Shown here: one piece after another, positions 1-64,000 of the stretch
Position numbering within the stretch: the stretch's first letter is position 1
Layout of the letters: each line of letters starts with the position of its first letter
IMG/VR virus record: IMGVR_UViG_3300036768_001066
DNA length: 64,000 nucleotides
Origin: a virus
Taxonomy: Duplodnaviria; Heunggongvirae; Uroviricota; Caudoviricetes
Strand: one strand, 5' to 3'
The notes under the pieces: model-generated
What the model saw: the letters and a program-made list of their open reading frames with translations, nothing else
Databases searched by the model: none
What the model was told of the DNA's origin: nothing
Made by a program: the position numbers and the translations under genes

Positions 1-1
1 G

Positions 2-1540
2 GGCAACCCGTCGCAGGTCAACACACTTATCGCGAAGATAACCAGCAATGGCATGGGACTTCTCCGCGGCGCACCAATCGAGATAACTGCGACCAACATC
101 GTTAGCACCACTGCGCAGAAGGTCGGTGCGGCGAGGTACAATATCTACAACACGGGACCATCAAAGACGGTGGCCATAAACCAGGCCGACGAGTACGCGA
201 GCCTCAGCGCTGTGATACAAGAGAGCAACGGTGGCGACTACTACGAGTACTTCGCCTCATGGGACGGCGGGTTCATCGAGGACTTCATATTCAACGCCAA
301 CGCGCTTCCGGGGAACAACTGGGTGGTCATACACGAGATACAAGTCATAGAGCAGATAGGCAGCAACTTCAAGACGACCGCTCGTGTGCAGTCCATACAG
401 GAGGACGCGTTCGACCGGCCGAACCTGTTTAGACCGGTCATACTAAACGCTGCTACGGCATTCAGCTTCACCATAGAATACACCGTCAGGATGTACAACA
501 AGTTCGACTCCATGCAGATCATCAGGGTCGCGAGCGTCACGAGCTACAACCCCAAGATGTGGGGCAGGTACATACAGAAGATCCAGCTCCTCAACGAGCC
601 AGAGCCCCTGAAGGTGTACAACAAGATTGTGTCCGGCCCAGTGATGCAGAACGAGGCGTTCTTGAACACGGTGACGGAGGTGGTTCCGGTTAATACGAAG
701 GTCGCCCCGGCGTTCTTCGACAGGTCCATAATGACGGTGTCGAAGGAGACGGTGTTCCTCGACCAGAATGGACAGCTCAGGGCGGACAAGACTGCTGCGT
801 CGTCGACCGTTTACGGGCAAGGCGAAGCGGGAATAATACTGGCGCCGTTCGACAACTTCTTCAAGTTCACAATACTCAGGACGGAGAAATCAACCGGCGG
901 AGTCCCAGTGCCGCTCGACCTCGGCATGAACGCGGAGTACTTCCTCGTGTTCATAAACGACAACGGCGAGAAGCTCAGGTTCCCCCATCTCCCCGAATCC
1001 GTAATAGGAGATCCGACCAAGGGTGACCTCGTGTACAAGGTGCAGGGATCCGATGCGGAGACGATCCTCAAGTCGTCGAACAGACAATTCTGGATAACGT
1101 CGAGATTTCCAGACGGATCAGAGACGACGATATACCAGGGCAAGTTCTACCACGTGGACGAACGCGCGCAATACCAGGCGAACGAAGACAAGATAGCCAA
1201 GAAGTCCTCCACTAACGCAAAGAGCGAGGAGGTCATCCGCACGCTCGAGGCGAAGAACAAGGCGCTCGAGGCCGCTCTACATCAGATAAAGGCCGGCTCG
1301 GTAAAGACAACGACGGGCACGGTCGACGTGAAGAATGAACTGAAGCCTGTGATAGAAGGCGGCATCAAGTTGCCCTCCAACCTTAATCCGGTAACGGCCA
1401 ACGAGATCCAGGCGCAGATACCGGGCGTCAAACCCGCTGTGGTAACGCTGCAGACATCGATAGTCGCGCAGGTGGCTCCGGTGGCCCCGGTCAAGACAAA
1501 GGTCGAGGTAAAGAGCAAGGGCAACTCAGAGTCAAAGTAA
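2..1540 (+). CDS. virion structural protein, 5' partial; frame is open to the window edge. Coiled-coil segment plus an Ala/Pro/Val-rich C-terminus. It lies directly upstream of the tail tube gene. Sheath identity is not supported.
   Basis: Long ORF with G/C-biased third positions and no stop from nt 2. C-terminal heptad-like EEVIRTLEAKNKALEAALHQIK. Synteny with the downstream gp19-like gene. Confidence 0.5.
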   Translation, partial: GNPSQVNTLIAKITSNGMGLLRGAPIEITATNIVSTTAQKVGAARYNIYNTGPSKTVAINQADEYASLSAVIQESNGGDYYEYFASWDGGFIEDFIFNANALPGNNWVVIHEIQVIEQIGSNFKTTARVQSIQEDAFDRPNLFRPVILNAATAFSFTIEYTVRMYNKFDSMQIIRVASVTSYNPKMWGRYIQKIQLLNEPEPLKVYNKIVSGPVMQNEAFLNTVTEVVPVNTKVAPAFFDRSIMTVSKETVFLDQNGQLRADKTAASSTVYGQGEAGIILAPFDNFFKFTILRTEKSTGGVPVPLDLGMNAEYFLVFINDNGEKLRFPHLPESVIGDPTKGDLVYKVQGSDAETILKSSNRQFWITSRFPDGSETTIYQGKFYHVDERAQYQANEDKIAKKSSTNAKSEEVIRTLEAKNKALEAALHQIKAGSVKTTTGTVDVKNELKPVIEGGIKLPSNLNPVTANEIQAQIPGVKPAVVTLQTSIVAQVAPVAPVKTKVEVKSKGNSESK

Positions 1541-1551
1541 CAACGACGTAG

Positions 1552-2103
1552 ATGATTATCAATAGCAGGAGCAGTAATTTTATCTTCAACTTCCCGAGGG
1601 GTTTCTTCGACAAGGACATCGAGGACAAGTACTTGCCGTATGTGAAGCGCAACCCGCTACCGTTCGACACGGTGCACACCATGATGAACGCGCACGTTCA
1701 GTCGGTTACGTTCCCGAGCCTCAGCATGGAGCCAGTGTCGCAGACAAGGAAGTTCGGCAAGGAGCAGAACTACAAGAACTCCAAGCCCGTGTACGACCTG
1801 TTCACCCGCGACATGACGGTGACGATGAAGGCGCTCGACGGATACATCAACTACTGGATATTCATGGAGAACGCGCTCAAGTACCTCGAGGTCCTCGAGG
1901 AGAACCCGCCGTACTTCGACGACCTCAACATCGACTTCCTCAACCAGGAGGGCCACATCATAATGACCGCGAGGTTCAACAAGCTCGTGCTGACCGGAAT
2001 ATCCGAGATACAGCTGAGTTACTCCGACAACCAGCCGGAGTTCAAGACGTTCGATGCAACGTTCAGATTCAACAAGATGGACCTAATAGTAAAACGCGAC
2101 TAA
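1552..2103 (+). CDS. tail tube protein, T4 gp19-like
   Basis: 183 aa, size typical of tube proteins. Motifs RDMTVTM and ISEIQLSYSDNQPEFKTFDATFRFN resemble T4 gp19 DDWTVTV and VGELQLDWDSNNEIQTFEVTLALDY, judged by recall of the gp19 sequence. Confidence 0.55.
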   Translation: MIINSRSSNFIFNFPRGFFDKDIEDKYLPYVKRNPLPFDTVHTMMNAHVQSVTFPSLSMEPVSQTRKFGKEQNYKNSKPVYDLFTRDMTVTMKALDGYINYWIFMENALKYLEVLEENPPYFDDLNIDFLNQEGHIIMTARFNKLVLTGISEIQLSYSDNQPEFKTFDATFRFNKMDLIVKRD

Positions 2104-2906
2104 TGAGGCACCTCAAGAAATTTAATCAGCTGAACGAGAGCCTGGCCGGAGACGAGATAAAGAAGCTCATGTCGCTGCCTTACGAAAAATTCGTAAAGGA
2201 ACTGAAAGACGCGGTCAGCAATCCGAGGGTCCTATCCGTAATGGCGGCAGGCAAGCTCGACGGGCTCAAGCACGACGAGGTGGTATCTGCCGATGAAATA
2301 GCTGTAACTATTAGCTCGCTCACACCGACGCAATCGGAACTATCGCTGGACGACTCGCTCGAGAAGATGCCCGAATTCGCCAGGGACATAGCCGCAAACA
2401 AAGTACTGTCAATGGACAACCCTATAATAATAGCCAACGGCAAGTACATCATAGACGGCCACCACAGGTGGACGACTGCGTACATGATAGCCCCCAACGC
2501 CAAGATACAGGCGTACAACCTCAACATACCCGGGCTCGGCCCAATAGACATACTGAAGGCGGTCCAGATGGCGATAGCTGTCGAATTCGGCGAGGTAAAG
2601 ACGAAAGACCCGGGACCCGGCAAGGATGCGTTCGACGTGGACGAAAAAACCGCAATCGGGTGGATCGAGAAGAACGTGCCGCAATCCGTGCTGAAAGTAA
2701 CGGGGCTCCGGGACATGGCAGAGAACCTGGTAGAAATAACAGGGAAGAAGCTCGCCGGCTCACCCAACAGAAGATTCATGCCCCAGCCAAAGGCCTCAGC
2801 AAAGAAGGCCGGAATGGACAAGAACCTTGCTGTGTCGAAATTGCTCGCGCGCCTGCAATCAGGCACCGTTAACTTCAAGAATCCCGTAGAGGACGATGAT
2901 ATATAA
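2103..2906 (+). CDS. ParB/sulfiredoxin-like nuclease-domain protein with the N-terminal leader MRHLKKFNQLNE
   Basis: IIDGHHRW motif (DGxHR of the ParB/Srx fold). N-terminal leader shared with about 20 paralogs. Confidence 0.55.
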   Translation: MRHLKKFNQLNESLAGDEIKKLMSLPYEKFVKELKDAVSNPRVLSVMAAGKLDGLKHDEVVSADEIAVTISSLTPTQSELSLDDSLEKMPEFARDIAANKVLSMDNPIIIANGKYIIDGHHRWTTAYMIAPNAKIQAYNLNIPGLGPIDILKAVQMAIAVEFGEVKTKDPGPGKDAFDVDEKTAIGWIEKNVPQSVLKVTGLRDMAENLVEITGKKLAGSPNRRFMPQPKASAKKAGMDKNLAVSKLLARLQSGTVNFKNPVEDDDI

Positions 2907-2924
2907 GAAAATAATAAACGAGTC

Positions 2925-3038
2925 ATGATCCACAATTTTAAAGAATTCAGCAAACTGAACGAGGCGAGCCGCTCCAAGATAGAGGAGGTGCATGGTATGT
3001 TCGAGGATAACTCTATAATTTACAAAGTGACCCTATAA
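2925..3038 (+). CDS. small protein (37 aa) of the leader family (MIHNFKEFSKLNE...)
   Basis: Hand-translated small ORF absent from the six-frame track (under 60 aa). Carries the family leader. Its TAATG stop overlaps the start of the next ORF. Confidence 0.3.
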   Translation: MIHNFKEFSKLNEASRSKIEEVHGMFEDNSIIYKVTL

Positions 3039-3157
3039 TGAACAATATCGTCGACACGTACAAGCCGGGCAAGACGCTCGGCACGTACAGCATATACGAC
3101 AAGGGCAAGTTTGTAAAGACGGTAAAGCTCGACGCGCTGAAGAAGATGAAGAAGTAG
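3038..3157 (+). CDS. small hypothetical protein (39 aa)
   Basis: Hand-translated ORF MNNIVDTYKPGKTLGTYSIYDKGKFVKTVKLDALKKMKK with genome-typical codon bias. Confidence 0.25.
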   Translation: MNNIVDTYKPGKTLGTYSIYDKGKFVKTVKLDALKKMKK

Positions 3158-3198
3158 CACTCGAGGTTCGACAAAGACGCAAAGAAACACAAATAATC

Positions 3199-3768
3199 AT
3201 GGAGTTATTCAACGAATACAGGAGCAAGAAGCAGGGTGAACTCAACGAGGGCAAACAGGCACGAGAAGCCGGAATCGCAAACACGCTAAAGGACATCCTA
3301 AATACAGAAACGTTCACGATATACCCGGCAAGGAACGCGGACAATGCACTGACATGGACACTGGGCAACGACGAGCCGGAATTCAAGATGATACAGAACG
3401 CCATCAAGGCGAGAATAAAAAGGGCGGAGGCCGCAAACGAGAACGAGGCGGTACCATTGTACAAGGACCATGTGGCGAGCAAGAGCAATGGCATATCCTA
3501 CCTCACCGAGGAGGAGAACCAGCAGCTCGACGAAATGATGGTCGTTTTCGAGAACGAGTACGACGGCGACATACGCAACCTCGACGAGGGATTCTTCGGC
3601 AAATTGGTCGGAGGCGCGGCAGGATTCCTTGCCGGACCGATGATTGGCCGTATCATAGCAAAGGCGCTCGGTATAGAGAAGGGCATTCTCTATGACATGT
3701 TCACAAGCAGGCTCGTGTCAACCGCGCTCGGCGCAGCAATAAGCAAAGCTTGGACGGAGAAGAAATGA
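3199..3768 (+). CDS. hypothetical protein, leader family (MELFNEYRSKKQGELNE), with a C-terminal Gly-rich hydrophobic segment
   Basis: 189-aa ORF. C-terminus GGAAGFLAGPMIGRIIAKALG looks membrane-active. Confidence 0.5.
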   Translation: MELFNEYRSKKQGELNEGKQAREAGIANTLKDILNTETFTIYPARNADNALTWTLGNDEPEFKMIQNAIKARIKRAEAANENEAVPLYKDHVASKSNGISYLTEEENQQLDEMMVVFENEYDGDIRNLDEGFFGKLVGGAAGFLAGPMIGRIIAKALGIEKGILYDMFTSRLVSTALGAAISKAWTEKK

Positions 3769-4254
3769 AGTACATAAGAGAGATAAACGAACACGGCACG
3801 GCGGCCGAGAAACTCGAACGCGCAAAGGCTGCAGACCTGATAACATTGCCGTAAGGCATAAAGGGTACGAACTGCGCCAACTGCAAGTTCGTGGAGCTCG
3901 AACGCGAGTACTGCACGCACAAGGACGTGGACCAGAAAGTATCACCGAGGATGTGCTGTGCGCTTTGTGGGACGTAGTGCGGTTTATGTCGTCGAGCAGC
4001 GCGATATTTGACTTCTCGCCTTCCGTGTCCACGCCGTAGCCTTCCGGTTTGTCGCTGCCGGCGATGACGATCGGGTTCTTGTACTTGTACGTCTTGACGA
4101 ACAGGTAGGTCATCTTGTCCTCCTCCTTGCCGGATCCTTCCCGGCCGGACACGAGGCCGTTCGACATCGGATTCGACGTGTCGATCTTCTCGCCTGAGTT
4201 CAAGAGATAGAACTTGTTGCGTTTTCCCTCGTTGAGGAACTGCTCGAATAGCAT
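3718..4254 (-). CDS. hypothetical protein, leader family (MLFEQFLNE); 3' end uncertain
   Basis: Strong coding bias from 4254 down to about 3980. Below that the frame runs antisense to the plus-strand zinc-ribbon ORF with non-coding third-position composition. Possible frameshift or uncertain stop. Confidence 0.4.
   Translation of the reverse strand: MLFEQFLNEGKRNKFYLLNSGEKIDTSNPMSNGLVSGREGSGKEEDKMTYLFVKTYKYKNPIVIAGSDKPEGYGVDTEGEKSNIALLDDINRTTSHKAHSTSSVILSGPRPCACSTRVRAPRTCSWRSSYPLCLTAMLSGLQPLRVRVSRPPCRVRLSLLCTSFLLRPSFAYCCAERG
3765..3977 (+). CDS. leader-family small ORF interrupted by an in-frame TAA at 3852-3854, then a zinc-ribbon-like continuation (CANC...CCALCG)
   Basis: MKYIREINEHGTAAEKLERAKAADLITLP, TAA, then GIKGTNCANCKFVELEREYCTHKDVDQKVSPRMCCALCGT in the same frame with G/C-rich third positions. 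Confidence 0.3.
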
Positions 4255-4261
4255 TATTTTT

Positions 4262-4618
4262 TCATCTGTCCTTGTATTTATTTAGAAACTTCTTCGCCTT
4301 GTTTATGACGCCTTTCTTGAAGTACCTATCCTCGCTTACGCTGCCGAATCCTATCGCACCCTCGAGCCCGTCCAGTAGTTCCTCCAGGTTCTTTAGAATC
4401 TCTGCTTTCTTCTCGTCCACCTGGTGCTTCATCTTCACGTAGCTGGTTATCTCGTCAAGGTCCTTCTCCACGTTCTCCTTCCAGTACGCATCGCTGAGCT
4501 CGCCCTCTTCGGATATGATGTCATTTATCCCGTCTACGATCCCCATGTATATTGTCCATAGGTCGTACAACGGAACGCTTTCGGACTCAAACAATTCGAA
4601 TTTCGTCACTATGCTCAT
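4262..4618 (-). CDS. hypothetical protein, leader family (MSIVTKFELFESE)
   Basis: 118-aa ORF with codon bias and an acidic helical sequence. Confidence 0.5.
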   Translation of the reverse strand: MSIVTKFELFESESVPLYDLWTIYMGIVDGINDIISEEGELSDAYWKENVEKDLDEITSYVKMKHQVDEKKAEILKNLEELLDGLEGAIGFGSVSEDRYFKKGVINKAKKFLNKYKDR

Positions 4619-4772
4619 TTATCCTCCTGTTTATTTTCCCACTCCCTCTTGGTTCCCGCGACAAGTGGGGCGACGACGGTAAAGTAATCGCAATCGCGCA
4701 TGGCGCCGAGGAGATCAAAAAATTCCCTAAAGGGAAGTACACCTTCATGGTGATGAAATAACACGATACAAG

Positions 4773-4916
4773 ATGAAAAATACGGCCGACGACATGAACT
4801 CGTTCCTGACAGACCAGTTGGGTGAAGGCACAAAGGACTCCTTCGACGGAGACGATTCGGTCGAGGCGTGGGTGCTTGATACGCTCGACGAGCTGCACAA
4901 GTTCGCGGCCAAGTAA
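4773..4916 (+). CDS. small acidic hypothetical protein (47 aa)
   Basis: MKNTADDMNSFLTDQLGEGTKDSFDGDDSVEAWVLDTLDELHKFAAK with strong G/C third-position bias. Followed by a terminator. Confidence 0.35.
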   Translation: MKNTADDMNSFLTDQLGEGTKDSFDGDDSVEAWVLDTLDELHKFAAK

Positions 4917-4943
4917 GTACAAAGACGAATTCGTAAGATAAAA

Positions 4944-4979
4944 GAAGCCCCGATTTGAAAAATCGGGGCTTTTTATTTT
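4944..4979. terminator. rho-independent terminator, likely bidirectional (stem aagccccgattt / aaatcggggctt plus T-run)
   Basis: Perfect 11-12 bp GC-rich hairpin followed by TTTTATTTT, sitting between convergent gene blocks. Confidence 0.7.
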
Positions 4980-4982
4980 CGG

Positions 4983-5231
4983 TTAGTTCAAACGCGGGTC
5001 GGCCTGTATGAATGCGCGCTTAGGCCTGCCCTTTATCTGCGCCTCGAGATTCAGGGACTCCGCCACGTCCATATAGCACTCCTTGACGGGCCTGTGGCAG
5101 CGGTCCTGTGCGGCGCACATCCTCTCGAATAATTCAATCTGTTCGGGCGATGTCATCCACTCCGTGAAGCCCACGCCGAGTCTGTCAATGTATTTTTTCA
5201 TGATATTCTTGATATTGCTCTCTCTATACAT
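4983..5231 (-). CDS. small hypothetical protein
   Basis: 82-aa ORF with moderate codon bias. Confidence 0.35.
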   Translation of the reverse strand: MYRESNIKNIMKKYIDRLGVGFTEWMTSPEQIELFERMCAAQDRCHRPVKECYMDVAESLNLEAQIKGRPKRAFIQADPRLN

Positions 5232-5572
5232 AATACTCGTGCCTCGTCAACTGTTTCGGCCCAGACGAACACGACGCCGTCCCACGAGAATCTTTTAGCA
5301 TTGGCAACCTTGCAGACGAGCGACGAGTCCACGCCGAGGTCCCTCGCAGCAGCCCTTATGGTCCTCCAGCGACCGAGCGTCTCCATGCCGGCAGGCACAA
5401 TGCCGTACAGGAACATGACCTGCTCGTCGCCTATGTCCTCCGGCGCCCTGTCTTCGACATACGACCACCTGAAATTGCCGCACGTCTTCAGCTCGCCCTT
5501 GCATGCACGGACGATCCCACTCCTGGACAGAGACAAATCCCTCGCGGCTGAGGCCGGAGAGTCCCACTCCAT
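5198..5572 (-). CDS. stand-alone DNA-binding protein with two IENR1/NUMOD-like repeats, the type found at homing-endonuclease C-termini; no nuclease domain
   Basis: Two copies of the pattern W/F-x-S-x-x-x-A-A-R-D-L-G-x-x-x-S-x-I/V-x-x-C-K-G-x-x-K-T-x-G-x-F-R-W (MEWDSPASAARDLSLSRSGIVRACKGELKTCGNFRWSYVE and AAARDLGVDSSLVCKVANAKRFSWDGVVFVW). Start taken at the internal Met MEWDS. The upstream part of the ORF overlaps the RuvC gene. Confidence 0.5.
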   Translation of the reverse strand: MEWDSPASAARDLSLSRSGIVRACKGELKTCGNFRWSYVEDRAPEDIGDEQVMFLYGIVPAGMETLGRWRTIRAAARDLGVDSSLVCKVANAKRFSWDGVVFVWAETVDEARVLCIERAISRIS

Positions 5573-5610
5573 CAAGAGCCGGCCATCAATGGTGTATTGC
5601 GCGCACCTCC

Positions 5611-6267
5611 TCACAGCTTGCCCTCTTTCCTGAGAACGCAGAGCGCCTTGGCGTCCACACAATCGTTTATCGGCGAAGGTATGGCCGCCATATTCATCAT
5701 CTCGTCGTAATACGTCGACAGGTTCTTCCTGAACCCGGACTCCCTCACGTAAGGTAGATCGAGCGCGAACATCGCCTCGAGCATCTCGTGCTTTGTAAAC
5801 TTGCCGCCAGCGACCCCTGCCGGGTTCCTCGCCACGCCCTTCTTATCGGCACCGTACGTCAGCTTGGCGAACTCGTTCTTGAGCGACATCGGCGCGACTA
5901 TCCTCAGCTCTGCCCCGGCGTCGAGTATCCTCTTCCGGAGGAACGTACCGAACATAACGAGGTCGACGATCGCGCCAGGTGCGCGGAACGCGTATCCCTC
6001 GATGAGCACCTGGTCACCAGGCTTGAGCTCGAGAGTGTCTACTATGTGGTTCGCGTTGCGCTGATAGTCCACCAGCTTCTGCACCTCGGAGTCGGAGTAC
6101 TGCCCGCGACCGTCGTAATCGACCAGGACCATCCTGGCGAAAGGCTCAGCCACCTTGGACCACTTAGTGGTCTTCCCCCTGGTGAAACAGTAAAACTCTG
6201 TGGCGTCGTCGGACATGACGCAGACGGCCGTGGACGAGAGCGATGGGTCAATCCCTAATATTCTCAT
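5611..6267 (-). CDS. RuvC-family Holliday junction resolvase
   Basis: N-terminus MRILGIDPSLSSTAVCV matches the RuvC ILGIDPG motif. 218 aa with acidic catalytic residues. Confidence 0.65.
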   Translation of the reverse strand: MRILGIDPSLSSTAVCVMSDDATEFYCFTRGKTTKWSKVAEPFARMVLVDYDGRGQYSDSEVQKLVDYQRNANHIVDTLELKPGDQVLIEGYAFRAPGAIVDLVMFGTFLRKRILDAGAELRIVAPMSLKNEFAKLTYGADKKGVARNPAGVAGGKFTKHEMLEAMFALDLPYVRESGFRKNLSTYYDEMMNMAAIPSPINDCVDAKALCVLRKEGKL

Positions 6268-6685
6268 GCGGAAATCTTTAGGGTATATATCCGACCGGTG
6301 TGAAATATTTGTAGCAAAAGCGCGTACAAGGCGCTATGGACCTCCCGGTATATAAATCAGACAGACAACATCGCCCTTCGGGCCGCATTGGACGGTTGGA
6401 GCGCGACGGATCCTGTGAAGTTCTCAGTTTTAGCGAGAGACTCGGTTCTGTGGTTAGATCAACAGTCGAAGGTATATCTAATCCCGGGGCATCTTGGGTT
6501 AATTTTTTTACGCCTGTTTGGTGCAAATGTTCCCGAAGACTGGAAAATTTAGCGCACGGAAAAACTCGGACCCCCCTGGCCGAAACATGTGAGGGGGGGG
6601 AGAGTAAAAGGGACGATTGAACGTCGGAGTACATTCAGCGCCCAATCAAAGTTCATTTAAAGTCAAATTAAAAAGCATCAAAGTC

Positions 6686-7651
6686 ATGAGCAACGAGTTC
6701 GACATTTTCAACCTCTCATCGGAGAATCTAATTACTCCGCAGAAGACCGGTAAGGCCGGAGAGATCTATGCGCCATCCGCCGACAAAGGACGCGACGGCA
6801 TCTACAAAGCGCTTATCCGCTTCCTCCCTAACGTGAGGAACAGCGAGAAGTCTAAAATCAAGAAGAGCTACTACTGGCTCGAAGACCCTATCTCGGGGGA
6901 GAGCTTCGGTGTCGACGATCCCGCTACAGTGGGCAAGAAGTCGATACTCGCGGACACGTTCTGGAAGCTCAAGAAGAGCACATCAGTACGCGACCAGGAG
7001 CTGGCAGAGAAGTTCTCGAGGAACGACAACTTCTTCAGCCTCGTTCAGATCATCAAAGATCCGAACCAGCCTGAGCTCGAGGGCAAAATCATGGTGTTCA
7101 AATTCGGCATCAAGATCAACCAGAAAATCGAGGCGCTTCTTAAGCCATCGGAGTTCGGCGAGCCAATCAACCCGTACGACCTCTTCAACGGCAAGCTTTT
7201 CGCGCTTCACATCGTGAAGAAGCAGAAGTGGAACAACTACGACCTCTGCGAGTTCGTGGGTGACAAGACCCCGCTCGTCCTGGAAGGCAAGCCTATCCAG
7301 AGGACAAAGGAGGACATGGCTCGCGTGGTGGAGTGGCTCAAGGCTAACTCGCCAGAGCTCGAGAAGTACGACTACAAGGAGTGGACCGAGGAGCAGTACG
7401 AGAAAGTCCTGAACGCCATTCGCAACATCATACCTGACGGAAGGCTCGTGGAGCAGATCCTCGGTGGCGCAGGCAAGGCCGGAACCAAGACCCCTGCATC
7501 GGACGGCACGGCATCGGAGACTCCGGCAGCCAGGCCATCGACCAGCTTCGACGACCTGATGGGCGGTACCGGCGCGAAGGCCGCTTCTAAGGCGGAGACA
7601 AAAGGCAGTGGTTCTGTATCGAGCCTCGACGACCTCTACAACAACCTGTAA
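6686..7651 (+). CDS. single-stranded DNA-binding protein, T4 gp32-like
   Basis: ALIRFLP resembles AVIRFLP of gp32. LVQIIKDPNQPELEGKIMVFKFGIKINQKIEA resembles [31 protein letters not shown]. Acidic C-terminal tail LDDLYNNL. Confidence 0.8.
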   Translation: MSNEFDIFNLSSENLITPQKTGKAGEIYAPSADKGRDGIYKALIRFLPNVRNSEKSKIKKSYYWLEDPISGESFGVDDPATVGKKSILADTFWKLKKSTSVRDQELAEKFSRNDNFFSLVQIIKDPNQPELEGKIMVFKFGIKINQKIEALLKPSEFGEPINPYDLFNGKLFALHIVKKQKWNNYDLCEFVGDKTPLVLEGKPIQRTKEDMARVVEWLKANSPELEKYDYKEWTEEQYEKVLNAIRNIIPDGRLVEQILGGAGKAGTKTPASDGTASETPAARPSTSFDDLMGGTGAKAASKAETKGSGSVSSLDDLYNNL

Positions 7652-7755
7652 GGGCGTACGACAAGGTCCCGTAAGGCCGCGTCAATTCTGAGAGGAAGCC
7701 CCGTAAGGCTTCCTCTCTTCTTCATTATCATTAACGCACAATCAAGATACAATCG

Positions 7756-8880
7756 ATGCAGAATTTAGAATTCAAGATGTCCGGCGAATCCAAGCCGCAG
7801 GTACAGATGTCGCTTGACAGGGTGGACACGCTGCTGCACGCTGTGCTCAGGAAGAGGTTCCCCGGCGACTCTGAGAGACAGACCGTACTACACAAGGGCG
7901 TGAGGCAGAACTTCTGCTGCCCGTACTGCGGCGACTCGGCAGACCCTCGCAAGAAGAGGGGCAACTTCTACACCAACTGGCTTTACTTCAAGTGCTACAA
8001 CGCGGGATGCGAGAAGTACACCGACTTCATCTGGTTCCTCAAGGACTTCGACTGCTACGACGAGCTGACCGAGGACGAGAAGGTGGCGGCGCGCCTGAGC
8101 ATAGACGAGAGCAAGAAGACGTCTCGGCTCAGCAAGATGCGGAGTTATGAGCTGAATGTGGACGCGATGTCGTCCATAGATTTCTCCAAGGCCCTCGTGC
8201 CGAGGGCGGACATGATGAAGGCGTGCAAGCTCTACAACATCTGGGAGAACCACCCCATCGGCGTGTACCTGTCCAAGAGGCAGCAGAAGCTCGGCAACCA
8301 TTTCGCGTGGGACAACTACAGGAAGCGGCTCTTCATATTCAATCTCGACAAGTCCGGCGACTGGATATTCGGCATGCAGACGAGACAGTTCGGCGAGGCA
8401 GAGAAGACGGGAGCGAAGTACAAGACCTACGGCATCGAGGACGTGTGGTCGAAGTTCATGCGCCGCAACGATCCTGCGTTCCTCGAGTACGTGTCGAAGG
8501 TGAACCACCTCAGCACGATATTTGGCGTGCTCCAGATGGACTTCAACAGGATGATAACTATATTCGAGGGCCCGCTCGACCACTTCTGCTTCGGGGGCAA
8601 CTCGGCCGCGACGTGCTCCATAAATAACGAGTGGCCGTTCGACCTGGACAACAAGAGGTGGTTCCAGGACAACGACGAGGCGGGTCGCAACAAGGCGCTC
8701 GAGTACCTGGCGGCTGGCGACAGCGTGTTCATGTGGAAGAAGTTCCTGTCCGACAACGAGATACCCGCGCACAAGATAAAGGACTTGAACGACGTACGCG
8801 TTTACGAGTGGGCGAACAACAAGAAGTACGACTTCGAGGACTACTTCACGCAGCACAAACTTGACGGAATAAACATATAA
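7756..8880 (+). CDS. DNA primase, T4 gp61/DnaG-like (zinc ribbon plus TOPRIM)
   Basis: CCPYCGDS...CYNAGC zinc-binding element, then a TOPRIM-like FEGPLDHF ... DNDEAGRNKA. Confidence 0.7.
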   Translation: MQNLEFKMSGESKPQVQMSLDRVDTLLHAVLRKRFPGDSERQTVLHKGVRQNFCCPYCGDSADPRKKRGNFYTNWLYFKCYNAGCEKYTDFIWFLKDFDCYDELTEDEKVAARLSIDESKKTSRLSKMRSYELNVDAMSSIDFSKALVPRADMMKACKLYNIWENHPIGVYLSKRQQKLGNHFAWDNYRKRLFIFNLDKSGDWIFGMQTRQFGEAEKTGAKYKTYGIEDVWSKFMRRNDPAFLEYVSKVNHLSTIFGVLQMDFNRMITIFEGPLDHFCFGGNSAATCSINNEWPFDLDNKRWFQDNDEAGRNKALEYLAAGDSVFMWKKFLSDNEIPAHKIKDLNDVRVYEWANNKKYDFEDYFTQHKLDGINI

Positions 8881-8941
8881 CAGATGGCACACAAATACCG
8901 AGGACAAGGTACATCCCAAGGACGCGCCATGGCTCGAGAAC

Positions 8942-9367
8942 ATGAAGATTCTTCATGTGGAGACCCAGATAATAAATTCTCACGAGGCGGCCTCGTACTA
9001 CGGCCTGGCGCTGCAGCTGGCCAAGGAGGCTGGGTATACGCACGTGCGCGACAACCGGGGACCTGTCGGATACGACGATTTCACAATCGATGAGGCAATA
9101 AATAACTACGAGACCGCATTAAAAAACAGAACACAGACGATGAACTCCCCTTCTGAGATAAACGACGAGAACCAGAGGCAGCTCGACGAGTGGGACCCAG
9201 ACAAGGCGAAGGTCAAGGGAACGCTCAAGGCCCCGATAGAGTTCAAGGCCGACGTCGACGAGGTGAAGATTGACGTGGATTTTGACGAGCCAAAGGAGGC
9301 CAAGATTGTCAATAAAAAGGCCAAGATCGTGAGCGTCGGCAAGAGGAACAAAAACAGTTTATTTTGA
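8942..9367 (+). CDS. hypothetical protein
   Basis: 141-aa ORF with codon bias. Confidence 0.45.
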   Translation: MKILHVETQIINSHEAASYYGLALQLAKEAGYTHVRDNRGPVGYDDFTIDEAINNYETALKNRTQTMNSPSEINDENQRQLDEWDPDKAKVKGTLKAPIEFKADVDEVKIDVDFDEPKEAKIVNKKAKIVSVGKRNKNSLF

Positions 9368-9377
9368 TATAATAGAG

Positions 9378-9929
9378 ATGAACAAGGATAATAACGTGCA
9401 CGACATATTCAAGCTCGATCACATGCACGGGGACTCGGGCATGAATCTCCACGCTGCAATATCTAAGCAGGAGGAGTTGATGCAAAATAGGATGTTGGCT
9501 GATACCGATCCCGAGGAACTATACGCGATTGAGCGATCCCAGTTTACACAGAGAATTATTAGCGTATCAAAGGCACATCAAAACGGTAATGCGGACGAGG
9601 CCGTCAGAGCACATTTAGAATTGTTCAATATACAAGGTGAGGCAAGGGAGAAGATGCACGAGTACGTTAGGGTTTTAAACAAATTACTCACAAGATTACG
9701 TAAAGAAAAAAAACAGGCTACGGATAGGTACGTTAACGCATCCAAAAAATTTACTAATAATCAGGTTGACGCGATGGTTGAGGGTGATCTTGCCGATCTG
9801 ATAGCCACTATAAAGGTGATAGAGGACCAAGTTAATTTCTTCCATGACATTGAGAAACAGACAATAAATATGTCATTTTCTATTAAGTACATCAGCAACT
9901 TAAATAATTTCATGCGGGAAAATTCATAA
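9378..9929 (+). CDS. hypothetical protein in a low-GC island
   Basis: 183-aa ORF whose codons often end in A/T, unlike its neighbours. Confidence 0.45.
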   Translation: MNKDNNVHDIFKLDHMHGDSGMNLHAAISKQEELMQNRMLADTDPEELYAIERSQFTQRIISVSKAHQNGNADEAVRAHLELFNIQGEAREKMHEYVRVLNKLLTRLRKEKKQATDRYVNASKKFTNNQVDAMVEGDLADLIATIKVIEDQVNFFHDIEKQTINMSFSIKYISNLNNFMRENS

Positions 9930-9934
9930 CTAAT

Positions 9935-10147
9935 ATGAATATAACAGACTACAAGATAGATTCTTCAAGGCTTCGCCGGTACACGGGTGGGTGCGATGAG
10001 CTTTTTGCCGAGCTCGTCACTGAGGCGGTGGAGAAATTTTTACAGATGGGTGACCCGTCTCCGGGAGGACTTGGCGGCGTGTATATGCCGAATATTCAGA
10101 CAATCGAGTTCCTTGTTGATTGCAAGGTGCTCGTCCAAAAAGAATAA
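9935..10147 (+). CDS. hypothetical protein
   Basis: 70-aa ORF. Confidence 0.35.
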   Translation: MNITDYKIDSSRLRRYTGGCDELFAELVTEAVEKFLQMGDPSPGGLGGVYMPNIQTIEFLVDCKVLVQKE

Positions 10148-10153
10148 AATGCC

Positions 10154-11710
10154 ATGATGCACTTCGAGGTAATGGACAATGGTGAGTGGTTGAGGCTCGT
10201 CGAATACGACGACGAGCTCGACCTACGCCAAATTGAGATCTCCTTCACCAAGAAGGTCGCTAACCATTTCTTCAGGAAGAAGTACAGCAAGAACAAGTCC
10301 TGGGACGGTAACATAGAGTTCTTCAAGAAGAAGAGGTTCCTGCCAATAGGCCTGTGGGCCGAGTTGCTCAACGTATCGAAGCAGTACGGTCTCGGCGTCA
10401 CCATCGACGGTTTGAGAGACACCATCGACGACGGCCTCACAATGGAGGAGTTCACCGCTTGGGTGAACGAGTTCTTTAAGGATGGTATTGGCGGAGACCC
10501 GAACAAGAAACCGCGCGACTACCAGATAAAGGCGGCGTTCTTGATCTGCAAGTTCAGGCGCACGAGCCAGGAGCTCGCCACGTCGGCCGGCAAGACGCTG
10601 ATAACCTTCATGGCTATCGCGTTCATGCTTCACACAAAGCGCATCAAGCGTTTCATAATGATAGTACCGACACTGAACCTCGTGGTGCAGGGAATAGAGG
10701 ACTTCCAGGAGTACGGAGCGTACAGGGTGGGTATGAAGTTCCAGCAGGTCGGCGACGGCGCGAAGGAAATACGCTCGGAGGCCAACGTGGTCATTGGCAC
10801 TTGGCAGACGCTCGTAAAGTTCGAGCGGGAGATGCTCGGCTCTTTCGATTGCGCGTTCGTGGACGAGGCGCACCAGACGCCGGCCAAGTCGATAAAGGAG
10901 ATAATCGGCAAGATAGCGAACGGAGGCGGCGGCAGGTACAGGTTCGGTCTGTCCGGCACGCTCACGGCGGCAGGTAGGGATTCGGCAGACTTCTTTACAT
11001 CGCAGGTTTGTCTCGGACCTATGGTTAACGAGGTGTCAGCGGACTTCTTGTTCCAGAACAAGTACGCGACTCCGGTGGACATCCGCATAGTAAGGATGAA
11101 CTACCTCAACGACGAGACCAGAGCGCAGCTCGCCAGGTTGAAGCAGACGAGGACCGACCTCGAGGGCTCCGACATATTCAACCTCGAGAAGAAGCTCGTG
11201 ATACGATCGAGGGAGAGGCTGAACTTTGTGGTGGACTTTATACTAAGGACCACCAAGAACTCCATCGTCCTGTTCCAGAGTGTGGAGGAGGGGTACGGCC
11301 GCGCGATATACGACCTCATCAGGGAGAAGGACCCGAAGAAGGAGGTGTACTACGTCGACGGCGACACCGACAACAGCCTGAGGGACGAGTACAAGAAGAG
11401 GATGGAAGCGGGTGAGAACAGGATTCTCATAGCAAGCTTCGGTACTTTCTCGACAGGTATATCCATAAAGAACCTGCACAACATCTTCCTTGTCGAGTCG
11501 TACAAGAGCGAGAACATCATCAAACAATCGATAGGCCGTATGATGAGGCTGCACGCGGATAAGGAGACGGCGATAGTGGTGGACTTCGTGGACGACTTCA
11601 GTCACGGCGGCAAGCCCAACTACTTGCTCAACCACATGTACGAACGCATCAAGATATACGAGAAGGAGAAGTTCCCGTACAAGGAATTCAATATAGATCT
11701 TCGCAGATAA
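10154..11710 (+). CDS. SF2 DEAH-box DNA helicase (UvsW / type III restriction res-like)
   Basis: Walker A ATSAGKT. Motif II FVDEAHQT. Motif III SGTL. Motif VI QSIGRMMR. Confidence 0.8.
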   Translation: MMHFEVMDNGEWLRLVEYDDELDLRQIEISFTKKVANHFFRKKYSKNKSWDGNIEFFKKKRFLPIGLWAELLNVSKQYGLGVTIDGLRDTIDDGLTMEEFTAWVNEFFKDGIGGDPNKKPRDYQIKAAFLICKFRRTSQELATSAGKTLITFMAIAFMLHTKRIKRFIMIVPTLNLVVQGIEDFQEYGAYRVGMKFQQVGDGAKEIRSEANVVIGTWQTLVKFEREMLGSFDCAFVDEAHQTPAKSIKEIIGKIANGGGGRYRFGLSGTLTAAGRDSADFFTSQVCLGPMVNEVSADFLFQNKYATPVDIRIVRMNYLNDETRAQLARLKQTRTDLEGSDIFNLEKKLVIRSRERLNFVVDFILRTTKNSIVLFQSVEEGYGRAIYDLIREKDPKKEVYYVDGDTDNSLRDEYKKRMEAGENRILIASFGTFSTGISIKNLHNIFLVESYKSENIIKQSIGRMMRLHADKETAIVVDFVDDFSHGGKPNYLLNHMYERIKIYEKEKFPYKEFNIDLRR

Positions 11711-11746
11711 AGGAGGCCCGATTAACGTCGGGCCTCCTTGTTTGGT
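11711..11746 (+). terminator. rho-independent terminator (aggaggcccg / cgggcctcct plus T-rich tail)
   Basis: 10-bp perfect GC-rich hairpin immediately after the helicase stop codon. Confidence 0.65.
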
Positions 11747-11771
11747 AACCTCGGGGGCGTATATATAAGAT

Positions 11772-12713
11772 ATGAAAAAACGTTATTGCAAGGCATGCTC
11801 TATGCAGGAGCACGGGGTAAAAACCAGGATAGCCATACCGCACACGTGTGGCAAGGAGCCGCGCCGCATAAAGATGTTCGAGCAGTTCGTGTTCGAATCC
11901 ACTTACAATGTGCTGCACGGTACAAAGTCTCCTAAATTCGATAAGTTCCAGGTCAGTCATGATGAGGCCAACGGGATGTACGGCACAGACTCCCCCGATA
12001 ATGGCATGGGCGTGTTCTTCACCGATAACGATACAATGGCCGAGTTCTTCGCAGGTCTAACGCACTTCGATGCCGACAAGGGCAAATACGTGTCCAAGAG
12101 CGGCAAGGGACGTGTTATGAACGTGACCATCAGTATAGATAAGCCTTACGTCATCGATGACAAACACAAGGACTACGATGCCGATAACGATATGGACTCG
12201 GTGCAGATATATTTTGACGAAATAAAGGATGCTGGCGGTGCCGATAAGTACAGAGCTTCGTTAGAGAAGCGCGGATACGACGGGATAATCCTAAAGAAGT
12301 GCACCACGAATTATTACGGGAAGGGAACTTACACTGTATACGTTGTGTTCGATCCTCGCAATACTAAAATCAACGAGAACAAGTCCAAGATATACTACAA
12401 CCACTGGGACAAGCGTTGGACCATGAAGGAGTTCGTAAAGTATTTCGTGGACGAGCTGGGACTGTTCTCCGAACAGGAGGTTTCTAACTGGTTCGAGAAG
12501 TACGACTTAACCAATGATTCCGAGGTGGTTTGGGTGTCCATGGACAAGATGTCAAACAACACCAAGGGCATGTCTGTTGACCACTATTCTGGCGCCAACG
12601 ATGCGCCGAGTGCCGATATTTCGTCCATATTTGTTGACGGTGAGGATGGGTACGTGATCCCGGAAATTTCCGACGGTGCGAACAGCTGCCTCTTTGTTGT
12701 TAAACAAAAATAG
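11772..12713 (+). CDS. hypothetical protein. Has an internal leader-like motif MFEQFVFES at residue 35, which is an alternative start at 11874.
   Basis: 313-aa ORF. TATATATAAGAT lies directly upstream of 11772. The leader-like motif sits at an internal Met. Confidence 0.5.
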   Translation: MKKRYCKACSMQEHGVKTRIAIPHTCGKEPRRIKMFEQFVFESTYNVLHGTKSPKFDKFQVSHDEANGMYGTDSPDNGMGVFFTDNDTMAEFFAGLTHFDADKGKYVSKSGKGRVMNVTISIDKPYVIDDKHKDYDADNDMDSVQIYFDEIKDAGGADKYRASLEKRGYDGIILKKCTTNYYGKGTYTVYVVFDPRNTKINENKSKIYYNHWDKRWTMKEFVKYFVDELGLFSEQEVSNWFEKYDLTNDSEVVWVSMDKMSNNTKGMSVDHYSGANDAPSADISSIFVDGEDGYVIPEISDGANSCLFVVKQK

Positions 12714-12871
12714 GAGAGATTGTGATAGGATTGCTTATGTTGCCAGTTATAGCCGTATTGGCCGTATTCTGGGTGAATGGCAGGGAGAATTATCCGGACT
12801 ACAGGGGGCGAGGATCTGTTCGGCGAGGACTCAGAGCCCTAATTATCACCGTTTTTGTGGATATATAAATC

Positions 12872-13765
12872 GTGAAGCATATCCACACATTCAACGACTT
12901 TCTTTTCGAGGGCGGCAACGCGCTTGACAACACCCGCAGCATCAAGCAGAGCGAGGTGCAGGCTACGCTTGACTCGATACAAGACAACGTGTTCCCGGCA
13001 CTCGGTATTTCGAGCTGGGGCACCGACGCACTGCTCATAGGCTCTGCCGGCAAGAAGGAGTCCGACGAGGACGTATCTGGTGACCTCGACGTGGGCATAC
13101 CCATGAAGGAGTTCTGTGAGAAGCAGGGCGTCGTAGAGACGCAGGGCCTAAAGCAGGTGTACGACTTGCTAAAGCGCAAGTTCCCCGAGTTCCAGATAAA
13201 GTGGATGCGCGGCCTCGAGGTCGTGTCGATGTCGTACCCTATCAAGGGTGATCCCAACCTCGGTTACGTACAGGTGGACTTCCTCCCGCTGAAGAATATG
13301 GAGTGGGCGAAGTTCATATACCATTCCCCCAACTACAAGAAGGGCGAGAGCAAGTACAAGAGCGCGCACAGGAACTGGCTGTTCGCCGCCATCCTGTCGG
13401 TGCTAACGGGAGAGGAGGAACGCGACGAGCACGGCAACTTGCTCGGGTTCTCCGGCTACATGATGAGGCTCAACGACGGTCTCAGCAAGATAAGGAAATC
13501 GTACGTTGGTAAGAAGAAACTGCTCAAGAATCCGGTCATACAACCGGAGCACGAGGAGCTGATAACCAGGTCTCCAAAGGACTTTCTGGAGTTCGTGCTG
13601 GGTCCTGGAATACGGCCCAAAGATGCAGAAACATTCGAGCAGGTGTTCGAATATATAAATAAACCCGATTATATGTTCCATGATAAATTGGACGAAATCA
13701 AACGGAATTGTATTAAATTTTTAAAACGGGTTAAGTTGGAAATCCCGGCCGAACTTGAAAAATAA
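12872..13765 (+). CDS. nucleotidyltransferase-fold protein (Pol-beta superfamily signature) with leader MKHIHTFNDFLFE
   Basis: GSAGKKESDEDVSGDLDV fits the pattern G-[GS]-x(9-13)-D-h-[DE]. GTG start directly after TATATAA. Confidence 0.45.
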   Translation: MKHIHTFNDFLFEGGNALDNTRSIKQSEVQATLDSIQDNVFPALGISSWGTDALLIGSAGKKESDEDVSGDLDVGIPMKEFCEKQGVVETQGLKQVYDLLKRKFPEFQIKWMRGLEVVSMSYPIKGDPNLGYVQVDFLPLKNMEWAKFIYHSPNYKKGESKYKSAHRNWLFAAILSVLTGEEERDEHGNLLGFSGYMMRLNDGLSKIRKSYVGKKKLLKNPVIQPEHEELITRSPKDFLEFVLGPGIRPKDAETFEQVFEYINKPDYMFHDKLDEIKRNCIKFLKRVKLEIPAELEK

Positions 13766-13822
13766 TATACCTGGCATATATCGCATAGTAAATAAAAAAC
13801 ACAGGTGATTTTTAATTGGGTA

Positions 13823-13924
13823 ATGTTCATAAAAATGTGCATACAGAGGGCTTGGAACAAATATGGCGAAGATAATTTTGCATTCGAGCTAATCCCAAAG
13901 ACTGAGCGTAGAACTAACACATAA
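13823..13924 (+). pseudogene. remnant of a GIY-YIG homing endonuclease gene (internal AWNKYGEDNFAFELI segment only)
   Basis: MFIKMCIQRAWNKYGEDNFAFELIPKTERRTNT matches the conserved LQxAWNKYGxxNFxFExLE block of GIY-YIG enzymes. The N-terminal catalytic half is absent. Confidence 0.45.
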
Positions 13925-13974
13925 GGGGTTTATATGGGTATATGAAACAGATTGGGTTGTGGGGTATAAAATAG

Positions 13975-14442
13975 ATGATGAACTCAAAAAGAAATAGAAA
14001 CCCGATGGTGCAGAATAGTAATAGCTTCCTGATTGTCGCGCTGCAGTTGTTCTTAGGCGAGAGCGTGATAGGTGCAGAGAAGCACGAGGACGAGACTGTA
14101 TCGTTCGTGACGATGCGAGGCGATTCCGGGTTCATGGGTCCCAACTTCACTGGCAACTGGGATATATGGATAGGGGACGAGGTTGTATATGAAGTGGAGA
14201 GCGACCTGTACGAGATAATACAGCACCAGAAGGACGAGAACCTGATAGAGCTGTATGGGTACATAAAAAGCATAGATCCCAATGCGCTGAAGTACAAATC
14301 AAGGAGGTTCCTCGAGGTCGTGATCACCGCCATAGAGAATGTCATCCTGAACTTCACGTTGCCGCTAAACGGTCAGGTAACGATAGGCGATCAAGAGGTG
14401 ATATATAAAAACAAGAAGAAGATAAAGATAAACCTTAACTAA
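13975..14442 (+). CDS. hypothetical protein
   Basis: 155-aa ORF. Confidence 0.4.
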   Translation: MMNSKRNRNPMVQNSNSFLIVALQLFLGESVIGAEKHEDETVSFVTMRGDSGFMGPNFTGNWDIWIGDEVVYEVESDLYEIIQHQKDENLIELYGYIKSIDPNALKYKSRRFLEVVITAIENVILNFTLPLNGQVTIGDQEVIYKNKKKIKINLN

Positions 14443-14455
14443 TAAACAGAAAGTT

Positions 14456-16384
14456 ATGGCGGGAATAGCACACTTAAACGAAATCTACAAAAAGAAGGGC
14501 AAAGATTTTCTGGACAAACTATTCGACAGTTATGTCACTATAAACGAAAAGCTCGACGCGAGCGCCTTTGGTGTAGAGAAGAATCCGATCAGCAAGAAGA
14601 TCGAATTCTTCAAGCGCAACACTACAAACCCAATTTCCCAGGTGGACAGGACCCTCGTGCGTTATTACGAGGCACCTATCGAGCATATCAACAGCCTTGG
14701 CGACAAGGTGCTTGCCAAGCTACCCAGTGGATGGAGGTTCGGTATGGAGTACTTCGCCAACTCAAATCCGCAGGAGCTTGTTTATGACAAGCTCCCGAAG
14801 AACGGATTGGTGCTGTCGTACATTCACGTGAAAAACTCGGCCGGCAAGATGGTCCGTACAATCCAGGACAAGGAAGAGCTCGATAAGTGGGCAGACATCC
14901 TGCAGGTGGAGCGCGCGCCGATAATATTCCAGGGCGTTCTCAACGACGACCAGAGGATAAAGATCCTCGACTTCCTCGACACGCCGCAGGCCGAGCTCGA
15001 GAAGAAGTTCAAGACCGAGTCCTTCGTGAAGTACGTAATATCCATTCTGAACCCAAAGATGCGCAGCACGGTCCTGAACAAGGATCTGGAGAAGCCAATA
15101 GAGGGAATAGTGTTTAGGTTCGGCAGCGACGACGATGACGTGGTGCTTGCCAAGATGGTGGACCCGATATTTTCGCAGATGGCGCAGAACAGGGTCAACG
15201 AGACGAACGACACGCCGAACGACATCTATTACATGACGCTCATCGACATAGCCAACTACGTCGAGAACCTAAACCTAAAGAAGTTCAAGCCGAAGGGGCG
15301 TAACTTCGACGACAGGTACATAAACTTCATCTGCGACCTATTCATAAAGTTCATATCCGAAAGGGGGGAGGACTACAAGAACATCAACTTCTCCGAGCCG
15401 GCTTACATGAAGAAAAAGGAGTTCGACCTCAACAGGCAGATGATACCGAACCAGGAGGCGCTCGATCTCATAGACTCGGCGGACTCGTACAAGAAACTGT
15501 TCAAGATAATGCTGGCATCTCTGCGCAAGCACAAGAAGAAGGCAAACAACTTCTTCAGCCAGGAGGTTATCCGCCAGTTCAATGGCACCATAGACAAGAT
15601 AAACAACCACCTATCACAGAACCTAAGGGAGAGCCTCAACGAAAACGACGTGCCATTGTTCGGCGAGTTCATAGCACAGAGGGGCAGGCCCGAAGTTGAG
15701 GACGAGGACGCAGACACCGATGGTGATTCTGTGGATGATTCCGATCCTGAAATGACCGGGCTCAAAAACACTATGGACCTTTTGTCCGCCGATGAGCCGA
15801 AAGAAGAGGAGGACGTCAAGAAGAAATCCAAGAAGAAGGGAAAGAGGGTTAACATAATAGTCGGAAGGTTCCAGCCGTTCCACAACGGGCACGCCGAGAT
15901 GGTGAAGGAACTTAACGAGGCCAACGGCTTGCCCGTCGTAATAGTCGCCGTGCATCCGGGACACAACAAGTCGGGCAACAGCCCGTTCACTATATCCACA
16001 CTGAGGACGATGCTTGGCAACCTGCACAAGGACACCAACGACCTCGTGATCGGCTACAGGATAGTCGGCAGGGGCTTCATACAGGACATCATAGATTCGC
16101 TGAGGCCGGAGTTCGAGCCGATACTGTGGGGCGCGGGTCCTGACAGGATAAACGACTACCGCAAGCAGCTCGAGTTTAACTTCAAGCGCAACAACGAGCT
16201 CGACCTCGACGAGAAGTTCGAGGTGATGGAGACTCGGAGGATCATATCGGGTACCGACGTGCGCAAGCTCGTGGACGAGGACAAGTTCGGCGAGTTCAAG
16301 ACGCACGTGCCAAAGACGGTGCAGGGCTTGTATCCTATACTTAGGAACGACATCCATAATAGCAAAGAACCCGCCAATCAGTAA
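14456..16384 (+). CDS. multidomain protein. N-terminal domain of unknown function with a KLDAS motif (possible ligase-like K-x-D-G variant), an acidic linker, and a C-terminal NMN/NaMN adenylyltransferase domain (NadM/NadR type).
   Basis: The C-terminal region has GRFQPFHNGH (G-x-F-x-P-x-H-x-G-H nucleotidyltransferase signature) and later ISGTDVR. The linker is DEDADTDGDSVDDSDPE. Confidence 0.55.
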   Translation: MAGIAHLNEIYKKKGKDFLDKLFDSYVTINEKLDASAFGVEKNPISKKIEFFKRNTTNPISQVDRTLVRYYEAPIEHINSLGDKVLAKLPSGWRFGMEYFANSNPQELVYDKLPKNGLVLSYIHVKNSAGKMVRTIQDKEELDKWADILQVERAPIIFQGVLNDDQRIKILDFLDTPQAELEKKFKTESFVKYVISILNPKMRSTVLNKDLEKPIEGIVFRFGSDDDDVVLAKMVDPIFSQMAQNRVNETNDTPNDIYYMTLIDIANYVENLNLKKFKPKGRNFDDRYINFICDLFIKFISERGEDYKNINFSEPAYMKKKEFDLNRQMIPNQEALDLIDSADSYKKLFKIMLASLRKHKKKANNFFSQEVIRQFNGTIDKINNHLSQNLRESLNENDVPLFGEFIAQRGRPEVEDEDADTDGDSVDDSDPEMTGLKNTMDLLSADEPKEEEDVKKKSKKKGKRVNIIVGRFQPFHNGHAEMVKELNEANGLPVVIVAVHPGHNKSGNSPFTISTLRTMLGNLHKDTNDLVIGYRIVGRGFIQDIIDSLRPEFEPILWGAGPDRINDYRKQLEFNFKRNNELDLDEKFEVMETRRIISGTDVRKLVDEDKFGEFKTHVPKTVQGLYPILRNDIHNSKEPANQ

Positions 16385-16422
16385 TGGATGCACAGTACCA
16401 AGCAGATAACATTCATTCTCTA

Positions 16423-16455
16423 CAATAACCGTTCCGTAGAGGGAACGGTTTTTAA
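16423..16455 (+). terminator. rho-independent terminator (aaccgttcc / ggaacggtt plus T-run)
   Basis: 9-bp hairpin followed by TTTTTAATTTTTTT. Confidence 0.6.
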
Positions 16456-16783
16456 TTTTTTTACCCAGATACAGATTAGACCCTGGTGCATGGTCAACGG
16501 CCCGACCTCGTTGTCACGCCGAAGATGGTTTGTGCGGGCAGAGCACTTTTTCGAGCGAGGACTGGACTGGACTGGACTTCCGTGGGTCGAAATCGATATA
16601 TATAACTCAGGGGCTCATCGACCAGTCCCCGGACATGACATTTAACTTCACGAAATACCCGAAGAACAGAAATTTCTGAATGATATATAAGAAAAGAAAT
16701 AGTTACCACTACAATGAGCAAAATAAACAATTTTAACGCATCAATGAGGCGGACGAGTCCGTAAAACTAACTCTTAAGAAGTA

Positions 16784-17110
16784 ATGGGACTTAAGAAATT
16801 CGGAGAGTTCGAGACGACCCGCAATGAGGCGCTCGAAGCGGAGAAGGCCAACGCTTGGAAGAAGCTCGATGACGAGCGCACAATCATTGGCGTTGAGTGG
16901 CGCGGAGCCGGTAAATGGGGGACGGTAGGTATCGTTGCCGTGCACAACACGAAGATGAACTACTGGACCGCTTACATGGGCGTGGCCGATGAGCGTGACG
17001 AGCGGCAGGACGCATTCGCTATCGCGGACTACGGCAATAAGATGGTGCCGGAAGAGGCCAAGGCGTACTTCCCGCACATCAAGGACATCAAATACAAAAT
17101 GGAGGACTAA
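16784..17110 (+). CDS. hypothetical protein, leader family (MGLKKFGEFETTRNE)
   Basis: 108-aa ORF. Confidence 0.5.
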   Translation: MGLKKFGEFETTRNEALEAEKANAWKKLDDERTIIGVEWRGAGKWGTVGIVAVHNTKMNYWTAYMGVADERDERQDAFAIADYGNKMVPEEAKAYFPHIKDIKYKMED

Positions 17111-17640
17111 TGAGGAAGATATTCACATTCGATAGGTTCGTAAACGAGAACTACGTAAACGAGGACGGCTACGGCGATCTTCCTTTTTTCTACGCCAAGA
17201 ACGGCGACGTGGCTAACTACTTCTTCAAGGTAGGGGCGGAGACTCAGCGCGGTTTCGTGATAAGCATCGGCAAGTTCAGCAAGTTCGCACAACCATCTGA
17301 GGGCAAGGCCGAATACTCAGTGCTGTCCATAACGGAATTGCCGGTCGATGCTATCGATCAGGCTGTTATCGACAAGGGAAATTTCGAGACCAACGACAAC
17401 CACATCGAGGTCGACGAGCGTGAACTCAACAAAGTACTCGAGATGCTCTGCAAATGCGTTGAGGACTACCTGCAGAAGAATCCGAAAGTTACCAAGTTCT
17501 ACGACGAGATGCAGGCTAACCTGAGGAACACTCAGTACACGTCTAAGATGACTGCGCATCTCGACAAGTGGCCAGGTGGCCAGGGCGCTTGGAAGATGCA
17601 GGAGGTAGAAGCCGGCAAACTAAACTACATTGTTAAATGA
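17110..17640 (+). CDS. hypothetical protein, leader family (MRKIFTFDRFVNENYVNE)
   Basis: 176-aa ORF. Confidence 0.5.
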   Translation: MRKIFTFDRFVNENYVNEDGYGDLPFFYAKNGDVANYFFKVGAETQRGFVISIGKFSKFAQPSEGKAEYSVLSITELPVDAIDQAVIDKGNFETNDNHIEVDERELNKVLEMLCKCVEDYLQKNPKVTKFYDEMQANLRNTQYTSKMTAHLDKWPGGQGAWKMQEVEAGKLNYIVK

Positions 17641-17810
17641 AGAATATAAAACTATTTGAGGATTTTTCGGTAAACGAAGAAGGATGCTGAGGCTCCGAGG
17701 GAACCCAATGACGAGGAGCGCGGCACCGATCCAGAACTAAACGATTTTGAGTCCGAAGAGTCCGAGGACGAGAAAGAAAAGGACGAAGAAAACTAAACCA
17801 CAATTGATAA
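17637..17810 (+). pseudogene. chimeric pseudogene: 5' end of gene 17811, an internal segment of gene 18167 and the 3' end of gene 18550, joined out of frame
   Basis: 17681-17750 is identical to 18208-18277. 17744-17808 is near-identical to 18891-18960. The first 45 nt equal the start of 17811. The resulting ORF stops after 17 codons. Confidence 0.55.
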
Positions 17811-18170
17811 ATGAAGAATATAAAACTATTTGAGGATTTTTCGGTAAACGAGGATAACCTCGACGCCGCGCTGCAAGCGCTGGTGCCAGACCTGAAGACT
17901 GCATTCATGAATTACCTCGAGAACAGGGACCTCGTAGAGCTCATGGACGAGCTCGATGCGTTGGACGGACGTGCGAGGAAAATAAAGGGCGGATCTAAAA
18001 AAGCAGGTTTGTGGTGGAGGTTCTTCGATAACGATACCGGAGCCAACACGGCTGGCACATTAAGGAGAGATCTCGAATTGCCGGCATCGCATGCGAACCA
18101 CAAGTACGCGATAGAGAATATGGAGCTGGCCGTTGAGCCGGACACAAAAATGAAAGTCTACTTTTCGTGA
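17811..18170 (+). CDS. hypothetical protein, leader family (MKNIKLFEDFSVNE)
   Basis: 119-aa ORF. Confidence 0.5.
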   Translation: MKNIKLFEDFSVNEDNLDAALQALVPDLKTAFMNYLENRDLVELMDELDALDGRARKIKGGSKKAGLWWRFFDNDTGANTAGTLRRDLELPASHANHKYAIENMELAVEPDTKMKVYFS

Positions 18171-18550
18171 AGCACATTAAGAAAATAAGCGACCTCTTCG
18201 AGAAGAAGGATGCTGAGGCTCCGAGGGAACCCAATGACGAGGAGCGCGGCACCGATCCAGAACTAAACGAGGGACTCGTGCCGGTGTTCAAAGACGTTGC
18301 ACAGAATGACAAGGAGATGGTCGACCAGAAGGACCTTGCCGGATTCATTAAGGGGAAGATGGATGCGGCTGCGGAAGAGAAGGATCCGAGCAAGCAGCGA
18401 CCGGTTCTCATAGTCGTCCAGAACCCAAAGTACTGGCAGCGCGAGTTCGTCGTAATGGAGATCGAGGGAGACAACATCAAGACGCAGGACCGCAACAAGA
18501 AGCCGGTCACGCTAAAAATAAAGGATGTCATCGGCGTATTCGCACAGTAA
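18167..18550 (+). CDS. hypothetical protein, leader family (GTG start, KHIKKISDLFE)
   Basis: 127-aa ORF. The GTG start overlaps the upstream TGA stop. Confidence 0.5.
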   Translation: MKHIKKISDLFEKKDAEAPREPNDEERGTDPELNEGLVPVFKDVAQNDKEMVDQKDLAGFIKGKMDAAAEEKDPSKQRPVLIVVQNPKYWQREFVVMEIEGDNIKTQDRNKKPVTLKIKDVIGVFAQ

Positions 18551-18954
18551 TGAGCGACACATCATCATACAAACCACCGAAGTCTGCAATCAAGCCATAT
18601 CCCGGAGACAAGGGATACGAGCTCGTACGTAAGAATTACAAGAGGTCTATCTGGACGTGGAACGACTACGCCGACAAGAAACCGGACATTGAGAAGGCCG
18701 AGGGTGTCGACGAGGCGGACAGCTCATCGTTCAGCAGGTACCAGGGAGAGATCTCGGGCATGGGAATGTCGCAGGACTTCCCGGGCGAGACCGTCGGGTA
18801 TACTGGACCGCTCAAGTACGGTAATTTCATGGCTACTGACGACTACCTCGATCCGGACGATGAGGAGTTGAAGAAGCTCAAATCTATAGACGATTTTGAG
18901 TCCGAAGAGTCCGAAGAGTCCGAGGACGAGAAAGAAAAGGACGAAGAAAACTAA
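18550..18954 (+). CDS. hypothetical acidic protein
   Basis: 134-aa ORF with an acidic C-terminal SEESEESEDEKEKDEEN. Confidence 0.5.
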   Translation: MSDTSSYKPPKSAIKPYPGDKGYELVRKNYKRSIWTWNDYADKKPDIEKAEGVDEADSSSFSRYQGEISGMGMSQDFPGETVGYTGPLKYGNFMATDDYLDPDDEELKKLKSIDDFESEESEESEDEKEKDEEN

Positions 18955-18966
18955 ACCACAATTGAT

Positions 18967-19419
18967 ATGTTTGTTATTGTATCAGTAATTGCATTTGTCG
19001 TCATCCTGGCGGTAATCATTGCCAAGGCCGCGAAAAGCGTACCTGCTGGTTCGGAGCCGATCCATAAGAAGGACTGCGGATGTGACAGCAACAGCAACTG
19101 CCAGCCGAAAGAGACCATGGCGTACCCATTGACTTTGGACCCGTCGGTGTCACCAGTTCCTATGCACGCCGAGGTTGCGGTAGAGACCGAGCAGCCCAAG
19201 GACGAGGTAATAGTCGAGCCAGTTGCTCCGGTGGTTGAAGAGAAGGTGGAAGAGCCTAAGGCTGGAGCTCCCATTGTGGAAGAGCCGAAGGCAGAGGAGC
19301 CTAAGAAGAAAGCGGAGCCTAAGAAGAAAGCGGAGCCTAAGAAGAAAGCGGAGCCTAAGAAGAAGCCTGCTGCAAAGAAGACCTCCAAGAGCAAGGACAA
19401 AGGTAAGGACAAGAAGTAA
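18967..19419 (+). CDS. membrane-anchored protein with a Lys/Pro/Glu-rich repetitive tail (AEPKKK x4)
   Basis: N-terminal TM helix. 18-bp tandem repeat gaagaaagcggagcctaa repeated four times at 19300-19370. Confidence 0.45.
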   Translation: MFVIVSVIAFVVILAVIIAKAAKSVPAGSEPIHKKDCGCDSNSNCQPKETMAYPLTLDPSVSPVPMHAEVAVETEQPKDEVIVEPVAPVVEEKVEEPKAGAPIVEEPKAEEPKKKAEPKKKAEPKKKAEPKKKPAAKKTSKSKDKGKDKK

Positions 19420-19422
19420 TTC

Positions 19423-19848
19423 ATGTACGGCATACTCGGCATACTCGCACTGTGGATAGCTTACGCCGCCTTCGAGGGCGTGCGCGAGGCTTACTATTTC
19501 TCAGCTAAAGTAAAGTGCGACGCGCACAAGGGAGTTGACGAGCACGCGTTCTTCACGGCGCAGCGTGCCCAGGTGGCATTCATCGCTGCCGTCGCGTTCT
19601 ACGCGCAGATGCAAAGCTTACCATGGACCGCGTATTACGTGGCCTCCATGATACTGATGTTCCCGTTCATGCACGACGGTTCCTACTACGTGACGAGGCA
19701 TCACCTGGACGGGGTGTACGACAAGGGGTGGTTCGATCATAGCAAGACTTCCACGGCCAAGACTGAGAAGTTGTTGACCCCATTAAACAGGACCATCATG
19801 TTTGGCGTTGGACTTGTGACTTACTTAATAAAAACACTTTTGTTATGA
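19423..19848 (+). CDS. hypothetical membrane protein
   Basis: 141-aa ORF with hydrophobic segments. Confidence 0.4.
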
Positions 19849-20267
19849 GGATCAAGAGGTTCACCGAACTTAACGAGAAGGCGGAGATGTATGACTTCGG
19901 GTTTACTTCCGAGGTGCAGCGCCGCGATGTCAGCTACTACGGTGAGGACACTGTGGTGGACAAGTCCAAGGATCAGTACATAGATGCAAACGACCTGACC
20001 GTCGTGTGGGAGATGAACTTCGATAACCGCAAGTCTGGCATAAACAGCATGGCCCCAGTTATACATAGGGTCAGCGGCTATTACACAGTAGTCACACCTT
20101 CGGACGACAAGGACGGCGAGAATGAGGTTGAGTTCAGCATCATCAAGGGCGACGGAGAGTGGGAAATGAACGGTGTGCTTTCCAGCGAGTTTGAGTTTGG
20201 TGGTTCCATGTACCCCAATGACATTGAGATCGATTTCAAGAAGAAGACGATAACCGTCAACTTCTGA
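19845..20267 (+). CDS. hypothetical protein, leader family ([11 protein letters not shown])
   Basis: 140-aa ORF. Confidence 0.5.
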
Positions 20268-20317
20268 TATATAATTTAGCATCGCCCAAAGGACGAAGGC
20301 ACTGGCCACGCGAGCCG

Positions 20318-20346
20318 TATTCCGCGCAGGACACCGACAGGGTGTC
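20318..20346 (+). terminator. rho-independent terminator (ggacacc / ggtgtcc plus TTTTTTG)
   Basis: Hairpin and T-run after the stop codon of the preceding gene. Confidence 0.55.
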
Positions 20347-20368
20347 CTTTTTTGTTATATTTGTGTAG

Positions 20369-21223
20369 ATGAAAAAATTCGGATTATTAGCGATAGCTCT
20401 GAAGATAGGATCAAAGATCCTGAGCATACTCGCAAAAAGCACAAAGTTCGTTCTCGCCGGCGTTTCGTTCGCCGCTTACGCATACATATTCACCTGGCAA
20501 TTTTCCGTGATAATATTGTCCATGCTGATAGTCCACGAGTACGGTCATATCTGGGCTATGCAGCGTTGCGGCATAAAGACCAAGGGCATCTACCTGATAC
20601 CGTTCGTCGGCGGTCTCGCGGTCTCGGACGGCATGGCCAAGTCGAGGTGGGATGAGGTCTACATCGCTATGATGGGGCCCATATTCGGGTTCGCCCTATC
20701 GGTGGTGTCTCTTGTCATATACTGCGCCACCATGGACCCCCTATTTGCCGCGTGCGCATCGTGGATGGCCATGGTCAACATACTTAATCTGTTCCCTGTT
20801 ACCCCACTGGACGGAGGCAGGGTGCTGAAATCAATAACCTTGTCGATAGACAAGCGCGTTGGGTTCGCGTACATGCTGCTTGCGCTGCTTGCCATGCTTG
20901 CGGCCGTCGTGTTTCTCGGCCTGTGGACGTTTGTCGTCCTGATAATAATCGGTGGCCTCGAGCTTTACTTCGAGTACCAGAGCCACAAGATACAGCAGAC
21001 GTTGACCGAACTGGAGAAGCACAAGCCCAACCTGACCGATGAGAGCGCGAAGATCATGGACGAGCTGATAGAGAAGCACCGCGATACTACGGAGAAAATG
21101 GACGGGCGCATGATGATAAAGTCGATGGCGCTTTACCTTTTGGTGCTGGCCGCGCTGTACGTAGTTATGGCGCTGATGAACCACGTGCCCGGCGCAGACA
21201 TAGCAATGCAAATGCTTAAGTAA
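20369..21223 (+). CDS. M50 family site-2 protease (RseP/SpoIVFB-like membrane zinc metalloprotease)
   Basis: HEYGH (HExxH) inside a TM helix. LFPVTPLDGGRV (LDG motif). Multiple TM segments. Confidence 0.6.
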   Translation: MKKFGLLAIALKIGSKILSILAKSTKFVLAGVSFAAYAYIFTWQFSVIILSMLIVHEYGHIWAMQRCGIKTKGIYLIPFVGGLAVSDGMAKSRWDEVYIAMMGPIFGFALSVVSLVIYCATMDPLFAACASWMAMVNILNLFPVTPLDGGRVLKSITLSIDKRVGFAYMLLALLAMLAAVVFLGLWTFVVLIIIGGLELYFEYQSHKIQQTLTELEKHKPNLTDESAKIMDELIEKHRDTTEKMDGRMMIKSMALYLLVLAALYVVMALMNHVPGADIAMQMLK

Positions 21224-21237
21224 TATGGGACTGTTTT

Positions 21238-21639
21238 TTGATAAAGGAAATAAAGAGCCGTGACGGCGAGCTGCACTTCAAGCGCTGGCGTATAATAGAG
21301 ACGCCATGGTTCTCCATTTACATACACGGGATATACAAGGCGGACGAGGATAAGCACATGCACGACCACCCCTGGAATTACACGTCCTTTGTGCTGAGGG
21401 GGTTCTTTTCCGAGAGGATGCCGGCGAGGGACGGCAGGAAAGGGAGGTACGACACTCTGATACTCGGGCCCGGCAAGTTCGTCGGGCGCAAGGCTGAGCA
21501 GTTCCACAAGATAGAACAATTACACTCTCCGAGCGTATACACTTTGTTCTTCACAGGCAGGAGGCGCAGGGATTTGGGATATTTGACGGAGATCGGGTGG
21601 ATGGACCATAAAACATACAGGAAGAAAAAACATGAGTAA
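21238..21639 (+). CDS. hypothetical protein (His-rich, possible cupin-like); TTG start
   Basis: 133-aa ORF. Confidence 0.35.
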   Translation: MIKEIKSRDGELHFKRWRIIETPWFSIYIHGIYKADEDKHMHDHPWNYTSFVLRGFFSERMPARDGRKGRYDTLILGPGKFVGRKAEQFHKIEQLHSPSVYTLFFTGRRRRDLGYLTEIGWMDHKTYRKKKHE

Positions 21640-22129
21640 GATTTCTATTATAGCAGCCGTATCAAAGAACGGAGTAATCGGTAAGGACAATAAACTGCCG
21701 TGGCACCTGCCGGAGGACATGAAGTTCTTCAAGGACACGACCACCGGGCACTGCGTGATAACCGGCCGCAAGAACTACGAGTCCATACCTGCCAAGTTCA
21801 GGCCTCTCAAGGACCGCACCAACATAGTGGTCACGCGGCAGGAAGGTTACGCGGCCGAGGGCGCCGTTGTGGTACAGAGCATCGAGGCGGCCATCGAGGC
21901 GGCCAAGAAGACCGGCGACGAGGAGATATTCATAATCGGCGGGGCCGATGTGTACAAGCAGTGCATGGGCCTGGCGGACAGGATGTACATCACGTCCATA
22001 GAACAGGAGTTCGAGGGCGACGTGTTCTTCCCAGAGATCGGCCCCGAGTGGACGATCGCGGTGGAGATAACTCCGAGCGTGGAGCCATCGATAAAATACA
22101 AGATAACTATTTACGAAAAGAATGGATAA
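21632..22129 (+). CDS. frd: dihydrofolate reductase
   Basis: N-terminus IAAVSKNGVIGKDNKLPWHLPEDMKFFK is the classic DHFR start. 165 aa. Confidence 0.85.
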   Translation: MSKISIIAAVSKNGVIGKDNKLPWHLPEDMKFFKDTTTGHCVITGRKNYESIPAKFRPLKDRTNIVVTRQEGYAAEGAVVVQSIEAAIEAAKKTGDEEIFIIGGADVYKQCMGLADRMYITSIEQEFEGDVFFPEIGPEWTIAVEITPSVEPSIKYKITIYEKNG

Positions 22130-22401
22130 ACAACGAGGCAAAGTTCCTGTTAATAGATGGGAAGGCCAACACACAAACTCCTAAGATGAAGGAGAAAATC
22201 GACGCAGTAGTGTTCGTCGGTCTAAAGCTGGTAAAGAACGCGGGCGGCAAGGTGTATGTGACCGGGTGGGCACGCTAATGGCCAAGTCCGAGATAGACAA
22301 GATCCGCCGGAAATTCAACCGCTCCGAGATAGAGGATTTATAGTTGCATTTGTACCCGTAATGAAACTTTTGTTAATTTCTTGAATATATATGAATGCTA
22401 T

Positions 22402-22833
22402 GGGACCGTACGGCATCGACAGAGATCCAATGGTTCAGAGAAGCACGTCGTGTTACTGTGGAATCAACACGTAAAAAATGAGTCTACGTTTTAGATGGCA
22501 ACATCACTAACGAGGTCGGCGGACTTGCCGACGTGTTAGCAGTCGAGAAGGCAACCAAGGCTCAGCCTGTTGCTGCTCAAGTAGAAGAACTTGAGTTCGC
22601 CTAACACCGGGAAGCTGGACCAGGTCCAGTGACCCCAAAACTTCAACCCCTATGAGCCTACGCAACGGCGGGTCAAAGCTGGTAACGTGGGTAGATGGTC
22701 CGGATCGAAAGTCTGGGATATTTTGGGAGGTTAGAAAATCTCATCCTGTTCGGAAGGTTTGGAAACGTTCCTAAACGTGTAGAAGGCTGGTCATGAGGTT
22801 TTTTGGACGGCGGTTCGAATCCGCCCGGTTCCA
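22402..22833 (+). ncRNA. ssrA: tmRNA (ssrA-like). Acceptor stem GGGACCG / CGGUUCC with a G3:U70 wobble pair, a T-arm GGCGGUUCGAAUCCGCC, and an internal tag-like reading frame.
   Basis: A 7-bp acceptor stem forms between 22402-22408 and 22826-22832, including G3:U70, the alanine identity element. The 5' region GGCAUCGACAGAG resembles E. coli tmRNA GGAUUCGACGGG. AAAAAAUGAGUC precedes an open frame, resembling E. coli AAAAAAUAGUC before the resume codon. A rho-independent terminator follows. Confidence 0.7.
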
Positions 22834-22911
22834 CTGAAGGTTTGTTCATTCCTCGAAAAATGAACTGGTGGATGCTACTGGTTAAGATATTTAGTCATAC
22901 CGGTCGGCCCT

Positions 22912-22940
22912 AAAAGCGAACCTAAGTTCGCTTTTTTATT
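22912..22940 (+). terminator. rho-independent terminator (agcgaac / gttcgct plus TTTTTTATT)
   Basis: Hairpin and T-run downstream of the tmRNA 3' end. Confidence 0.6.
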
Positions 22941-23053
22941 GAATAATTTCTGAAGGGGCGAAAGAGAAAAGGAAACGGGCATTGATTACCGGAACAATTC
23001 TTGGCTCGTGATGCTTTCAAACTGAATTTTTTATGGACATTTAAGCTCTACGA

Positions 23054-23422
23054 ATGAACCAACAGCTAATATCAGCACTAAACAAAAAGCCAGAAACCGC
23101 CGACGAGGAAGGTTTTTTTGGCAAGGCTCCGAGCAAAGAATGCAAGGAGAACGCGACGAAGTTTCTGGCGTCGTTACCCAAATACTACCGGGAGATTATC
23201 AAACCAGAGGAACACATCACCACACAACCGCACGGGACCATCGTGATAGACTGGTACTTCCGTAAGCAGTTCGTCAGCGTGGAGGTCGGTGACACGCTCG
23301 TGGGATTCTTCAGCGATTTCGACGACGGAGTTAATCCCGAGTCGTCCGGAATGGAACCTGCTGCGATCCGTGACACCATAGTGCAAGCCCTCAATAAGCT
23401 GTACAGGAGGAATGACGAATGA
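23054..23422 (+). CDS. hypothetical protein
   Basis: 122-aa ORF. Confidence 0.4.
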   Translation: MNQQLISALNKKPETADEEGFFGKAPSKECKENATKFLASLPKYYREIIKPEEHITTQPHGTIVIDWYFRKQFVSVEVGDTLVGFFSDFDDGVNPESSGMEPAAIRDTIVQALNKLYRRNDE

Positions 23423-23661
23423 GCGACGTAACATACAGGATCTGTTCTAACGTTAAGCGTTTACTTTTACCGTCCAAAGATGAGACTATAGAGCGGCGCC
23501 AGGGCAGGATCAAGAGGTGGACCACAGTTGCTTCCAATTTCGAAATTACCGACAAAGACGGCAACATCACGTACCGCGACTTTTAGACGTTCGAGGACGC
23601 GGAAAAGTACCTGATGCAGGAAGTACGCGAACGGGGGATACGTCCAGCGTTCTGGAAATAA
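23419..23661 (+). CDS. small ORF interrupted by an in-frame TAG (23584-23586), then 24 more in-frame sense codons
   Basis: MSDVTYRICSNVKRLLLPSKDETIERRQGRIKRWTTVASNFEITDKDGNITYRDF, TAG, then TFEDAEKYLMQEVRERGIRPAFWK, all with coding-type third positions. Confidence 0.3.
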
Positions 23662-23726
23662 TTATGAGATAACTTGACCGCAATTTTATTATTGATTATA
23701 TTCGTACAACTTAAAATGATACACAG

Positions 23727-24158
23727 ATGAAACTTTCAGCAGCACTAAAAGAGAAGAATAAATTGACTAAGAAGATCACCGAGACGCAGAAGCTGATCAA
23801 CCAGCACAACTCGGTTATCAAGGGTAACCAGCGTCCGATTGACGCGGTAGCTAAATTGAAGGAGCTTGAAGAGCTAACTGATAAGCTCGTGCACATTAAG
23901 TCCGCTATAGCAGCAGCAAATCAGCCCATCAACAGACACATCCTCCACATCGGAGAGTTGCGCTCACAGATCGCATTCTTGCGTAATCTGGACACCAAGG
24001 AGGGCAATCATACTGACTACGGCAGCACTATGACCGAGTACGAGACTCAGGTGAAGCAGGCGGAAGTTCTCGCAGCTATTGAGAGCAAGGAGAACGAGAT
24101 CGAGAAGCTCCAGGAGATCATCGACCAGTACAACCACAGCACTGAAGTTACACTATAA
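23727..24158 (+). CDS. coiled-coil protein
   Basis: 143-aa helical, heptad-rich ORF. Confidence 0.45.
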   Translation: MKLSAALKEKNKLTKKITETQKLINQHNSVIKGNQRPIDAVAKLKELEELTDKLVHIKSAIAAANQPINRHILHIGELRSQIAFLRNLDTKEGNHTDYGSTMTEYETQVKQAEVLAAIESKENEIEKLQEIIDQYNHSTEVTL

Positions 24159-24373
24159 GTCGGGGAGGGGAGGCGTACGAGACCGGCGCAAGCCGCGCGC
24201 AGAGTATCGGATCTTCCAACTTATGTTGCAGTCGTGTCCTGATAGCGTTAAGATGGCTTTAGAAATTCGAAGTTGCTTTCAAAACTTAGTATCTTAGGAA
24301 TTAAAACTTATGATATAAAGATATGAATACTCAGCAATGTTTCTGAAATCTCCCCGAACCGGCACCACATCAA

Positions 24374-24406
24374 AGCCCTGGAAAATTTCCAGGGCTTTTC
24401 TATTCA
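24374..24406 (+). terminator. rho-independent terminator (agccctgg / ccagggct plus TTTTCTATT)
   Basis: 8-bp hairpin and T-run. Confidence 0.6.
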
Positions 24407-24465
24407 TAATACTGGCTATCAAGTAGTTATGATATTTTCCACAGATTTATTTTATTCAAATAAAC

Positions 24466-24490
24466 TTCGTATCTTTACGAAGTAATGAAA
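24466..24490 (+). promoter_or_regulatory. conserved upstream element CTTCGTATCTTTACGAAGTAAT, 30-50 nt before the ORF at 24519. Bacteroidota-like -7 box TAnnTTTA.
   Basis: Near-identical element TTCGTACCTTTACTAAGTAAT at 26797-26817, the same distance before the ORF at 26848. Contains TAtcTTTA / TAccTTTA. Confidence 0.4.
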
Positions 24491-24518
24491 ACCTACTAAT
24501 AACCTAATCTCAATAACC

Positions 24519-26756
24519 ATGAAATTTAATAAAAATTCCAATTTTAAGAAGGACAGACCCGGCCTTTACTTCTGTGGAAAACCAAAAGTTGGTCAAGAAA
24601 AAATGGAAAAACTACAAACACAAGGCAACTATAAGGACCGCTTGGTAGCGCTGTGCGACCGCATCACAGATTTTTTCGACTGGGATATGGAGCGCGAGCA
24701 GAAGGAGTGGGATGAGAAGGGCAGCCGCAGGATAACGTCTACCGAGGACCTGCGCAAGACCGTGTACAAGGCAAAGATCGAGGCGAGCCTCAACTATGGC
24801 TTGGGCATCACTGGTCTGTACGAGCGCATCCCGACACCCGACAGATGGGGTGCCGGATGGGTTGACATGTTCGGGTATGGCGGGGCCGATGACTTCAACG
24901 AGGAAGAAATTGAGCGCCAGCGCAAGTTCGCCTACATAGTTCTCGACATCGTGAAACTTTACAAGGAGTGGAAGGCCAACGAGTTCGACCCGATGGTTAC
25001 CGGAATATCGTCCCAGCTTAAAACCGGGGAGACTAATATCGATCCTGCCGTCCTCGAGGCGATCAACAAATTGGTGGTTGACGGTAAGTTCACAGCGTAC
25101 AAGTACAAGGAGGGAGGGGACACTATCGGCATAAATGACGAGTACCACATCTCCACTGTTATCGGGTTCAGCCAGGATCTCACAATGTGGCTTACTCACA
25201 TACAGAACCAGCAAGAGTTCCTTAGCAAGCAAGCCGAGAACAAGGTGTTCATAACCATGTTTGGCAAGCTCGATGAGGTTCACCCGATATATTCGAACTG
25301 GCTGTTCACGTTACACAAGGGCAGCACCATCTGGATAGTCACCGACCAGGTAGACTTTGACAACCCGTATCAGAAGCGTGTGCGCCTGGAGAGACGCAGC
25401 GCCTGGAGAGACGCAGACGATCACTATGCCGAGTGCGATCTGCCGTTCAACCTGTTTCACGAGATGGACGAACTGAGAGGCAGCAACGATAAGCTCGCTA
25501 AAAACGATTCGTTCATACGCGAGAAGTTTGTCGACTTCCAGGTAGAGCAGGACAAAAAGTTTTCCAGTTACTTTGACCGCCGCGATAAAGGGTCAGAGCT
25601 CGAGGAGCACATGAAGAACCTGTTCAAGAAGAAGCTCGATAAGCTTGCCGTGGATTACGATTTCGTTTACGCGCAATCTGACGATAAGTATTACATACAT
25701 GACATGTACGCTCGCAGAGACGGACACACGGTGGCCTACGCGCACAGCGGTGAGATAATCGTGTACCGCCGCGCCGAAGTATTCTTCAAGCAGTTTTCCG
25801 AGCTAAAGGCCGGGCAGCAGACGTTCGTGGTCCTACTGATGAAGGAGATGATACAGTACCTTGGTTCTAACGTGGAGACCGAGCAGATAATGCTCGCGTC
25901 GGAGCACATGGACCTTAAATTGCTCGAGGGCGCCAAGATTGACCCTGTTGCACCGACGCACATGGAATACTGGACCGACGAGCACAAGGAGATATTCAAG
26001 GAACTTCTTGAGACCCTGGAGGAAGGCGAGGAGAAGCCTACAGCAATTGCGATCCAGACCTATGATGTTGTGCGCAAGTCGACACATTACAACGCGTCCT
26101 GGCTGACAACCCCGAAAAAATTGGAGAGCCTTGCGGAGTGGACTGTCCTCGAGGATGAGAAGAACAAGTTGTACTCGAAGGTTAAGGAACTCAGTGATAT
26201 GAAGGACGAGGCGTACAAGTGGCTTGACAAGCAGTTCCAGGACAACTATGACGCTATAGTTGAACGCATGACCATGGCCAAGGAGATAAGTTTCGTGGGG
26301 ATGAGATCCAGTTCCGGATTCAGCACCGATTTGGAGCTTGGCGAATGCGGTTCTGTTTTTGAGATGGATAAGAAGGGTGTATGTGTCAAGCGTGGCACAG
26401 GAATAGGCAAGAAGCAATACCACGAGGAGGATTGTATACCTTGTCGTACCACGAGGCTCGCACCGAACCAATCCAAAATAGTCAAAGGCGTGCACATACG
26501 TCATTACAAAGAGCTGATGTGGTTGCTTGGCCTCACTGATCGCAAGCAGTTGCACAAGTACTTCAGACAGTACAGGGCTCATAATTTGATACCGTATACC
26601 GGCAATAGCATACTCGGCCAGACGCACCCGTATTTGAGGATAAACGATCCGTGCAGCAGGAGAGAATCGAACGGCATGACGTTTTATATGTTCATGTGCG
26701 GCACCTGCTATAAGAAGATAAAACAACAAGATAAACTCGAAATAAAATGGGCTTGA
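24519..26756 (+). CDS. large hypothetical protein (745 aa) with a C-terminal Cys cluster
   Basis: Long ORF with strong codon bias. No polymerase, terminase or Walker motifs recognised. Confidence 0.6.
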   Translation: MKFNKNSNFKKDRPGLYFCGKPKVGQEKMEKLQTQGNYKDRLVALCDRITDFFDWDMEREQKEWDEKGSRRITSTEDLRKTVYKAKIEASLNYGLGITGLYERIPTPDRWGAGWVDMFGYGGADDFNEEEIERQRKFAYIVLDIVKLYKEWKANEFDPMVTGISSQLKTGETNIDPAVLEAINKLVVDGKFTAYKYKEGGDTIGINDEYHISTVIGFSQDLTMWLTHIQNQQEFLSKQAENKVFITMFGKLDEVHPIYSNWLFTLHKGSTIWIVTDQVDFDNPYQKRVRLERRSAWRDADDHYAECDLPFNLFHEMDELRGSNDKLAKNDSFIREKFVDFQVEQDKKFSSYFDRRDKGSELEEHMKNLFKKKLDKLAVDYDFVYAQSDDKYYIHDMYARRDGHTVAYAHSGEIIVYRRAEVFFKQFSELKAGQQTFVVLLMKEMIQYLGSNVETEQIMLASEHMDLKLLEGAKIDPVAPTHMEYWTDEHKEIFKELLETLEEGEEKPTAIAIQTYDVVRKSTHYNASWLTTPKKLESLAEWTVLEDEKNKLYSKVKELSDMKDEAYKWLDKQFQDNYDAIVERMTMAKEISFVGMRSSSGFSTDLELGECGSVFEMDKKGVCVKRGTGIGKKQYHEEDCIPCRTTRLAPNQSKIVKGVHIRHYKELMWLLGLTDRKQLHKYFRQYRAHNLIPYTGNSILGQTHPYLRINDPCSRRESNGMTFYMFMCGTCYKKIKQQDKLEIKWA

Positions 26757-26796
26757 AGTGATTTCCGCTGAGATGTAAACTATATTGTCAAAAATT

Positions 26797-26821
26797 TCGT
26801 ACCTTTACTAAGTAATCAATC
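26797..26821 (+). promoter_or_regulatory. second copy of the TTCGTAyCTTTACnAAGTAAT promoter-like element
   Basis: See 24466-24490. Confidence 0.4.
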
Positions 26822-26847
26822 AAAAAGAAACCATAAAAGTTAAAGTT

Positions 26848-27684
26848 ATGTCAAAAATGATGATCGATGTTGGAGTGGAGCGTATCTCTCCGCAGTTAGC
26901 CAAGTTGTACTTGGAGAAAAATAAAGAAAACCGTCCATTGAACAACAGAAAGGTTGATGAGTGGCTACAATCAATGAATAAGGGTCTGTGGGAAACTACC
27001 ACTGATGCTATAGGGTTCGACACGAATGGGAACCTAATCAATGGTCAACACCGGTTGACTGCACTTATCAGATACGGAAAACCGCTTGAGTTCCTCGTCG
27101 CCCGTAATTTATCTCCTACCGCTTTCGCCGCAATAGATACCGGTAAATCGAGAAGCGCTGGTGATGTGCTTGGAATTCAGAAATTCAGCAATGCCAATCA
27201 GAAGGCTGGTATCATTCGTGTTTACTGTAACATGAAGAAGAATCGTTTCGTACGTTATCACGATGGCTCAGGTGCCGCGAAAATGAACAACCAAGAGGTT
27301 CTCGAATTTGCGATGCAACACGTCGAACAATTGGATGAGGTTTCTAATCTTGCGGCCAAGGTTAAGAATAAGTTCAAAGCGTGCATACACGCACGATACG
27401 TAGGCGCGCTCTATTGGGTATTCAGCGAATTGCCAGGAAAACAATCTCGTGAACAGGCAATGGAATTTTTCAATATGCTTGCCACCGGAGAGAATCTTAG
27501 CAAGAGTCATCCGGTGTTTGTCCTGCGTAACAGACTTATATCCGAGATGGCCTCACGTAAAAATTCTCCAGACAGTGATATGGTTGCGTGGACGATTATC
27601 ACATGGAACGCGTACAGAAAGGGCAAGCCATTAACCAATATCAGGTACAACCCTAATGAAAGAGATTTCCCTAAACCAATCTAA
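26848..27684 (+). CDS. ParB-like nuclease-domain protein
   Basis: LINGQHRLTAL fits the ParB/Srx-fold motif D/N-G-x-H-R. Confidence 0.5.
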   Translation: MSKMMIDVGVERISPQLAKLYLEKNKENRPLNNRKVDEWLQSMNKGLWETTTDAIGFDTNGNLINGQHRLTALIRYGKPLEFLVARNLSPTAFAAIDTGKSRSAGDVLGIQKFSNANQKAGIIRVYCNMKKNRFVRYHDGSGAAKMNNQEVLEFAMQHVEQLDEVSNLAAKVKNKFKACIHARYVGALYWVFSELPGKQSREQAMEFFNMLATGENLSKSHPVFVLRNRLISEMASRKNSPDSDMVAWTIITWNAYRKGKPLTNIRYNPNERDFPKPI

Positions 27685-27692
27685 ATTATATA

Positions 27693-27886
27693 TGAAACAC
27701 GCAGTTATCATCAGTATACTTACCGTACTCATCCTGGCGTTACTGTTCGCCATCAAGGCGTTCGCCTTCGTATTCGTGGCAATCTTCCAGTACGGATTGC
27801 TTGCCCTCGGAATCGCATGCGTGCTCTATCTTTGGTGGACGTTTACCCGCAAAAAGAAGAAGCAAAATGAAAACGACAAACTTTGA
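27693..27886 (+). CDS. small membrane protein (two predicted TM helices)
   Basis: 64 aa with a hydrophobic core and a KKKKQNE tail. Confidence 0.4.
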
Positions 27887-28095
27887 TTGGGACAAGTACT
27901 TTGTCTCTTTGTCTCTTTCGAGAAATACGGTATAAGTACCCGAATATTAAGTTCGCATACATTATACCCGACCGCAAGGTGGAATTGAGGCAGTACAGAC
28001 GCAGAATGCGATTAACTATGCTAATGCCGGTAACAAGGGTGTTGACCTAACGTGGTGGATTACGCCGCCAAATACAAGTTTTAAAAAGAGGAATC

Positions 28096-28932
28096 ATGAC
28101 TAAAAGAATAGACACCAAAGAGAGGAACAAGCAGATTGCGGCCCGTTATGCGGAGCTCGTGTCTGTCGATGTGTCGCCGGACGATGCTATTCAGAAAATC
28201 TCTGATGAACAGGAGATTGGCAAATTTTACGTACGCAGCATTCTCCGAGCTATTGGGGTGCGCATAGGCCGCAAGGGACAGTATGACCGCAAGGGCAACC
28301 TGTCGGACAGGGATCGCCAGATCATCGAGCTTGCCGAGAAGGGCGAGACGCCGGAGGACATTGGCAGCCGCTTTGAGATAACCCCAACGAGGGTCCGTCA
28401 GGTTGTGCGTGACAATGTCACTGATTTGAAACACGTACGCATTGAACGTACGCTGTCCGAGATAAAGAACGAAGTCGCCAACTACCAGGAGATGATAAAG
28501 TCCAACGAGAACATGAAGTCCGAGGAAAACCCGGGCGGCATCGACCGAACATGGAAAACCTGGTACCGCGGCATCACATCCAAGTACGGAGAGAAAACTA
28601 TGAGGGAGATAAAATCCAACCTCGGGTACAATCTGTTCAAGGAGTCGCAGAGATACCGCGACGAGAACATCGTGCAGATGGGCAAGATCGGCGGATTCTC
28701 GGCACAGTACACGGCAGACAAGCACGGACTGTGCAAGGATTACGTGTACAGCATCTGGCACAGCAATGGTGTGCACAAGGACAAGAAGAAGAAACTCACA
28801 CCCAAGGAGCGCCAGCAGCGAGACGCCAAGATTCGTGAAGCGTGTAAAACAAAGAAGATAGGCGAGGTCGCCAAGGATTTCGGTCTGTCGTATACAATGG
28901 TGAAACTAATAAATTCAGATAATGTCCGGTAA
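28096..28932 (+). CDS. putative transcriptional regulator with sigma-70 region-4-like helix-turn-helix motifs
   Basis: LSDRDRQIIELAEKGETPEDIGSRFEITPTRVRQVV resembles sigma region 4 / LuxR HTH. A second HTH-like IGEVAKDFGLSYTMVKLI. Confidence 0.45.
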   Translation: MTKRIDTKERNKQIAARYAELVSVDVSPDDAIQKISDEQEIGKFYVRSILRAIGVRIGRKGQYDRKGNLSDRDRQIIELAEKGETPEDIGSRFEITPTRVRQVVRDNVTDLKHVRIERTLSEIKNEVANYQEMIKSNENMKSEENPGGIDRTWKTWYRGITSKYGEKTMREIKSNLGYNLFKESQRYRDENIVQMGKIGGFSAQYTADKHGLCKDYVYSIWHSNGVHKDKKKKLTPKERQQRDAKIREACKTKKIGEVAKDFGLSYTMVKLINSDNVR

Positions 28933-37300: not shown

Positions 37301-37708
37301 GTGAAAACATCCCCCTACAATCTATTACAGGAGATTTACCGATCGGACGACTGGAAGATTTTCGTTTGCTGTATGATGCTTAACCAAACTACCAGGCAGC
37401 AAGTGGACCGGGTTCGGCACGAATTCTTCCGTAGGTGGCCGAACGCCAGGAAGGCCATGTCTGCCGATCCATTGGAAATGGCAGAGCTGATAAAGCCGCT
37501 GGGATTCTCAAACAAACGCAGCACAGGGATAATAAAGATGAGCGCGGACTACATAGAGAAGGAATGGCGCGAACCGAAGGACTTGTACGGACTCGGTCAA
37601 TACGCACAGGACTCATACGACATATTCATCCGAAAGCGACTCGACCTGAAGAACCCGGCCGATAAATTCCTCAGCAAATACATGGAATGGGCCAGGTGCA
37701 GGTTGTAA
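37301..37708 (+). CDS. MBD4-like HhH-GPD DNA glycosylase (mismatch-specific thymine/uracil glycosylase domain); GTG start
   Basis: [27 protein letters not shown] resembles human MBD4 [55 protein letters not shown] resembles [43 protein letters not shown] resembles LHGIGKYGNDSYRIF, including the catalytic Asp. Confidence 0.7.
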   Translation: [135 protein letters not shown]

Positions 37709-37767
37709 GTTTTTCCAATTTACTATTTTTATTACCTTCACTTCATCAAAACAAATAATAGATAAAC

Positions 37768-38369
37768 ATGGAAAACTATCGTAAGTACATTTTCTGGGGG
37801 TAATCGGGTTCGTCCTGTTCTTCACAGGTTGCAGTAGCTATGTAAGCTACAACAACATGGTATCAATGGAAGAAACCGTAACGGCTAAGTGGTCACAGGT
37901 TGAGAACGTATACCAGCGGAGGTCGGACCTCATTCCGAACTTGGTTAACACTGTCAAGACAGAAGCCAACTTTGAAAAATCAACGCTCGAAGCGGTGATT
38001 CAAGCGCGTGCAAGCGCCACGCAAGTTAAGATTGATCCTACAAACCTGACACCGGAATCCATGAAGGCATTCGAGGCGGCACAAGGTCAACTTGGCACAA
38101 CTCTATCTCGCTTGTTGGTGACGATGGAGCAGTATCCGAACCTCAAATCCAATGAGGCGTTCAACCAGCTGATGTCGCAGCTCGAGGGCACGGAGAACCG
38201 CATAACCGTAGAGCGCCGCGAGTTCAACATCGCTGTGCAGGACTACAACAAGTACATCAGAAGGTTCCCAAAAAATGTGTGGGCCGGCATGTTCGGATTT
38301 CAGACCAAGGCGTACTTCCAGGCAGACAAGGGAGCAGAAAAAACACCAACCGTAAACTTTGACAAATAA
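37768..38369 (+). CDS. LemA-family lipoprotein. The reading frame is broken at a G5 homopolymer (37796-37800): the N-terminal signal/lipobox segment and the LemA body are in different frames.
   Basis: MENYRKYIFWG, then in the next frame VIGFVLFFTGC (lipobox FTGC) SSYV...WSQVENVYQRRSDLIPNLV (LemA signature). Adding one G joins them perfectly. Confidence 0.5.
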
Positions 38370-38373
38370 AAAT

Positions 38374-38604
38374 ATGGGATTTCTTGACAAATTATGGAAA
38401 GACCCCAACGCGGGTAAGACCACAGAGGAGAAAAAGGAGGAGACGCCTAAGAGCGGCAGGTCGTCCAAGAAGAAAAATAAAATGGCTTCATTGGAATGGA
38501 TTGCATTTGGTGTCGGCATGTTTTGCTGTGCCGTCATCATCTTGCAAATTATTATTATTTTGACAAGCTGGACAAGTAGGTCCGGCGCAACAGAGATTAA
38601 ATGA
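38374..38604 (+). CDS. small membrane protein
   Basis: 77 aa with the TM segment WIAFGVGMFCCAVIILQIIIIL. Confidence 0.35.
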   Translation: MGFLDKLWKDPNAGKTTEEKKEETPKSGRSSKKKNKMASLEWIAFGVGMFCCAVIILQIIIILTSWTSRSGATEIK

Positions 38605-39089
38605 TCAACGAAGGAACTACCGGGGAAGAGTCCGATAAGGAAGTTGGAGAAGGTTCGCTCTTGGCGCGATGGGGGCATGCCATTATACGCAAGTTCTACT
38701 ACTGGCGCATGCGTAAGTATGTGAGGATGTCCGGCATGTGGAACCGCCGGATGAACTCGGACCAGGCGAAGTGCTTCGGCATCATCCGCAACCTCGCGGC
38801 CAAGTCGGATTCCGAACTGATGATAGCGCCAATCTCGCAGAAGTTTTACATCCGCTATGGCGACATATTCGTGATAGTGGAGCGTGGCACGGTTAGTATA
38901 ATTAACGGGAGGTACCACTATGACATATCGGTCACAGACGATCTCAACGGCAAGATAACGTCTTTCCTGCACAAGGTGATAGAGCGCCGCAGGGCAGCGC
39001 TCGAGGCCGAGGTCAGATCGAAGATAGACCGCAGCCTCGACAACATATACTACGAGACGCGCAACATGAAAGGACCAAAAAAAGATTAA
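38601..39089 (+). CDS. hypothetical protein
   Basis: 162-aa ORF. Confidence 0.45.
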   Translation: MINEGTTGEESDKEVGEGSLLARWGHAIIRKFYYWRMRKYVRMSGMWNRRMNSDQAKCFGIIRNLAAKSDSELMIAPISQKFYIRYGDIFVIVERGTVSIINGRYHYDISVTDDLNGKITSFLHKVIERRRAALEAEVRSKIDRSLDNIYYETRNMKGPKKD

Positions 39090-39090
39090 C

Positions 39091-39582
39091 ATGTCACTAT
39101 ATTATTTCGCATACGGAAGCAACATGAACCCCGACCGCATGACTGCGAGAGGCGTGGCGTTCGAGTCGTTCGAGTACGGGCACTTGCACCACTACAGATT
39201 ACGGAGCAACAAGATGTCGCAGAAGTACAGGACGCTCGCGTTCGTCAACATCGAGCCGTGCTTCGAGTCGAGTGTGTTCGGCGTGCTGTACACGTTGCCG
39301 TCGACCGCCCAGCTGGAGGAACTGGACAAGAAGGAGGGCTACCCTAACCACTACGAGAAGTGCTTCGTACCGGTGCATACCAAAGAGGGTATGAAGCTCG
39401 CGCTCGTTTACGTGGCTACCCGCAACTGGGCGAGCGAGAACGACCTGCCGATGCCGTCGGAATATAAGGCGCTCATGAATTCCGGATTGGACAAGTGCGA
39501 GGATCTGGTCATCGAGGACAAACAACTATACGAGGCGTTCTTACACTACAAGGAGAAGACACAAGAAATGACAATGATATGA
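39091..39582 (+). CDS. gamma-glutamyl cyclotransferase-like (AIG2/GGCT fold) protein
   Basis: N-terminal YYFAYGSNMNP (YGSNL signature of the GGCT/AIG2 family). Confidence 0.65.
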   Translation: MSLYYFAYGSNMNPDRMTARGVAFESFEYGHLHHYRLRSNKMSQKYRTLAFVNIEPCFESSVFGVLYTLPSTAQLEELDKKEGYPNHYEKCFVPVHTKEGMKLALVYVATRNWASENDLPMPSEYKALMNSGLDKCEDLVIEDKQLYEAFLHYKEKTQEMTMI

Positions 39583-39722
39583 ACAAGATATTTTACGGCT
39601 TCGGTCGAGACTACCTAAAACTGCTCGACTACGGAGAATACAACGAAGAGAACTATCACGGACAGAACGAATCTGACGCAGACATCATGTATGTGGGCAT
39701 CAGCAAAATCACCCGATAGTCT
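39582..39722 (+). CDS. small hypothetical protein (46 aa)
   Basis: Hand-translated MNKIFYGFGRDYLKLLDYGEYNEENYHGQNESDADIMYVGISKITR. Confidence 0.25.
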
Positions 39723-39825
39723 GGACTTCTTGCATCGGCCAATAAGTCAATGGACAGCATCGACAAGCATGGAGAGGGAAAGGAGATTGGCGAGTGGCTT
39801 CTGATTCGAGTACGAGGAACACGGC

Positions 39826-40638
39826 ATGCCCGACCAACAATACAGAATTCGCCGGCAAGTTCAACGCGTCATAGGTGTTTATACGTTTTTACTCAACCTG
39901 CTATACGTCAACAGTAAGTACTACCATGTTCAGATCCCGGCGAGCATGCACTCGCTAATAGGTATAGTCATCGGCTTGCTGCTCGTTTTCAGGACGAACA
40001 CCGCGTACGACCGCTGGTGGGAGGGACGCAGGCTCTTCAGCGCGCTGTCGACCTCAATATCTTACTTCTCAATAAAATTGAACTCGTGCTGCACCGACGT
40101 CCTCGTGAAGACGCAGGCCCGTAACATCATAAAGCAGATACTGCGCAACCTGTCCGACTACCTGCGAGAGACGAACGCCGATAACGTCATGGGACATCAT
40201 AATAAGCAGACCAAGTTCGTTTGCGATATGTTGTTACTCATACGCGACGCCAAGTTGTCTGACAGGGACCTCAACATTCTCGAGGACAAACTAAATGAGA
40301 TAGTTGACATATCCAACTCGTTCGAGCGTATCAAGAGCACGCCGATACCGAAGGCGTACGCCCTGCACATAAAGGCATCGATATTCATATACCTGCTGAG
40401 CCTGCCATTCGGGTTGTTTCACGACCTCGGACTCTGGGCCGCAGCGATGGTCATGGTCATATTCTACATAGTCGCCGGCATCGAGATAATAAGCAACGAG
40501 ATAGAGGACCCATTCGCGGACGATCCGAACGACCTGCCGATAGACACGTACTTCAAGCAGATAAAGGACTCTATGAACATAATCAAGGAGAGCGTGAACT
40601 CGGAGTACGGGAAGTACGGAAAGGAGACCCTGAAATGA
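39826..40638 (+). CDS. bestrophin/UPF0187-family membrane channel homolog
   Basis: RTNTAYDRWWEGRRL matches the bestrophin-family RxxxAYxRWWEAR signature. Several TM helices. Confidence 0.6.
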   Translation: MPDQQYRIRRQVQRVIGVYTFLLNLLYVNSKYYHVQIPASMHSLIGIVIGLLLVFRTNTAYDRWWEGRRLFSALSTSISYFSIKLNSCCTDVLVKTQARNIIKQILRNLSDYLRETNADNVMGHHNKQTKFVCDMLLLIRDAKLSDRDLNILEDKLNEIVDISNSFERIKSTPIPKAYALHIKASIFIYLLSLPFGLFHDLGLWAAAMVMVIFYIVAGIEIISNEIEDPFADDPNDLPIDTYFKQIKDSMNIIKESVNSEYGKYGKETLK

Positions 40639-40898
40639 TTTGGCCGTTTAAACGCAAGAAGCAAGTTAAGCCCTGCTGTGGTAACTGCGCGCACTACAAC
40701 AAGGTCAGGGTGCAGGGTAACAGACTGGAAGACATAATGCTTGGACTGTGCGACAACAAGGATGTGCGCAGCGCGTGCGTTCCGTACGGCAGAACAGCGA
40801 ATGGCTTCTACAGGTGGGACTGGCCCGGTGAGTCACCGTTCGGCCCGGTATCTTTCGATCCAGAGTTCAGCTGTAAACATTTCAAGCCCAAGCAATGA
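40635..40898 (+). CDS. Cys-rich small protein
   Basis: 87 aa with CCGNCAHY...C...C...C. Confidence 0.4.
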   Translation: MIWPFKRKKQVKPCCGNCAHYNKVRVQGNRLEDIMLGLCDNKDVRSACVPYGRTANGFYRWDWPGESPFGPVSFDPEFSCKHFKPKQ

Positions 40899-41056
40899 CA
40901 AACAAATACGAAAAGGCAGAGCTCGCCGCAAAGTGGTTATCCGAGCTCGCCAAAAGGATAATATAACAATAGTGACGGTTATGTGCATCGCCCCATGAGG
41001 GACTCGTCCATTCCGGACGTCATAATAGTTGATCATCTCAGCCTGATGAATTAAAC

Positions 41057-41084
41057 AAAGCCCGGTTTGTCCGGGCTTTTTTAT
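41057..41084 (+). terminator. rho-independent terminator (aagcccgg / ccgggctt plus TTTTTTATT)
   Basis: Hairpin and T-run. Confidence 0.6.
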
Positions 41085-41090
41085 TGATCC

Positions 41091-41269
41091 ACCACAATTT
41101 TCCGCAAATTTCCTGATATATACAGAGTAGATACCATCTGTTCGAAGTCCAATTTATATAGACCAATCAAAGGTTTTCAAGCGTTTAGAGTCCCAGAATA
41201 CTAAAGGCTCTGGGAAGTTTTATCCTTTTTGAAAGGATTTTCCAAAAATTTCCAGATATATAAAGACAA
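41091..41269 (+). promoter_or_regulatory. two copies of a 30-bp element, ATTTTCCnnAAATTTCCnGATATATAmAGA, at 41091-41121 and 41239-41269, upstream of the head-gene cluster. TATATAAAGA resembles the T4 late promoter TATAAATA.
   Basis: Direct repeat seen in the sequence. The second copy ends 21 nt before the prohead protease/scaffold start. A small hairpin, cccagaatactaaaggctctggg, lies between the copies. Confidence 0.4.
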
Positions 41270-41289
41270 AGGAATCAACCTTACAACGG

Positions 41290-43278
41290 ATGAATACAAA
41301 CCTGCAACTACAAGAGAACTACGTGTTCCTCCTCGAGCGTGCTGAGAGCAACCTCGTGGTAGAGGCTACGGGTAGCAATCCGAAAGACTACATTCTCGAA
41401 GGTATCGCCGCTATCATGGGCGAGGAGAATAACAACCACAGGATTTACGAGGCAAAGGAGTATCTTCCGCACCTCGAGTACCTAAACAAGAAGATTCAGC
41501 AGAAGCGCCTGGTCGGAGAGCTCGACCACCCAGAGAAGTTTGACGTTTCCCTCAAGAACATATCCCACATAGTTGAGAAGCTCGAGTACAACGAGAAGGA
41601 CAGGACCCTCAGGATTCGCGTGCGCTTGCTCGACACTCCACACGGACAGATTGCCAAGACATTAGTAGACGCCGGATACCCGCTGTCTATTTCTTCGCGT
41701 GCTGCCGGTTCTGTTATGGAGAACAAGAAGGTTAAGATCAAAAAGATATTCACATACGACCTCGTCGCAGACCCTGGTTTCGAAAAGGCACAGCTTGATA
41801 GGATTTACGAGAGCGCGAACTTTGATGCGGGCACTAAAAAGTCCGTTATTTCAGAGCTTACGGACATCTCGGAGAGCTTTGCGCCAGAATTTTCCGCACA
41901 CACGAAGATATATAGTGTAGATCCGAACAATGCGGCGTTTAAGAAGGCGATGCTGGATGAGGACAAAAAAACCAACAACGACATGAATCAATTCGTAACA
42001 TCTGAAGAGCTCAACGATTGGTCCGCTGCATTCCGTACCGGAATCATGAAGGAGATTGAAAATGTTAAGTCGAAGGTTACCGAGTCTACTGATGCTGAAA
42101 TTATCAAGACCCTTCTTGAAAAAATCGAGAAGCACGAGAGGTACATGAAGTATCTCGCAGGCAACCTTGATAAGAACATTCAGTACACTGAGTACGTGGC
42201 TGAGAACCTCGACAAGAACATCGAGTATTCTAAGTACCTCGCAGAGAACCTCGACCGTAACATTTCTTACAGCGAGTACCTCGCAGAGAACCTCGACCGT
42301 AACATTTCTTACAGCGAGTACCTCGCAGAGAACCTCGACCGCGGTATTTCGTTTATGGACTACCTCGCAGAGAACCTCGAGAAGAACATCAACTACAGCG
42401 AGTACCTCGCAGAGAACCTCGACAAGAACATTTCTTATTCCGAGTACCTCGCAGAGAACCTCGACAAGAACATTTCTTATTCCGAGTACCTCGCAGAGAA
42501 CCTCGACAAGAACATTTCTTATTCCGAGTACCTCGCAGAGAACCTCGACAGGGGAATCGGATATTCTGAGTATTTGGCAGAAAAAATCGAGAATAACATC
42601 GCTTATTCCGAATATATAGCTGAAAACGTCGTTGCTGCGGCCCCAGCGGTTACCGCAATGCCAGCAGCTACGAACAATAGTTCTGCACCGATAGCCAAGG
42701 TTAACGAGAGCGTAGCTGAGGCGAACAAATACACTGGTTTGTCCGCACAGATAAACCAACTGCTGGAGGCCGCTACTAAACAGAAAGCCGCCACCAAAAT
42801 GAACGAGAGCCAGTACCACTTCTTCCGCTTCCTAAGCGAAGCTAAGAGGAACGAGTTCGAAGCCCTCGAGGAGGCCAAGAAAGAAAAGGTCGCAAACGCC
42901 CTGAAACCAGGTGCGTACTTTTCAGAAGCTGACGTAACCAAAATTTGGGAAGCAGCTTTGATTGAGAAGCAGGATGACACTCCGAAGTTCCTGCAAATGA
43001 TTCCGGAGTCGATTAAGCCGCTCTACGAGGCGCTTACCGAATCCGAAAAGCAAGGCATACTTGCACAGAGCAAATTGATGAACCTCGACACCGAGTACAA
43101 AATCAAGAACTTCTGGACAAGCAGGCCATTTGTAAGGGGCAAGGTTGTTGGACTTGTAAAACTCAACGAAAATGAAACGGCAGTTCCAGCGAACACCGAT
43201 AAAACCAAGACACTCGGCTACGGCACAGAGTACATGGACAAAATCGCGTCACAACTCGGACAACGTTTTAAAAAGTAA
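41290..43278 (+). CDS. prohead protease (T4 gp21-like, N-terminal) fused to a scaffold/core domain containing about 11.5 tandem 14-aa repeats (YSEYLAENLDKNIS)
   Basis: N-terminus GIAAIMGEENNNHRIYEAKEY...GELDHPE resembles the gp21/U35-type prohead protease signature (GxxG..N.NgRiY). The helical acidic repeat array is encoded by a 42-bp periodicity at 42151-42630. The gene lies immediately upstream of the major capsid gene. Confidence 0.6.
   Translation: MNTNLQLQENYVFLLERAESNLVVEATGSNPKDYILEGIAAIMGEENNNHRIYEAKEYLPHLEYLNKKIQQKRLVGELDHPEKFDVSLKNISHIVEKLEYNEKDRTLRIRVRLLDTPHGQIAKTLVDAGYPLSISSRAAGSVMENKKVKIKKIFTYDLVADPGFEKAQLDRIYESANFDAGTKKSVISELTDISESFAPEFSAHTKIYSVDPNNAAFKKAMLDEDKKTNNDMNQFVTSEELNDWSAAFRTGIMKEIENVKSKVTESTDAEIIKTLLEKIEKHERYMKYLAGNLDKNIQYTEYVAENLDKNIEYSKYLAENLDRNISYSEYLAENLDRNISYSEYLAENLDRGISFMDYLAENLEKNINYSEYLAENLDKNISYSEYLAENLDKNISYSEYLAENLDKNISYSEYLAENLDRGIGYSEYLAEKIENNIAYSEYIAENVVAAAPAVTAMPAATNNSSAPIAKVNESVAEANKYTGLSAQINQLLEAATKQKAATKMNESQYHFFRFLSEAKRNEFEALEEAKKEKVANALKPGAYFSEADVTKIWEAALIEKQDDTPKFLQMIPESIKPLYEALTESEKQGILAQSKLMNLDTEYKIKNFWTSRPFVRGKVVGLVKLNENETAVPANTDKTKTLGYGTEYMDKIASQLGQRFKK
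42151..42630 (+). repeat. coding tandem repeat, 42-bp unit repeated about 11.4 times, inside the protease-scaffold gene
   Basis: Near-identical units tacctcgcagagaacctcgacaagaacatttcttattccgag. Confidence 0.8.
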
Positions 43279-43296
43279 AAAAACCAAACAAGCATC

Positions 43297-44811
43297 ATGA
43301 AAATGATCAACGAACAAGAGGTTTTTGAAACTTGGTCTCCGGTTATCAACGAGAAGACTAATATCAAAGACTCGAACAAAGTAGAATGGCTTTCTAAGTA
43401 CTGCCACTACCACTCGCTCAATGAGTCTGCTATCCACGCTGGATACGGCACTCTCGACGCGCTTAACGGTATGGGCCAGCCTTTGGCTCCGACCAGGTCC
43501 GCTAACGGTTCCGGCGACAAGTTCCCTTCACTTCTTCCGCTCGCTATCCAGGTAGCAGCTAAGACTGTAGGTTTCGACATCGTTCCGGTTATCCCGATGC
43601 CAGGCCCAACAGGTGTTCTCACCTACCTCGATTACGTTTACGCAGGTGGACGTATCGACAACGCTGACCATAAGCCACTCCTGATCAAGTTCAACGCGAC
43701 AGGTACGTGGACTAACGGTACATCGTACACCGCAACTTCAGGTGCTGGTACCCTTGCCCTTACCTTCGTTGGTAAGTCGAGGATCGACGGTTACCCAATC
43801 TTCAAGGTTGGTGCATCTACTCCGTCTACCATCTCTGTAGCTCAGGTTATTGGTGTGGTTGGCGCGACAGTAACAACTGACGCAGCTCCGGTTGCAGCTA
43901 CTAACGCTGCTGCCCTCGTAGCAATGCTCGAAGATCACATCCAAGGTTTCGCTGGTGCAGGTGACACTGACACAGCTAACTGGACCGGTCCTTACGCAGA
44001 TGCTAACGACTCTGGTCCAATGACCCGTGAAGTTGGTGAGTCTACCTACTACAGGACGACTAACCTCAAGACTTTCACCAAGTTCGTTGAGACTGAGACC
44101 TACCAGCTTGCTGCGCAGGTAACTACTGAGCAGATACAAGACCTTAACAAGCAGTTCGGTATCGACGTTGTGTCGATGGTTGAGAACTCGCTCGTTAACG
44201 ATGTATCACAGCACATCAACAAACACATCCTCGTGACCGCATTCGGTCTTGGTACGCAGAACGCTACTGAGTTCGCTGCAACTGAAGGACAGGTGCTCGA
44301 CCTCAACCTTACGGCTCTGCCTACGGTTGGTACGTACGAGAACCTCCAGACGTTCCAGAGGAGAATCTTCAGCCGCATACTTGCTGCCGCTAACGTAGTA
44401 GCAAACCGTGGTCGTCGTGGACCTGCGAACTTCGTTGTATGTAACTCTCAGATTGCTACGGCGATCCAGGACATCAGCCAGTTCCAGCCAGCTCCGTTCG
44501 CGAACACCGCAAGCCAGAACAACGGTGCTCTCTACCCAGTAGGATCACTCGCTGGTATGACTGTGTACGTTGACCAGAACATGAAGTGGACTGACACTCG
44601 CGTACTTGTCGGCCGTAAGGGCGCAGACGACGAGCCAGGTCTGAAGTTCATGCCGTACATGATGGCTGAGTCTATCCAGACAATCTCTGAAGGCACTATG
44701 TCTCCGAAGATCGCTGTGAAGTCTCGCTACGCCCTCGTGTCAGCTGGATTCCACCCACAGACAATGTACTTCACTTTCACGATCCAGGTGCCTACCTCAG
44801 GTATCATCTAA
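43297..44811 (+). CDS. major capsid protein, T4 gp23-like (HK97 fold)
   Basis: FDIVPVIPMPGPTGVLTYLDYVYAGG resembles the conserved gp23 core block (V..V.PM..P.G.i.YL). 504 aa. Preceded by the protease-scaffold gene and followed by a strong terminator. Confidence 0.75.
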   Translation: MKMINEQEVFETWSPVINEKTNIKDSNKVEWLSKYCHYHSLNESAIHAGYGTLDALNGMGQPLAPTRSANGSGDKFPSLLPLAIQVAAKTVGFDIVPVIPMPGPTGVLTYLDYVYAGGRIDNADHKPLLIKFNATGTWTNGTSYTATSGAGTLALTFVGKSRIDGYPIFKVGASTPSTISVAQVIGVVGATVTTDAAPVAATNAAALVAMLEDHIQGFAGAGDTDTANWTGPYADANDSGPMTREVGESTYYRTTNLKTFTKFVETETYQLAAQVTTEQIQDLNKQFGIDVVSMVENSLVNDVSQHINKHILVTAFGLGTQNATEFAATEGQVLDLNLTALPTVGTYENLQTFQRRIFSRILAAANVVANRGRRGPANFVVCNSQIATAIQDISQFQPAPFANTASQNNGALYPVGSLAGMTVYVDQNMKWTDTRVLVGRKGADDEPGLKFMPYMMAESIQTISEGTMSPKIAVKSRYALVSAGFHPQTMYFTFTIQVPTSGII

Positions 44812-44860
44812 TCCATGATCCTGTAAAGGACGGGTGCTCTGAACGAGTACACGGAATAAC

Positions 44861-44897
44861 GAAACCCCGAAGGATACTTCGGGGTTTCTTATTTTAT
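44861..44897. terminator. strong rho-independent terminator (gaaaccccgaag / cttcggggtttc plus T-rich tail)
   Basis: 12-bp perfect hairpin after the capsid gene, where the flanking genes are convergent. Confidence 0.75.
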
Positions 44898-44906
44898 ATC
44901 GGTCGT

Positions 44907-45047
44907 GATTTATTCGTCGAGTATTCCACTGATCAGCATGCCGCCGACCATGCAAGCTGGCAACTGCCAAGGCGACAAACCGGGAGTTGCGACGCCCATC
45001 AACACGAGGATCCCGCCAACTATGCGCCAGAATATGTTTCTCTTCTC
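44907..45047 (-). CDS. small membrane protein (46 aa)
   Basis: MREKRNIFWRIVGGILVLMGVATPGLSPWQLPACMVGGMLISGILDE. Confidence 0.3.
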
Positions 45048-45049
45048 CC

Positions 45050-45640
45050 TCATAATGTAGTTATCAAATGTGTCTCGTCTATCCCAGGCGTTCCGCTGCA
45101 GTAGAGTCGGTACTTGACATCACCGAGCCTGTGCGCTATTATTTCGTTGGGCATCACCGAGAACACGCACGTGCTCGATATGCGTCCATCCATTGTTATC
45201 CGGTCTCCCCTCAGTATGCCGTCGAGGTTGAACTCCAGAGACCGCGCCACGCCGACACTCTTCTCGTTGCCGGCGTCGGTGCGTATCTCTATCCTGTACA
45301 CTCCCATGTGCCTCAGCACGGTCGCGAGCAGAGCTGCCGCGGTTTTTGTGTGACCCTTGCCTTGCTCCGACGTCCTCATCCAGTACCCTATCTCTGCCAC
45401 GTGAGCGTTGAACGGCGCGCGTATTATTCCGACGCTGCCGATGAACCTCGGCGTGTTGTCGACGCGCTTGAATACGTCGTACCTGAATGACGCGCGGCTC
45501 TCCCTGAGCTTCTCCGCCTCTCTCAGGTCGTCTTCCACTCTCTCCATGGTCGGGTACTCCTGCGCCCATCCCATCCACGCGGACAGGTCCCTGTGCGACT
45601 CCTTGCGGGCGTCGAGGATCTCCTCGGCCGGGCTGAGCAT
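45050..45640 (-). CDS. GNAT family N-acetyltransferase (RimJ/RimL-like)
   Basis: FIGSVGIIR...AEIGYWMRTSEQGKGHTKTAAALLATVLRHMGVYRIEIRTDAGNEKSVGVARSLEF is GNAT motif A/B-like. Start chosen at the internal Met MLSPAEE, because the upstream part overlaps the neighbouring gene. Confidence 0.6.
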   Translation of the reverse strand: MLSPAEEILDARKESHRDLSAWMGWAQEYPTMERVEDDLREAEKLRESRASFRYDVFKRVDNTPRFIGSVGIIRAPFNAHVAEIGYWMRTSEQGKGHTKTAAALLATVLRHMGVYRIEIRTDAGNEKSVGVARSLEFNLDGILRGDRITMDGRISSTCVFSVMPNEIIAHRLGDVKYRLYCSGTPGIDETHLITTL

Positions 45641-45695
45641 GCTCGTTCGGAATATTATTATCCCGTTGCCCTCGATCCAGTGCAGGTGCTGTATT

Positions 45696-46080
45696 TTACT
45701 TAATAAGTTCAAGGTATAATTTGGTTGAGGCGTTCTCGAAGTTGTTCGGCACATCCATGTCGAGCAGTTCCTTGAGGTCGGACTTGAGCTTCTCGTATTT
45801 AACGGCGCCGTTGTCCTGGTCCCTCGCAATCCTGAACACTTGCACAGAGGCTATCGTGCGCCTGCGGTTCGGCCGTATCATCTTGTGCAGGTCCTGGTTG
45901 CCCTTGTAAAGGCTGGTGAAGTTCTTCTCGATTATCTTCTCGAGCGTGACCTTCCCGTTCTCGGCCGCCGTGGCTATCCCGGTAACTACCCAGGTCATGC
46001 CGTTCTGGCTCTTCGAGTACCCGTACTCGGCGCCTATTACTATTTCCTCTCCTACTGCTCCTACTGCGTCTATTGTTTTC
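45696..46080 (-). CDS. hypothetical protein
   Basis: 128 aa, from MKTIDAVGAVG. Confidence 0.4.
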
Positions 46081-46477
46081 ATCGGTGTGTGTAGTATCTG
46101 AATGAGTATTTCATGCCGTACAGCGGCATCAGGAAGAACGTCCGATCGAGCTTGACGGGCTCGATGTGCACGTAGAACCTCACCTTGGTGATGTCCTTCT
46201 CGAGCAGCCCCTTCACGATGTCCCTGAACGTCCTCTCGTGCTCGAACCATCCCGGTATCCACGACTCGAGTATCAGCGTCTTTTCTATAGACTCGTGGTG
46301 ATCGAGCGACTTGCGGTCCGTCTTCGTCGCGGCGTGTATGCCCACCTGCTTGAACAGCCCTATCAGGTCCGACTCCATCTGCAGCTCCTTCTTGTCCATG
46401 TAGCCCTGGAAGTTCTCGTAGAATATGTTCACCCTCGGTTCCAGGCCGTCGGGCATGTCCCTCTCAATCGTCGTCAT
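46079..46477 (-). CDS. hypothetical protein
   Basis: 132-aa ORF. Confidence 0.4.
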   Translation of the reverse strand: MTTIERDMPDGLEPRVNIFYENFQGYMDKKELQMESDLIGLFKQVGIHAATKTDRKSLDHHESIEKTLILESWIPGWFEHERTFRDIVKGLLEKDITKVRFYVHIEPVKLDRTFFLMPLYGMKYSFRYYTHR

Positions 46478-46494
46478 CGTCCCTTATCAATTTC

Positions 46495-47101
46495 TCAATT
46501 TGCGTATACGTACGAGGACAGTTCGTCGAGCTCCCTGGCCTTTACCTCGAGCGTCGGTATGTCGCGTGCCGCGTTTATCTCCATTATTATCTCCACAAAA
46601 TTAGTCGTCAAGGACGGGTGCTGCATCATGTTTTCTACTGCCGCTTGTCGCAGGTATGTCCTGTAATCCTCCATGTGCTGCAATCCGGTACTAAGGCTTG
46701 GTCCGCCGTTGTACGAAAAAACCGTCTTCCATTCGTCGAAGGTCATGGGCCCGACCGGCGTGTTTGTGTCCTTTACCGTGGTGGTGAAGAACGATGATCT
46801 CTGTGCCCTCCTTGATTGCATTGCTATTACTTTTTGGCGCTCCACCTATGTAGAGCATGTCGTATTCCTTAACCTTTTGTTCGTAGTTTTCCAGCTTGTC
46901 GACTCGTGTATGCAGTCCGCGAGGCTGAGCACGCAGAGCATGGTTCCGCACCTTCGTCACGTCCACTGCCGTATGTACTCGATGACCTTGTCGTAAAGCT
47001 CGAGGTCGAGTCCTGGCGCAGCTTGAGCACTTGGTCGGTTCAGGTTCTTGACCCCTGTCTTCGAGCTCTGTTATGCCGAGCAGGCGCCTTATCCATCTCA
47101 T
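46495..47101 (-). pseudogene. disrupted gene: protein-like segments in at least three different frames (frameshifts near 46780 and 46990)
   Basis: Frame a: ...VDKLENYEQKVKEYDMLYIGGAPKSNSNAIKEGTEIIVLHHHGKG. Frame d: ...TNTPVGPMTFDEWKTVFSYNGGPSLSTGLQHMEDYRTYLRQAAVENMMQHPSLTT...YVYAN. A third frame: ...LDLELYDKVIEYIRQWT. Arg-rich junk lies between them. Confidence 0.3.
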
Positions 47102-47400
47102 TCCCCGTCGCTGTCCCTTAGTTTGTCGAGCACGTACCTGTTCGATAGCGTCGGTCTCTCGTACACTTTCTTATCATAGTACTCGTCGATGCTCATGCCG
47201 TACAGCGTTCTCACCAGGTGCTCAAACACGGCTTCTCTCGTCAGCGATTCCTGGAACCCCCACTTCACGGCCTCTCCCTGGATATGGTCAGGCAGCTCAT
47301 TGAACACTTGGAACATGAAGTCCTGGTCTCCGTCATTTATGTTGAGGTCGTCCGTGTGGAACGGTCCCAAACTGTTGAATTGGTCTCTCGTTAATTTCAT
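47098..47400 (-). CDS. hypothetical protein (start at MKLTRDQFNSL)
   Basis: About 100 aa with codon bias. The upstream portion of the ORF looks antisense-derived. Confidence 0.4.
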   Translation of the reverse strand: MKLTRDQFNSLGPFHTDDLNINDGDQDFMFQVFNELPDHIQGEAVKWGFQESLTREAVFEHLVRTLYGMSIDEYYDKKVYERPTLSNRYVLDKLRDSDGE

Positions 47401-47416
47401 TTCAGCTTTATTTTTA

Positions 47417-47530
47417 TTTCTTCGTTTTCGAGGTGAAGGTGGTCGTAGATGATCTGTCGAGCAGGACAAGGCCGTCGACCGCCTTCGTTGCCTCGCGTAT
47501 CTCATCCATCAAGTCGTCCGGCCCGCCCAT
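47417..47530 (-). CDS. small hypothetical protein (37 aa)
   Basis: MGGPDDLMDEIREATKAVDGLVLLDRSSTTTFTSKTKK. TAATG overlap with the clpP stop. Confidence 0.25.
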
Positions 47531-48219
47531 TACTTCTTAGCAGAAGGGTCAGCTATAAGAATCTCATCGATCATTCCGTACTCCTTGGCTTGGCCGGATG
47601 TCATCCAGTAGTCACGGTCCGAGTCGGTCCACACCTTGTCGTACGTCTGACCCGAGTGGTTCGCGATTATCTCGTACAGTTCCTTCTTGAGAATCTGGAT
47701 CTCTCTGGCGGTGATCTCGATGTCCGAAGCCTGCCCCTCGGCGCCTCCGAGCGGCTGGTGTATCATTATCCTCGAGTGCTTTAGTGCCGAGCGCTTGCCC
47801 CTGGCACCTGCACACATAAGTACCGCTCCCATGGATGCTGCCATCCCGGTGCAGATGGTCGCTACGTCGGGCGTGATGTACTGCATGGTGTCGTATATTC
47901 CGAGACCCGCGTATACGCTGCCGCCTGGTGAGTTGATGTAAATTTGGATGTCCTTCTTTCCGTCGAGCGACTGCAGGAAGAGGAGCTGCGCCTGTATGAT
48001 GTTCGCGACCTCGTCGTATATCCCCGTTCCGAGGAAGATGATGCGGTCCATCATGAGACGCGAGAACACGTCCATCTCTGCCACGTTGAGCTGACGCTCC
48101 TCGATGATGTACGGTGTTATGCTGCTGTTGATGCCGTGCTTCGTGTAGGAATCAAACGTGTTTGAACTGATGCCCCTGTGTTTGACGGCATACTTTCTGA
48201 ATTCGTCTCTATTGTTCAT
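47530..48219 (-). CDS. clpP: ATP-dependent Clp protease proteolytic subunit ClpP
   Basis: INSPGGSVYAGLGIYDTM. TICTGMAASMGAVL (catalytic Ser). IMIHQPLGG (catalytic His). 229 aa. Confidence 0.85.
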   Translation of the reverse strand: MNNRDEFRKYAVKHRGISSNTFDSYTKHGINSSITPYIIEERQLNVAEMDVFSRLMMDRIIFLGTGIYDEVANIIQAQLLFLQSLDGKKDIQIYINSPGGSVYAGLGIYDTMQYITPDVATICTGMAASMGAVLMCAGARGKRSALKHSRIMIHQPLGGAEGQASDIEITAREIQILKKELYEIIANHSGQTYDKVWTDSDRDYWMTSGQAKEYGMIDEILIADPSAKK

Positions 48220-48343
48220 ATCTGTAGTTTAGTATTTGTGCTCAATATAGTGATTTATTGCTCATTCCGTAGTCCACCGCAACCAATTTACCGTCGAGGA
48301 CTCGTTTTCAGAGAAGAACGCCTCTGTCTATGTCTATGTCCAT

Positions 48344-49219
48344 TTAATCAACGTATTCCGTATTTTCATCGACCTGGTCCTCGCTCGTTATCACTACCGC
48401 CTCACCCTTCTTTGGCTTCATCTTTATGATGCACTCATCGTAGTTTACTATCGCGAATGTCATGCCAGCATCGGTCGAACTGAGGTACTCGCCGTCCCAC
48501 GTCCAGTGCTGCGTGCTGAGCTTGGTCGTGTCGTGGTACTTGGTCACCACCGTCCCTGGCCTTAGCGTGTGCACGAGGGCCTTCCTGCCTACTGGAGATA
48601 AGTTCTTTATTATGTTCTCGACGTACTCGTGCTCCTTTACCACGAGGGCGTACATCTCGGGCATCTCTTCCTTCAGGTGCATCAAGAACATCGGTATGAC
48701 CTCCTTCTGGTACGACGTTATCTCGCCGCCGAATAAGGCCTGCGGTCTGAACCTTATTATGTTCATTATTAGATTCACGTCGAACGCCTTGATGTCTATG
48801 AAGTGCGACCCGTTGTTCATGAACGACCCGTGGCTCGACACCGGCAGGTCCTTGTTCATGTTCATGTTCATGTGCGCGTACGGTAGGAACACGTAGTCCC
48901 CGACTATCGCGAGCTTCTTCTTGTACGATCCCAGCTTGCCGAGCGCGTCCTTATACTTCTCCTTCCGCTCCGAGATCCATTTGCCGAAGCCTCTTGCCTT
49001 CCTTGTGAATCCGTACTCGTACGATTTCTTGCCGTACGGGCAGTCGCGGGCGTCGAGCATGGCTATGGTGGCACACTCGCCGCGCTTGAACAGCCCGCAG
49101 TTCTCGGAGTTCGAGCACGTTACTATCTGGCACTCCGCCCTGTCGTTCCTTCTGGACTTGAACAGCGCGTTCTCCGGGTTGTACACGTGTGCGTGCACTA
49201 TTTTCATTTCGTTTCCCAT
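48344..49219 (-). CDS. hypothetical protein with a Cys-rich N-terminal region
   Basis: 291-aa ORF. Confidence 0.45.
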   Translation of the reverse strand: MGNEMKIVHAHVYNPENALFKSRRNDRAECQIVTCSNSENCGLFKRGECATIAMLDARDCPYGKKSYEYGFTRKARGFGKWISERKEKYKDALGKLGSYKKKLAIVGDYVFLPYAHMNMNMNKDLPVSSHGSFMNNGSHFIDIKAFDVNLIMNIIRFRPQALFGGEITSYQKEVIPMFLMHLKEEMPEMYALVVKEHEYVENIIKNLSPVGRKALVHTLRPGTVVTKYHDTTKLSTQHWTWDGEYLSSTDAGMTFAIVNYDECIIKMKPKKGEAVVITSEDQVDENTEYVD

Positions 49220-49364
49220 TTAAGTTTCTTTGTGATGTTCTTCATCTCCGGTGTCATTCCGCCCCACTTGTCCTGCGCGCACCAAGCTTCCGGCCACGGC
49301 CTGCCGACGTCCGGGTTGCTTGACGCGTTCTCGAACCTAAGGTGTACGCACGTGTCGCACCTTA

Positions 49365-49685
49365 TTATCTCGGGTTGATTATGGAGTTGACCTCCTTGAG
49401 CAGGTCGTTCTCTATCAGGAACCTCTTCAGCATGAGCAGTTTCCCCTGGAGGATCTTGCTATCCTCCACGAGCGCTTGCTTTTCGCGTATCTGCTGGGCG
49501 CGCAGCCTGTCGCGCTCGAGCTTCATTTTCTGGCGTTCCTCCTCGTCCTTGACGATTGCGCCCATGAGCAGCTCGCCCATGAATTCGCCTGCTATGTCCT
49601 TGTTCGGTAGGTGCTCGAGACCCTGCACCATAAGGGTGATTTGATTGATTCGTTCATTATTGTCGGTTTTAAAATTTATATGCAA
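49365..49685 (-). CDS. coiled-coil hypothetical protein
   Basis: 106-aa ORF, KE-rich and helical. Confidence 0.4.
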   Translation of the reverse strand: MHINFKTDNNERINQITLMVQGLEHLPNKDIAGEFMGELLMGAIVKDEEERQKMKLERDRLRAQQIREKQALVEDSKILQGKLLMLKRFLIENDLLKEVNSIINPR

Positions 49686-49710
49686 ACGCCCTTGACGTCC
49701 TCTATCTTCT

Positions 49711-49872
49711 CTATGACTCCACCCTCTTCTTCGGTTTCAGGTGTTCATTGAGTTTGGCCGGGATGTCCTCGATTTTGTTGTCTGTGAACACGTGACCGGT
49801 CTCCTGCTTGATGTTGCCGATCTTGTCGTCCTGCATGATAGCAAGGGTGTAGTAGTTTACTTTGTATGCCAT
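49711..49872 (-). CDS. small hypothetical protein (53 aa)
   Basis: MAYKVNYYTLAIMQDDKIGNIKQETGHVFTDNKIEDIPAKLNEHLKPKKRVES. Confidence 0.3.
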   Translation of the reverse strand: MAYKVNYYTLAIMQDDKIGNIKQETGHVFTDNKIEDIPAKLNEHLKPKKRVES

Positions 49873-49877
49873 GTTAA

Positions 49878-50153
49878 TTAGAATAAAGCGTTCTTACTGT
49901 ACATTGTGAATTTCGAGTCGGGATTTATTATGTTGCCACCCTTGAGCATGGTGAACTCACATATCTTGTCGCCAACCTTAAGCTCATTGAACTTCATCGA
50001 GTTCTTGTTCTTGTCCTTGACGTTTACGTGTATGCGTTTCCCGTCGTCTGTCCTGAACACTATCTGGCGCGTCTTGTACGGCTTGCCGTCCTCCGGATCG
50101 GGAAACTGCCCGTCGTGCCATGTCCTCTTCTCTATAACCTCAGCGTATTTCAT
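49878..50153 (-). CDS. hypothetical protein
   Basis: 91-aa ORF with good codon bias. Confidence 0.45.
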   Translation of the reverse strand: MKYAEVIEKRTWHDGQFPDPEDGKPYKTRQIVFRTDDGKRIHVNVKDKNKNSMKFNELKVGDKICEFTMLKGGNIINPDSKFTMYSKNALF

Positions 50154-50222
50154 CAGTTCAGTTTAAGTAAATTTTCAAACAGCGCCGTCATTATCAGCGC
50201 CACTATCGCTACTCTTTTCATA

Positions 50223-50696
50223 TTACTGCTTGTTTTCTTCCGTCAGTTGCCCCGCTATCATCCCTATCACGTACGGTGCGGATGCCGCCGGATCCTCGGA
50301 CCCCTGCCCGTAGTGCGTGTAGTCCCAGCGGTGGTTGGTGTCCCAGTCCACGTAGTGCACCATCTCGTGTATTATGGTGTTGGTGATGCTGGAGTTGCTC
50401 CTGTCGAGCTTCGCGGTGTTCACGCATATCTCGGTCTGCGTCTTCGCCAGGCACTTCGTCCAGCGCTTGCTGTACTCGGTCACCTGTATAGTGTCGTTCG
50501 AACCAAGCTTGCCCCTCGTGGTGTCGTTTATGCGGCGCATTATCTTGTTCACCGCTATGTCCTTGCCCGTGTGCAGCCGCGCCTCGTACATCTCGCTGCT
50601 TTTGGCGCTGGCATGTTGCACTCTTTCAGGACCATTGTTCTTGTACGCCTCGTTGTAGTGCATGTGCTTCGCCGACTGGGCGGGCATGTCGACCAT
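50223..50696 (-). CDS. SprT-like zinc metallopeptidase
   Basis: TIIHEMVHYVDWD (HExxH plus a downstream acidic residue), preceded by the SprT-like block TRGKLGS...TIQVT. Confidence 0.5.
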   Translation of the reverse strand: MVDMPAQSAKHMHYNEAYKNNGPERVQHASAKSSEMYEARLHTGKDIAVNKIMRRINDTTRGKLGSNDTIQVTEYSKRWTKCLAKTQTEICVNTAKLDRSNSSITNTIIHEMVHYVDWDTNHRWDYTHYGQGSEDPAASAPYVIGMIAGQLTEENKQ

Positions 50697-50797
50697 GTCG
50701 GGAAGTTCGGGCGAGGGTGGCCTTCAAGATGGAAGAGCTGCCCACCGGGCTGCGCAACAGGGCGAAGCTGGAGCTCGCGGAGGTTCTGCATGATCAC

Positions 50798-51265
50798 TCA
50801 TCTCAATTTTATACTGTTCATTAGTTCCGCCGCCATCTTCGTCAGTGTTTCTTCTGGGACGCCGTGGACGTCCTTGCCGCCGTGGCGGTTCTCGACCACG
50901 ACAGAGAACACCATGTATCCGTGCTCCTGCGCCATGTCGATGTACTCCTTCATGTCCCTTACCTTAATAAACGTGTTGCTAACGAATATGAGCCGCTTGC
51001 CGTCTTCCATGGCGCGCCTGCACCTACCTTGGCAGTCCTCGTGTGCCTTGCCGAGCTTGAACCGGTCCCACTTGTACTCGCCGCCAACCATAAAGTAGTC
51101 GTCGGCCGCCAGAATCGGGTACTTGCCATCAGACAGCGTCTCGGCCATTGTCGATTTGCCAGAACCGGGCACTCCTCTGAGCAGTACCAGGGCCTTGGCC
51201 TTCTTTTTGCCCGAAACAATCCCCTTTATCCACGTTATTAGTTTTATCCACGTTATTAGTCTCAT
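50798..51265 (-). CDS. P-loop polynucleotide-kinase-like kinase (T4 Pnk kinase-domain-like, AAA_33), without a phosphatase domain
   Basis: LLRGVPGSGKSTMAE resembles T4 Pnk TIGCPGSGKSTWA. IFVSNTFI resembles IISDTNL. VPEETLTKMA resembles VPIDVLRSMY. The 5' end has an 18-bp tandem duplication that encodes ITWIKLITWIK. Confidence 0.6.
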   Translation of the reverse strand: MRLITWIKLITWIKGIVSGKKKAKALVLLRGVPGSGKSTMAETLSDGKYPILAADDYFMVGGEYKWDRFKLGKAHEDCQGRCRRAMEDGKRLIFVSNTFIKVRDMKEYIDMAQEHGYMVFSVVVENRHGGKDVHGVPEETLTKMAAELMNSIKLR

Positions 51266-51298
51266 AGTCGAATATATAAAAAAACTAATCCAGCACAA

Positions 51299-51754
51299 AT
51301 GAAGCACGTAAAGACTTTCCAATTATGGGAGGGCAAGAAGAGGAACCCAGAGAAGTACAAGACCGGCGATTACAAATGGTACGATGCCGAGGAATTCCTC
51401 AAACTCATAGACGCGGTGGCGGCTAAAGCGCCTGACATGGAGTGGGGTACGCCGTCCGACATCTACGGGCACGCGACCCATTACGCCAAGTTCGAGGAGG
51501 CCAAGTCGGAGCTCGAGAAGTGGGTCAAGTACTGGTCCGACAGGAAGGACCCGGTCAAGCTCTGCATCTGGAGCATAGATGACTCGAGACTCAACTACAT
51601 AAACAGCACCAGGCTGCTCGCATCCGGGCTCGAGAAACTCGCGGAATTCGTGGAGCCTGGCAAGTCAAAGCGCGTAAGCATAACCATGAACAACAAGGGC
51701 ATAAGCGACTTCGGCGCCGCCATGAGCCGCGGCGATTACGGCTCACTTGATTAA
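51299..51754 (+). CDS. hypothetical protein, leader family (MKHVKTFQLWE)
   Basis: 151-aa ORF. Confidence 0.5.
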   Translation: MKHVKTFQLWEGKKRNPEKYKTGDYKWYDAEEFLKLIDAVAAKAPDMEWGTPSDIYGHATHYAKFEEAKSELEKWVKYWSDRKDPVKLCIWSIDDSRLNYINSTRLLASGLEKLAEFVEPGKSKRVSITMNNKGISDFGAAMSRGDYGSLD

Positions 51755-51776
51755 ATAATCGAGGATATATAAGACA

Positions 51777-51887
51777 TGAAGAACATCAAGCTATTTAAAC
51801 AATTCGTGGGAGAACTAAACGAGACCTACCACGATATGAAATACGACGGACACGACATGGTCATGTTCGGCAAATACATATCATAAA
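51777..51887 (+). CDS. small protein (36 aa), leader family (MKNIKLFKQFVGELNE)
   Basis: Hand-translated ORF with TATATAAGAC directly upstream of the ATG. Confidence 0.3.
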
Positions 51888-51900
51888 AACCAAAACACAA

Positions 51901-52629
51901 ATGAGCAAATACGACAGACTTGATTCCCTGCTTGAGGGTTTCGAAAACAGGATAGCGATAGGAGACCTCGAGGACAAGGTAAAGGCCACGCTAATGAAAA
52001 AGCTCGGTGAGGACTTCACACTATCCGGCCCCGGCAAGAAAACAATCGAGGACGAGATGGGAACCGTTTACTTCGACATAGACACACTCGAAGTGGAGAA
52101 CGACGGATCCACAGAGACCATCGCGGACCTGCTCGGGATAACGCCGGACGAGTTTGCCGCCAAGATAAAGGGCGAGCTCGAGAAGATGCCGGCTACCGAC
52201 CTCGGCAAGTACGAGTCCATTGTTCAGGAGAGCACCGGCAGGTTTCTTTACGGCATAAAGACGTTCGAATCTTTTCAGGCAACTGAGGTGGTTAATGAGT
52301 CGGAAATTCCGGAGGAGCTGAAGAACGTGAAGCAGATAGCCGCTATTACCGAGGACAAGTATGATGATATGCACGGCGTTCTACCCCCGATATACATATC
52401 CTCGATAGACGGCATAAAGGTCGGAGGTTTTGCGGTGTCCGAACCGTACGATTCGTTTAAGGGCCTGCCTACGTTTGGCGTGTACTTCAAGTTCAAGGGC
52501 AAGTACTACAGCGCTGTCGCATCACTGACCAAGGACGACGGCAAGCCAATAACCTTCGCCTCGTACAACAACCAGGAGTTCACCAGGAACAACAGGGCGA
52601 CGAGTGTAGAAAAAGAAAGTAGAGAATAA
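51901..52629 (+). CDS. hypothetical protein, leader-like (MSKYDRLDSLLE)
   Basis: 242-aa ORF. Confidence 0.5.
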   Translation: MSKYDRLDSLLEGFENRIAIGDLEDKVKATLMKKLGEDFTLSGPGKKTIEDEMGTVYFDIDTLEVENDGSTETIADLLGITPDEFAAKIKGELEKMPATDLGKYESIVQESTGRFLYGIKTFESFQATEVVNESEIPEELKNVKQIAAITEDKYDDMHGVLPPIYISSIDGIKVGGFAVSEPYDSFKGLPTFGVYFKFKGKYYSAVASLTKDDGKPITFASYNNQEFTRNNRATSVEKESRE

Positions 52630-52630
52630 C

Positions 52631-53380
52631 ATGAAGTTCAGCAAATTCGAAAAGATAAGCTCGCTCCTCGAGTACCACTCGCCGGAAGAAGTAGACAAGC
52701 AGATACTCGAGTCGTACGGGCTCGACGAGTCGGACATCTCTGACATCGAGAGCGTCAACGAAGGACTATTTGACAAGTTCAAAAACATGCTCAGCAAGGC
52801 GCTGCCAGGCGGGGCTATAAACAAGGCCGAGAAGATCCTGAAGGACTACGAGAACATCAAGAAGGACACGTTGAAGAAGATCGGCTCGCTGAGGACTACT
52901 GCGTTCAAGGCGAAAATAAAGGCCAACGCCAACAAAGACGACAAGAATCTTGCAGACCTCGCGGCTGAAGCCGATGACCGCATGAAGCGTGCGTCAAGGA
53001 TTGTACAGAACGCGGAGGATAAGCAGATGCAGGCGATAGAGGACAGGCTCATGACGTTCGTAAAGGACAAGCCGGACCGCGTGAAGTCGTACGTACAGAT
53101 GCGTGTCGCCGAGATACAACAGAAGATGGCGGAGCTCGAGATGAAGGATGCGCAGAATTACGGTTCCGAGGAAGAGTTGAAGAAGCTCGAGGACATCGTG
53201 AAGAAGCGCGGTGCGCTCAAGCAAAAGTACGCTACCAAGCTCGAGAAGATAGCCAAGGGCGGCAAGGACGCTAAGAACACGGGTCAGCTTGACAAGGAGA
53301 TTGAGACGGCAAAGAAGGACCTGGAGAAGGTCGAGGGCGGTAAGAAAGAGGGTGAACAAGAACAGAAAAAAGCTGCGTAA
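52631..53380 (+). CDS. hypothetical KE-rich coiled-coil protein, leader family (MKFSKFEKISSLLE)
   Basis: 249-aa ORF. Confidence 0.5.
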   Translation: MKFSKFEKISSLLEYHSPEEVDKQILESYGLDESDISDIESVNEGLFDKFKNMLSKALPGGAINKAEKILKDYENIKKDTLKKIGSLRTTAFKAKIKANANKDDKNLADLAAEADDRMKRASRIVQNAEDKQMQAIEDRLMTFVKDKPDRVKSYVQMRVAEIQQKMAELEMKDAQNYGSEEELKKLEDIVKKRGALKQKYATKLEKIAKGGKDAKNTGQLDKEIETAKKDLEKVEGGKKEGEQEQKKAA

Positions 53381-54723
53381 TGATAAAGTTCCATCAGTTT
53401 GAGAAAATAAAGAATGCTATCGATGGGGGCGTCGATATGGCGGAGCTAACTTCGCTGATGGAGTCGGAGAACCTGAGCGAGGGCATATTCTCGAGCATAA
53501 TGAACTACTTCTCCAAGCTGCTTGGCGGTAAGATCGACAAGCTCGACAAGATAATCTCCAAGTACAAGTCCAACGAACATGACTACTGGGCTAAGTGGGC
53601 GGACGCCAACTTCAAGTTCAACGAGGCAGACGCGTTGATGCGCCAGACGAGCGACCCATCTGAGAAAGAGAAGTATCTTGAGATGAAGCAGAGGGCGGAC
53701 AAGCTGCTCAGGGTTGTGGACTCGTCAAGGGACGAGGTCAACGATGCGTTGTCGCGCCAGGCGCAGCACATAATAAAGGGTAACGCACGGCTCGGCGATT
53801 ACTACCTCATGGCAAAGGCCAAGGCCGACGAAGAGGTCGCCAACGAGAGCTACAAGAAGTTGAAGAAACTGTCCGACAAGGACACGGTCGACACGCTCTA
53901 CAAGAAGGTGGAGGTCGACACAGAGAACGCGCGCAAGAAGGAGGAAGAGTTCAAGAAGAAGTATGGCGGACAATCTACTGGCTCGATGCGCGAGTTCAGG
54001 GGGGCGGGCGAAAGCACGCTGTCAAAGCTCGGCGTGGATGATATAGACGATATGGTGTACAAGGATCTGAACGACGTCAGGGACGAGCTTGACGAGATAG
54101 CGGCCGACGACAAGAAAAAGAAGAACCTCGAGGTGTACCTTGCGAGCAAGATAAAGAGAGTCAAAGACAAGCTTGCGGATGAGACTAAGAAGGGTCCGAG
54201 CACGTCGCTCGAGAGCACGGCCAAGCACATAATAAGCACGCTCGAGAAGAAGATAGACTACCTGCAGAAGGCTGGGTTCTCCGCAAAGGTTAAGGACGAG
54301 GTGAAGAGCGACCCCGAGGTGGTCACTCCAGTGACAACCCCGGAGATCGGCAAGGAAAACGTTGCGGACACCATACAGAACTCCATAGATAAGGTCGGCG
54401 ACGACGCGAAGGATGTGATCGAGGACCTAACAAAGGAGACTGACAAGTTCTTCAAGGACGCCAAGTCCATAATAGAGGACACTACCGGCCCAATATCCGA
54501 CGAGAGGTACGAGCTGCTGAAGGACGACCTGGTGTCTCTGTTCGGCAAGCTGACGTTCGCGTACAAGAGAGACAATAAGGAGATGAAGATGCGCACATTG
54601 CAGATGAGTATTGTTAATTTCGCAGGCAAGGTTTACGAGTACAAGAAAAAGAAAAACAAGCTCGACGGCAGTCTGACGGACATAGAGCTCGAGGAGTTGT
54701 TCGATACATATAACAAAGGATAA
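53380..54723 (+). CDS. hypothetical KE-rich coiled-coil protein, leader family (MIKFHQFEKIKNAI)
   Basis: 447-aa ORF. Confidence 0.5.
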   Translation: MIKFHQFEKIKNAIDGGVDMAELTSLMESENLSEGIFSSIMNYFSKLLGGKIDKLDKIISKYKSNEHDYWAKWADANFKFNEADALMRQTSDPSEKEKYLEMKQRADKLLRVVDSSRDEVNDALSRQAQHIIKGNARLGDYYLMAKAKADEEVANESYKKLKKLSDKDTVDTLYKKVEVDTENARKKEEEFKKKYGGQSTGSMREFRGAGESTLSKLGVDDIDDMVYKDLNDVRDELDEIAADDKKKKNLEVYLASKIKRVKDKLADETKKGPSTSLESTAKHIISTLEKKIDYLQKAGFSAKVKDEVKSDPEVVTPVTTPEIGKENVADTIQNSIDKVGDDAKDVIEDLTKETDKFFKDAKSIIEDTTGPISDERYELLKDDLVSLFGKLTFAYKRDNKEMKMRTLQMSIVNFAGKVYEYKKKKNKLDGSLTDIELEELFDTYNKG

Positions 54724-54727
54724 TACA

Positions 54728-55876
54728 ATGAGGGTACTTGGCTTTGACGGATGGAGCAACCTCAACGAGGCTGCACAGTTCGACGACATAGTGGACAAGG
54801 TGAAGACTGCGGTTGAACCGGATATGGGCAAGCTTAATGTTGTCAAGGACCTCCACACATTCAAGCGCCCGGGGGAACCCGTGCAGACCGCCATACTTTT
54901 CAGCAACGACAAGATGCAGTCGTTCGCACTGAACATCGTCAAGGCGACCAACAAGCTGTACAGTATTGACATCTGGAAGCCGGAATCGAAGGGACCAGTG
55001 GCCACCGTGTATGCTAACAAGATGAGCGTTGACGATATTGTGCCGCAGCTCCCGGAGCTGGTTAACAACCCGAAGGTTAACGAGAAGGAAACCGATCTGA
55101 CCATCGCCGCGCCCAAGGCTAAGGAAGATACTACAGAGGACGCTAAGGTTGACGACGAGTACATCTTTGCGGACGATGAGGACGAGCTGTTCGACCAGAT
55201 ACGTTCGTACGTTGACATGGTAATCAAGGGCAAGCAGCCGGCGCTCATGCTGACCGGCATGCCAGGTCTCGGCAAGACGAGGATCGTCAAGGACCGCCTC
55301 GATGCAGCGGGAATGAAGCGCGACGTAGATTACGTGAAGATAACCGGAACCGCCTCCGCGGTCGGTTTGTACACGCAGCTGTACGAGAACAACGGGAAGT
55401 TCATCCTGTTCGACGACTGCGACGGTGTGTTCGATGACAAGGATGGCGTCAATGTGTTGAAGGGAGCGCTCGACTCCGATGACAGGGAAATATCGTGGGC
55501 GAAGGCAAGCAAGCTAAGGACGTCTGACGACAAGCCCGTTCCAAAGAGGTTCGAGTTCAAGGGTAAGATAATATTCATAAGCAACAAGTCGATAAAGTCA
55601 CTGCCGCCGGCGCTGAAGAGCCGCTCGTTCATAGTGGAGGGAGCGTTGAGACCTAAGGACATGGCAGAGTACATGGAGAAGAATATAAAGGGATTCATGC
55701 CCGAAGAGAGCATGGAAGCGAAGAAGTTTGCGCTGAGCACCATAAAAGCGATAGCGAAGGAGGATCCTAAGATCAAGATTGACTGGAGGACCTTGCAGAA
55801 GGCCATGCGCATACTCGATTCGGTTTCTGATCTGGCGAAGGCAAAAAAAATGATAGCGCAGCAAGCGTACAACTAA
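54728..55876 (+). CDS. AAA+ ATPase with the leader-like N-terminus MRVLGFDGWSNLNE
   Basis: Walker A LTGMPGLGKT. Walker B ILFDDCDG. Sensor-like IIFISNKS. Confidence 0.55.
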   Translation: MRVLGFDGWSNLNEAAQFDDIVDKVKTAVEPDMGKLNVVKDLHTFKRPGEPVQTAILFSNDKMQSFALNIVKATNKLYSIDIWKPESKGPVATVYANKMSVDDIVPQLPELVNNPKVNEKETDLTIAAPKAKEDTTEDAKVDDEYIFADDEDELFDQIRSYVDMVIKGKQPALMLTGMPGLGKTRIVKDRLDAAGMKRDVDYVKITGTASAVGLYTQLYENNGKFILFDDCDGVFDDKDGVNVLKGALDSDDREISWAKASKLRTSDDKPVPKRFEFKGKIIFISNKSIKSLPPALKSRSFIVEGALRPKDMAEYMEKNIKGFMPEESMEAKKFALSTIKAIAKEDPKIKIDWRTLQKAMRILDSVSDLAKAKKMIAQQAYN

Positions 55877-55890
55877 AACAACGAATCACA

Positions 55891-56217
55891 ATGAAGTACC
55901 TGAAATTGTTCAACGAGGGCGAGCGAGATCAGCGCCAGAGGGACAACGAGGCCAAGTCCAAGGAGGTCATGAAGGTCGCGACCCCAGAGCAGAAGAAGGT
56001 GCTGGATGACATGCAGTCGGGCACGGAGTACTTCTTCTTCCTGATGCCGTTAAAGCTCGGCGAGATCACGCCGGAGGCGATAGACTTCCAGCTCCAGGTG
56101 ATGATAAACTCGGTGGAGGGCGACAAGTCACAACTCGAGGACGAGCACGTCAAGTACGGCGAGAAGAAGGGCTGGTTTGACGGGTTCGATGAAAGCTTAC
56201 AGGAAAAAGTAAATTGA
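55891..56217 (+). CDS. hypothetical protein, leader family (MKYLKLFNE)
   Basis: 108-aa ORF. Confidence 0.45.
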   Translation: MKYLKLFNEGERDQRQRDNEAKSKEVMKVATPEQKKVLDDMQSGTEYFFFLMPLKLGEITPEAIDFQLQVMINSVEGDKSQLEDEHVKYGEKKGWFDGFDESLQEKVN

Positions 56218-56446
56218 TCGACCAGGATGGACGACCGTGTCAAATAGTACCGTACTTAAATAGTGAAATGATAATGACAAAAAGCCCCAGAAAATCTGGG
56301 GCCTTTCGCTTGAAACATTTTATCCGCGCGATATATAAAGGGTACTTACGTTCAGTGAGTGCTGGGTACTAAACACACCCTCGAGGCGTTCCATAGGCGC
56401 CGATAGCATTTGCCGAATTTATTGCAAAATAAACAAAACAAGTAAC

Positions 56447-57220
56447 ATGAAGACAACTTCAACGAGTTCGTCGCCTGCTGCCTATTTGGCCGTTGGCAGG
56501 GACCAAAACAGACTCAAAATCTACGGAGGCAGCAAAGTCTATCTCCAAGACGGCCAGGAGTTCTTGATAGAGCTTTTCAATCCAACACAGAACACTATCG
56601 GCGCCAAGATCTTCATCAACGGCAAAGCCATATCCGGCAGGATGGTCGTGCTTCGCCCGGGTGAGAGAGATGTGCTTCGTCGGTACATCGACAAGGATCG
56701 CAAGTTCGTGTTCAACACCTACAAGGTGGGTGACACGCCGGAGGCGAGACATGCCATATCGCGAAACGGGTTCGTCAGGGTGGAGTTCTACCGCGAGTGC
56801 CGTCCGTACACCATGATAACCTGGGGTGTGGGTGGGACGAGCCTCAACATCACAAATACAGGCAGCGGCATGGGTCCGCTGTACAGGTCCACGACCGGAG
56901 ACGCCCGATCTCTGTTTAGCCAGGACCTCAGTGCCAACATTGGGGACGTTCAGTGCAACAATGTCACGCACGACAGCTTATCAAGTCTCAACGAGGTTGA
57001 GACCGGGAGGATAGAGGCTGGTAATGCGAGCGGACAGAGCTTCGACACGTATCACGGGACTTTCGAGTACTACAGCTTCGCGAACAGCGAGTACCAGATA
57101 CTGCCAATGTCGATGCAGCCGGTTGAGGCTTCCAAGATACGCCAGTATTGCCCTGGATGCCGCAACAGGATACGCAAGTCAAGCTGGAAGTACTGCCCAT
57201 CGTGCGGCGAGTTACTATAG
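56447..57220 (+). CDS. hypothetical protein with a C-terminal zinc ribbon (CPGC...CPSCG)
   Basis: 257-aa ORF. Confidence 0.45.
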   Translation: MKTTSTSSSPAAYLAVGRDQNRLKIYGGSKVYLQDGQEFLIELFNPTQNTIGAKIFINGKAISGRMVVLRPGERDVLRRYIDKDRKFVFNTYKVGDTPEARHAISRNGFVRVEFYRECRPYTMITWGVGGTSLNITNTGSGMGPLYRSTTGDARSLFSQDLSANIGDVQCNNVTHDSLSSLNEVETGRIEAGNASGQSFDTYHGTFEYYSFANSEYQILPMSMQPVEASKIRQYCPGCRNRIRKSSWKYCPSCGELL

Positions 57221-57418
57221 ATTAACAAAAACAAATACGACAACAATGGAACATGTAAGAATCAAGTCGGGTTCTACGGACATCATCTCCGTCAAAAAGG
57301 CACAGCGTTAGCTTCGCGTTTCCAGACTCTTTCTTCTGGTCGGCGAGGAAGGCGTTAAAACCTTCGATTGTTTTTCCTACCAATCCTGAGGTCCTGATGG
57401 TAGACCTGTCGAGAATAC

Positions 57419-57450
57419 AGACGGGTGGCTATAAAAGTCACCCGTTTTTT
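57419..57450 (+). terminator. rho-independent terminator (acgggtg / cacccgt plus a T9 run)
   Basis: Hairpin followed by TTTTTTTTT. Confidence 0.6.
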
Positions 57451-57527
57451 TTTGGAATTTTTTTTGTTGTTATGCTTCCATATATTAAAAAAAACTTCTT
57501 ATCTTCACTATAAAATCAATCAAAATC

Positions 57528-58415
57528 ATGACAATGAAAACCGTAAAACTTTTTACTCAGTCACAGTGGGAAACATTCGAGTACGATAAACTCAGCGACA
57601 TCTCCGCTGAGTTCAAAAAGCGCGGCATTAGCATCGGCCAGCGCGTGAGCATCGGCGAAGGCGCGAGCATCGGCGAAGGCGCGAGCATCGGCGAAGGCGC
57701 GAGCATCGGCGAAGGCGCGAGCATCGGCGAAGGCGCGAGCATCGGCGAAGGCGCGAGCATCGGCGAAGGCGCGAGCATCGCCCCCCGCGCGAGCATCGGA
57801 TGGGGCGCGAGCATCGCCCCCCGCGCGATCATCGGCGAAGGCGCAAGCATCGACCCCCGCACGAACATCGGCGAAGGCGCGAGCATCGGCGAAGGCGCGA
57901 GCATCGGCGAAGGCGCGAGCATCGGCGAAGGCGCGAGCATCGCCCCCCGCGCGATCATCGGCCGGGGCACGAACATCGGCGAAGGCGCGAGCATCGGCGA
58001 AGGCGCGAGCATCGGCCCACGCGCGAGCATCGGCGAAGGCGCGAGCATCGGCCCACGCGCGAGCATCGGCGAAGGCGCGAGCATCGGCCCCCGCGCGAAC
58101 GTCGGATGGGGCGCGATCATCGGCGACGGCGCGATCATCGGCCCCCGCGCGAACATCGGCCGGGGCGCGATCATCGAGGAATGCGTTATCGTGCGCTCTC
58201 TCAGCTTCAACGGCTCAAGACATCACGTGTCATATTGGGGCTCAGATGAGATTCAAATCGGCTGCATGAAATACTCTATAAAATATTGGCAAAATAACCT
58301 CAAGAGCGTCGGTGAAACCGAAGATTACAGCGCAGAAGAGATCGCGGAGTATGGCAACTACATCGAGTTGATTGCAAATTTGCATGAGAAAAACGCGCTG
58401 TCTCACATCGGATGA
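57528..58415 (+). CDS. hexapeptide-repeat (left-handed beta-helix-type) protein with the leader MTMKTVKLFTQSQWE
   Basis: About 28 consecutive I-G-E-G-A-S hexapeptides, encoded by an 18-bp tandem array. Non-repetitive C-terminal domain. Confidence 0.55.
   Translation: MTMKTVKLFTQSQWETFEYDKLSDISAEFKKRGISIGQRVSIGEGASIGEGASIGEGASIGEGASIGEGASIGEGASIGEGASIAPRASIGWGASIAPRAIIGEGASIDPRTNIGEGASIGEGASIGEGASIGEGASIAPRAIIGRGTNIGEGASIGEGASIGPRASIGEGASIGPRASIGEGASIGPRANVGWGAIIGDGAIIGPRANIGRGAIIEECVIVRSLSFNGSRHHVSYWGSDEIQIGCMKYSIKYWQNNLKSVGETEDYSAEEIAEYGNYIELIANLHEKNALSHIG
57650..58190 (+). repeat. 18-bp coding tandem repeat array (ggcgaaggcgcgagcatc and variants), about 30 copies
   Basis: Directly visible periodicity. 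It creates spurious antisense and shifted-frame ORFs in the six-frame track. Confidence 0.85.
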
Positions 58416-58663
58416 AATCGGTAAAACTTTTTACTCAGTCACGGTGGGAAACATTCGAGTACGATAAACTCAGCGACATCTCCGCTGAGTTCAAAAAGCG
58501 TGGCATTAGCATCGGCCAGCGCGCGAGCATCGGATGGGACGCGAGCATCGGCCCCCGCGCGAACATCGGCGAAGGCGCGAGCATCGGCGAAGGCGCGAAA
58601 ATCGGTCGGTGCGCGAGCATCCGCCAGCGCGCGAGCATCGACGATGGCGCGATCATAAAGTAA
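58412..58663 (+). CDS. truncated paralog of the hexapeptide-repeat gene (same leader, 5 repeats, no C-terminal domain)
   Basis: N-terminal 40 aa are near-identical to 57528 (MKSVKLFTQSRWETFEYDKLSDISAEFKKRGISIGQR). Confidence 0.4.
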   Translation: MKSVKLFTQSRWETFEYDKLSDISAEFKKRGISIGQRASIGWDASIGPRANIGEGASIGEGAKIGRCASIRQRASIDDGAIIK

Positions 58664-58815
58664 ATGAAAACAATAGCGCCAACGCTGGAGGCAGACCCGT
58701 TTCATGAAGGGATCTTGTTGCAATCGAAGGTTGTTCGATCAGCGATTTGATCTCGTCGCAGGACTCGTCGCACCAGTTGTTCAGATACGACTTGTCGACG
58801 CTCTCCTCGTAGAAC
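58664..58815 (-). CDS. possible small gene with strong coding bias but no in-frame start; possibly frameshifted relative to an upstream ATG near 58880
   Basis: ...EDGRKSQFYEESVDKSYLNNWCDESCDEIKSLIEQPSIATRSLHETGLPPALALLFSFTL, with G/C third positions throughout. Confidence 0.25.
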
Positions 58816-59069
58816 TGGCTTTTTCGACCATCCTCTCGTTAGGTGCCTCGCCTATATCTACAGTCTCTTGCCAGATGTCACGGACCCTCCGCATTGGCAG
58901 GTTCCGTCGATCTTCTGCATGTATATGTGTCCCCTCTGAGATTTTACAAATTTCTTGAACCCTAAGAGGGTATCCAGCGGAAAGGACTGTATTACGAGGT
59001 TTTGCCGGAAACCGACCCGGTGAACCACAGAAGAATTTCCGAAAACAAAATAATTAGTAAATTCGCACA

Positions 59070-61088
59070 ATGGCAAAAAGTTTATTCGACACAGAGGACA
59101 CGTTCATTGGCATCACCGATGCCAGTTTCGAATCTCGTCTAAAGAAGATGAGTCTCAAAGAAAAAGAAACCCTGTACCTTAAGGCTAAGGACCGCTACTA
59201 CAGCGGAGACCCTATCATGTCAGACCCGCAATTTGACAGGCTGGAGTTGTGGTTGGAGTCTGAAGATTCCAAAGTCACACAGAAGGTCGGTGGCGCCGAC
59301 GGCGACCGCGACAAGCTCATACACCCGCACATGAGTCCGATGCTTTCTCTTGAGAAGATTCAGGTTAACGATGAGGATAACTTCCCTTTGGCGGAGATCC
59401 AATCGTGGAACGCGACACACACGTATCCGCTCGAGGCAACTCCCAAATTCGATGGTAACGCAATTGAGCTTCAGTACCGTGGCGGAAAGCTTAAGCTGGC
59501 GATAACACGAGGAGAACACGGCAAGGGAGGTGACGTCACAAAGAAGCTGCTCACCATGGGTATCCCAGAGCAGCTCCCGGTCGACAAGGACATCGAGATA
59601 CGCGGAGAGGTCTGTATGCCGATGACCATTTTCAAAAACAAATACCAGAAGGATTTTAAGAACCCGCGCAACCTGGTTGCCGGCATATTGAATCCCAACA
59701 ACGATAAGGACGAGCGCTCGTCAGATTGCGCGTTCGTGGCGTACTCTGTGAAGGTACACCAGAACGGAAGAGTACACTACGTGGAAGACGCAATGGCAAA
59801 CCTCGAGCGCTTCGGCTTCAACAAGGACTATCCGGTTCGCGTTGAGACAATCCAGAACGCGCAGGATTACCGTAGAGTGTACGACATATTCAAGCATTAC
59901 CGCGAGGTGCAGTCTCCGTTCCAGCTTGACGGTATCGTATTCAAGACCCCTGAGAACAAGCGCGCTGCTATTGGGGAGAACAGCCGTCATCCAAAATGGG
60001 CGATTGCATTGAAGTTCCCTGCCAAAGAGGTTACCACAAAAATCATTTCACACGTTTGGGAAGTTGGTTATACCGGCGAGCTGAGCCCAGTTGGCATACT
60101 CGAGCCGGTTGATCTTGACGGTTCCGAGATTACGAGAGTTTCGTTGTACAACAAGTCGCGTATTATCGCGAGCGGTACGTTCCCGGGCGCGGTGGTTACC
60201 ATCCGCAAGGCCGGTGACATCATCCCGCAAATTATCAAAATAGTTCAGCCGTCTCCGGATAGCGCCAAATATATCCGCGACAAGAACTTCTTCCCTACGT
60301 GTTGCCCCGCTTGCGGAGGCAACATCGATGTTGAGGTTTACTCTACGAACAAAAAAAATGATGCGCCCACCGAGCACTTGATGTGCAACAACCCCGATTG
60401 CTCCGGTAAACTCACTCGCAAACTTTCTCTTGGTATATCCGCGTTGAAAGTTAAAGGGATCGGCGATTCCACTTGCGAGGGCCTCATCAAGTCCGGCGTT
60501 AAGACCATCTTCGACGTTTTCGATGCCACCAAATTCAACACTCAGGCATTATGTAAGGCCGGAGTATTCAAGCCTGGACGTCAGCTCGAGCTTGTCCTGA
60601 ACGCTATAAAGGCCATCAAACAGGTTGACCTTGACAAAGCGATTCTCGCACTACAATTTGATGGCCTCGGCGATACAGGGTCAAAGGCGGTTGCAGACCT
60701 CGTTGCCGGTCGCATACAGAATTTCGACAACATGGGATTGGAGAAGGCGGTTGTGGACCCGTTCTTAAATGCCAACTCTTGGCAGTCCCAGTCCATAAAG
60801 TCTTTCCTCGGAGTTTTAAAGGATAACGGCATCACAGTTAATATGCCGAAGCAGATTGCCGCAGGCGCTATCGTATTCGAGATGACTGGAAGCCCGGAAA
60901 GCGCCGGATACAAGACGAAGGAGGAGTTTGTTAATTACGTCGCACGTTACGGGTATGTGCACGGCAAGCTGGCCAAAGCGTCTCTGCTTATTACCGATTC
61001 GTATACTTCTAAAACCTCTAAGATGAAGGACGCAGAGAAGAAGGGCATCAAGATTATGACGTACGAGGACCTAATCAATTCACTGTAA
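59070..61088 (+). CDS. ligA: NAD+-dependent DNA ligase LigA (adenylation domain, OB fold, Cys4 zinc finger, HhH, C-terminal BRCT)
   Basis: KxDG adenylation motif ATPKFDGNAIELQ. Zinc finger CPACGG...CNNPDC. C-terminal BRCT-like GKLAKASLLITDSYTSKTSKMKDAEKKGIKIMTYEDL. 672 aa. Confidence 0.85.
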   Translation: MAKSLFDTEDTFIGITDASFESRLKKMSLKEKETLYLKAKDRYYSGDPIMSDPQFDRLELWLESEDSKVTQKVGGADGDRDKLIHPHMSPMLSLEKIQVNDEDNFPLAEIQSWNATHTYPLEATPKFDGNAIELQYRGGKLKLAITRGEHGKGGDVTKKLLTMGIPEQLPVDKDIEIRGEVCMPMTIFKNKYQKDFKNPRNLVAGILNPNNDKDERSSDCAFVAYSVKVHQNGRVHYVEDAMANLERFGFNKDYPVRVETIQNAQDYRRVYDIFKHYREVQSPFQLDGIVFKTPENKRAAIGENSRHPKWAIALKFPAKEVTTKIISHVWEVGYTGELSPVGILEPVDLDGSEITRVSLYNKSRIIASGTFPGAVVTIRKAGDIIPQIIKIVQPSPDSAKYIRDKNFFPTCCPACGGNIDVEVYSTNKKNDAPTEHLMCNNPDCSGKLTRKLSLGISALKVKGIGDSTCEGLIKSGVKTIFDVFDATKFNTQALCKAGVFKPGRQLELVLNAIKAIKQVDLDKAILALQFDGLGDTGSKAVADLVAGRIQNFDNMGLEKAVVDPFLNANSWQSQSIKSFLGVLKDNGITVNMPKQIAAGAIVFEMTGSPESAGYKTKEEFVNYVARYGYVHGKLAKASLLITDSYTSKTSKMKDAEKKGIKIMTYEDLINSL

Positions 61089-61089
61089 G

Positions 61090-61407
61090 ATGGATAAAGA
61101 AACAGAATTATTCCTGAGAGATAACTTTAGAACTACTAAGAATTCGGAGCTATCTGAGCGCACGGGCATAAAAAATATATACAGGGCTCTGACTAAACTC
61201 GGGTTGAAAAGAACTCCTGAAGAAGCACGCGCTATTATAGCGACTGCGAGTAAGGACGGACAGCGACTCGTTTTCACCAAGGACCACGAAAAATTCCTGC
61301 GCGATAATATGCACTCCATGAGCAATCGTGAGATCGGAGAAGCTCTCGGATTTAAGAAAACTTATATCTGCGATAAACTTGCGGAGCTCGGAGCGCGTCT
61401 TGTCTAA
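61090..61407 (+). CDS. tandem helix-turn-helix DNA-binding protein
   Basis: Two repeats, FLRDN...S..ELSERTGIKNIYRALTKLGLKRT and SNREIGEALGFKKTYICDKLAELG. Confidence 0.45.
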   Translation: MDKETELFLRDNFRTTKNSELSERTGIKNIYRALTKLGLKRTPEEARAIIATASKDGQRLVFTKDHEKFLRDNMHSMSNREIGEALGFKKTYICDKLAELGARLV

Positions 61408-61408
61408 T

Positions 61409-62107
61409 GTGGACTACAAGGAGGTTGCGGCGTCAAGAGCTAAGATTGAGGGCGGGAGCAGGAACAACAGTAAATCCAGGTGGCACCTTGTTAAATGGCA
61501 GACACTGAATGGTCCATTAAAGAAACGGCAGATGCTCGTTTATAGAACAGGAGACTTCGACAGTTTTGAAGATTTGATGGTAATTTCCAGGAGTAAATTT
61601 GCCAACTTTGTGCGTATCCGCGAGAAGAAGAAGGAACAGGCAAGAAGGAAGGAAGAGAAGGAGAAACAGAAACAGTTAAAGAAACCGAAGCGCGTCAAGT
61701 CGGCACCATCCCTGGAGTCGATTGAACGTAGGAAGGCGGCTTCTGCTGCGAACGAGAAGTTCGCGGAGTTCAAAAGAAATTACAAGCAGAAGACCATTGC
61801 GCAAGCGCAGGAGGAGCTCGTGAATGAGGGGAAGGTTCCCGTTAAGATCGATCACAAAACGACGGTGTGGGTTAGACGAGACAAGTGCGTTAGACTTGAT
61901 AACGGTAGCTGGGTAAAGAAATCATCACTGACAAACAAGAATAACTATGAGCATAAAAATGAGCGAACTGACACCAGAGCAATTAAAGGCGCTAAGAGCC
62001 GAGGCTATGAAGCGAGTGAACCGGAAAATGAAATCCACTGTGGAGAAGGACAAGAGGGAGAGGAAGTGGGCAGAACAGCAGAAATCGGAGAGCTCGGCCA
62101 TTTCTAA
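61409..62107 (+). CDS. basic KE-rich protein with a C-terminal KVPVKIDHKTTVWVRRDKCVRLDNGSWVKK motif; GTG start; 3' end uncertain because it overlaps the next paralog out of frame
   Basis: Paralogous to 61947-62216. The tail after WVKK has poor codon bias. Confidence 0.35.
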   Translation: MDYKEVAASRAKIEGGSRNNSKSRWHLVKWQTLNGPLKKRQMLVYRTGDFDSFEDLMVISRSKFANFVRIREKKKEQARRKEEKEKQKQLKKPKRVKSAPSLESIERRKAASAANEKFAEFKRNYKQKTIAQAQEELVNEGKVPVKIDHKTTVWVRRDKCVRLDNGSWVKKSSLTNKNNYEHKNERTDTRAIKGAKSRGYEASEPENEIHCGEGQEGEEVGRTAEIGELGHF

Positions 62108-62216
62108 GTCGGCGGACAGCGACAAGGTGCCAGTTAAAATAGACGCAAGGACCACCATCATGGTGAGACGCGAAAAGTGCGTGCAACTGAAAGACGGTAC
62201 CTGGATCAAAAAGTAA
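61947..62216 (+). CDS. paralogous basic protein ending in KVPVKIDARTTIMVRREKCVQLKDGTWIKK
   Basis: Good codon bias. Shares the C-terminal motif with the upstream gene. Confidence 0.45.
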   Translation: MSIKMSELTPEQLKALRAEAMKRVNRKMKSTVEKDKRERKWAEQQKSESSAISKSADSDKVPVKIDARTTIMVRREKCVQLKDGTWIKK

Positions 62217-62312
62217 CCACAACATAAAACAGATGGTAGAGCAGATGGTAGAGCAGAAGCCTAAGCGCGCTAAGACCCGTGAATAAAGAAGACTTCCCGT
62301 GGAAGATTTGTT

Positions 62313-62498
62313 TTGACGGACAATAGCGGAAAGTGCGAGTGTGACGAGTACGGCATCCCGAAGATGGTCGAGATGGAACTCGACAAGATGAAGATCAACT
62401 TGATGGTTGATGGGAAAGACATCGGCAAGTTCGAGAACCAGGTGCTTGATGTCCTAACTCCGTCTGCCGAATTGTGTGCAGCGTTTGAATTCGTATAG
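62313..62498 (+). CDS. small hypothetical protein
   Basis: 61-aa ORF. Confidence 0.3.
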   Translation: MTDNSGKCECDEYGIPKMVEMELDKMKINLMVDGKDIGKFENQVLDVLTPSAELCAAFEFV

Positions 62499-62544
62499 TC
62501 GTATATAAGGAAGCATCATCACCAAGAAGCTGAATAAAGTTGGC

Positions 62545-62847
62545 ATGAGCGATCCAGTAGTAATAGGACAGTGCCCGATTTGCGAGCGGGATATGTGGAA
62601 AGGTCCATCCATCGATAAGCACCACTTTACACCGAAGTGCCGCGGTGGGAAGGACTCCGAGTACCTACACAAGATATGTCACCGCAAGATTCACTCGCTG
62701 TGGACTGAGAAGGAGCTCGAGAAAGAGTTCAACGACCCCAACAAGGTCATTGCGCACCCGGACATGCAGAAGTTCATAGCGTGGGTCCAGAAGAAGGAGC
62801 CCGACTACTACGACAAGAACGACACTGCTAATCGTAAAAAGAAATAA
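62545..62847 (+). CDS. HNH endonuclease (small)
   Basis: CPICERD...DKHHFTPKCRGGKDSEYLHKICHRKIH carries the H-N-H motif with flanking Cys pairs. Confidence 0.6.
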   Translation: MSDPVVIGQCPICERDMWKGPSIDKHHFTPKCRGGKDSEYLHKICHRKIHSLWTEKELEKEFNDPNKVIAHPDMQKFIAWVQKKEPDYYDKNDTANRKKK

Positions 62848-62994
62848 CAAAATTCCAAAAACAAAAAATTATGTCAAAAATAATATCTAAATTCGTAAAG
62901 TTTTACGGCAGAATCGAGAACCGATTAAACAGGTTCGCCGCTTACATAGTAGCCCCATCGGCGCGAGTGCGCTACGAGGCGACTGCCCGTATTT

Positions 62995-63717
62995 ATGAAA
63001 TATATGAGAATTAAAGAGAATTACAACGGAAGGAAAATTCCACTCAATGAGGTTCTGTCCAAGGTAACGCCAGACACCCCAAAATTCACGTCCGCCTGGT
63101 TCGACGGCGCGGAGGTTAACATCGGTATGCTTAATGTGAGGCTGTACGCGGCCAAGGGATGCGACTGCGTCCATTGCGAACTCAAGGGCGCATTCTTCCG
63201 CATAGAGAGGATGGGCAAGGGCAACTCCATATTCAACGAGTGGCACCTCAATCTCTACGGCGTAAATGAGTACGGGACCGAGATACTTATGACAAAGGAC
63301 CACATACATGCTCGGTCTAAGGGCGGCAGCGACGAGATAGAGAACTTACAGCCTATGTGCGAGATATGCAACGTCAAGAAGAAGGACATGCCTATGCACG
63401 AGTTCCAAGCTAAGCATGGTGGACCCGCACCGAGCAAATACGACAGATATTTCGAAAAGGTGTCAAAGAGATTGCAAGAGAGATACGGGCTAAGCATAAC
63501 CAAGGAGCAGTTCGGTCACCTGCAGAAGACCGTGCGCAACGCACGGGTGATAAAGGACGTGGGATGCGGTAACAGCATCCGCGAGATGAAGTTGAACGGC
63601 CGCAGCATCAAGGTGTTCTACCACGGCACGCAGCGCTGCATAATTAGCGCCATGGAGGACAAGGACGACCAGTGGTTCCACGAACAGATGGTGCCCAATT
63701 TCGCAAAGAACGACTAG
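62995..63717 (+). CDS. HNH homing-type endonuclease
   Basis: CVHCEL...LMTKDHIHARSKGGSDEIENLQPMCEICNVKK is the classic HNH block DHIHPxSxGG...NLQ..C..CN. Confidence 0.65.
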   Translation: MKYMRIKENYNGRKIPLNEVLSKVTPDTPKFTSAWFDGAEVNIGMLNVRLYAAKGCDCVHCELKGAFFRIERMGKGNSIFNEWHLNLYGVNEYGTEILMTKDHIHARSKGGSDEIENLQPMCEICNVKKKDMPMHEFQAKHGGPAPSKYDRYFEKVSKRLQERYGLSITKEQFGHLQKTVRNARVIKDVGCGNSIREMKLNGRSIKVFYHGTQRCIISAMEDKDDQWFHEQMVPNFAKND

Positions 63718-63802
63718 GACCGTGCGAAGCATCTGTACCAGATGATACTGCCGAACCACAGCCTGACGCAAAACCATTGTTACCTGTTTTTTCTTCGGAG
63801 GA

Positions 63803-64000
63803 AATGAACTTTATCAGAGATGTTAAGATAGACAATGTGAATTATCCTGGCAGCATATTATATTTCCGAGACGACAAATTTATGTTTGAAATTGAAAATG
63901 ATAGAGTGTTTTTAAACTACCATCTATTTTGGAAGATTTTTGAAGATGAATTTAATATGAACTATGTTCAGATTCAAGACTTTATAAAAAGTGCGCTCGG
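63803..64000 (+). CDS. hypothetical protein, 3' partial, in a low-GC segment
   Basis: MNFIRDVKIDNVNYPGSILYFRDDKFMFEIENDRVFLNYHLFWKIFEDEFNMNYVQIQDFIKSAL, open to the window end. A/T-rich codons, unlike the rest of the window. Confidence 0.3.

Follow-up and report, generated by a model that had tools for sequence, protein, structure and literature searches.

We identified a short peptide tag on otherwise unrelated proteins of an uncultured huge phage whose sequence indicates a T4-type head module. Of the 102 genes that we called in the window (the whole 64-kb stretch of DNA analysed), 16, about one in six, start with M-[KR]-x-[ILV]-[KH]-x-F-x(1-2)-[FLW]...[hydrophobic]-[N/x]-E, a tag of 9–16 residues that ends in Glu. 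The tag is real, selected at the protein level and virus-specific, and it is a separable unit that lies apart from the folded domains and is closed by a conserved Glu. We consider it probable (about 0.6) that the tag is a T4-type capsid-address peptide with a built-in release site, whose bearers would be packaged and then cleaved. The comparative tests that we ran all fit a cleavable address peptide.

The original observation of a leader shared by many N-termini holds. The 16 genes are those that reach an ad hoc leader score of at least 5, devised after the data had been seen; independent sequence sets confirmed the motif. None of 429 internal Met positions reached this score, 0.33 were expected from all positions, and shuffling residues 2–26 2000 times gave a mean of 0.48 passing genes (maximum 4) versus the 16 observed. 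Tagged genes are clustered (8 adjacent pairs versus 2.4 expected, p=0.0002). Hydrophobic-Asn-Glu is 3.1-fold enriched within the first 50 residues (p=1.8e-4), and control tripeptides show no enrichment there.

Tagged genes lie on the plus strand unless noted, and a slash marks the bond after a Glu. The first group includes genes at 2103..2906 (267 aa, MRHLKKFNQLNE/S), 2925..3038 (a 37-aa short ORF, MIHNFKEFSKLNE/A), 4262..4618 on the minus strand (118 aa, MSIVTKFELFE/S), 12872..13765 (297 aa, GTG start, MKHIHTFNDFLFE/GG), 16784..17110 (108 aa, MGLKKFGEFETTRNE/A), 17110..17640 (176 aa, MRKIFTFDRFVNE/NYVNE/D), 17811..18170 (119 aa, MKNIKLFEDFSVNE/D), 18167..18550 (127 aa, GTG start, MKHIKKISDLFE/K, with a second site ELNE/G at residue 36) and 19845..20267 (140 aa, an 11-residue tag followed by K). 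The family of the 17110 protein carries MKHIKLFE tags in IMG/VR members L101, L104 and L161. Further along are 51299..51754 (151 aa, MKHVKTFQLWE/G), 51776..51886 (a 36-aa short ORF, MKNIKLFKQFVGELNE/T), 52631..53380 (249 aa, MKFSKFEKISSLLE/Y, second site SVNE/G at residue 45), 54728..55876 (382 aa, MRVLGFDGWSNLNE/A) and 55891..56217 (108 aa, MKYLKLFNE/G, the shortest tag). The gene at 53380..54723 (447 aa) has a weaker N-terminus, MIKFHQFEKIKNAI.., with no early Glu site and NLSE/G at residue 34. The protein at 57528..58415 (295 aa) begins M-T-MKTVKLFTQSQWE/T and its tag is more canonical when read from the second Met at 57534; 58412..58663 (83 aa, MKSVKLFTQSRWE/T) is a truncated duplicate of this gene.

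The core of the 22 members originally listed is solid. Five of them are wrongly placed or only weak, and the ATG given as 51777 is at 51776, a shift of one nucleotide. The Met at 11874 is internal: the tag, RRIKMFEQFVFE/S, occupies residues 31–42 of an ORF at 11772..12713 (313 aa), after a CxxC..HxC N-terminal stretch. The protein at 51901..52629 (242 aa) matches weakly at its N-terminus (MSKYDRLDSLLE/G) and carries a canonical internal copy at residues 119–133 (IKTFESFQATEVVNE/S). At 3199..3768 (189 aa) the N-terminus MELFNEYRSKKQGELNE/G (MELFNEY..ELNE/G) lacks the K-x-F core, leaving a weak member; the C-terminus of this protein is glycine-zipper-like. The 29-aa ORF at 3765 lies in the zone where 3199 and 4254 overlap and is a doubtful gene. 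The minus-strand ORF at 4254 (MLFEQFLNE/G) was passed over by our coding-potential caller and resembles non-coding sequence in its C-terminal half.

These proteins had been described as about 20 paralogues, but they are not. All-against-all BLASTP beyond residue 20 matched only the duplicates 57528 and 58412 and, weakly, 52631 and 53380; apart from these two pairs, only the tag is common. Gene clustering and the duplicate pair are what a single diverged family with a well-conserved leader would predict. The folds, however, differ, and single cargo domains have untagged homologues, so we regard common descent of the whole proteins as refuted and give it almost no weight.

The cargo identities vary in support. 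The hexapeptide-repeat assignment of 57528, a left-handed beta-helix, was confirmed (3e-37), and AlphaFold with Foldseek bore out the nucleotidyltransferase fold of 12872 as Pol-beta-type. A ParB/Srx-like domain in 2103 has weak to moderate support: the Pfam match (2e-4) is below the cut-off, while the motif (II)DGHHRW is invariant and the top Foldseek matches are all ParB/Srx (E ~3e-3). The AAA+ call for 54728 stands on sub-threshold Pfam matches and on homologous P-loop proteins in other phages, the P-loop/AAA-like domain covering residues 150–340; its AAA homologues in small phages have neither the tag nor the first 150 residues. We add a further cargo type, as the 11772 ORF encodes an ART-PolyVal ADP-ribosyltransferase. 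The 52631 and 53380 proteins are Lys/Glu-rich, with coiled coil predicted from composition.

Could the likeness lie in the DNA rather than in the peptide? Such a reading invokes nucleotide constraints at translation starts (an unstructured, A-rich sequence there, or a promoter that overlaps it), or else 5' gene ends that were recently duplicated or recombined. MK.. starts are common, as are A-rich start regions, the element ATATATAA lies 3 nt ahead of three start codons, and 57528 and 58412 are true duplicates. Yet synonymous codons for the conserved tag residues vary between tags, and therefore selection acts on the peptide. Conservation also reaches Phe, Phe, Asn and Glu at positions 7–13, beyond the first codons; the peptide is seen inside proteins and at their C-termini as well as at N-termini; and it persists in homologues at 42% identity and in genomes of 24–52% G+C. 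Codon variation, conservation at positions 7–13 and the C-terminal copies largely refute this explanation, which we hold to be very improbable.

Several observations indicate that the tag is a module that stops at its Glu. First, AlphaFold models the cargo domains of 12872 and 2103 confidently (pLDDT 91.5 and 87.6), while residues 1–14 and 1–9, respectively, fall below 50 and are conserved nonetheless. Second, the 12872 family has 243 homologues, and ..F..F..L[FN]E/GG was present in all 120 inspected among the matches listed. Among GenBank phages this nucleotidyltransferase family was found only in Lak genomes, and the Lak-A2 homologue begins MSGMAIKGS, exactly where the 12872 tag ends. Third, in 88 independent IMG/VR sequences selected solely for MKHIKLFE, the following positions are conserved (F10 76%, [IVL]11 62%, N12 39%, E13 67%) and conservation does not extend past position 13; hydrophobic-x-Glu was absent from residues 9–22 in about a third of them (24 of 88), a point against the capsid-address reading.

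The ParB-like family of 2103 shows the tag at the other terminus. Close orthologues retain the N-terminal tag, and distant homologues, 10 of the 32 in all, carry the tag core at their extreme C-terminus, with hydrophobic-x-Glu just upstream in nine of these ten (..TVE/NTKWIKTYEQFRNKK). Among them, a paralogue in the same genome ends ..RYE/MRHLKMFENFNKDTK, followed by a terminator hairpin. The Glu thus closes an N-terminal tag and immediately precedes a C-terminal one, which by sequence makes the tag independent of terminus, with its Glu on the cargo side in both positions.

The window encodes a candidate enzyme for these sites. The gp21-like protease originally proposed at 41290..43278 (662 aa, plus strand) is confirmed by a Pfam Peptidase_S77 match of 38.4 bits against a cut-off of 27, placing an S77 (T4 gp21 family) domain at about residues 18–265, and by a PHROG head maturation protease match (1.5e-40). 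Aligned to the T4 gp21 structure 5JBL, it keeps the His and Ser positions. Beyond this domain are about ten tandem 14-aa units (YSEYLAENLDKNIS), each with an LAE/N site, and the tail has sites VNE/S, MNE/S and LNE/N. The next gene, 43297..44811 (plus strand), encodes the major capsid protein (gp23 family, 504 aa, 144 bits). Its 44 conserved N-terminal residues end in HSLNE/S, invariant in 23 relatives and equivalent to HQINE/N and HELYE/N in two distant huge phages; HSLNE/S is the predicted capsid maturation site.

Tagged genes are also linked to head genes. In relatives, the gene directly after the capsid gene encodes a tagged scaffold-like protein (Lys/Glu-rich, with coiled coil predicted by composition) that has a second ..VNE/G site. 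The 52631–54728 cluster is syntenic with head genes in the nearest relatives: in L008 a homologue of 52631 follows the capsid gene at a distance of about 5 kb, and in L012 one of 53380 lies near the capsid gene. The element ATATATAA occurs at 14 sites in the window versus 0.86 expected, including 26 nt upstream of 41290, before the protease–capsid operon. Six of its 12 plus-strand sites precede tagged genes or clusters (p=0.008); it lies 3 nt ahead of the 11772 ATG and of 51776, 19 nt upstream of 51299, and at 2899 before 2925. That it is a late promoter is a guess.

A different role for the tag would be as a short linear docking motif for another hub, with the adjacent Glu coincidental or serving another protease. 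The hub might belong to the replisome (a sliding clamp, for example), be a chaperone or an unfoldase, or be an intracellular compartment that the phage builds, for instance from the vault-protein-like product of 30830. Terminus independence on many nucleic-acid enzymes recalls clamp-binding and cargo-loading peptides, the tag is disordered in the AlphaFold models, the window encodes an MVP-shoulder/SPFH (vault-protein-like) protein at 30830, and packaging is itself inferred. Against this, the window's DNA polymerase, ligase, helicase and single-stranded DNA-binding protein lack the tag at either end, and scaffold-like proteins adjoining the capsid gene bear it. The motif also ends at Glu in an S77-cut context, the same context that closes the conserved capsid propeptide, and hydrophobic-x-Glu separates cargo from tag in nearly all C-terminal copies. 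We therefore consider such docking unlikely.

Less likely still, the tag might be a pro-sequence that is removed, or a signal for stability, with no part in capsid addressing; it might then keep enzymes inactive or set when a protease of the phage or host degrades or activates them. A sharp Glu boundary and disorder would suit any propeptide, and a second protease gene (M50 peptidase, 20369) is present. But a disordered peptide of 9–13 residues is unlikely to inhibit each unrelated fold, and M50 proteases cleave within membranes, for which none of these tags is hydrophobic enough. The link to scaffold-like proteins and the capsid propeptide site would also be left unexplained.

The distribution of the tag follows viruses. 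MKHIKLFE was found in more than 120 viral stretches in IMG/VR (a lower bound), several with 2–5 copies, whereas 596 Gb of bacterial and archaeal genomes yielded only eight occurrences, all in metagenome-assembled genomes (MAGs). The tag is found in huge phages with both an S77 protease and a gp23-type capsid protein; of the 669 genes of the complete 462-kb relative LR756500.1, only 15 carry it. The capsid gene of Lak phages is related, yet the tag was absent there from the one family that we checked and from the 40 kb around it; the tag is therefore no necessary partner of this head type. We found no published description of this tag in the literature.

In format the tag matches MKTYQEFIAE, the capsid targeting sequence of T4, where residues 4 and 7 carry targeting and residues 8 and 10 processing (PMC9026906). 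Hydrophobic residues are likewise conserved here at positions 4 and 7, followed by a hydrophobic-x-Glu that corresponds to the T4 processing positions, in a tag too short for a homology test. T4 gp21 cuts after L/I-x-E (PMC9026906; PMC8442874), and C-terminal processing is likewise known from T4 Alt and gp21 (PMC9026906). The proposal that L-N-E-type endings suit a gp21-type protease gains from the Glu boundary and the matching capsid site. T4 internal proteins are basic, whereas the tagged cargo proteins here are not. One gene in six is also a very high fraction for virion cargo, which counts against packaging.

If the tag is a capsid address, its amphipathic stretch, with hydrophobics at positions 4, 7 and about 10, would dock cargo on the scaffolding core of the assembling prohead, and the gp23-type shell would close round this core. 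Conservation of the sites suggests that the 41290 protease would then cut after the Glu of hydrophobic-x-Glu, with a preference for hydrophobic-Asn-Glu. It would remove the 44-residue capsid propeptide at HSLNE/S, chop its own repeat-rich, scaffold-like C-terminal half at the LAE/N sites and clip the tag from each cargo protein. As with the internal proteins and Alt of T4, mature cargo may stay in the head and enter the host with the DNA. The predicted cargo comprises the ADP-ribosyltransferase, ParB/Srx-like protein, Pol-beta-type nucleotidyltransferase, P-loop ATPase and hexapeptide-repeat protein, along with scaffold-like Lys/Glu-rich proteins and numerous small ones of unknown function. 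Injection is known or predicted for proteins of these types: T4 Alt is, like the 11772 product, an ADP-ribosyltransferase, and polyvalent proteins include ParB-like and ART domains (PMC5512222). That the tagged proteins act as anti-defence effectors is a plausible guess.

We identified a short peptide tag of 9–16 residues, ending in glutamate, at the start of about one sixth of the genes in the window. All 22 starts listed in the original prediction were translated, and gene calling with a codon-usage model yielded 102 genes that cover 89% of the window. N-termini were scored at positions 2 (K/R), 4 (hydrophobic), 5 (basic), 7 (F) and 10 (aromatic or Leu) and for [NLFWIGV]-E thereafter, tolerating one-residue register shifts; this score (threshold ≥5) was designed after the data were seen. 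Sixteen of the 102 gene starts reach the threshold, against 0 of 429 internal Met positions (0.33 expected from all positions). The proposed enrichment at N-termini stands, as 2000 rounds of shuffling the N-termini gave 0.48 on average and never more than 4. Despite the post hoc score, the motif is reproduced by three independent sequence data sets. Tagged genes are clustered at 2.1–4.6, 12.9–20.3 and 51.3–58.7 kb, with 8 adjacent pairs against 2.4 expected (p=0.0002).

Hydrophobic-Asn-Glu is 3.1 times as frequent in the first 50 residues of the window's proteins as beyond them (23 occurrences in 4,463 residues vs 23 in 13,983, p=1.8e-4), and control tripeptides (hydrophobic-Asp-Glu, -Gln-Glu, -Asn-Asp and reversed) are not enriched there. 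Six hydrophobic-NE-[GSA] sites lie outside N-termini, two of them in the tail of the head maturation protease and two in tagged proteins. Because the tags encode their conserved residues (Lys, Phe, Leu, Ile, Asn and Glu) with differing codons, their likeness is neither DNA-level identity nor a translation-start artefact; the tag is selected at the peptide level. Sec, Tat and lipoprotein signals were rejected since the tags have no hydrophobic core.

Several listed members required revision. The member placed at 51777 is genuine, but its ATG is at 51776. The motif seen at 11874 is present at residues 31–42 (RRIKMFEQFVFE↓S; arrows mark the predicted cut after Glu) of an ORF that starts at 11772, 11874 being an internal Met and not a gene start. 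In the protein at 51901 the N-terminus matches weakly, but a canonical copy lies further inside (IKTFESFQATEVVNE↓S, residues 119–133). The listed members at 3199, 3765 and 4254 (minus strand) are weak or doubtful as genes. The shortest tag, MKYLKLFNE↓G at 55891, has nine residues.

The carriers had been described as paralogous, a claim that did not survive: BLASTP past residue 20 links only the proteins at 57528 and 58412 and, weakly, those at 52631 and 53380. Recognisable domains (at most one per tagged protein) are unrelated to one another. The hexapeptide-repeat protein at 57528 was recovered (beta-helix match, 3e-37), and 58412–58663 (+) is a truncated, diverged duplicate of it with the first 40 residues near-identical. 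An 18-bp unit repeated about 30 times (57630–58176 and 58508–58656) encodes the SIGEGA hexapeptides of the 57528 protein. The nucleotidyltransferase fold assigned to 12872 was likewise upheld and is of the Pol-beta type: the AlphaFold model has a pLDDT of 91.5, Foldseek ranks Pol beta, Pol mu, TdT, CutA, Cid1 and OAS1 highest, and G-S...D-x-D is invariant. For the ParB/Srx domain at 2103, Foldseek sees the fold (the top 16 matches are all ParB, Noc or Srx-fold, with E of 3e-3 or weaker, and sulfiredoxin is at ranks 20–24), but the Pfam ParBc_2 match (2e-4) falls below the cut-off. IIDGHHRW is invariant, and matches of the ParB-like family profile to PDB sequences at the DGHHRW motif are non-significant. 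The supposed AAA+ ATPase at 54728 is P-loop/AAA-like, with homologous P-loop proteins in other phages, but its Pfam matches are sub-threshold. Of the supposed KE-rich coiled-coil proteins, those at 52631 and 53380 are indeed Lys/Glu-rich, and their coiled coil is predicted from composition. The 11772 ORF encodes an ART-PolyVal ADP-ribosyltransferase (1.7e-12).

Among 42 tagged IMG/VR proteins there are few Pfam matches: two GNAT acetyltransferases, an ankyrin-repeat protein, an LRR protein, a cytidylyltransferase and an Acb1-like 2H phosphoesterase. The homologue of one tagged IMG/VR protein in Microcystis phage Mel-JY01 is part of a longer fusion. Within the window, a 642-aa protein (14456–16384, +) fuses RNA-ligase-like and cytidylyltransferase-like domains, an architecture also annotated in Mel-JY01; a 423-aa ligase-like relative in IMG/VR bears the tag form MKHIKLFE.

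By sequence comparison, the window is part of the genome of an uncultured huge phage, because its head region has only short 69–74% blastn matches among GenBank phages, to two uncultured 635–642 kb phages and Prevotella Lak megaphages, because a protein identical to one in the window sits on a 373,759-bp metagenomic contig, and because relatives of its capsid protein (57–77% identical) lie on IMG/VR contigs of up to 482 kb. The 51–58.7 kb cluster has no blastn match among GenBank phages, and neither this cluster nor the head region revealed an annotated close relative there. We found no cultured relative of this huge-phage clade. The window has a G+C content of about 50% and no tRNA genes. Sequencing runs SRR11727984 and SRR11728137 contain this phage.

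To follow the tag through IMG/VR, MKHIKLFE, which is how it reads in relatives of the phage, was back-translated and scanned. It occurs in at least 120 stretches; among the matches listed, several loci have 2–5 copies, and the 482-kb contig bearing the closest capsid gene has four. Bacterial and archaeal genomes (596 Gb) contain only 8 occurrences, all in MAGs. A boundary profile was built from 88 distinct IMG/VR sequences, picked from the matches listed by residues 1–8 alone. Position 10 is F in 76% and F/Y/W in 95%, position 11 is I/V/L in 62%, position 12 is N in 39% and position 13 is E in 67%. Conservation is nil from position 14 onward, which defines the unit as M-K-H-I-K-L-F-E-x-F-[IVL]-N-E, with hydrophobic-x-Glu at its end. 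About a quarter of the 88 sequences lack an early hydrophobic-x-Glu. Of the 669 genes in the complete 462-kb genome LR756500.1, only 15 begin with MKYI[KQ].Y..F[ILV].E, and 7 core matches lie elsewhere in 139,743 residues; the density in the window (16%) is thus high locally or for the lineage. At an IMG/VR locus (L090, IMGVR_UViG_3300042559_001610, 2276–5241), five consecutive genes begin MKHIKLFE[DE]Y[ST][DE]EE[LI].DL[IL]GDL.., which looks like an array of tandem tagged genes with a longer common N-terminal region.

The tag behaves as a module separable from its cargo, the protein part beside it. The 12872 nucleotidyltransferase family comprises 243 homologues on contigs of up to 390 kb and, among GenBank phages, is found in Lak genomes only. 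An N-terminal ...[FY]..F..L[FN]E↓GG[AN]A is present in nearly all of the 120 homologues listed (of 243), down to about 41% identity, and is missing from 2 of their 70 distinct N-termini. In AlphaFold models, pLDDT is below 50 for residues 1–14 of the 12872 protein and above 90 for the adjoining domain, and below 50 for residues 1–9 of the 2103 protein (mean 87.6). The Lak-A2 homologue of 12872 starts MSGMAIKGS, aligned to the GGAAIKS directly after the tag, with an in-frame stop three codons upstream. In Lak phages the tag is missing where examined, a 40-kb Lak-A2 region with TAG read as Gln. As a negative control, the IMG/VR AAA homologues of 54728 belong to small phages, have the P-loop domain alone in common with it and bear no tag. 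A double-glycine bacteriocin leader was rejected, as GG follows the Glu in one family only and is part of the mature domain in Lak.

In P0017, another 12872 homologue, 40 residues with CxxC...CxxC are inserted after the tag's targeting half (MKLNYIRLFEEF) and before ..INE↓GG, and in the window's ADP-ribosyltransferase a CxxC..HxC stretch precedes the internal tag. Judging from such sequences, small zinc-ribbon-like pieces seem to associate with the tag.

The tag also occurs at C-termini. Of 32 homologues in the ParB-like family, the four closest keep an N-terminal tag and ten others carry the core at the extreme C-terminus (for example ..ITVE↓NTKWIKTYEQFRNKK, ..MTIE↓SKKWIKTFEQFKAKR and ..VYFE↓SSKWIKTFEQFRNKR), with hydrophobic-x-Glu just upstream of the core in nine. 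P0130, a ParB-like paralogue in the same 373,759-bp genome, ends ..HRYE↓MRHLKMFENFNKDTK; its stop codon is followed by a terminator hairpin, with no gene downstream on that strand. The tag is found at either protein end, with its Glu toward the cargo (nine of ten C-terminal copies). Such a layout is what a cleavable address peptide predicts, and is hard to square with a folded N-terminal element.

Cleavable address peptides are known from phage T4. There, MKTYQEFIAE on IPI/IPII/IPIII and related propeptides on Alt, gp24, gp22, gp67 and gp68 are removed by gp21 (MEROPS S77), which cuts after L/I-x-E (PMC9026906). Residues 4 and 7 of the T4 capsid targeting sequence function in targeting and the hydrophobic-x-Glu end in processing (PMC9026906). 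The first 10 residues of internal proteins suffice to package foreign proteins; residues 8 and 10 function in processing, and Asp at position 10 stops cleavage but not targeting. T-even internal proteins are a diverse set with the capsid targeting sequence alone in common, and Alt and gp21 are also cut at the C-terminus.

As in T4, a peptide of about 10 N-terminal residues is common to unrelated proteins here, with I/L/V at position 4, F (or Y) at position 7 and [ILVF]-[N/x]-E at the end. The likeness put forward in the original prediction holds as a pattern only (M, K, hydrophobic 4, F7, hydrophobic-x-Glu): M1, K2, F7 and the terminal Glu of MKTYQEFIAE are identical in the tag, ten residues being too short for a significant score. 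An ADP-ribosyltransferase is among the predicted cargo, as Alt is in T4. Unlike in T4, the consensus defined here has Glu at 9–16 and prefers Asn at P2, the residue before it; there are 16–17 carriers in 64 kb, against the IPs, Alt and a handful of head proteins in T4 (PMC5694885); the tag, known here from sequences alone, is also internal or C-terminal; the predicted cargo consists mostly of acidic or neutral enzymes, not small basic proteins; and the protease continues into a long scaffold-like half rich in repeats. We infer packaging and cleavage, and consider the tag a capsid-targeting signal of the T4 type with a probability of about 0.6. By analogy, the predicted cargo fits proteins known or predicted to be injected (an ADP-ribosyltransferase like Alt, a ParB-like protein).

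The window resembles T4 further in encoding an S77 protease and a gp23-family capsid protein with a predicted N-terminal propeptide. The gp21-like protease (41290–43278, 662 aa), correctly recognised at the outset, matches Pfam Peptidase_S77 (PF03420) at 38.4 bits (cut-off 27), phrog_207 at 1.5e-40 and, by phmmer, the T4 gp21 structure 5JBL at E=1.9e-4. The His of GELDHP and the Ser of SSRAAGS align with 5JBL and are taken to be catalytic, as in gp21. The major capsid protein (43297–44811; Pfam Gp23, 144 bits) matches its family from residue 77. Across 23 relatives, its residues 1–44 show high conservation and close with an invariant HSLNE↓S, the predicted end of the propeptide, beyond which the sequence diverges. 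The counterparts in two distant huge phages are HQINE↓N and HELYE↓N. In T4 gp23, cleavage follows ..LTE↓A, at residue 65.

The C-terminal half of the protease contains about 10 tandem 14-residue units YSEYLAENLDKNIS, each with LAE↓N, followed by VNE↓S, MNE↓S and LNE↓N. The units are encoded by a 42-bp sequence repeated about 10 times (42149–42611). The 642-kb phage LR756502.1 retains them, and LR756500.1 has degenerate versions. By analogy with T4 gp22, this half looks like a scaffold that is chopped up; the repeat region may be a scaffold or the tag's docking platform. In relatives, the gene directly 3' of the capsid gene encodes a 380-aa Lys/Glu-rich protein that starts MKNIPSFNEFKKYEDLLE..YHSVNE↓G, with a coiled coil predicted from composition. 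The nearest relatives have homologues of 52631, 53380, 54728 and 56486 at 4–10 kb downstream of their capsid gene.

We identified 14 copies of the octamer ATATATAA in the window, against 0.86 expected, mostly intergenic and upstream of genes (2899, 11761, 12861, 13651, 14401, 16598, 16683, 20267, 27693(-), 37242(-), 41256, 51272, 51765 and 56331). It stands before the protease-capsid operon; six of its 12 plus-strand sites stand before tagged genes or clusters of them (p=0.008), and it also precedes the gene for the C-terminally tagged P0130 (at 6306 of IMG/VR locus L210). It lies exactly 3 nt before the start codons at 11772, 12872 and 51776, a spacing that may reflect leaderless or very short-leader mRNAs. 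The octamer is a candidate phage promoter similar to the T4 late promoter TATAAATA, and its placement suggests common regulation of head and tagged genes; late timing would be a guess. A perfect 18-bp direct repeat (TTTATCCACGTTATTAGT, two copies, 51225–51260) lies just upstream of an octamer site, in the divergent intergenic region between 50798–51265(-) and the first tagged gene of that cluster, 51299(+).

Profile matches place the window's core genes as T4-like. They include a gp32-like single-stranded DNA-binding protein, a helicase, an NAD-dependent ligase and a DNA polymerase fragment (34901–36328) that covers only part of the PHROG polymerase profiles. None of these replication proteins bears the tag, which argues against a clamp-binding or replisome-docking motif. 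Docking to another hub or compartment is the main rival to capsid targeting, and the window does offer one structure of possible relevance, a vault-protein-like gene (30830–33244, +, 804 aa; Major Vault Protein shoulder 2e-27, Vault_3 repeat 2e-9, SPFH/Band 7 3e-5; no PHROG match). Such a gene is, to our knowledge, unusual in a phage, and we regard it here as a curiosity and the docking explanation as unlikely. Between the vault-like gene and the polymerase fragment lies a 245-aa ORF (33259–33996, -) whose N-terminus (..YMLIDPVSDEVKYIGKT..) resembles, by eye, a GIY-YIG homing endonuclease. A Peptidase_M50 (site-2 protease family) membrane protein (20369–21223, +; 4e-20) is encoded directly 3' of the tagged-gene cluster at 16.8–20.3 kb.

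Capsid targeting, the reading we favour, belongs to a mechanism class already known from T4 and phiKZ-like phages. In phiKZ-like giants (phiKZ, 201phi2-1, SPN3US), a diverged gp21-type protease cuts dozens of head proteins after Glu (gp175/gp245 cut at S/A-x-E), packaging and ejection extend to many enzymes, among them the virion RNA polymerase, and propeptides have been proposed to be prohead-targeting (PMC5694885). However, those propeptides are mostly 80–130 residues long and have no common short tag, P3 is small (Ser/Ala/Gly) and not hydrophobic, and the capsid-protein lineage is unrelated, with no gp23-family Pfam match. In encapsulins, similarly, a short disordered C- or N-terminal peptide loads unrelated enzymes into an HK97-fold shell and cargo is predictable from sequence, but there is no portal, DNA, protease or release, the peptide is kept and the consensus is unrelated. 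An encapsulin cargo-loading peptide was rejected, the shell here being a gp23-family phage capsid protein whose gene adjoins that of a prohead protease on the genome of a huge phage.

ART-PolyVal and ParB-like modules are a hallmark of proteins whose packaging and injection have been predicted or demonstrated (PMC5512222), and both are present here, as in polyvalent proteins and the phage P1 Dar system. Unlike in polyvalent proteins, the modules are separate small tagged proteins and not many in one giant polypeptide; membership (at least two disparate effector domains per polypeptide) was rejected, each tagged protein having at most one. We saw no MuF, no portal and no DarA-type packaging adaptor in the window.

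In the literature on capsid targeting in huge, Lak and jumbo phages and on prohead proteases of Bacteroidota phages, we found no description of this consensus and its spread through a large uncultured huge-phage clade, nor of the number and variety of carriers and the C-terminal and internal use. The tag is not described in Al-Shayeb 2020, Iyer 2021 or 'moraphage' 2025. We propose tentatively, at rather less than even odds, that a 13-residue address tag with a built-in release site, usable at either end, preloads dozens of unrelated enzymes, and that the injected 'starter proteome' is larger and more varied than that of any studied phage. The preloaded enzymes, locally one sixth of genes, would include an ADP-ribosyltransferase, a nucleotidyltransferase, a ParB-like protein, a P-loop ATPase and acyltransferases.

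Huge phages each carry hundreds of genes of unknown function. If the proposal is true, a sequence rule would separate the first-minute arsenal from the remaining genome across thousands of metagenomic contigs, making the injected proteome of uncultured huge phages readable from sequence. It would also yield a focused list of candidate host-takeover or anti-defence proteins, of which the tagged Acb1-like 2H phosphoesterase and two GNAT acetyltransferases from IMG/VR are already known. As a compact and putatively self-removing packaging signal, the tag might be put to use for loading foreign proteins into capsids, following the precedent of the T4 sequence. Under this proposal, the T4 mechanism would also reach a distant branch of the T4-like head lineage, a very large one, with C-terminal and internal tag positions.

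What the first reader, a model, noticed from the sequence alone, without database searches (positions are those of the whole stretch)
14456..16384. NMN/NaMN adenylyltransferase domain fused to a large N-terminal domain, part of a phage NAD+ module with NadE and an NAD-dependent ligase
The C-terminal 180 aa carry the G-x-F-x-P-x-H-x-G-H motif (GRFQPFHNGH) of archaeal/NadM-type NMN adenylyltransferases. The phage also encodes NH3-dependent NAD synthetase NadE (28922-29839) and an NAD+-dependent ligase LigA (59070-61088). T4 uses an ATP-dependent ligase. The combination suggests the phage makes or restores NAD+ during infection. That could supply its ligase. It could also counter NAD-depleting defence systems of the TIR, SIR2 or SEFIR type; phage NAD reconstitution pathways doing this have been reported. 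The 450-aa N-terminal domain has a KLDAS element, possibly a degenerate K-x-D-G nucleotidyltransferase motif, and is otherwise unassigned.
Basis: partly seen in the sequence, partly recalled or inferred. Interest (0 to 1): 0.72.

Follow-up and report, generated by a model that had tools for sequence, protein, structure and literature searches.

The report
Phage RNA-ligase/NMNAT-like fusion in repair module
This jumbo-phage gene fuses a nick-sealing RNA-ligase-type enzyme to an NMN-adenylyltransferase-like enzyme and always travels with a polymerase-beta-like enzyme among the replication genes, so it looks like a nucleic-acid 'fill-and-seal' repair module and not a simple NAD+ synthesis gene.

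Summary
The ORF (14456-16384, +, 642 aa) and both motifs are real. The C-terminal 180 aa are closest, by sequence and predicted fold, to archaeal/NadM NMN adenylyltransferases. They fall far below the curated family cut-offs, and their acceptor-pocket region is not conserved with NMNATs. The 'unassigned' N-terminal 390 aa are an Rnl2/Rnl5-type RNA ligase. KLDAS is ligase motif I, and Lys32 is conserved in about 173 of 175 relatives. The proposed NAD module is not conserved: within 10 kb of about 45 related fusion loci, NadE appears once and LigA never. The conserved unit is a module inside the replisome gene block (SSB-primase-helicase...PolB): a Pol-beta/family-X-like nucleotidyltransferase (12872-13765), the ligase, the HIGH-motif NTase, and an unknown protein p176 (17110-17640). 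The components occur as a ligase-NTase fusion, an NTase-PolX-like fusion, a ligase-NTase-p176 fusion, and a three-gene operon. Best reading: a fill-and-seal nucleic-acid repair or maturation module with a dedicated NMNAT-like adenylyltransferase whose acceptor substrate is unproven. General NAD+ synthesis in jumbo phages is already published; this module was not found in the papers searched.

The parts
14456..15160 (+). Ligase nucleotidyltransferase domain (residues 1-235). Motif I is N30-E-K32-L-D34-A-S36, with Lys32 as the predicted AMP-accepting nucleophile. Motif III is F95-G-M-E98-Y-F, motif IIIa is L120-S-Y-I-H124, motif IV is E216-G-I-V-F-R-F-G223, and motif V is L-A-K233-M-V-D-P (a single Lys).
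15161..15628 (+). All-helical C-terminal domain of the ligase (residues 236-391). It occupies the position of the Rnl2 C-domain; there is no OB fold.
   Evidence: AF2 secondary structure, helices 237-386. Foldseek alignments to full-length Rnl2 span 363-380 columns.
15629..15835 (+). Disordered linker (residues 392-460): an acidic stretch followed by the basic patch KKKSKKKGK.
   Evidence: pLDDT below 50 for residues 392-460. Length and sequence vary across homologs.
15836..16384 (+). HIGH-motif nucleotidyltransferase domain (residues 461-642) with a NadM/archaeal-NMNAT fold. Family signature: G470-R-F-Q-P-F-H476-N-G-H479, S509-P-F, G561-x-D563-R564-x3-Y568-x2-Q571, T593-x-R595, S598-G-T-x-x-R603.
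   Evidence: for family and fold; for the conserved signature, which is shared by fused and stand-alone forms.
12872..13765 (+). NT297: a Pol-beta-superfamily (family-X-like) nucleotidyltransferase and a conserved partner of the fusion. Catalytic signature: G57-S ... S69-G-D71-L-D73 ... Q134-x-D136, plus S160-x-Y-K-S-x-H-R-N-W169.
   Evidence: 243 homologs, none with a Pfam domain or a name. Invariant residues. AF2 pLDDT 91.2, pTM 0.85. Foldseek top hits Pol beta, Pol mu and TdT (E 2.5e-4, about 240 columns), then CutA and Cid1. Immediately upstream of the fusion in 30 loci, between NTase and ligase in split operons, and fused to the NTase in L055.
13975..14442 (+). p155: a small protein of unknown function between NT297 and the fusion. 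Its stop is 13 nt before the fusion's ATG, so the two are probably co-transcribed. It is present in only part of the family.
16427..16450 (+). Terminator-like hairpin (9-bp stem plus T-run) 43 nt after the fusion's stop codon.
   Evidence: The overall number of such sites in the region is not above chance.
17110..17640 (+). p176: the fourth module component, function unknown. It lies downstream of the fusion in most loci and is fused to the C-terminus of the ligase-NTase in the 866-871-aa variants.
   Evidence: No PHROG or PDB sequence relatives.
6686..11710 (+). Conserved upstream context: gp32-type SSB (6686-7651), primase-like protein (7756-8880), and a UvsW/DEAD-type DNA helicase (10154-11710).
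28922..29839 (+). NadE (NAD synthase). It is real, but lies in a lineage-specific stretch between the module and PolB and is not a conserved neighbour of the module.
59070..61088 (+). NAD+-dependent DNA ligase LigA. It is real, lies 43 kb away, and is never within 10 kb of the module in related loci.

Best explanation
The gene encodes two tethered enzymes. The first is an Rnl2/Rnl5-type nick-sealing polynucleotide ligase: Lys32 takes up AMP, transfers it to a 5'-phosphate end, and the 3'-OH then attacks. The second is a HIGH-motif adenylyltransferase with the archaeal-NMNAT/NadM fold. This protein is the core of a four-part module carried in the replisome gene block of a large clade of T4-like jumbo phages. 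The other parts are a Pol-beta/family-X-like nucleotidyltransferase (NT297) and the unknown protein p176. Proposed mechanism: NT297 extends or fills at a 3'-OH, possibly with ribonucleotides, and the ligase seals the resulting 3'-OH/5'-PO4 nick. This would be a 'fill-and-seal' (ribo-patch-like) repair or maturation of gapped or nicked phage nucleic acid at or near the replication fork. The adenylyltransferase works for the module and not for bulk NAD+ metabolism. Its most likely chemistry is ATP plus a mononucleotide 5'-phosphate (NMN or NaMN) giving a 5'-5' adenylyl dinucleotide (NAD+ or NaAD) plus PPi, which would regenerate an adenylyl donor or NAD+ locally for nick sealing. Shown: the domain identities, conservation of the catalytic residues, and the physical and genomic linkage. 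Inferred: the substrates of all three enzymes, DNA versus RNA as target, and the role of the NTase.
For: Domains: ligase and NTase; NT297. Active sites under selection: Lys32 in about 173 of 175 ligase domains, the GRFQPFHxGH...GxDR...TxR...GTxR signature in most NTase domains, and GS..SGDxD..QxD invariant in NT297. Linkage by four independent arrangements: ligase-NTase fusion (more than 644 proteins; 64 of the 150 nearest NTase clusters); an abutting NTase|NT297|ligase operon in L047, L049, L050, L060 and L061; an NTase-NT297 fusion in L055; and a ligase-NTase-p176 fusion in P0058/65/76/78. A ligase + NT297 pair also sits next to the primase/helicase in cultured Agrobacterium phage Atu_ph07 (gp066/gp065). 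Replisome context (SSB - primase - helicase - NT297 - fusion - p176 ... PolB) is conserved down to 35% identity. Precedents: RlaP, a Pol-beta NTase that adds 1-2 NMPs to damaged RNA 3' ends alongside RNA ligases (PMC12776372), and the DraRnl 'ribo-patch' model, in which a nick-sealing RNA ligase closes nicks left by a ribonucleotide-incorporating polymerase, with PolX named as a candidate (PMC5397189).
Against: No biochemistry exists for any component. NT297's match to family-X polymerases is modest (TM 0.35-0.39), and RNA terminal transferases score nearly as well, so DNA versus RNA is open. Fourteen of 45 fusion loci show no NT297 within 10 kb. The ligase profile has no sequence-level PDB match, and this protein falls just under the Pfam gathering score. 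Motif V seems to lack the second lysine of ATP-dependent ligases (mapping not verified). The reason an NMNAT-like enzyme is coupled to these partners is unexplained. Some lineages carry degenerate ligase (LR756500, LR756502) or degenerate NTase domains.
Confidence: 0.55

Rival explanations
1. The C-terminal domain is a metabolic NMN/NaMN adenylyltransferase that, with NadE, makes or restores NAD+ for the phage LigA or to counter NAD+-depleting defences. The fusion to the ligase has no mechanistic meaning.
For: Nearest family by sequence and fold is NMNAT/NaMNAT. The window encodes NadE, LigA and an NAD+-consuming ART. Jumbo phages with NAD+ synthesis genes plus LigA are documented (PMC11662467; PMC9503650). 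A canonical NadM (NTase+NUDIX, L071) is a detectable though distant relative.
Against: Within 10 kb of related fusion loci, NadE appears in 1 of about 45, LigA in none, and no NadV, Nudix or RNK partners were seen. In about 19 loci PolB follows the module within 5-10 kb with no NadE in between. Sister phage L002 has a separate NadD-type/PRTase-like protein beside its NadE. Scores are far below the curated NMNAT cut-offs. The acceptor region is not conserved. A single-sequence search retrieves only 476 clusters at E<=1e-3 out of 1.84 billion representative proteins, so the large canonical NMNAT families are mostly not reached. [quoted passage not shown]
Confidence: 0.2
2. The same module, but aimed at RNA. 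It would be a counter-defence tRNA/RNA repair system analogous to RlaP plus RNA ligase: NT297 restores nucleotides lost at a cleaved RNA 3' end and the Rnl2-like ligase reseals it.
For: All top matches to the ligase are RNA ligases, not DNA ligases. RlaP biochemistry provides the precedent. CutA and Cid1 RNA terminal transferases are among NT297's matches. A polyvalent protein in L067 combines pyrophosphatase, an Rnl1-type RNA ligase (weak hit) and this NTase.
Against: The module is embedded among SSB, primase, helicase and PolB genes across the whole family. No end-healing kinase, phosphatase, 2H or Tpt1 genes and no tRNA genes were found nearby in the window. NT297 does not hit the RlaP family PF10127. 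Polyvalent proteins join unrelated activities, so the L067 fusion is weak evidence (PMC5512222).
Confidence: 0.25
3. The NTase supplies the ligase's adenylyl group directly. Either the Rnl2-fold ligase is NAD+-dependent and the tethered NMNAT-like domain recycles NMN to NAD+ in cis, or the HIGH NTase adenylylates 5'-phosphate polynucleotide ends (AppN-) that the ligase then seals.
For: This is the only known chemical link between an NMNAT and a ligase. The fusion is strongly conserved. The acceptor pocket differs from NMNATs. Motif V appears to have a single lysine, as I recall for NAD+-dependent LigA (own knowledge). LR756500 has lost the ligase lysine but keeps a near-intact NTase motif.
Against: No HIGH NTase is known to act on polynucleotide ends, and no Rnl2-fold ligase is known to use NAD+. 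Lys32 conservation argues for ordinary self-adenylylation. The NTase is at least as tightly linked to NT297 as to the ligase, and it occurs with NT297 but no ligase within 10 kb in 6 loci. The motif V mapping is unverified.
Confidence: 0.18

Closest known systems
T4 RNA ligase 2 and the other nick-sealing RNA ligases (Rnl5: DraRnl, NgrRnl)
   Different: Only about 14-16% identity, with no sequence-level PDB hit. Motif V seems to have one lysine. It is fused through a disordered linker to a HIGH NTase, and its genomic partners are a PolX-like NTase and p176.
Archaeal NMNAT / bacterial and phage NadM (NMNAT-Nudix, for example KVP40 NatV)
   Different: Far below the curated cut-offs. The central region is not alignable. 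It has its own GxDRxxxYxxQ signature. No Nudix, NadV or NadR partners; it is coupled to nucleic-acid enzymes instead.
RlaP (PF10127) plus RNA ligase RNA-repair systems
   Same: A Pol-beta-superfamily NTase genomically coupled to an ATP-dependent RNA-ligase-type enzyme.
   Different: NT297 is not a PF10127 member and resembles family-X polymerases more. The module has two further parts (HIGH NTase, p176) and sits in a replisome block.
Ribo-patch / NHEJ-type fill-and-seal repair (DraRnl with a candidate PolX; bacterial LigD POL+LIG)
   Same: A repair polymerase paired with a ligase that prefers 3'-ribonucleotide nicks; a multi-enzyme polypeptide logic (PMC5397189).
   Different: A different polymerase fold from LigD (AEP). 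It is phage-encoded, includes an NMNAT-like enzyme, and no Ku or phosphoesterase was identified.
'NAD-jumbo phage' NAD+ synthesis and usage gene sets (pncB-nadD-nadE; nadR-nadM; LigA)
   Same: The window phage has NadE, LigA and an ART. Sister phage L002 has a NadD-type/PRTase-like protein plus NadE (PMC11662467).
   Different: The ligase-fused NTase is not clustered with those genes, and the paper does not describe it.

Membership tests
Archaeal/NadM NMN adenylyltransferase (TIGR01527, PRK01153) | N-terminal (H/T)xGH nucleotide-binding motif in the form GRxQPFHxGH | tested here: met
   GRFQPFHNGH at 470-479. G470, R471, F472, Q473, H476, G478 and H479 are invariant in the 21-sequence alignment and kept in most of about 170 domains.
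Archaeal/NadM NMN adenylyltransferase (TIGR01527, PRK01153) | C-terminal SxTxxR (ISSTxxR-type) motif | tested here: met
   S598-G-T-D-V-R603 aligns with SGTEIR of MJ0541; R603 is invariant.
Archaeal/NadM NMN adenylyltransferase (TIGR01527, PRK01153) | Score above the curated whole-protein cut-off of the family model | tested here: not met
   TIGR01527: 28.5 bits against 181.2. PRK01153: 33.7 against 127. NadM bifunctional models: at most 22 against 354-449.
Archaeal/NadM NMN adenylyltransferase (TIGR01527, PRK01153) | Overall fold | tested here: met
Archaeal/NadM NMN adenylyltransferase (TIGR01527, PRK01153) | Nicotinamide-contacting residues (the Asn/Trp of DIxxNxxW, recalled from the M. thermoautotrophicum and M. 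jannaschii structures) | tested here: inconclusive
   By sequence alignment, Asn aligns to R541 and Trp to I544. Positions 541-544 vary across the family: LLGV, FIQD, YIPW, VIPQ. The alignment in this region is unreliable, and the residue list comes from memory.
Archaeal/NadM NMN adenylyltransferase (TIGR01527, PRK01153) | Association with NAD-salvage partners (NadV, Nudix, RNK, PnuC) | tested here: not met
   No NadE or LigA neighbours apart from L002, and the recurrent partners found in those loci are NT297, the ligase and p176. Ten extended relatives carry no NAD-related domain. No NadV was found among the scanned window proteins. The whole genome was not available.
Archaeal/NadM NMN adenylyltransferase (TIGR01527, PRK01153) | NMN (or NaMN) + ATP -> NAD+ (NaAD) + PPi activity | not testable with these tools
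   Needs an enzyme assay or genetic complementation.
ATP-dependent RNA ligase, Rnl2-like (PF09414) | Motif I lysine nucleophile (KxDG/KxxG) | tested here: met
   K32 in NEKLDAS. K32, D34 and S36 are invariant. The lysine is kept in about 173 of 175 domains, and the Ala35 variant occurs in 30.
ATP-dependent RNA ligase, Rnl2-like (PF09414) | Motifs III, IIIa and IV | tested here: met
   FGxE98YF, LxLSYIH and E216-G-x-V-F-R-F-G are invariant in the fusion family.
ATP-dependent RNA ligase, Rnl2-like (PF09414) | Motif V K-x-K dyad | tested here: inconclusive
   Only K233 is present in LAKMVDP; the +2 position is Val or Ile. The mapping to Rnl2 K225/K227 could not be verified.
ATP-dependent RNA ligase, Rnl2-like (PF09414) | Pfam gathering score | tested here: inconclusive
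   The window protein scores 25.6 bits against GA 27. Relatives P0058 (30.5) and P0062 (27.0) reach it.
ATP-dependent RNA ligase, Rnl2-like (PF09414) | Fold: NTase domain followed by a helical C-domain, not an OB domain | tested here: met
RlaP, RNA-ligase-associated Pol-beta NTase (PF10127): for NT297 | Match to PF10127 | tested here: not met
   No Pfam hit at E<=0.1; none of 243 homologs carries a Pfam domain.
RlaP, RNA-ligase-associated Pol-beta NTase (PF10127): for NT297 | Genomic association with an RNA-ligase-type gene | tested here: met
Family X DNA polymerase: for NT297 | Pol-beta palm with GS...DxD...D carboxylates | tested here: met
   G57-S58, D71, D73 and D136 are invariant.
Family X DNA polymerase: for NT297 | Overall fold closest to Pol beta, Pol mu and TdT | tested here: inconclusive
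   These are the top Foldseek hits (E 2.5e-4, probability 1.0, about 240 columns), but TM is only 0.35-0.39 and CutA and Cid1 follow closely.
Family X DNA polymerase: for NT297 | 8-kDa lyase/HhH DNA-binding domains and templated DNA synthesis | not tested
   NT297 is only 297 aa. No dedicated test for HhH motifs was run, and activity needs biochemistry.

The most novel reading that the evidence does not exclude
The NMNAT-fold domain may not be an NAD+ biosynthesis enzyme at all but the adenylyl-donor arm of a composite ligase. One form: an RNA-ligase-fold enzyme that uses NAD+, with the tethered domain recycling NMN to NAD+ in cis. The other form: a HIGH-motif nucleotidyltransferase that directly adenylylates 5'-phosphate polynucleotide ends for sealing. 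In either form it would work with a PolX-like enzyme as a phage replisome-associated ribo-patch repair machine.
Probability: 0.18. Interest if true: 0.85.

Novelty: new variant of a known kind. Interest (0 to 1): 0.62.

Why it matters
Automated annotation calls this protein a cytidyltransferase, NadD or PPAT (source names), so surveys of phage NAD+ genes may count it as an NAD+ synthesis gene. The evidence here shows it belongs to a conserved, widespread module found almost only in viral sequences: more than 600 proteins, but only 2 of 185,579 reference species genomes. The module links a nick-sealing RNA-ligase-type enzyme, a polymerase-beta-like enzyme and an NMNAT-like enzyme inside the replication gene block of jumbo phages. 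The in vivo role of Rnl2/Rnl5-type nick-sealing RNA ligases is a long-standing open question, and the ribo-patch repair idea lacks an identified polymerase partner. This module provides a natural, genetically linked ligase-polymerase pair, also present in the cultured phage Atu_ph07, on which that idea can be tested directly. It also raises a new question: why is an NMNAT-fold enzyme wired to nucleic-acid end-joining?

Tried and rejected
(1) I tested whether Xanthomonas phage BUDD, which has a stand-alone NTase in a tight operon, hides a split ligase. hhalign of the two upstream proteins against the family alignment gave nothing. (2) I tested whether the Pol-beta-like 363-aa protein next to the LR756502 ligase homolog, or the 421-aa protein upstream in LR756500, is an NT297 homolog. 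BLASTP found no similarity. (3) Sequence searches of PDB with NT297, the p176 profile and the ligase profile gave no usable hits. (4) Pfam, PHROG and PDB scans of the roughly 350-aa C-terminal extension of the ~1000-aa variants, which carries a GKGE..D..E.K motif that looked nuclease-like, found nothing. It stays unassigned. (5) The L067 polyvalent protein (pyrophosphatase + Rnl1-like ligase + NTase) was considered as further fusion evidence, but it was down-weighted because polyvalent proteins join unrelated activities. (6) I searched the window for other NAD-pathway genes (NadV, PncB, Nudix, PRPP synthetase) and RNA end-healing genes. None turned up among 36 scanned proteins, and the window has no tRNA genes. 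(7) The motif V mapping to Rnl2 by hhalign stopped before motif IV. (8) The NadM structure paper (PMC2258087) is not held, so the NMN-contact residues rest on memory. (9) The window has no megablast match in the phage collection.
Full report
OBSERVATION. The ORF is present exactly as described: 14456-16384 on the + strand, ATG start, 642 aa. GRFQPFHNGH occupies residues 470-479 and KLDAS residues 32-36. The window belongs to a distant T4-like jumbo phage. It encodes a Gp23-type major capsid protein (43297-44811), a prohead protease, a gp32-type SSB and a split family-B polymerase, and the identical protein occurs on a 373,759-bp metagenomic contig. The collection of deposited phage genomes holds no close relative. 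The nearest records are the 460-735-kb uncultured huge phages LR756500-504. The 28922-29839 product is an NAD synthase (PF02540 E 1.9e-49; TIGR00552 172.8 bits against a cut-off of 63.65). The 59070-61088 product is an NAD+-dependent DNA ligase (phrog_3869 E 5.6e-119).

Membership in the NMNAT families is nevertheless not established. The curated NCBIfam models score 28.5 against 181.2 and 33.7 against 127. A family profile aligns to NMNATs only over the ATP-binding motifs (GRFQPFHxGH, SGTxxR) and not over the central acceptor region. The positions that align with the nicotinamide-contacting Asn/Trp vary across the family. The residue identities come from my memory of the M. thermoautotrophicum and M. 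jannaschii structures, and the alignment there is weak. The domain also has its own conserved signature, GxDRxxxYxxQ. A single-sequence exhaustive search finds only 476 representative clusters at E<=1e-3 among 1.84 billion proteins, so the very large canonical NMNAT/NadD families are mostly not retrieved.

CONTEXT: NOT AN NAD MODULE. I fetched about 90 related loci and searched them with the window's neighbours and with local domain HMMs. Across fusion loci down to 35% identity the order is SSB - primase-like - DEAD/UvsW-type helicase - NT297 - (p155) - fusion - p176 - p134 ... PolB. NadE lies within 10 kb in only one locus (L002), the ART-PolyVal gene only in the window, and LigA in none. In about 19 loci PolB follows within 5-10 kb with no NadE in between, so the window's NadE sits in a lineage-specific stretch. 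In L002, NadE lies 2.5 kb from a 496-aa protein. That protein has a NadD-type adenylyltransferase domain (TIGR00482 E 2.5e-15, GAFCPIHNGH) and a PRPP-loop phosphoribosyltransferase-like domain (VLFDDDIHTGGT). It is a plausible dedicated NAD-pathway enzyme distinct from the ligase-fused NTase. Among the window proteins scanned, I found no NadV, PncB or Nudix and no RNA end-healing enzymes, and the window has no tRNA genes. The general notion of jumbo phages carrying NAD+ synthesis genes together with LigA is already published (PMC11662467; PMC7824862 and PMC9503650). None of these papers, nor the polyvalent-protein survey (PMC5512222), mentions this fusion.

THE REAL UNIT: A MULTI-PART MODULE. 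The 297-aa protein at 12872-13765 (NT297) lies directly upstream of the fusion in 30 of 45 fusion loci. In more distant lineages the ligase and the HIGH NTase are separate genes, and the order is NTase | NT297 | ligase, with abutting or overlapping coding regions. An example is L047: 633-1229, 1229-2113, 2115-3374. In L055 the NTase is fused to an NT297 domain (502 aa), with a second NT297 paralog and a ligase downstream. In six loci the NTase and NT297 occur together with no ligase within 10 kb. In the cultured Agrobacterium phage Atu_ph07, a ligase homolog (gp066, motif EKLDGS) overlaps the start of the NT297 homolog gp065, beside the primase/helicase, and no NTase lies within 8 kb. The 866-871-aa variants are ligase-NTase-p176 triple fusions, which makes p176 (17110-17640) a fourth component. 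Of the 150 nearest NTase clusters, 64 are ligase-NTase fusions, and ten sampled relatives with other extensions carry no NAD-related domain. The family is essentially viral: only 2 of 185,579 reference species genomes carry it, both on MAG contigs.

WHAT NT297 IS. None of its 243 homologs has a Pfam domain or a name. The family has invariant GS...SGDxD...QxD and SxYKSxHRNW motifs. A confident model (pLDDT 91, pTM 0.85) is most similar to the family-X polymerases Pol beta, Pol mu and TdT (E 2.5e-4, about 240 columns). The RNA terminal transferases CutA and Cid1 follow. The TM-scores are modest (0.35-0.39). 'Pol-beta-superfamily nucleotidyltransferase' is therefore secure, while 'family-X-like' is only the best guess. 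It is not a member of the RlaP family PF10127.

MECHANISM. Three points are shown: the domain identities, purifying selection on all three active sites, and physical or genomic coupling in four independent arrangements. From these I infer a fill-and-seal machine. NT297 adds nucleotide(s) to a 3'-OH, and the Rnl2/Rnl5-type ligase seals the 3'-OH/5'-PO4 nick through Lys32-AMP. There are two precedents. RlaP is a Pol-beta NTase that adds 1-2 NMPs to damaged RNA 3' ends alongside RNA ligases (PMC12776372). The D. radiodurans 'ribo-patch' proposal has a nick-sealing RNA ligase closing genomic nicks left by a ribonucleotide-incorporating polymerase, with PolX named as a candidate (PMC5397189). Because the module sits in the replisome block across the whole family, I favour a DNA-associated role: gap or nick repair, or lagging-strand maturation, possibly with ribonucleotide patches. 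RNA repair is the main rival.

The role of the NMNAT-like domain is the weakest step. Fold and motifs argue that it transfers AMP from ATP to a mononucleotide-sized 5'-phosphate acceptor, with NMN or NaMN the default. Its linkage argues that the product serves the module, for example a local adenylyl donor or NAD+ regeneration for nick sealing, and not bulk NAD+ homeostasis. Some lineages carry degenerate copies. The LR756500 and LR756502 ligases lack the lysine. About 11 fused NTase domains lack the HxGH or Arg residues. L048 has a degenerate fused NTase next to an intact stand-alone one. These exceptions show that the activities can be lost or redistributed.

TRANSCRIPTION UNIT. The fusion starts 13 nt after the p155 stop. 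A 9-bp-stem, T-run terminator-like hairpin lies at 16427-16450, 43 nt after the fusion's stop. p176 follows in the next unit.

VERDICT. The NMNAT-like assignment is the best available family label but fails curated membership. The KxDG guess is right and identifies an RNA-ligase-type enzyme. The 'NAD module with NadE and LigA' is not a conserved unit. What is there is a new variant of known kinds: a conserved phage ligase / PolX-like / NMNAT-like / p176 module. I did not find it in the papers I searched, and it is directly testable.

Noticed in passing
window 30830-33244 (+): An 804-aa protein with Major Vault Protein domains (MVP_shoulder E 2.1e-27, Vault_3 1.9e-9, Band_7/SPFH 3e-5). A vault-like shell protein is unusual in a phage genome.
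   Followed up: no
window 39826-40638 (+): A bestrophin-family anion-channel homolog (PF25539, E 9.4e-50) encoded by the phage.
   Followed up: no
window 34901-36328 (+); L003 16955-18352: The family-B DNA polymerase gene is only 475 aa (exonuclease plus the start of the polymerase domain), which suggests a split PolB. A similar 465-aa form occurs in a distant relative.
   Followed up: no
window 11772-12713 (+): An ART-PolyVal ADP-ribosyltransferase (PF18760, E 1.7e-12) with an N-terminal Cys/His cluster lies between the helicase and NT297. It is present only in the window's lineage.
   Followed up: partly
window 28096-28932 (+): An HTH/sigma-70 region-4-like protein whose 3' end overlaps the NadE start codon. 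It may regulate the NadE gene or be co-transcribed with it.
   Followed up: no
L002 15303-16793 (-): A 496-aa protein combining a NadD-type NMN/NaMN adenylyltransferase domain with a PRPP-loop phosphoribosyltransferase-like domain, 2.5 kb from NadE and next to a 2OG-Fe(II) oxygenase. This could be a compact phage Preiss-Handler/salvage enzyme.
   Followed up: partly
L047-L062 (e.g. L050 7391-11221); window 12872, 17110, 17811, 51299, 55891: Many unrelated adjacent ORFs in these phages begin with nearly the same N-terminal peptide (MKH[IV]K[LT]FE[QS]F[IL]NE), including the NTase, NT297 and small neighbours. Weaker versions occur in the window. The meaning is unknown; it could be a shared targeting or packaging tag, or a trace of recombination.
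   Followed up: partly
L007 10001-11962 (LR756500); L006 7833-9173 (LR756502): The ligase homologs of the 462-kb and 642-kb huge phages have lost the motif I lysine (SENLDGS, IEDVQGS). The LR756502 protein also lacks the NTase domain. They are probably catalytically dead or repurposed.
   Followed up: partly
L048 5950-6531 and 10001-11734: One phage carries both an intact stand-alone NTase and a ligase-NTase fusion whose NTase motif is destroyed (NTNFNLLTDV). One active copy appears to be enough.
   Followed up: partly
P0048, P0062, P0119 and similar (~1000 aa); L064 13013-14113: About 27 of the 150 nearest NTase clusters carry a C-terminal extension of more than 120 aa after the NTase; in the ~1000-aa forms it is about 350 aa and unassigned, with a GKGE...D...E.K motif. 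A related ORF follows NT297 in L064. No Pfam, PHROG or PDB match.
   Followed up: partly
L067 4007-11530: A 2507-aa polyvalent protein combining an InPase pyrophosphatase domain, a weak T4 Rnl1-type RNA ligase hit and the same NTase family.
   Followed up: partly
window 20369-21223 (+) and 57528-58415 (+): A phage-encoded M50 (site-2 protease-like) peptidase and a hexapeptide-repeat transferase.
   Followed up: no

Follow-up and report, generated by a model that had tools for sequence, protein, structure and literature searches.

A 174-bp mosaic of three neighbouring genes in an uncultivated phage of ~374 kb: a probable recombination scar in a cluster of leader-bearing genes

The locus described here raises the question of how a 174-bp segment (17637-17810, + strand), a mosaic of three pieces copied from genes B, C and D, came to adjoin these same genes, and whether it has any function. 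The segment lies in a 64-kb window (the whole stretch of DNA that was analysed, 64,000 nucleotides) from an uncultivated phage with a genome of ~374 kb; other genes of this window specify a capsid protein and a prohead protease, both of T4 type, together with a UvsW-like helicase and a family-B polymerase. The surrounding gene cluster (16784-20267) forms one closely packed unit, with a terminator-like hairpin on either side (16427 and 20328). Upstream of it, 14456-16384 encodes a 642-aa fusion of RNA-ligase-like and cytidylyltransferase-like domains that is conserved in three related contigs (L002, L007 and L010), and further downstream an 804-aa protein with major-vault-protein domains (MVP_shoulder 2e-27, Vault_3, Band_7/SPFH) is encoded at 30830-33244.

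Composition and reading frames of the segment

The features of the locus are as follows.

17110-17640 (+): gene A, 176 aa, with the leader MRKIFTFDRFVNE; its TGA overlaps the ATG at 17637 (ATGA)
17637-17810 (+): mosaic segment, 174 bp, an insertion relative to every relative compared
17634-17677 (+): piece 1, TAA and the first 41 nt of gene B, 44/44 identical to 17808-17851
17676-17744 (+): piece 2, codons 13-35 of gene C, 69/69 identical to 18202-18270
17741-17809 (+): piece 3, the last 17 codons of gene D, its stop codon and the D/E spacer, 61/61 exact to 18907-18967
17637-17690 (+): residual ORF of 17 codons, MKNIKLFEDFSVNEEGC and a stop codon, start-coupled to the stop codon of gene A
17811-18170 (+): gene B, 119 aa, the source of piece 1, with TAAACGAGG at 17845 coding for V-N-E, where its leader ends
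18167-18550 (+): gene C, 127 aa, leader MKHIKKISDLFE, beginning with GTG; the source of piece 2, with TAAACGAGG at 18264 coding for L-N-E
18550-18967 (+): gene D (134 aa) and the 12-nt D/E spacer, ending at the A of the ATG of gene E; parent of piece 3

Each exact patch (44, 69 and 61 nt) was present in two copies in the window, against 0.00 expected from 100 shuffles, and the only comparable repeats elsewhere in the window were tandem arrays and, at 58412, a partial copy of 88% identity. The order and orientation of the pieces are those of their parents, and no point substitutions were found within the 174 bp. For piece 1, a repeat finder matched 17629-17680 to 17803-17854 at 50 of 52 positions, with an exact core (17634-17677 and 17808-17851) and the first mismatch past the piece at position 17678; the piece holds the leader MKNIKLFEDFSVN and the GA of the next codon, and the body of gene B reads …GTAAACGAGGATAACC. 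Piece 2 is the variable acidic linker between the leader of gene C and its L-N-E motif. For piece 3, 29 of 31 positions matched between 17738-17768 and 18887-18917; overall, 17741-17809 corresponds to 18890-18967 minus one 9-bp GAGTCCGAA unit, so that piece 3 has two GAGTCC units to the three of the window's gene D, and its exact part (17749-17809, identical to 18907-18967) takes in the stop codon of gene D and AACCACAATTGATA.

The original prediction, that the segment had been stitched from three neighbouring genes, was borne out by this self-comparison, in which the repeats were identical on realignment (44/44, 69/69 and 61/61) and far beyond chance. It had named the right sources, and the extents were revised: piece 1 has 41 nt from the ATG, or 44 with the preceding TAA (instead of 45); piece 2 has 69 nt at 18202-18270 (instead of 70 nt at 18208-18277); and piece 3, which does comprise the 3' end of gene D with its stop codon and spacer, has 61 exact nucleotides with one 9-bp unit missing (instead of 65). 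The claim that all three parents belong to the leader family failed, only two of the three donors being leader-bearing in this genome, where gene D carries no leader.

The ORF that begins at ATG 17637 encodes MKNIKLFEDFSVNEEGC and ends after 17 codons at a TGA (17688-17690). Joint 1 shifts the frame by +1 relative to gene C, and only a 17-residue, leader-only peptide can therefore be made. Pieces 2 and 3, which had also been thought to be out of frame, share one frame with each other, KKDAEAPREPNDEERGTDPELNDFESEESEDEKEKDEEN, ending at the stop codon of gene D itself (17794-17796); this second frame lacks a start codon, and a TAA lies before it at 17671. The ancestral ATGA coupling to gene A now serves the 17-residue ORF alone, while gene B is preceded by the spacer native to gene E. 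The segment is thus derived from coding sequence, broken in frame, without an intact counterpart and not conserved, as is usual for a pseudogene.

No function of its own was apparent for the segment. It is highly improbable that it is a functional element, be it as a 17-aa peptide made up of a leader alone, as the product of programmed frameshifting, as an antisense gene or as a regulatory RNA. The ATG at 17637 does keep the ATGA coupling to gene A, so that the 17-aa ORF is probably translated, but the segment and its two-frame arrangement occur in one genome only, and each candidate was rejected on its own signals. Neither a slippery heptamer nor a +1 motif was present in 17674-17690 (frameshifting); the antisense ORFs 17633-17908 and 17737-17904 had GC3 values of 0.36-0.40, against 0.62-0.71 for real genes; and the RNA fold had a z-score of -1.6, with no Rfam match and no promoter- or terminator-like site inside the segment.

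Absence from relatives and age of the insertion

GenBank phages gave no DNA or protein match to the locus, none of the cluster's eight genes (pre and A to G) had a family in Pfam or PHROGs, neither B nor C retrieved a relative from IMG/VR, and an exact 38-mer from piece 2 had no match. A search of IMG/VR and JGI metagenomes found one distant locus (L001/L003, on a 482-kb contig; 52% aa identity for gene A), a protein search with D found three relatives, and a protein cluster table revealed a closer one; this table also lists A and D of the window itself, on a JGI contig of 373,759 bp. Five contigs, with identities from 93% at the nucleotide level down to 52% at the amino acid level, were compared with the window:

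Window: pre-A-(174 bp)-B-C-D-E-F-G
L010 (about 93% nt): u1-u2-pre-A-B-C-X-D-E-F-G
L006 (about 80% nt): …u2-pre-A-B-C-D-E-F-G'
L009: …u2-pre-A-B-C-D'-E-F-G
L007/L008: u1-u2-pre-A-C-X-D-E-F-G
L001 (52% aa, gene A): A-s62-D-E-F-G

The stop codon of gene A overlapped the start codon of the next gene (ATGA), with no spacer, in all five (L010, L006, L009, L007 and L001), and this joint between gene A and a leader is, judging from these contigs, the ancestral arrangement. Pairwise alignment with L010 gave a clean 174-bp insertion in the window, as did alignment with L006, L009 and L007. The comparison with related phages that had been proposed as a check thus found the segment in none of five relatives, which makes the 174 bp a young insertion specific to this lineage. 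Pieces 2 and 3 were 100% identical to the window's C and D, and 91% and 97% identical, respectively, to L010 (piece 2 was 82% identical to L006); the pieces being closer to the window's own genes than to L010, the event is younger than the split from L010 (7%). The tail of gene D has two GAGTCC units in L010, L006 and L009. By parsimony, the scar would have kept the older D allele, and the window's D would have expanded afterwards.

An artefact of assembly or library, whether from a wrong path through the repeat graph, from merging of strain variants or from chimeric reads, is very unlikely. The locus does come from a metagenome assembly and is full of short repeats, and the exact proteins B, C, D and E are not on record in the gene-position index (nor, by exact-protein look-up, is the edge-truncated B that had been predicted). 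Against this, a k-mer graph cannot yield three novel joints of 2-4 nt overlap without reads that contain them, and protein D with its three-unit tail is present on two JGI contigs. In an independent k-mer assembly of SRR11727984 (Logan, presumably k = 31), gene A lies on a 75.7-kb contig that stops at window position 17663, 30 nt into the leader repeat, and the next contig resumes at about 19335. The last 31-mer of the first contig begins at 17633, the lone base separating the two left flanks of the leader, which is where a true two-context repeat would end and not where a SNP bubble would. Such a break at 17633/17663 is predicted only where two different left contexts of the leader occur among the reads, and therefore supports a real repeat; the support for the joints consists of one assembly and, indirectly, this contig break, and the Logan reads may be from the same sample.

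Joints and origin of the segment

The three joints are given below, with a slash at the point of joining.

J1: B GGTAAACGA/GGATAACC and C CTCTTCGAGA/AGAAGGATGC give the scar GGTAAACGA/AGAAGGATGC; shared GA (17676-17677)
J2: C GAACTAAACGA/GGGACTCG and D TCTATAGACGA/TTTTGAGTCC give the scar GAACTAAACGA/TTTTGAGTCC; shared ACGA (17741-17744)
J3: D/E spacer AAACTAAACCACAATTGATA/TGTTTG and A/B AAACTAAACTACA-TTGTTA/AATGAAG give the scar …CCACAATTGATA/AATGAAG; shared TA (17808-17809)

Exact microhomology was 2, 4 and 2 nt at J1, J2 and J3, respectively (chance of such microhomology at three random joints, ~7e-4). The ACGA of J2 sits within a longer imperfect match, TA[A/G]ACGA (7/8), and the TA of J3 is the right end of an imperfect match of 17 out of 20 aligned positions; the end of gene A reads …ATTGTTAAATG. 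The original prediction had left illegitimate and homologous recombination side by side: joints at 2-4 nt of microhomology agree with the former, while homologous recombination between leaders was rejected as the driver, the leaders being too diverged at the DNA level, with different codons in each gene.

The segment is most probably a young, lineage-specific recombination scar without a function of its own, formed by tandem duplication of B-C-D and subsequent deletions. An unequal exchange between the D/E spacer (AAACTAAACCACAATTGATA) and the end of gene A (AAACTAAACTACATTGTTA), which resemble each other, would first have duplicated a 1158-bp B-C-D block in tandem. The upstream copy would then have lost 352 bp (the body of B and the start of C) and 623 bp (the body of C and most of D), both between short direct repeats, leaving 183 bp; later, the surviving gene D would have gained one 9-bp GAGTCCGAA unit. 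One GAGTCCGAA unit of present-day gene D is lacking from the segment, whose length is therefore 174 and not 183 bp, and the repeat spacings of 174, 526, 1149 and 1158 fit the arithmetic 1158 - 352 - 623 - 9 = 174. On the simplest reading, a leader, an acidic linker and an acidic tail are what is left after loss of the folded bodies of B, C and D. We infer the order and number of the steps, which may have been several events or one multi-jump event, and the machinery would be the short-homology recombination typical of T4-type phages. Further deletion scars, and indels with microhomology at their borders, were found in the same operon.

The stepwise path needs three or four events, yet not one point substitution has accumulated in 174 bp. 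Moreover, the 9-mer TAAACGAGG has just two copies in the 1158-bp block, one at V-N-E of B and one at L-N-E of C, where J1 and J2, respectively, have their left breakpoints; the right partners, CTTCGAG at the leader end of C and ATAGACGAT in D, are also hydrophobic-x-acidic codon strings. Since independent random deletions would not be expected to start at the only two copies of TAAACGAGG, a motif-guided or single-event process may be involved. It is possible, if rather unlikely, that a nascent strand switched template three times in one complex event with no full duplication intermediate, passing from the leader of B to the linker of C, the tail of D and, via the D/E spacer, back to the A/B joint. 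The 2-4 nt of microhomology at every joint and the lack of substitutions would both fit, and two left breakpoints at TAAACGAGG come more easily from linked jumps than from independent deletions. The end product alone is, however, the same as that of the stepwise route, the 9-bp difference from D still calls for a separate event, and a strand with TAAACGAGG at its end should have landed on the second perfect 9-mer, yet did not; experiments with T4 document stepwise amplification followed by deletion (PMC9391042).

The structure of J1 also bears on whether the mosaic was once an intact, in-frame gene of 55 aa (leader of B, linker of C, tail of D), made by a crossover at CGAG and killed by the loss of one GA from GAGA. 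A crossover at the CGAG common to B (AAACGAG) and C (CTTCGAG) would be in frame, giving GTAAACGAGAAGAAGG, the actual joint is exactly 2 nt shorter, within the (GA)2 tract, and joint 2 is in frame. This course of events is nevertheless doubtful: the frame-corrected chimeric protein had no homologue among 5.8 billion proteins, the product would have no folded domain, and a direct joint at GA microhomology is simpler. On the reading as duplication followed by deletions, the exact repeats of 44, 69 and 61 bp should destabilise the structure in a recombination-proficient phage, so that it may be polymorphic rather than fixed.

Turnover of leader genes and comparison with known systems

Several other rearrangements were seen in and around the cluster. 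At 16388-16783, the window has the wreck of u1 (321 aa) and of the leader gene u2 (284 aa), both intact in L010 and L007; the u2 leader is retained with a 7-nt deletion and is fused to the last ~24 nt of u2, making this a second scar with leader kept and body deleted, ~900 bp upstream of the 174-bp segment. In L010 (3756-4004) and L007 (4752-5000), C and D are separated by X, a leader gene of 82 aa (MKNLKKFEDLKINE…) that is absent from the window (site 18547-18553), L006 and L009; a TGA repeat borders the indel, and the start codon of D is ATG without X and GTG with it. Gene B is missing in L007. In L006 (3188-3583, compared with 19845-20267 of the window), G has had its body replaced (31% aa identity): the exchange begins just past the leader codons AACGAGA and extends up to the stop codon, and identity stays at about 80% in the leader and in either flank. 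Part of D, its first ~30 residues, was duplicated at an earlier time in L009 (1769-2302; D', a leaderless copy fused upstream of an internal leader, VIKEFHEFNESE, and D) and in L001 (5522-5710; s62, a separate 62-aa leader gene). Gene E (18967-19419) encodes a Cys-rich membrane protein with an 18-bp tandem repeat (19287-19376, encoding KKAEP units) whose copy number varies among relatives and at which Logan contigs break. The idea that modules are shuffled within the leader family and that the family diversifies in this way does not apply to the segment itself, a non-coding, decayed copy of which no intact version was found; wider reshuffling is backed by the relatives, between which B, X, u1 and u2 come and go, and by L006, where the exchanged part of G begins precisely where the leader codons end and reaches as far as the stop codon.

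The window has at least 15 genes that begin with M-K/R-x-I/L/V-K-x-F…[LVI]-N-E, and [LIVFM]NE was found in residues 6-22 of 10 of the 88 ORFs, against 2.2 expected (P = 7e-5). The strict form MKxIKxFExFxxNE was present on 19 further IMG/VR contigs (L011-L029; sizes include 135, 151, 176, 313, 483 and 676 kb) in front of unrelated bodies, while the leader strings gave no match in the searchable literature. Some leader proteins resemble enzymes, among them an AAA+ ATPase and a hexapeptide-repeat protein. The latter (57528-58415; left-handed beta-helix, 18-bp periodicity, ~27 copies) is followed at 58412-58663 by a partial tandem copy of the 5' end of its gene (245 nt, 88% identical), whose start overlaps the stop codon of that gene (ATGA). 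A 45-nt A/T-rich motif (TATATT…TTCGTA.CTTTAC.AAGTAATCAA…), which may be a phage promoter or leader element, lies just upstream of three genes (24451-24495, 26781-26825 and 57481-57525), and two ORFs of 37 and 36 aa (2925-3038 and 51776-51886; MIHNFKEFSKLNE… and MKNIKLFKQFVGELNE…), barely longer than a leader, may be truncated leader genes.

The internal proteins of T4 have in common only a capsid-targeting sequence of 10-19 residues, MKTYQEFIAE, in which residues 4 and 7 serve targeting, and gp21 cleaves after L/I-X-E (PMC9026906, PMC8442874, PMC3012670, PMC12373910). The leaders described here likewise have hydrophobic residues at 4 and 7 and a hydrophobic-x-E site, in a genome that encodes a gp21-type prohead protease (Peptidase_S77, 41290-43278) and a gp23-type capsid protein (43297-44811, E = 8.7e-42); in the latter, SLNE/S occurs at residues 40-43, at about the position of the T4 gp23 maturation site. 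Going by this resemblance, we put the chances that the leader is a capsid-targeting propeptide at about even. The S77 protease is fused to about twelve 14-residue repeats (YSEYLAENLDKNIS; a 42-bp repeat at 42103-42648), carries VNE, MNE and LNE motifs in its C-terminal part and may be a protease-scaffold fusion. A more tentative suggestion is that the leader-end codons AAC GAG (for N-E, where the protease presumably cuts) double as an in-frame joint for recombination by which huge phages with T4-type capsids swap, delete and duplicate the bodies of capsid-targeted proteins, the scar being a failed product. Hints in this direction are the breakpoints at TAAACGAGG, the partners CTTCGAG and ATAGACGAT, the exchange of G after AACGAGA in L006, and an excess of AACGAG (58 occurrences in the window, ~16 expected).

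The segment adds one more example to a known kind of event: it is an ordinary recombination scar, and the cassette locus around it is variable. The scar alone changes nothing in phage biology; its value is that of a dated footprint, which preserves an older allele of gene D, marks a locus of quick leader-gene turnover between 93%-identical strains and places the short-homology duplication and deletion known from laboratory T4 at work in nature, in an uncultivated phage of ~374 kb. If the leader is a capsid-targeting signal, the cluster would supply a large arsenal of proteins for injection, one that evolves quickly, with the leader-end codons as a candidate point of exchange.

Microhomology-mediated template switching (FoSTeS/MMBIR) produces complex mosaic insertions, mainly in eukaryotic and bacterial chromosomes, and the segment resembles these in that several short, nearby donors are stitched together in their original order with 2-5 nt of microhomology per joint. 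In T4, segmental tandem amplifications and deletions occur at microhomologies of 6-10 bp, and 2-10 bp were reported in earlier work on rII and genes 16-18 (PMC9391042). As in these amplifications (Srikant, Guegler and Laub 2022, PMC9391042), a small block of accessory genes was apparently duplicated in tandem here, at short microhomology joints that leave one repeat copy each, with later deletions flanked in the same way; here, however, only a fossil is seen, in a metagenome-assembled genome, and it is the duplicated copy itself that suffered the deletions. PeSL cassettes (promoter-early plus stem-loop) mediate the shuffling of ORFans in T4-type phages (Arbiol et al. 2010, PMC2839356), and there, too, small ORFans are gained, lost and replaced at fixed points of hyperplastic regions. 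The genes described here differ in having no flanking promoter/stem-loop units, the recurrent joint being at AACGAG codons or at start/stop overlaps, and a mobile regulatory cassette of the PeSL type was rejected, as promoter- or terminator-like sites between the genes of 16784-20267 did not exceed chance. With the internal-protein loci of T-even phages the cluster shares many unrelated small proteins that have only an N-terminal leader in common, the pattern M-K-x-hydrophobic-x-x-F followed by a hydrophobic-x-E site, and hypervariability between relatives; it differs in that the leader is longer, with [LVI]-N-E as the putative cleavage motif, that some leader proteins are enzyme-like, and that the leader genes lie in several scattered clusters, at least 15 of them in 64 kb.

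What the first reader, a model, noticed from the sequence alone, without database searches (positions are those of the whole stretch)
22402..22833. Phage-encoded tmRNA with a G3:U70 acceptor stem, co-occurring with a phage ClpP
Nucleotides 22402-22408 (GGGACCG) pair perfectly with 22826-22832 (CGGTTCC), including a G3:U70 wobble, the alanyl-tRNA synthetase identity determinant. A canonical T-arm (GGCGG-TTCGAAT-CCGCC) and a discriminator A sit at the 3' end. About 430 nt of intervening RNA carries an A-rich AAAAAAUGAGUC element before an open frame ending in ...VAAQVEELEFA then UAA, analogous to the E. coli resume context AAAAAAUAGUC. A rho-independent terminator follows. No cloverleaf tRNA could be folded from the T-arm, so tmRNA is the better reading. 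A ClpP protease is encoded at 47530-48219. Together they suggest the phage supplies both a ribosome-rescue tagging RNA and the protease for tagged proteins. The candidate tag does not end in the usual LAA.
Basis: partly seen in the sequence, partly recalled or inferred. Interest (0 to 1): 0.75.

Follow-up and report, generated by a model that had tools for sequence, protein, structure and literature searches.

The report
Huge-phage tmRNA with a long tag
A very large bacteriophage carries its own working-looking copy of tmRNA, the RNA that frees stalled ribosomes; phage tmRNAs are already known, but this one encodes an unusually long, conserved 35-residue tag that does not end like its likely host's tag.

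Summary
Window 22402-22833 (+) is a full-length one-piece tmRNA (Rfam RF00023, 86.7 bits against a threshold of 47, E 3e-32). ARAGORN does not call it.

Four relatives in syntenic phage contigs (86-93% identical, plus one more divergent) give 22 base pairs with compensatory changes. These support the acceptor stem with invariant G3:U70, the T-arm, helix 2 and PK1.

AAAAAAUGAGUC is loop 3 plus stem 2 of PK1. The resume codon is GGC at 22497, with an invariant A at -4. The tag is GNITNEVGGLADVLAVEKATKAQPVAAQVEELEFA, ending at UAA 22602-22604. Codon-position variation and an in-frame 3-nt indel indicate that it is translated.

The tRNA-like domain, PK1 and resume context match tmRNAs with G..YA[LM]AA tags, which I attribute to Bacteroidota. 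The phage version looks like a captured host-type ssrA with an expanded, re-terminated tag.

The ClpP gene is genuine. It lies 25 kb away on the other strand, no ClpX, ClpA, SspB or SmpB is in the window, and the tag lacks an LAA end. The proposed tmRNA-ClpP module is therefore unsupported.

Phage tmRNAs are already known, so this is a new member of a known kind.

The parts
22345..22401 (+). Conserved upstream block (GCATTTGT 22347-22354, GAAACTTT 22363-22370, ATATATA 22385-22391); putative promoter and short leader
   Evidence: These motifs are invariant or nearly so in all five phage loci (alignment A4). No sigma-70-type promoter was found. The Bacteroidetes TANNTTTG motif is not enriched in the window. 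The promoter class is therefore unassigned.
22402..22833 (+). Mature one-piece tmRNA (ssrA), 432 nt up to the discriminator A; CCA is not encoded
   Evidence: Rfam RF00023 full-length match, 86.7 bits, E 3.1e-32. Homologues score 88.2, 83.2 and 62.7 bits. 22 pairs show compensatory change, against 6.1 +/- 2.0 in shuffles and 2-6 in slid controls.
22402..22408 (+). Acceptor stem, 5' strand GGGACCG (G3 of the G3:U70 pair)
   Evidence: Pairs with 22826-22832. G3:U70 is invariant in 5 of 5 sequences. Pair 7 changes G-C to U-A in L057.
22420..22448 (+). Helix 2, 5' strand (pairs with 22775-22805)
   Evidence: 22 pairs in three segments, 7 of them with compensatory change (helices 3-5).
22449..22487 (+). 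Pseudoknot PK1: stem 1 CGUGUU 22449-22454 / AACACG 22466-22471; stem 2 UGUGGA-A-UCA 22457-22466 / UGA-G-UCUACG 22478-22488 approx.; A-rich loop 3 at 22472-22478
   Evidence: Stem 1 has 2 compensatory pairs (CGUGCG/CGCACG in L057). Stem 2 is -7.7 kcal/mol, with only 4-6% of shuffles as good. L044 and L071 use GGUAG/CUAUC, with matching 1-nt insertions on both strands. The same architecture is seen in the aligned cellular tmRNAs.
22493..22499 (+). Frame-setting A (22493, four nt upstream) and resume codon GGC (22497-22499)
   Evidence: A92 of the tmRNA is invariant in all five sequences. It corresponds to E. coli A86, the main frame determinant, four nt before the resume codon (PMC2481249). The Rfam alignment puts the resume codon here. 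It aligns with the UUUUAAUU|GGC context of GENNYALAA-type tmRNAs.
22497..22604 (+). Tag reading frame: 35 codons, GNITNEVGGLADVLAVEKATKAQPVAAQVEELEFA, plus UAA (22602-22604)
   Evidence: Variable columns by codon position are 3, 6 and 14. Synonymous to non-synonymous codon differences are 42:25 in this frame, against 3:70 and 8:68 in the other two. L071 has an in-frame 3-nt deletion. Upstream of about 22490 the relatives differ by 1-nt indels and unrelated sequence.
22605..22774 (+). 3' structured domain, in the position of PK2-PK4
   Evidence: Conserved hairpins, several with compensatory changes (helices 12-18). The Rfam alignment has low posterior probability here. A search for conserved H-type pseudoknots found none convincing.
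22775..22805 (+). Helix 2, 3' strand
   Evidence: See helix 2, 5' strand.
22809..22833 (+). T-arm (GGCGG-TTCGAAT-CCGCC), acceptor 3' strand CGGTTCC, discriminator A
   Evidence: Read directly. The T-stem has 2 compensatory pairs: GAGGG/CCCTC in L057 and GCGGG/CCCGC in L071.
22834..22911 (+). Conserved 3' trailer: AAGGTTTG 22837-22844, hairpin GTTCAT/ATGAAC 22844-22865, CTGGTGGA 22866-22873, CGGTCGGCCC 22901-22910
   Evidence: Present in all five loci. The hairpin covaries: A-U becomes G-C in L044 and G.U in L071. It is probably precursor sequence removed in 3' processing; its function is not established.
22912..22937 (+). Intrinsic terminator: AAAAGCGAAC-CTAA-GTTCGCTTTT, then a U-run
   Evidence: A 10-bp hairpin in the MFE fold of the trailer. 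An equivalent hairpin plus T-run is present in L060, L071 and L057. The consensus scan did not list it.
47530..48219 (-). ClpP protease subunit; named in the finding, but no link to the tmRNA is shown
   Evidence: Pfam CLP_protease 5.4e-75. It matches solved ClpP structures at 2.8e-70, and the aligned sequence keeps the ...AASMGA... and ...IHQPLGG... motifs. It is 84% identical to a ClpP of huge phage LR756502 and 60% identical to Lak phage ClpP.

Best explanation
This is a functional, phage-encoded one-piece tmRNA (ssrA) of a huge T4-core, Lak-related phage.

Shown:
- The RNA has a tRNA-Ala-like domain (G3:U70, discriminator A, canonical T-arm), a long covarying helix 2, pseudoknot PK1, and a frame-setting A four nt before a GGC resume codon.
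- It has a 35-codon tag frame closed by UAA.
- All of this is conserved in four related phage contigs, with compensatory base changes in the helices and mostly synonymous changes in the tag.

Inferred mechanism:
- It is transcribed as a precursor of about 540 nt, running from a conserved upstream block to a terminator at 22912-22937.
- The 5' end is trimmed at G22402 and the 3' end after A22833. Host enzyme adds CCA and host AlaRS charges it with alanine.
- With SmpB (host or phage-encoded elsewhere) and EF-Tu it enters ribosomes stalled on broken mRNAs during infection.
- It adds Ala-GNITNEVGGLADVLAVEKATKAQPVAAQVEELEFA and releases the ribosome at UAA.

Inferred origin: capture of a Bacteroidota-type ssrA. 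The tRNA-like domain, PK1 and the UUUUAxxU|GGC resume context are shared with tmRNAs whose tags are GENNYALAA, GESNYAMAA or GNTQYAMAA. The tag was later expanded from 9 to 35 codons and its end changed from YA[LM]AA to ELEFA.

The main benefit to the phage is probably keeping ribosomes available. What happens to the tagged proteins is unknown.
For: - Covariance model: RF00023 full length, 86.7 bits, E 3e-32. Relatives score 88.2, 83.2 and 62.7 bits.
- Covariation: on five sequences, 95.4% of cells are paired and 22 pairs have changes on both sides. Shuffles give 6.1 +/- 2.0 (0 of 500 reach 22) and slid controls give 2-6. RNAalifold on four sequences found 21 such pairs.
- PK1: stem 1 has two compensatory pairs. 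Stem 2 is re-formed with different sequence in L044 and L071.
- Tag frame: third-position bias 3/6/14. Synonymous to non-synonymous 42:25 in frame, against 3:70 and 8:68 out of frame. There is an in-frame 3-nt indel and an invariant A at -4. A86 is the main frame determinant in E. coli (PMC2481249).
- Synteny: the gene sits between the M50-peptidase/DHFR genes and the 122-aa and 745-aa genes in the window, L071 and L057; L060, a short contig, shares only the downstream part of this order. All are phage contigs.
- Phage identity of the window: gp23 capsid, S77 prohead protease, UvsW, gp32, PolB. The nearest capsids are LR756500 and the Lak phages. The ClpP protein also occurs on a 0.2-1 Mb contig.
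- Host-type resemblance: every cellular tmRNA retrieved by the shared 3' end for which ARAGORN returned a tag at the normal position has a G-start YA[LM]AA tag. One such locus, L052, carries TamL and a 288-aa primary sigma factor, which I take as Bacteroidota markers. The upstream context aligns.
- Precedent: huge phages carry tmRNA and SmpB (PMC7162821). Known tag lengths span 8-35 residues (PMC8012679).
Against: - ARAGORN does not call the gene in the window, L044, L060 or L057.
- CCA is not encoded.
- No SmpB gene is in the 64-kb window.
- The region where PK2-PK4 should lie aligns poorly to the Rfam model, and no conserved pseudoknot could be shown there.
- Only five sequences are available and three are close, so most covariation comes from one divergent relative (L057).
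- The 3' half of the tag is invariant even at third positions and lies in a conserved hairpin. There, RNA structure rather than coding could explain the conservation.
- No promoter of a known class was found.
- There are no expression, charging or tagging data. The host assignment is indirect.
Confidence: 0.85

Rival explanations
1. One reading: the phage carries a self-contained quality-control module, in which its tmRNA tags proteins and its own ClpP degrades them.
For: Both genes are real and lie in the same window. ClpP is conserved in related huge phages: 84% identity in LR756502 and 60% in the Lak phages. The tag has conserved N- and C-terminal blocks, which suggests that something recognises it.
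Against: The two genes are 25 kb apart on opposite strands. ClpP cannot degrade folded or tagged proteins without a Clp ATPase, and no ClpX, ClpA or SspB family hit appears among 73 ORFs of the window. The tag ends in EFA, not the [LM]AA end of the host-type tags. blastn with the tmRNA region, with its 3' end and with the tag peptide found no counterpart of this tmRNA in LR756502 or the Lak records, which do carry ClpP; this would miss divergent tmRNAs. Co-occurrence beyond this window could not be tested.
Confidence: 0.1
2. The tag is a phage-specific signal that the host's ClpXP does not read. Either it sends tagged chains to another protease (Lon-like or FtsH-like, or one working through a phage adaptor), as the long Mycoplasma tags do, or it rescues ribosomes without triggering degradation.
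For: The tag is 35 residues, against 9 in the presumed host-type tmRNAs, and ends ELEFA instead of YA[LM]AA. Its two ends (GNI[TS]NEVGG and AQVEELEFA) are invariant while the middle varies. There is a precedent: the 27-residue Mesoplasma florum tag is degraded by Lon and is orthogonal to E. coli ClpXP (PMC8138137, PMC3439342). Phage G's tmRNA tag also ends differently, in ...ELQVA (PMC12484599).
Against: There is no biochemical evidence of any kind. The invariance of the C-terminal block may reflect the RNA hairpin that encodes it (helix 11). ClpX recognition of an ...EFA terminus has not been excluded. No Lon or adaptor gene was seen in the window.
Confidence: 0.2
3. The real tag is short. 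Translation resumes at GCU GCU (22566), giving AAQVEELEFA, as ARAGORN reports for the homologue in L071. The upstream in-frame conservation would then be RNA structure.
For: ARAGORN's only call in this family gives this 10-residue tag. Ten residues is the usual tag length. Part of the upstream variation can be read as loop changes and G-C to G.U changes in hairpin 22518-22535.
Against: That codon lies about 80 nt downstream of PK1 and has no A at -4 in the usual context. The invariant A at -4, the spacing from PK1, the Rfam alignment and the homology to cellular UUUUAAUU|GGC contexts all point to GGC 22497. Third-position variation begins at the very first codon (GGC to GGA) and runs through the whole 5' half. 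The L071 indel, upstream of the short tag, is exactly 3 nt.
Confidence: 0.05
4. The RNA is a decoy or an inert passenger. Either it is a captured host ssrA that is no longer used for tagging and titrates SmpB or blocks host trans-translation, as proposed for the TLD-only RNA of mycobacteriophage DS6A, or it is an attachment-site remnant.
For: A TLD-only phage RNA exists and such molecules inhibit tmRNA (PMC4131195). The Rfam score (87 bits) is well below that of cellular relatives (141-147 bits).
Against: The gene is full length with an intact, selectively conserved tag frame and stop codon in five loci. It lies in the middle of phage genes with conserved synteny, not at a prophage end, and no integrase is adjacent. 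Compensatory changes show continued selection on the whole fold.
Confidence: 0.04

Closest known systems
Bacterial one-piece tmRNA (Rfam RF00023), specifically tmRNAs with G..YA[LM]AA tags that I attribute to Bacteroidota
   Same: They share the acceptor stem 3' strand CCGGUUCCA, the T-arm, the D-loop analogue, helix 2, the PK1 layout, the UUUUAxxU|GGC resume context with a Gly resume codon, and a UAA stop.
   Different: The phage tag has 35 codons rather than 9 and ends ELEFA rather than YA[LM]AA. The RNA is about 65 nt longer, and the extra length is essentially the tag frame. The 3' domain is not alignable to PK2-PK4. The model score is 87 bits against 141-147. The gene is on a phage genome.
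tmRNAs of huge phages (Al-Shayeb et al. 2020, PMC7162821) and of Bacillus phage G and Bxz1-like mycobacteriophages (PMC4131195, PMC12484599)
   Same: These are phage-borne ssrA genes in large genomes that also carry other translation-related genes. Phage G's tag (AKLNITNNELQVA) also lacks an LAA end.
   Different: There is no sequence match to any record of the phage collection or to IMG/VR. Those surveys used ARAGORN, which misses this gene. This tag is far longer than phage G's 13 residues.
Mycoplasma/Mesoplasma ssrA tags (27 residues, recognised by Lon)
   Same: A long tag with a different C-terminus, showing that long tmRNA tags can be matched to a protease other than ClpXP (PMC8138137, PMC3439342).
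   Different: No homology is claimed. The organisms and the tmRNA backbone are different. No Lon gene or any degradation data exist here.
Canonical gut-phage tmRNA in MT835676.1 (locus L075) and permuted phage tmRNAs (L006, L014, L025)
   Different: Their tags are short and end in AA (ANNNSYRCAA, ANNLAMAA), and ARAGORN calls L075 and L006. They are unrelated in sequence to the window's tmRNA.

Membership tests
One-piece tmRNA (ssrA, Rfam RF00023) | Covariance-model score above the curated gathering threshold over the full model | tested here: met
   86.7 bits against 47, model positions 1-374 of 374, E 3.1e-32.
One-piece tmRNA (ssrA, Rfam RF00023) | tRNA-Ala-like domain: 5' and 3' ends form a 7-bp acceptor stem with G3:U70, discriminator A, T-arm with GGUUCGAAUCC-type loop, no anticodon arm | tested here: met
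   Read directly. G3:U70 is invariant in 5 of 5 sequences. There are compensatory changes in acceptor pair 7 and two T-stem pairs. No cloverleaf tRNA is called.
One-piece tmRNA (ssrA, Rfam RF00023) | 3'-terminal CCA | tested here: inconclusive
   Not encoded: the discriminator A is followed by CUG, CUU, CAA or CAG in the five loci. It would have to be added after transcription. Of the 26 cellular tmRNA 3' ends retrieved here, all but one (L048) also lack an encoded CCA.
One-piece tmRNA (ssrA, Rfam RF00023) | Long helix 2 joining the tRNA-like domain to the mRNA/pseudoknot domain | tested here: met
   22 pairs in three segments, 7 with compensatory change (helices 3-5).
One-piece tmRNA (ssrA, Rfam RF00023) | Pseudoknot PK1 just upstream of the tag frame | tested here: met
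   Stem 1 has 2 compensatory pairs. Stem 2 is 9 bp, -7.7 kcal/mol, with 4-6% of shuffles as good. It is re-formed as GGUAG/CUAUC in L044 and L071. Support for stem 2 is moderate, not strong.
One-piece tmRNA (ssrA, Rfam RF00023) | Tag reading frame without a start codon, set by a conserved A four nt upstream of the resume codon, closed by a stop codon | tested here: met
   A22493 is invariant. The resume codon is GGC or GGA. There are 35 codons (34 in L071) and UAA is invariant. The coding signature is 42:25 in frame, against 3:70 and 8:68 out of frame.
One-piece tmRNA (ssrA, Rfam RF00023) | Pseudoknots PK2-PK4 in the 3' domain | tested here: inconclusive
   The Rfam alignment has low posterior probability there. 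Conserved hairpins with covariation are present. No conserved H-type pseudoknot was found with five sequences. PK1-4 can be replaced in E. coli without loss of activity (PMC2481249), so this feature is not decisive.
One-piece tmRNA (ssrA, Rfam RF00023) | Alanylation, SmpB binding and trans-translation activity | not testable with these tools
   Needs biochemistry. No SmpB gene is in the window.
   The tag ends in ...ELEFA in all five loci. Presumed host-type tags end in YALAA or YAMAA.
   ClpP is present and looks active. No ClpX, ClpA, SspB or AAA+ unfoldase family appears among 73 ORFs of the window. There is only a weak sub-threshold AAA hit at 54728-55876. The rest of the genome was not available.
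   The genes are 25 kb apart on opposite strands. The related contigs are too short to show whether both genes travel together.

The most novel reading that the evidence does not exclude
The phage has rebuilt trans-translation for its own use. It captured a host-type ssrA and replaced the 9-residue YA[LM]AA degron with a 35-residue, two-module tag (GNI[TS]NEVGG ... AQVEELEFA) that the host ClpXP does not read. Proteins released from stalled ribosomes in infected cells would then be routed to a phage-chosen fate: a different protease or adaptor (possibly working with the phage ClpP), or no degradation at all. If so, this would be a natural orthogonal degron system carried by a virus.
Probability: 0.2. 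Interest if true: 0.65.

Novelty: new member of a known kind. Interest (0 to 1): 0.35.

Why it matters
This adds a well-supported, previously uncatalogued lineage of phage tmRNAs, with no match in the GenBank phage collection or IMG/VR.

It also exposes a practical blind spot. ARAGORN, the tool used in the huge-phage survey (PMC7162821), misses four of the five members and mis-assigns the tag of the fifth. Phage tmRNA counts and tag catalogues are therefore probably incomplete.

Biologically, the conserved 35-residue tag with a non-host terminus gives a concrete, testable case for a specific question: do phages use trans-translation only to recycle ribosomes, or also to control the fate of tagged proteins?

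The proposed tmRNA-ClpP partnership, which made the finding look striking, is not supported by anything beyond co-occurrence in one window.

Tried and rejected
- ARAGORN at default and lowered thresholds gave no standard tmRNA call, only spurious 'permuted' calls.
- blastn of the locus, of its 3' end and of the tag peptide against 50,697 phage records found no relative. The only by-product was an unrelated canonical tmRNA in MT835676.1.
- IMG/VR scans with the 3' end, a tag-derived degenerate pattern and the neighbouring 745-aa protein found nothing. A degenerate 5'-end pattern gave 27 loci that are chance matches or unrelated permuted tmRNAs.
- A genome-contig scan with the tag end gave five chance hits in coding DNA.
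- More distant relatives of the 745-aa neighbour (L056, L058, L059, L061, L062) carry no tmRNA nearby, so synteny does not reach further.
- No sigma-70 promoter was found. The Bacteroidetes TTTG/TANNTTTG motifs are not enriched (23 observed, 26.6 expected) and are absent at the tmRNA. The conserved upstream block occurs only once in the window.
- I looked for other window ORFs ending like the tag (...[LIVMF]E[FYW]A) as a possible shared degron and found none.
- I searched for conserved H-type pseudoknots in the 3' domain and found nothing convincing.
- I considered GAU (22494) or GCA (22498, +1 frame) as the resume codon and rejected both. The +1 frame ends in ...PTC and shows 3:70 synonymous to non-synonymous differences. 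GAU would put U, not A, at -4.
- I considered a prophage att-site remnant and rejected it on position and synteny.
- Caveats: the assignment of G..YA[LM]AA tags to Bacteroidota rests partly on my own knowledge, since a literature search for GENNYALAA found nothing. The local support is the TamL and short primary-sigma genes in L052.
Full report
**1. The observation**

- GGGACCG at 22402-22408 pairs with CGGTTCC at 22826-22832, including G3:U70.
- The T-arm is GGCGG / TTCGAAT / CCGCC at 22809-22825.
- The discriminator A is at 22833. It is followed by CUG, so CCA is not encoded.

Infernal against Rfam 15 gives one hit in the whole 64-kb window. It is RF00023 (tmRNA) at 22402-22836 on the + strand, covering model positions 1-374 of 374. 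The score is 86.7 bits against a gathering score of 47, with E 3.1e-32. ARAGORN finds no tRNA or tmRNA in the window. Lowering its threshold gives only spurious 'permuted' calls.

**2. What the window is**

The window is phage DNA.
- It encodes a T4-type gp23 major capsid protein (43297-44811), an S77 prohead protease, a UvsW-like helicase, a gp32-like protein, family-B DNA polymerase and NAD-dependent ligase.
- The nearest capsid proteins are those of the 462-kb metagenomic phage LR756500 (45% identity) and the roughly 540-kb Lak phages of Prevotella (40%).
- The exact ClpP protein of the window also occurs on a public contig in the 0.2-1 Mb size class.

This is a huge phage of the Lak-related group.

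**3. Relatives of the RNA**

The GenBank phage collection and IMG/VR hold nothing similar.

A metagenome scan for the 3' end found one 93%-identical copy, L044. Homologues of the neighbouring 745-aa and 122-aa genes led to Logan contigs that carry the RNA in the same gene order:
- L060 (Rfam 88.2 bits)
- L071 (86% identical)
- L057, the most divergent (62.7 bits)

In the window, L071 and L057 the RNA lies downstream of an M50 peptidase (with DHFR in the window and L071) and a small conserved gene, and upstream of the 122-aa and 745-aa genes. L060 is a short contig that shows only the downstream part of this order. More distant relatives of the 745-aa gene have no tmRNA nearby.

**4. Structure**

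On the five-sequence alignment, a nested consensus structure of 123 pairs has 95.4% of cells paired. 22 pairs have changes on both sides.
- Shuffled partners give 6.1 +/- 2.0, and 0 of 500 shuffles reach 22.
- Sliding the partners by 1-3 columns gives 2-6.

Compensatory changes fall in acceptor pair 7, the T-stem (2 pairs), helix 2 (7 pairs), PK1 stem 1 (2 pairs) and several 3'-domain hairpins. G3:U70 never varies.

PK1 stem 2 is UGUGGA-A-UCA paired with UGA-G-UCUACG (-7.7 kcal/mol; 4-6% of shuffled spacers do as well). L044 and L071 re-form it as GGUAG/CUAUC, with matching one-base insertions on both strands.

The region where PK2-PK4 are expected aligns to the Rfam model only with low confidence. 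It folds into conserved hairpins. With five sequences I could not demonstrate any pseudoknot there. Published work shows the pseudoknots can be replaced in E. coli tmRNA without loss of function (PMC2481249), so this does not count against membership.

**5. The tag**

Four lines of evidence place the resume codon at GGC 22497-22499.
1. The Rfam alignment puts it there.
2. The A four bases upstream (22493) is invariant in all five sequences. It corresponds to E. coli A86, the dominant frame determinant located four nt before the resume codon (PMC2481249).
3. Upstream of about 22490 the relatives differ by single-base indels and, in L057, by unrelated sequence. From GGC onward the frame is kept.
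4. The context UUUUAGAU|GGC aligns with UUUUAAUU|GGC and similar contexts in cellular tmRNAs, for which ARAGORN reads tags starting at that GGC.

The tag is GNITNEVGGLADVLAVEKATKAQPVAAQVEELEFA, 35 codons, with UAA at 22602-22604.

Variation across the five sequences behaves like coding sequence.
- Variable columns fall 3, 6 and 14 on codon positions 1, 2 and 3.
- Differing codon pairs are 42 synonymous to 25 non-synonymous in this frame. The other two frames give 3:70 and 8:68.
- The only indel, in L071, is exactly three bases.

There is a caveat. The last third of the frame is invariant and forms a perfect hairpin (helix 11). RNA structure could explain the conservation there.

Published tag lengths span 8-35 residues (PMC8012679), so this tag is at the top of the known range.

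**6. Likely origin and host**

The metagenome scan for the acceptor/T-arm 3' end also returned cellular tmRNAs scoring 141-147 bits. Where ARAGORN returned a tag at the normal position, the tags are GENNYALAA, GESNYAMAA, GEYSYAMAA, GNTQYAMAA or GDYDYALAA. From my own knowledge, these G-start YA[LM]AA tags are typical of Bacteroidota. One such locus, L052, carries TamL and a 288-aa primary sigma factor, which fits.

The phage RNA shares with these tmRNAs the tRNA-like domain, helix 2, the PK1 layout and the resume context. It differs in having 26 more codons and a different C-terminus.

This is best read as a captured host-type ssrA whose tag frame was expanded. It also fits the Prevotella host of the related Lak phages. 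The host assignment remains an inference.

**7. Transcription unit**

A block upstream of the gene is conserved in all five loci: GCATTTGT, GAAACTTT and ATATATA, ending 10 nt before G22402. It matches neither the sigma-70 consensus nor the Bacteroidetes TTTG/TANNTTTG type, which is also not enriched in the window.

Downstream, a trailer is conserved in all five loci. It consists of AAGGTTTG, a covarying hairpin at 22844-22865, CTGGTGGA and CGGTCGGCCC. It ends in a hairpin plus U-run terminator at 22912-22937.

The RNA is therefore probably made as a precursor of about 540 nt and trimmed at both ends. This step is inferred.

**8. The ClpP link**

ClpP at 47530-48219 (-) is genuine. It scores 251.7 bits to Pfam CLP_protease and 2.8e-70 to solved ClpP structures, and the alignment keeps the ...AASMGA... 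and ...IHQPLGG... motifs. It is not the head-maturation protease, because the phage has a separate S77 enzyme next to the capsid gene.

Nothing ties ClpP to the tmRNA.
- It is 25 kb away on the other strand.
- ClpP needs a Clp ATPase. None of 73 ORFs scanned matches ClpX, ClpA, SspB or SmpB.
- The tag does not end in the [LM]AA of the host-type tags.
- ClpP is shared with LR756502 and the Lak phages. blastn with the tmRNA region, with its 3' end and with the tag peptide found no counterpart of this tmRNA in those records. That search would miss divergent tmRNAs.

The rest of this genome was not available, so a phage ClpX or SmpB elsewhere cannot be excluded.

**9. How it most likely works**

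What is shown is a conserved tmRNA fold with alanine identity elements and a conserved, coding-like tag frame.

What is inferred is the following. Host AlaRS charges the processed RNA after CCA addition. SmpB (host or phage) and EF-Tu deliver it to ribosomes stalled on truncated mRNAs, which should be abundant during a long infection with host mRNA breakdown. The ribosome then switches to GGC 22497, adds 35 residues and terminates at UAA.

The clearest benefit is ribosome recycling. The fate of tagged proteins is open. The conserved ends of the tag suggest that something recognises it. The long, Lon-specific Mycoplasma tags show that tmRNA tags can be matched to proteases other than ClpXP (PMC8138137, PMC3439342).

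**10. Comparison with what is known, and novelty**

Phage tmRNAs are established.
- Huge phages carry tmRNA and SmpB (PMC7162821).
- Phage G and Bxz1-like mycobacteriophages are listed with ssrA (PMC4131195).
- Phage G's tag is AKLNITNNELQVA (PMC12484599).

The present RNA passes every testable defining feature of RF00023 except an encoded CCA and demonstrable PK2-PK4. It is a new member of a known kind.

Its distinctive points are:
- the 35-residue conserved tag with a non-host end;
- the absence of this lineage from the phage databases searched;
- its invisibility to ARAGORN, the tool used in the huge-phage survey.

**11. Verdict**

The tmRNA interpretation is confirmed, with a corrected resume codon and PK1 assignment. 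The tmRNA-ClpP module is not supported. Interest is moderate to low (0.35). The most novel reading still open, a phage-specific degron that the host ClpXP does not read, has perhaps a one-in-five chance and would be clearly more interesting.

Noticed in passing
window 30830-33244 (+); L057:17554-20004: An 804-aa protein matches the major-vault-protein shoulder domain (2e-27), a vault repeat and the SPFH/Band 7 domain. A homologue is conserved in the related phage contig L057. A vault-protein-like gene in a huge phage is unexpected.
   Followed up: no
window 22834-22937; L044, L060, L071, L057 downstream of their tmRNAs: The roughly 100-nt 3' trailer of the tmRNA is as conserved as the RNA itself. 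It contains AAGGTTTG, a covarying hairpin, CTGGTGGA and CGGTCGGCCC, then a terminator. The invariant leader motif GAAACTTT (22363-22370) is complementary to the trailer's AAGGTTT, so a leader-trailer processing stalk is possible. Both sides are invariant, so this cannot be tested by covariation.
   Followed up: partly
L071:3327-3759; also window, L044, L060, L057: ARAGORN calls only one of the five homologous tmRNAs and gives it the tag AAQVEELEFA, starting about 80 nt downstream of PK1. ARAGORN-based phage annotation would miss or mis-annotate this family.
   Followed up: yes
L006:2753-2939(-), L014:5043-5321(+), L025:4444-4722(-) (IMG/VR contigs): Three viral contigs retrieved by a 5'-end pattern carry permuted (two-piece) tmRNA genes (RF04321, 64-69 bits) beside tRNA genes. 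Their 5' pieces begin GGGACCG, as in the window's tmRNA.
   Followed up: partly
L075:1152-1536 (MT835676.1, human faecal phage scaffold): A canonical-looking phage tmRNA (91.2 bits; ARAGORN tag ANNNSYRCAA) lies between tRNA-Pro and tRNA-Met on an unannotated GenBank phage scaffold.
   Followed up: partly
L043:10547-10575 and L055:6170-6198: Two metagenome contigs carry arrays of 30 tRNA genes. Each contains a tmRNA-type 3' end (GGACGCGGGTTCGAATCCCGCCGGTTCCA) that neither Rfam nor ARAGORN assigns to a tmRNA or tRNA. It sits just downstream of a coding region.
   Followed up: partly
window 20369-21223 (+); L057:2952-3884; L071:1089-2003: An M50 (site-2 protease-like) membrane metallopeptidase gene is conserved about 1.2 kb upstream of the tmRNA in the phage lineage.
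   Followed up: no
window 39826-40638 (+), 11772-12713 (+), 14456-16384 (+): Other unusual cargo: a bestrophin-like channel (9e-50), an ART-PolyVal ADP-ribosyltransferase (2e-12), and a 642-aa fusion of RNA-ligase-like and cytidylyltransferase-like domains.
   Followed up: no
window 33259-36328: The family-B DNA polymerase ORF (34901-36328, 475 aa) covers only the exonuclease domain and the start of the polymerase domain. It lies next to a NUMOD3 homing-endonuclease-like gene (33259-33996, -). The polymerase gene may be split or interrupted.
   Followed up: no
L060:840-1235: One relative has a LAGLIDADG homing-endonuclease gene inserted between the tmRNA and the 122-aa gene. It is absent from the window and from L071.
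   Followed up: no
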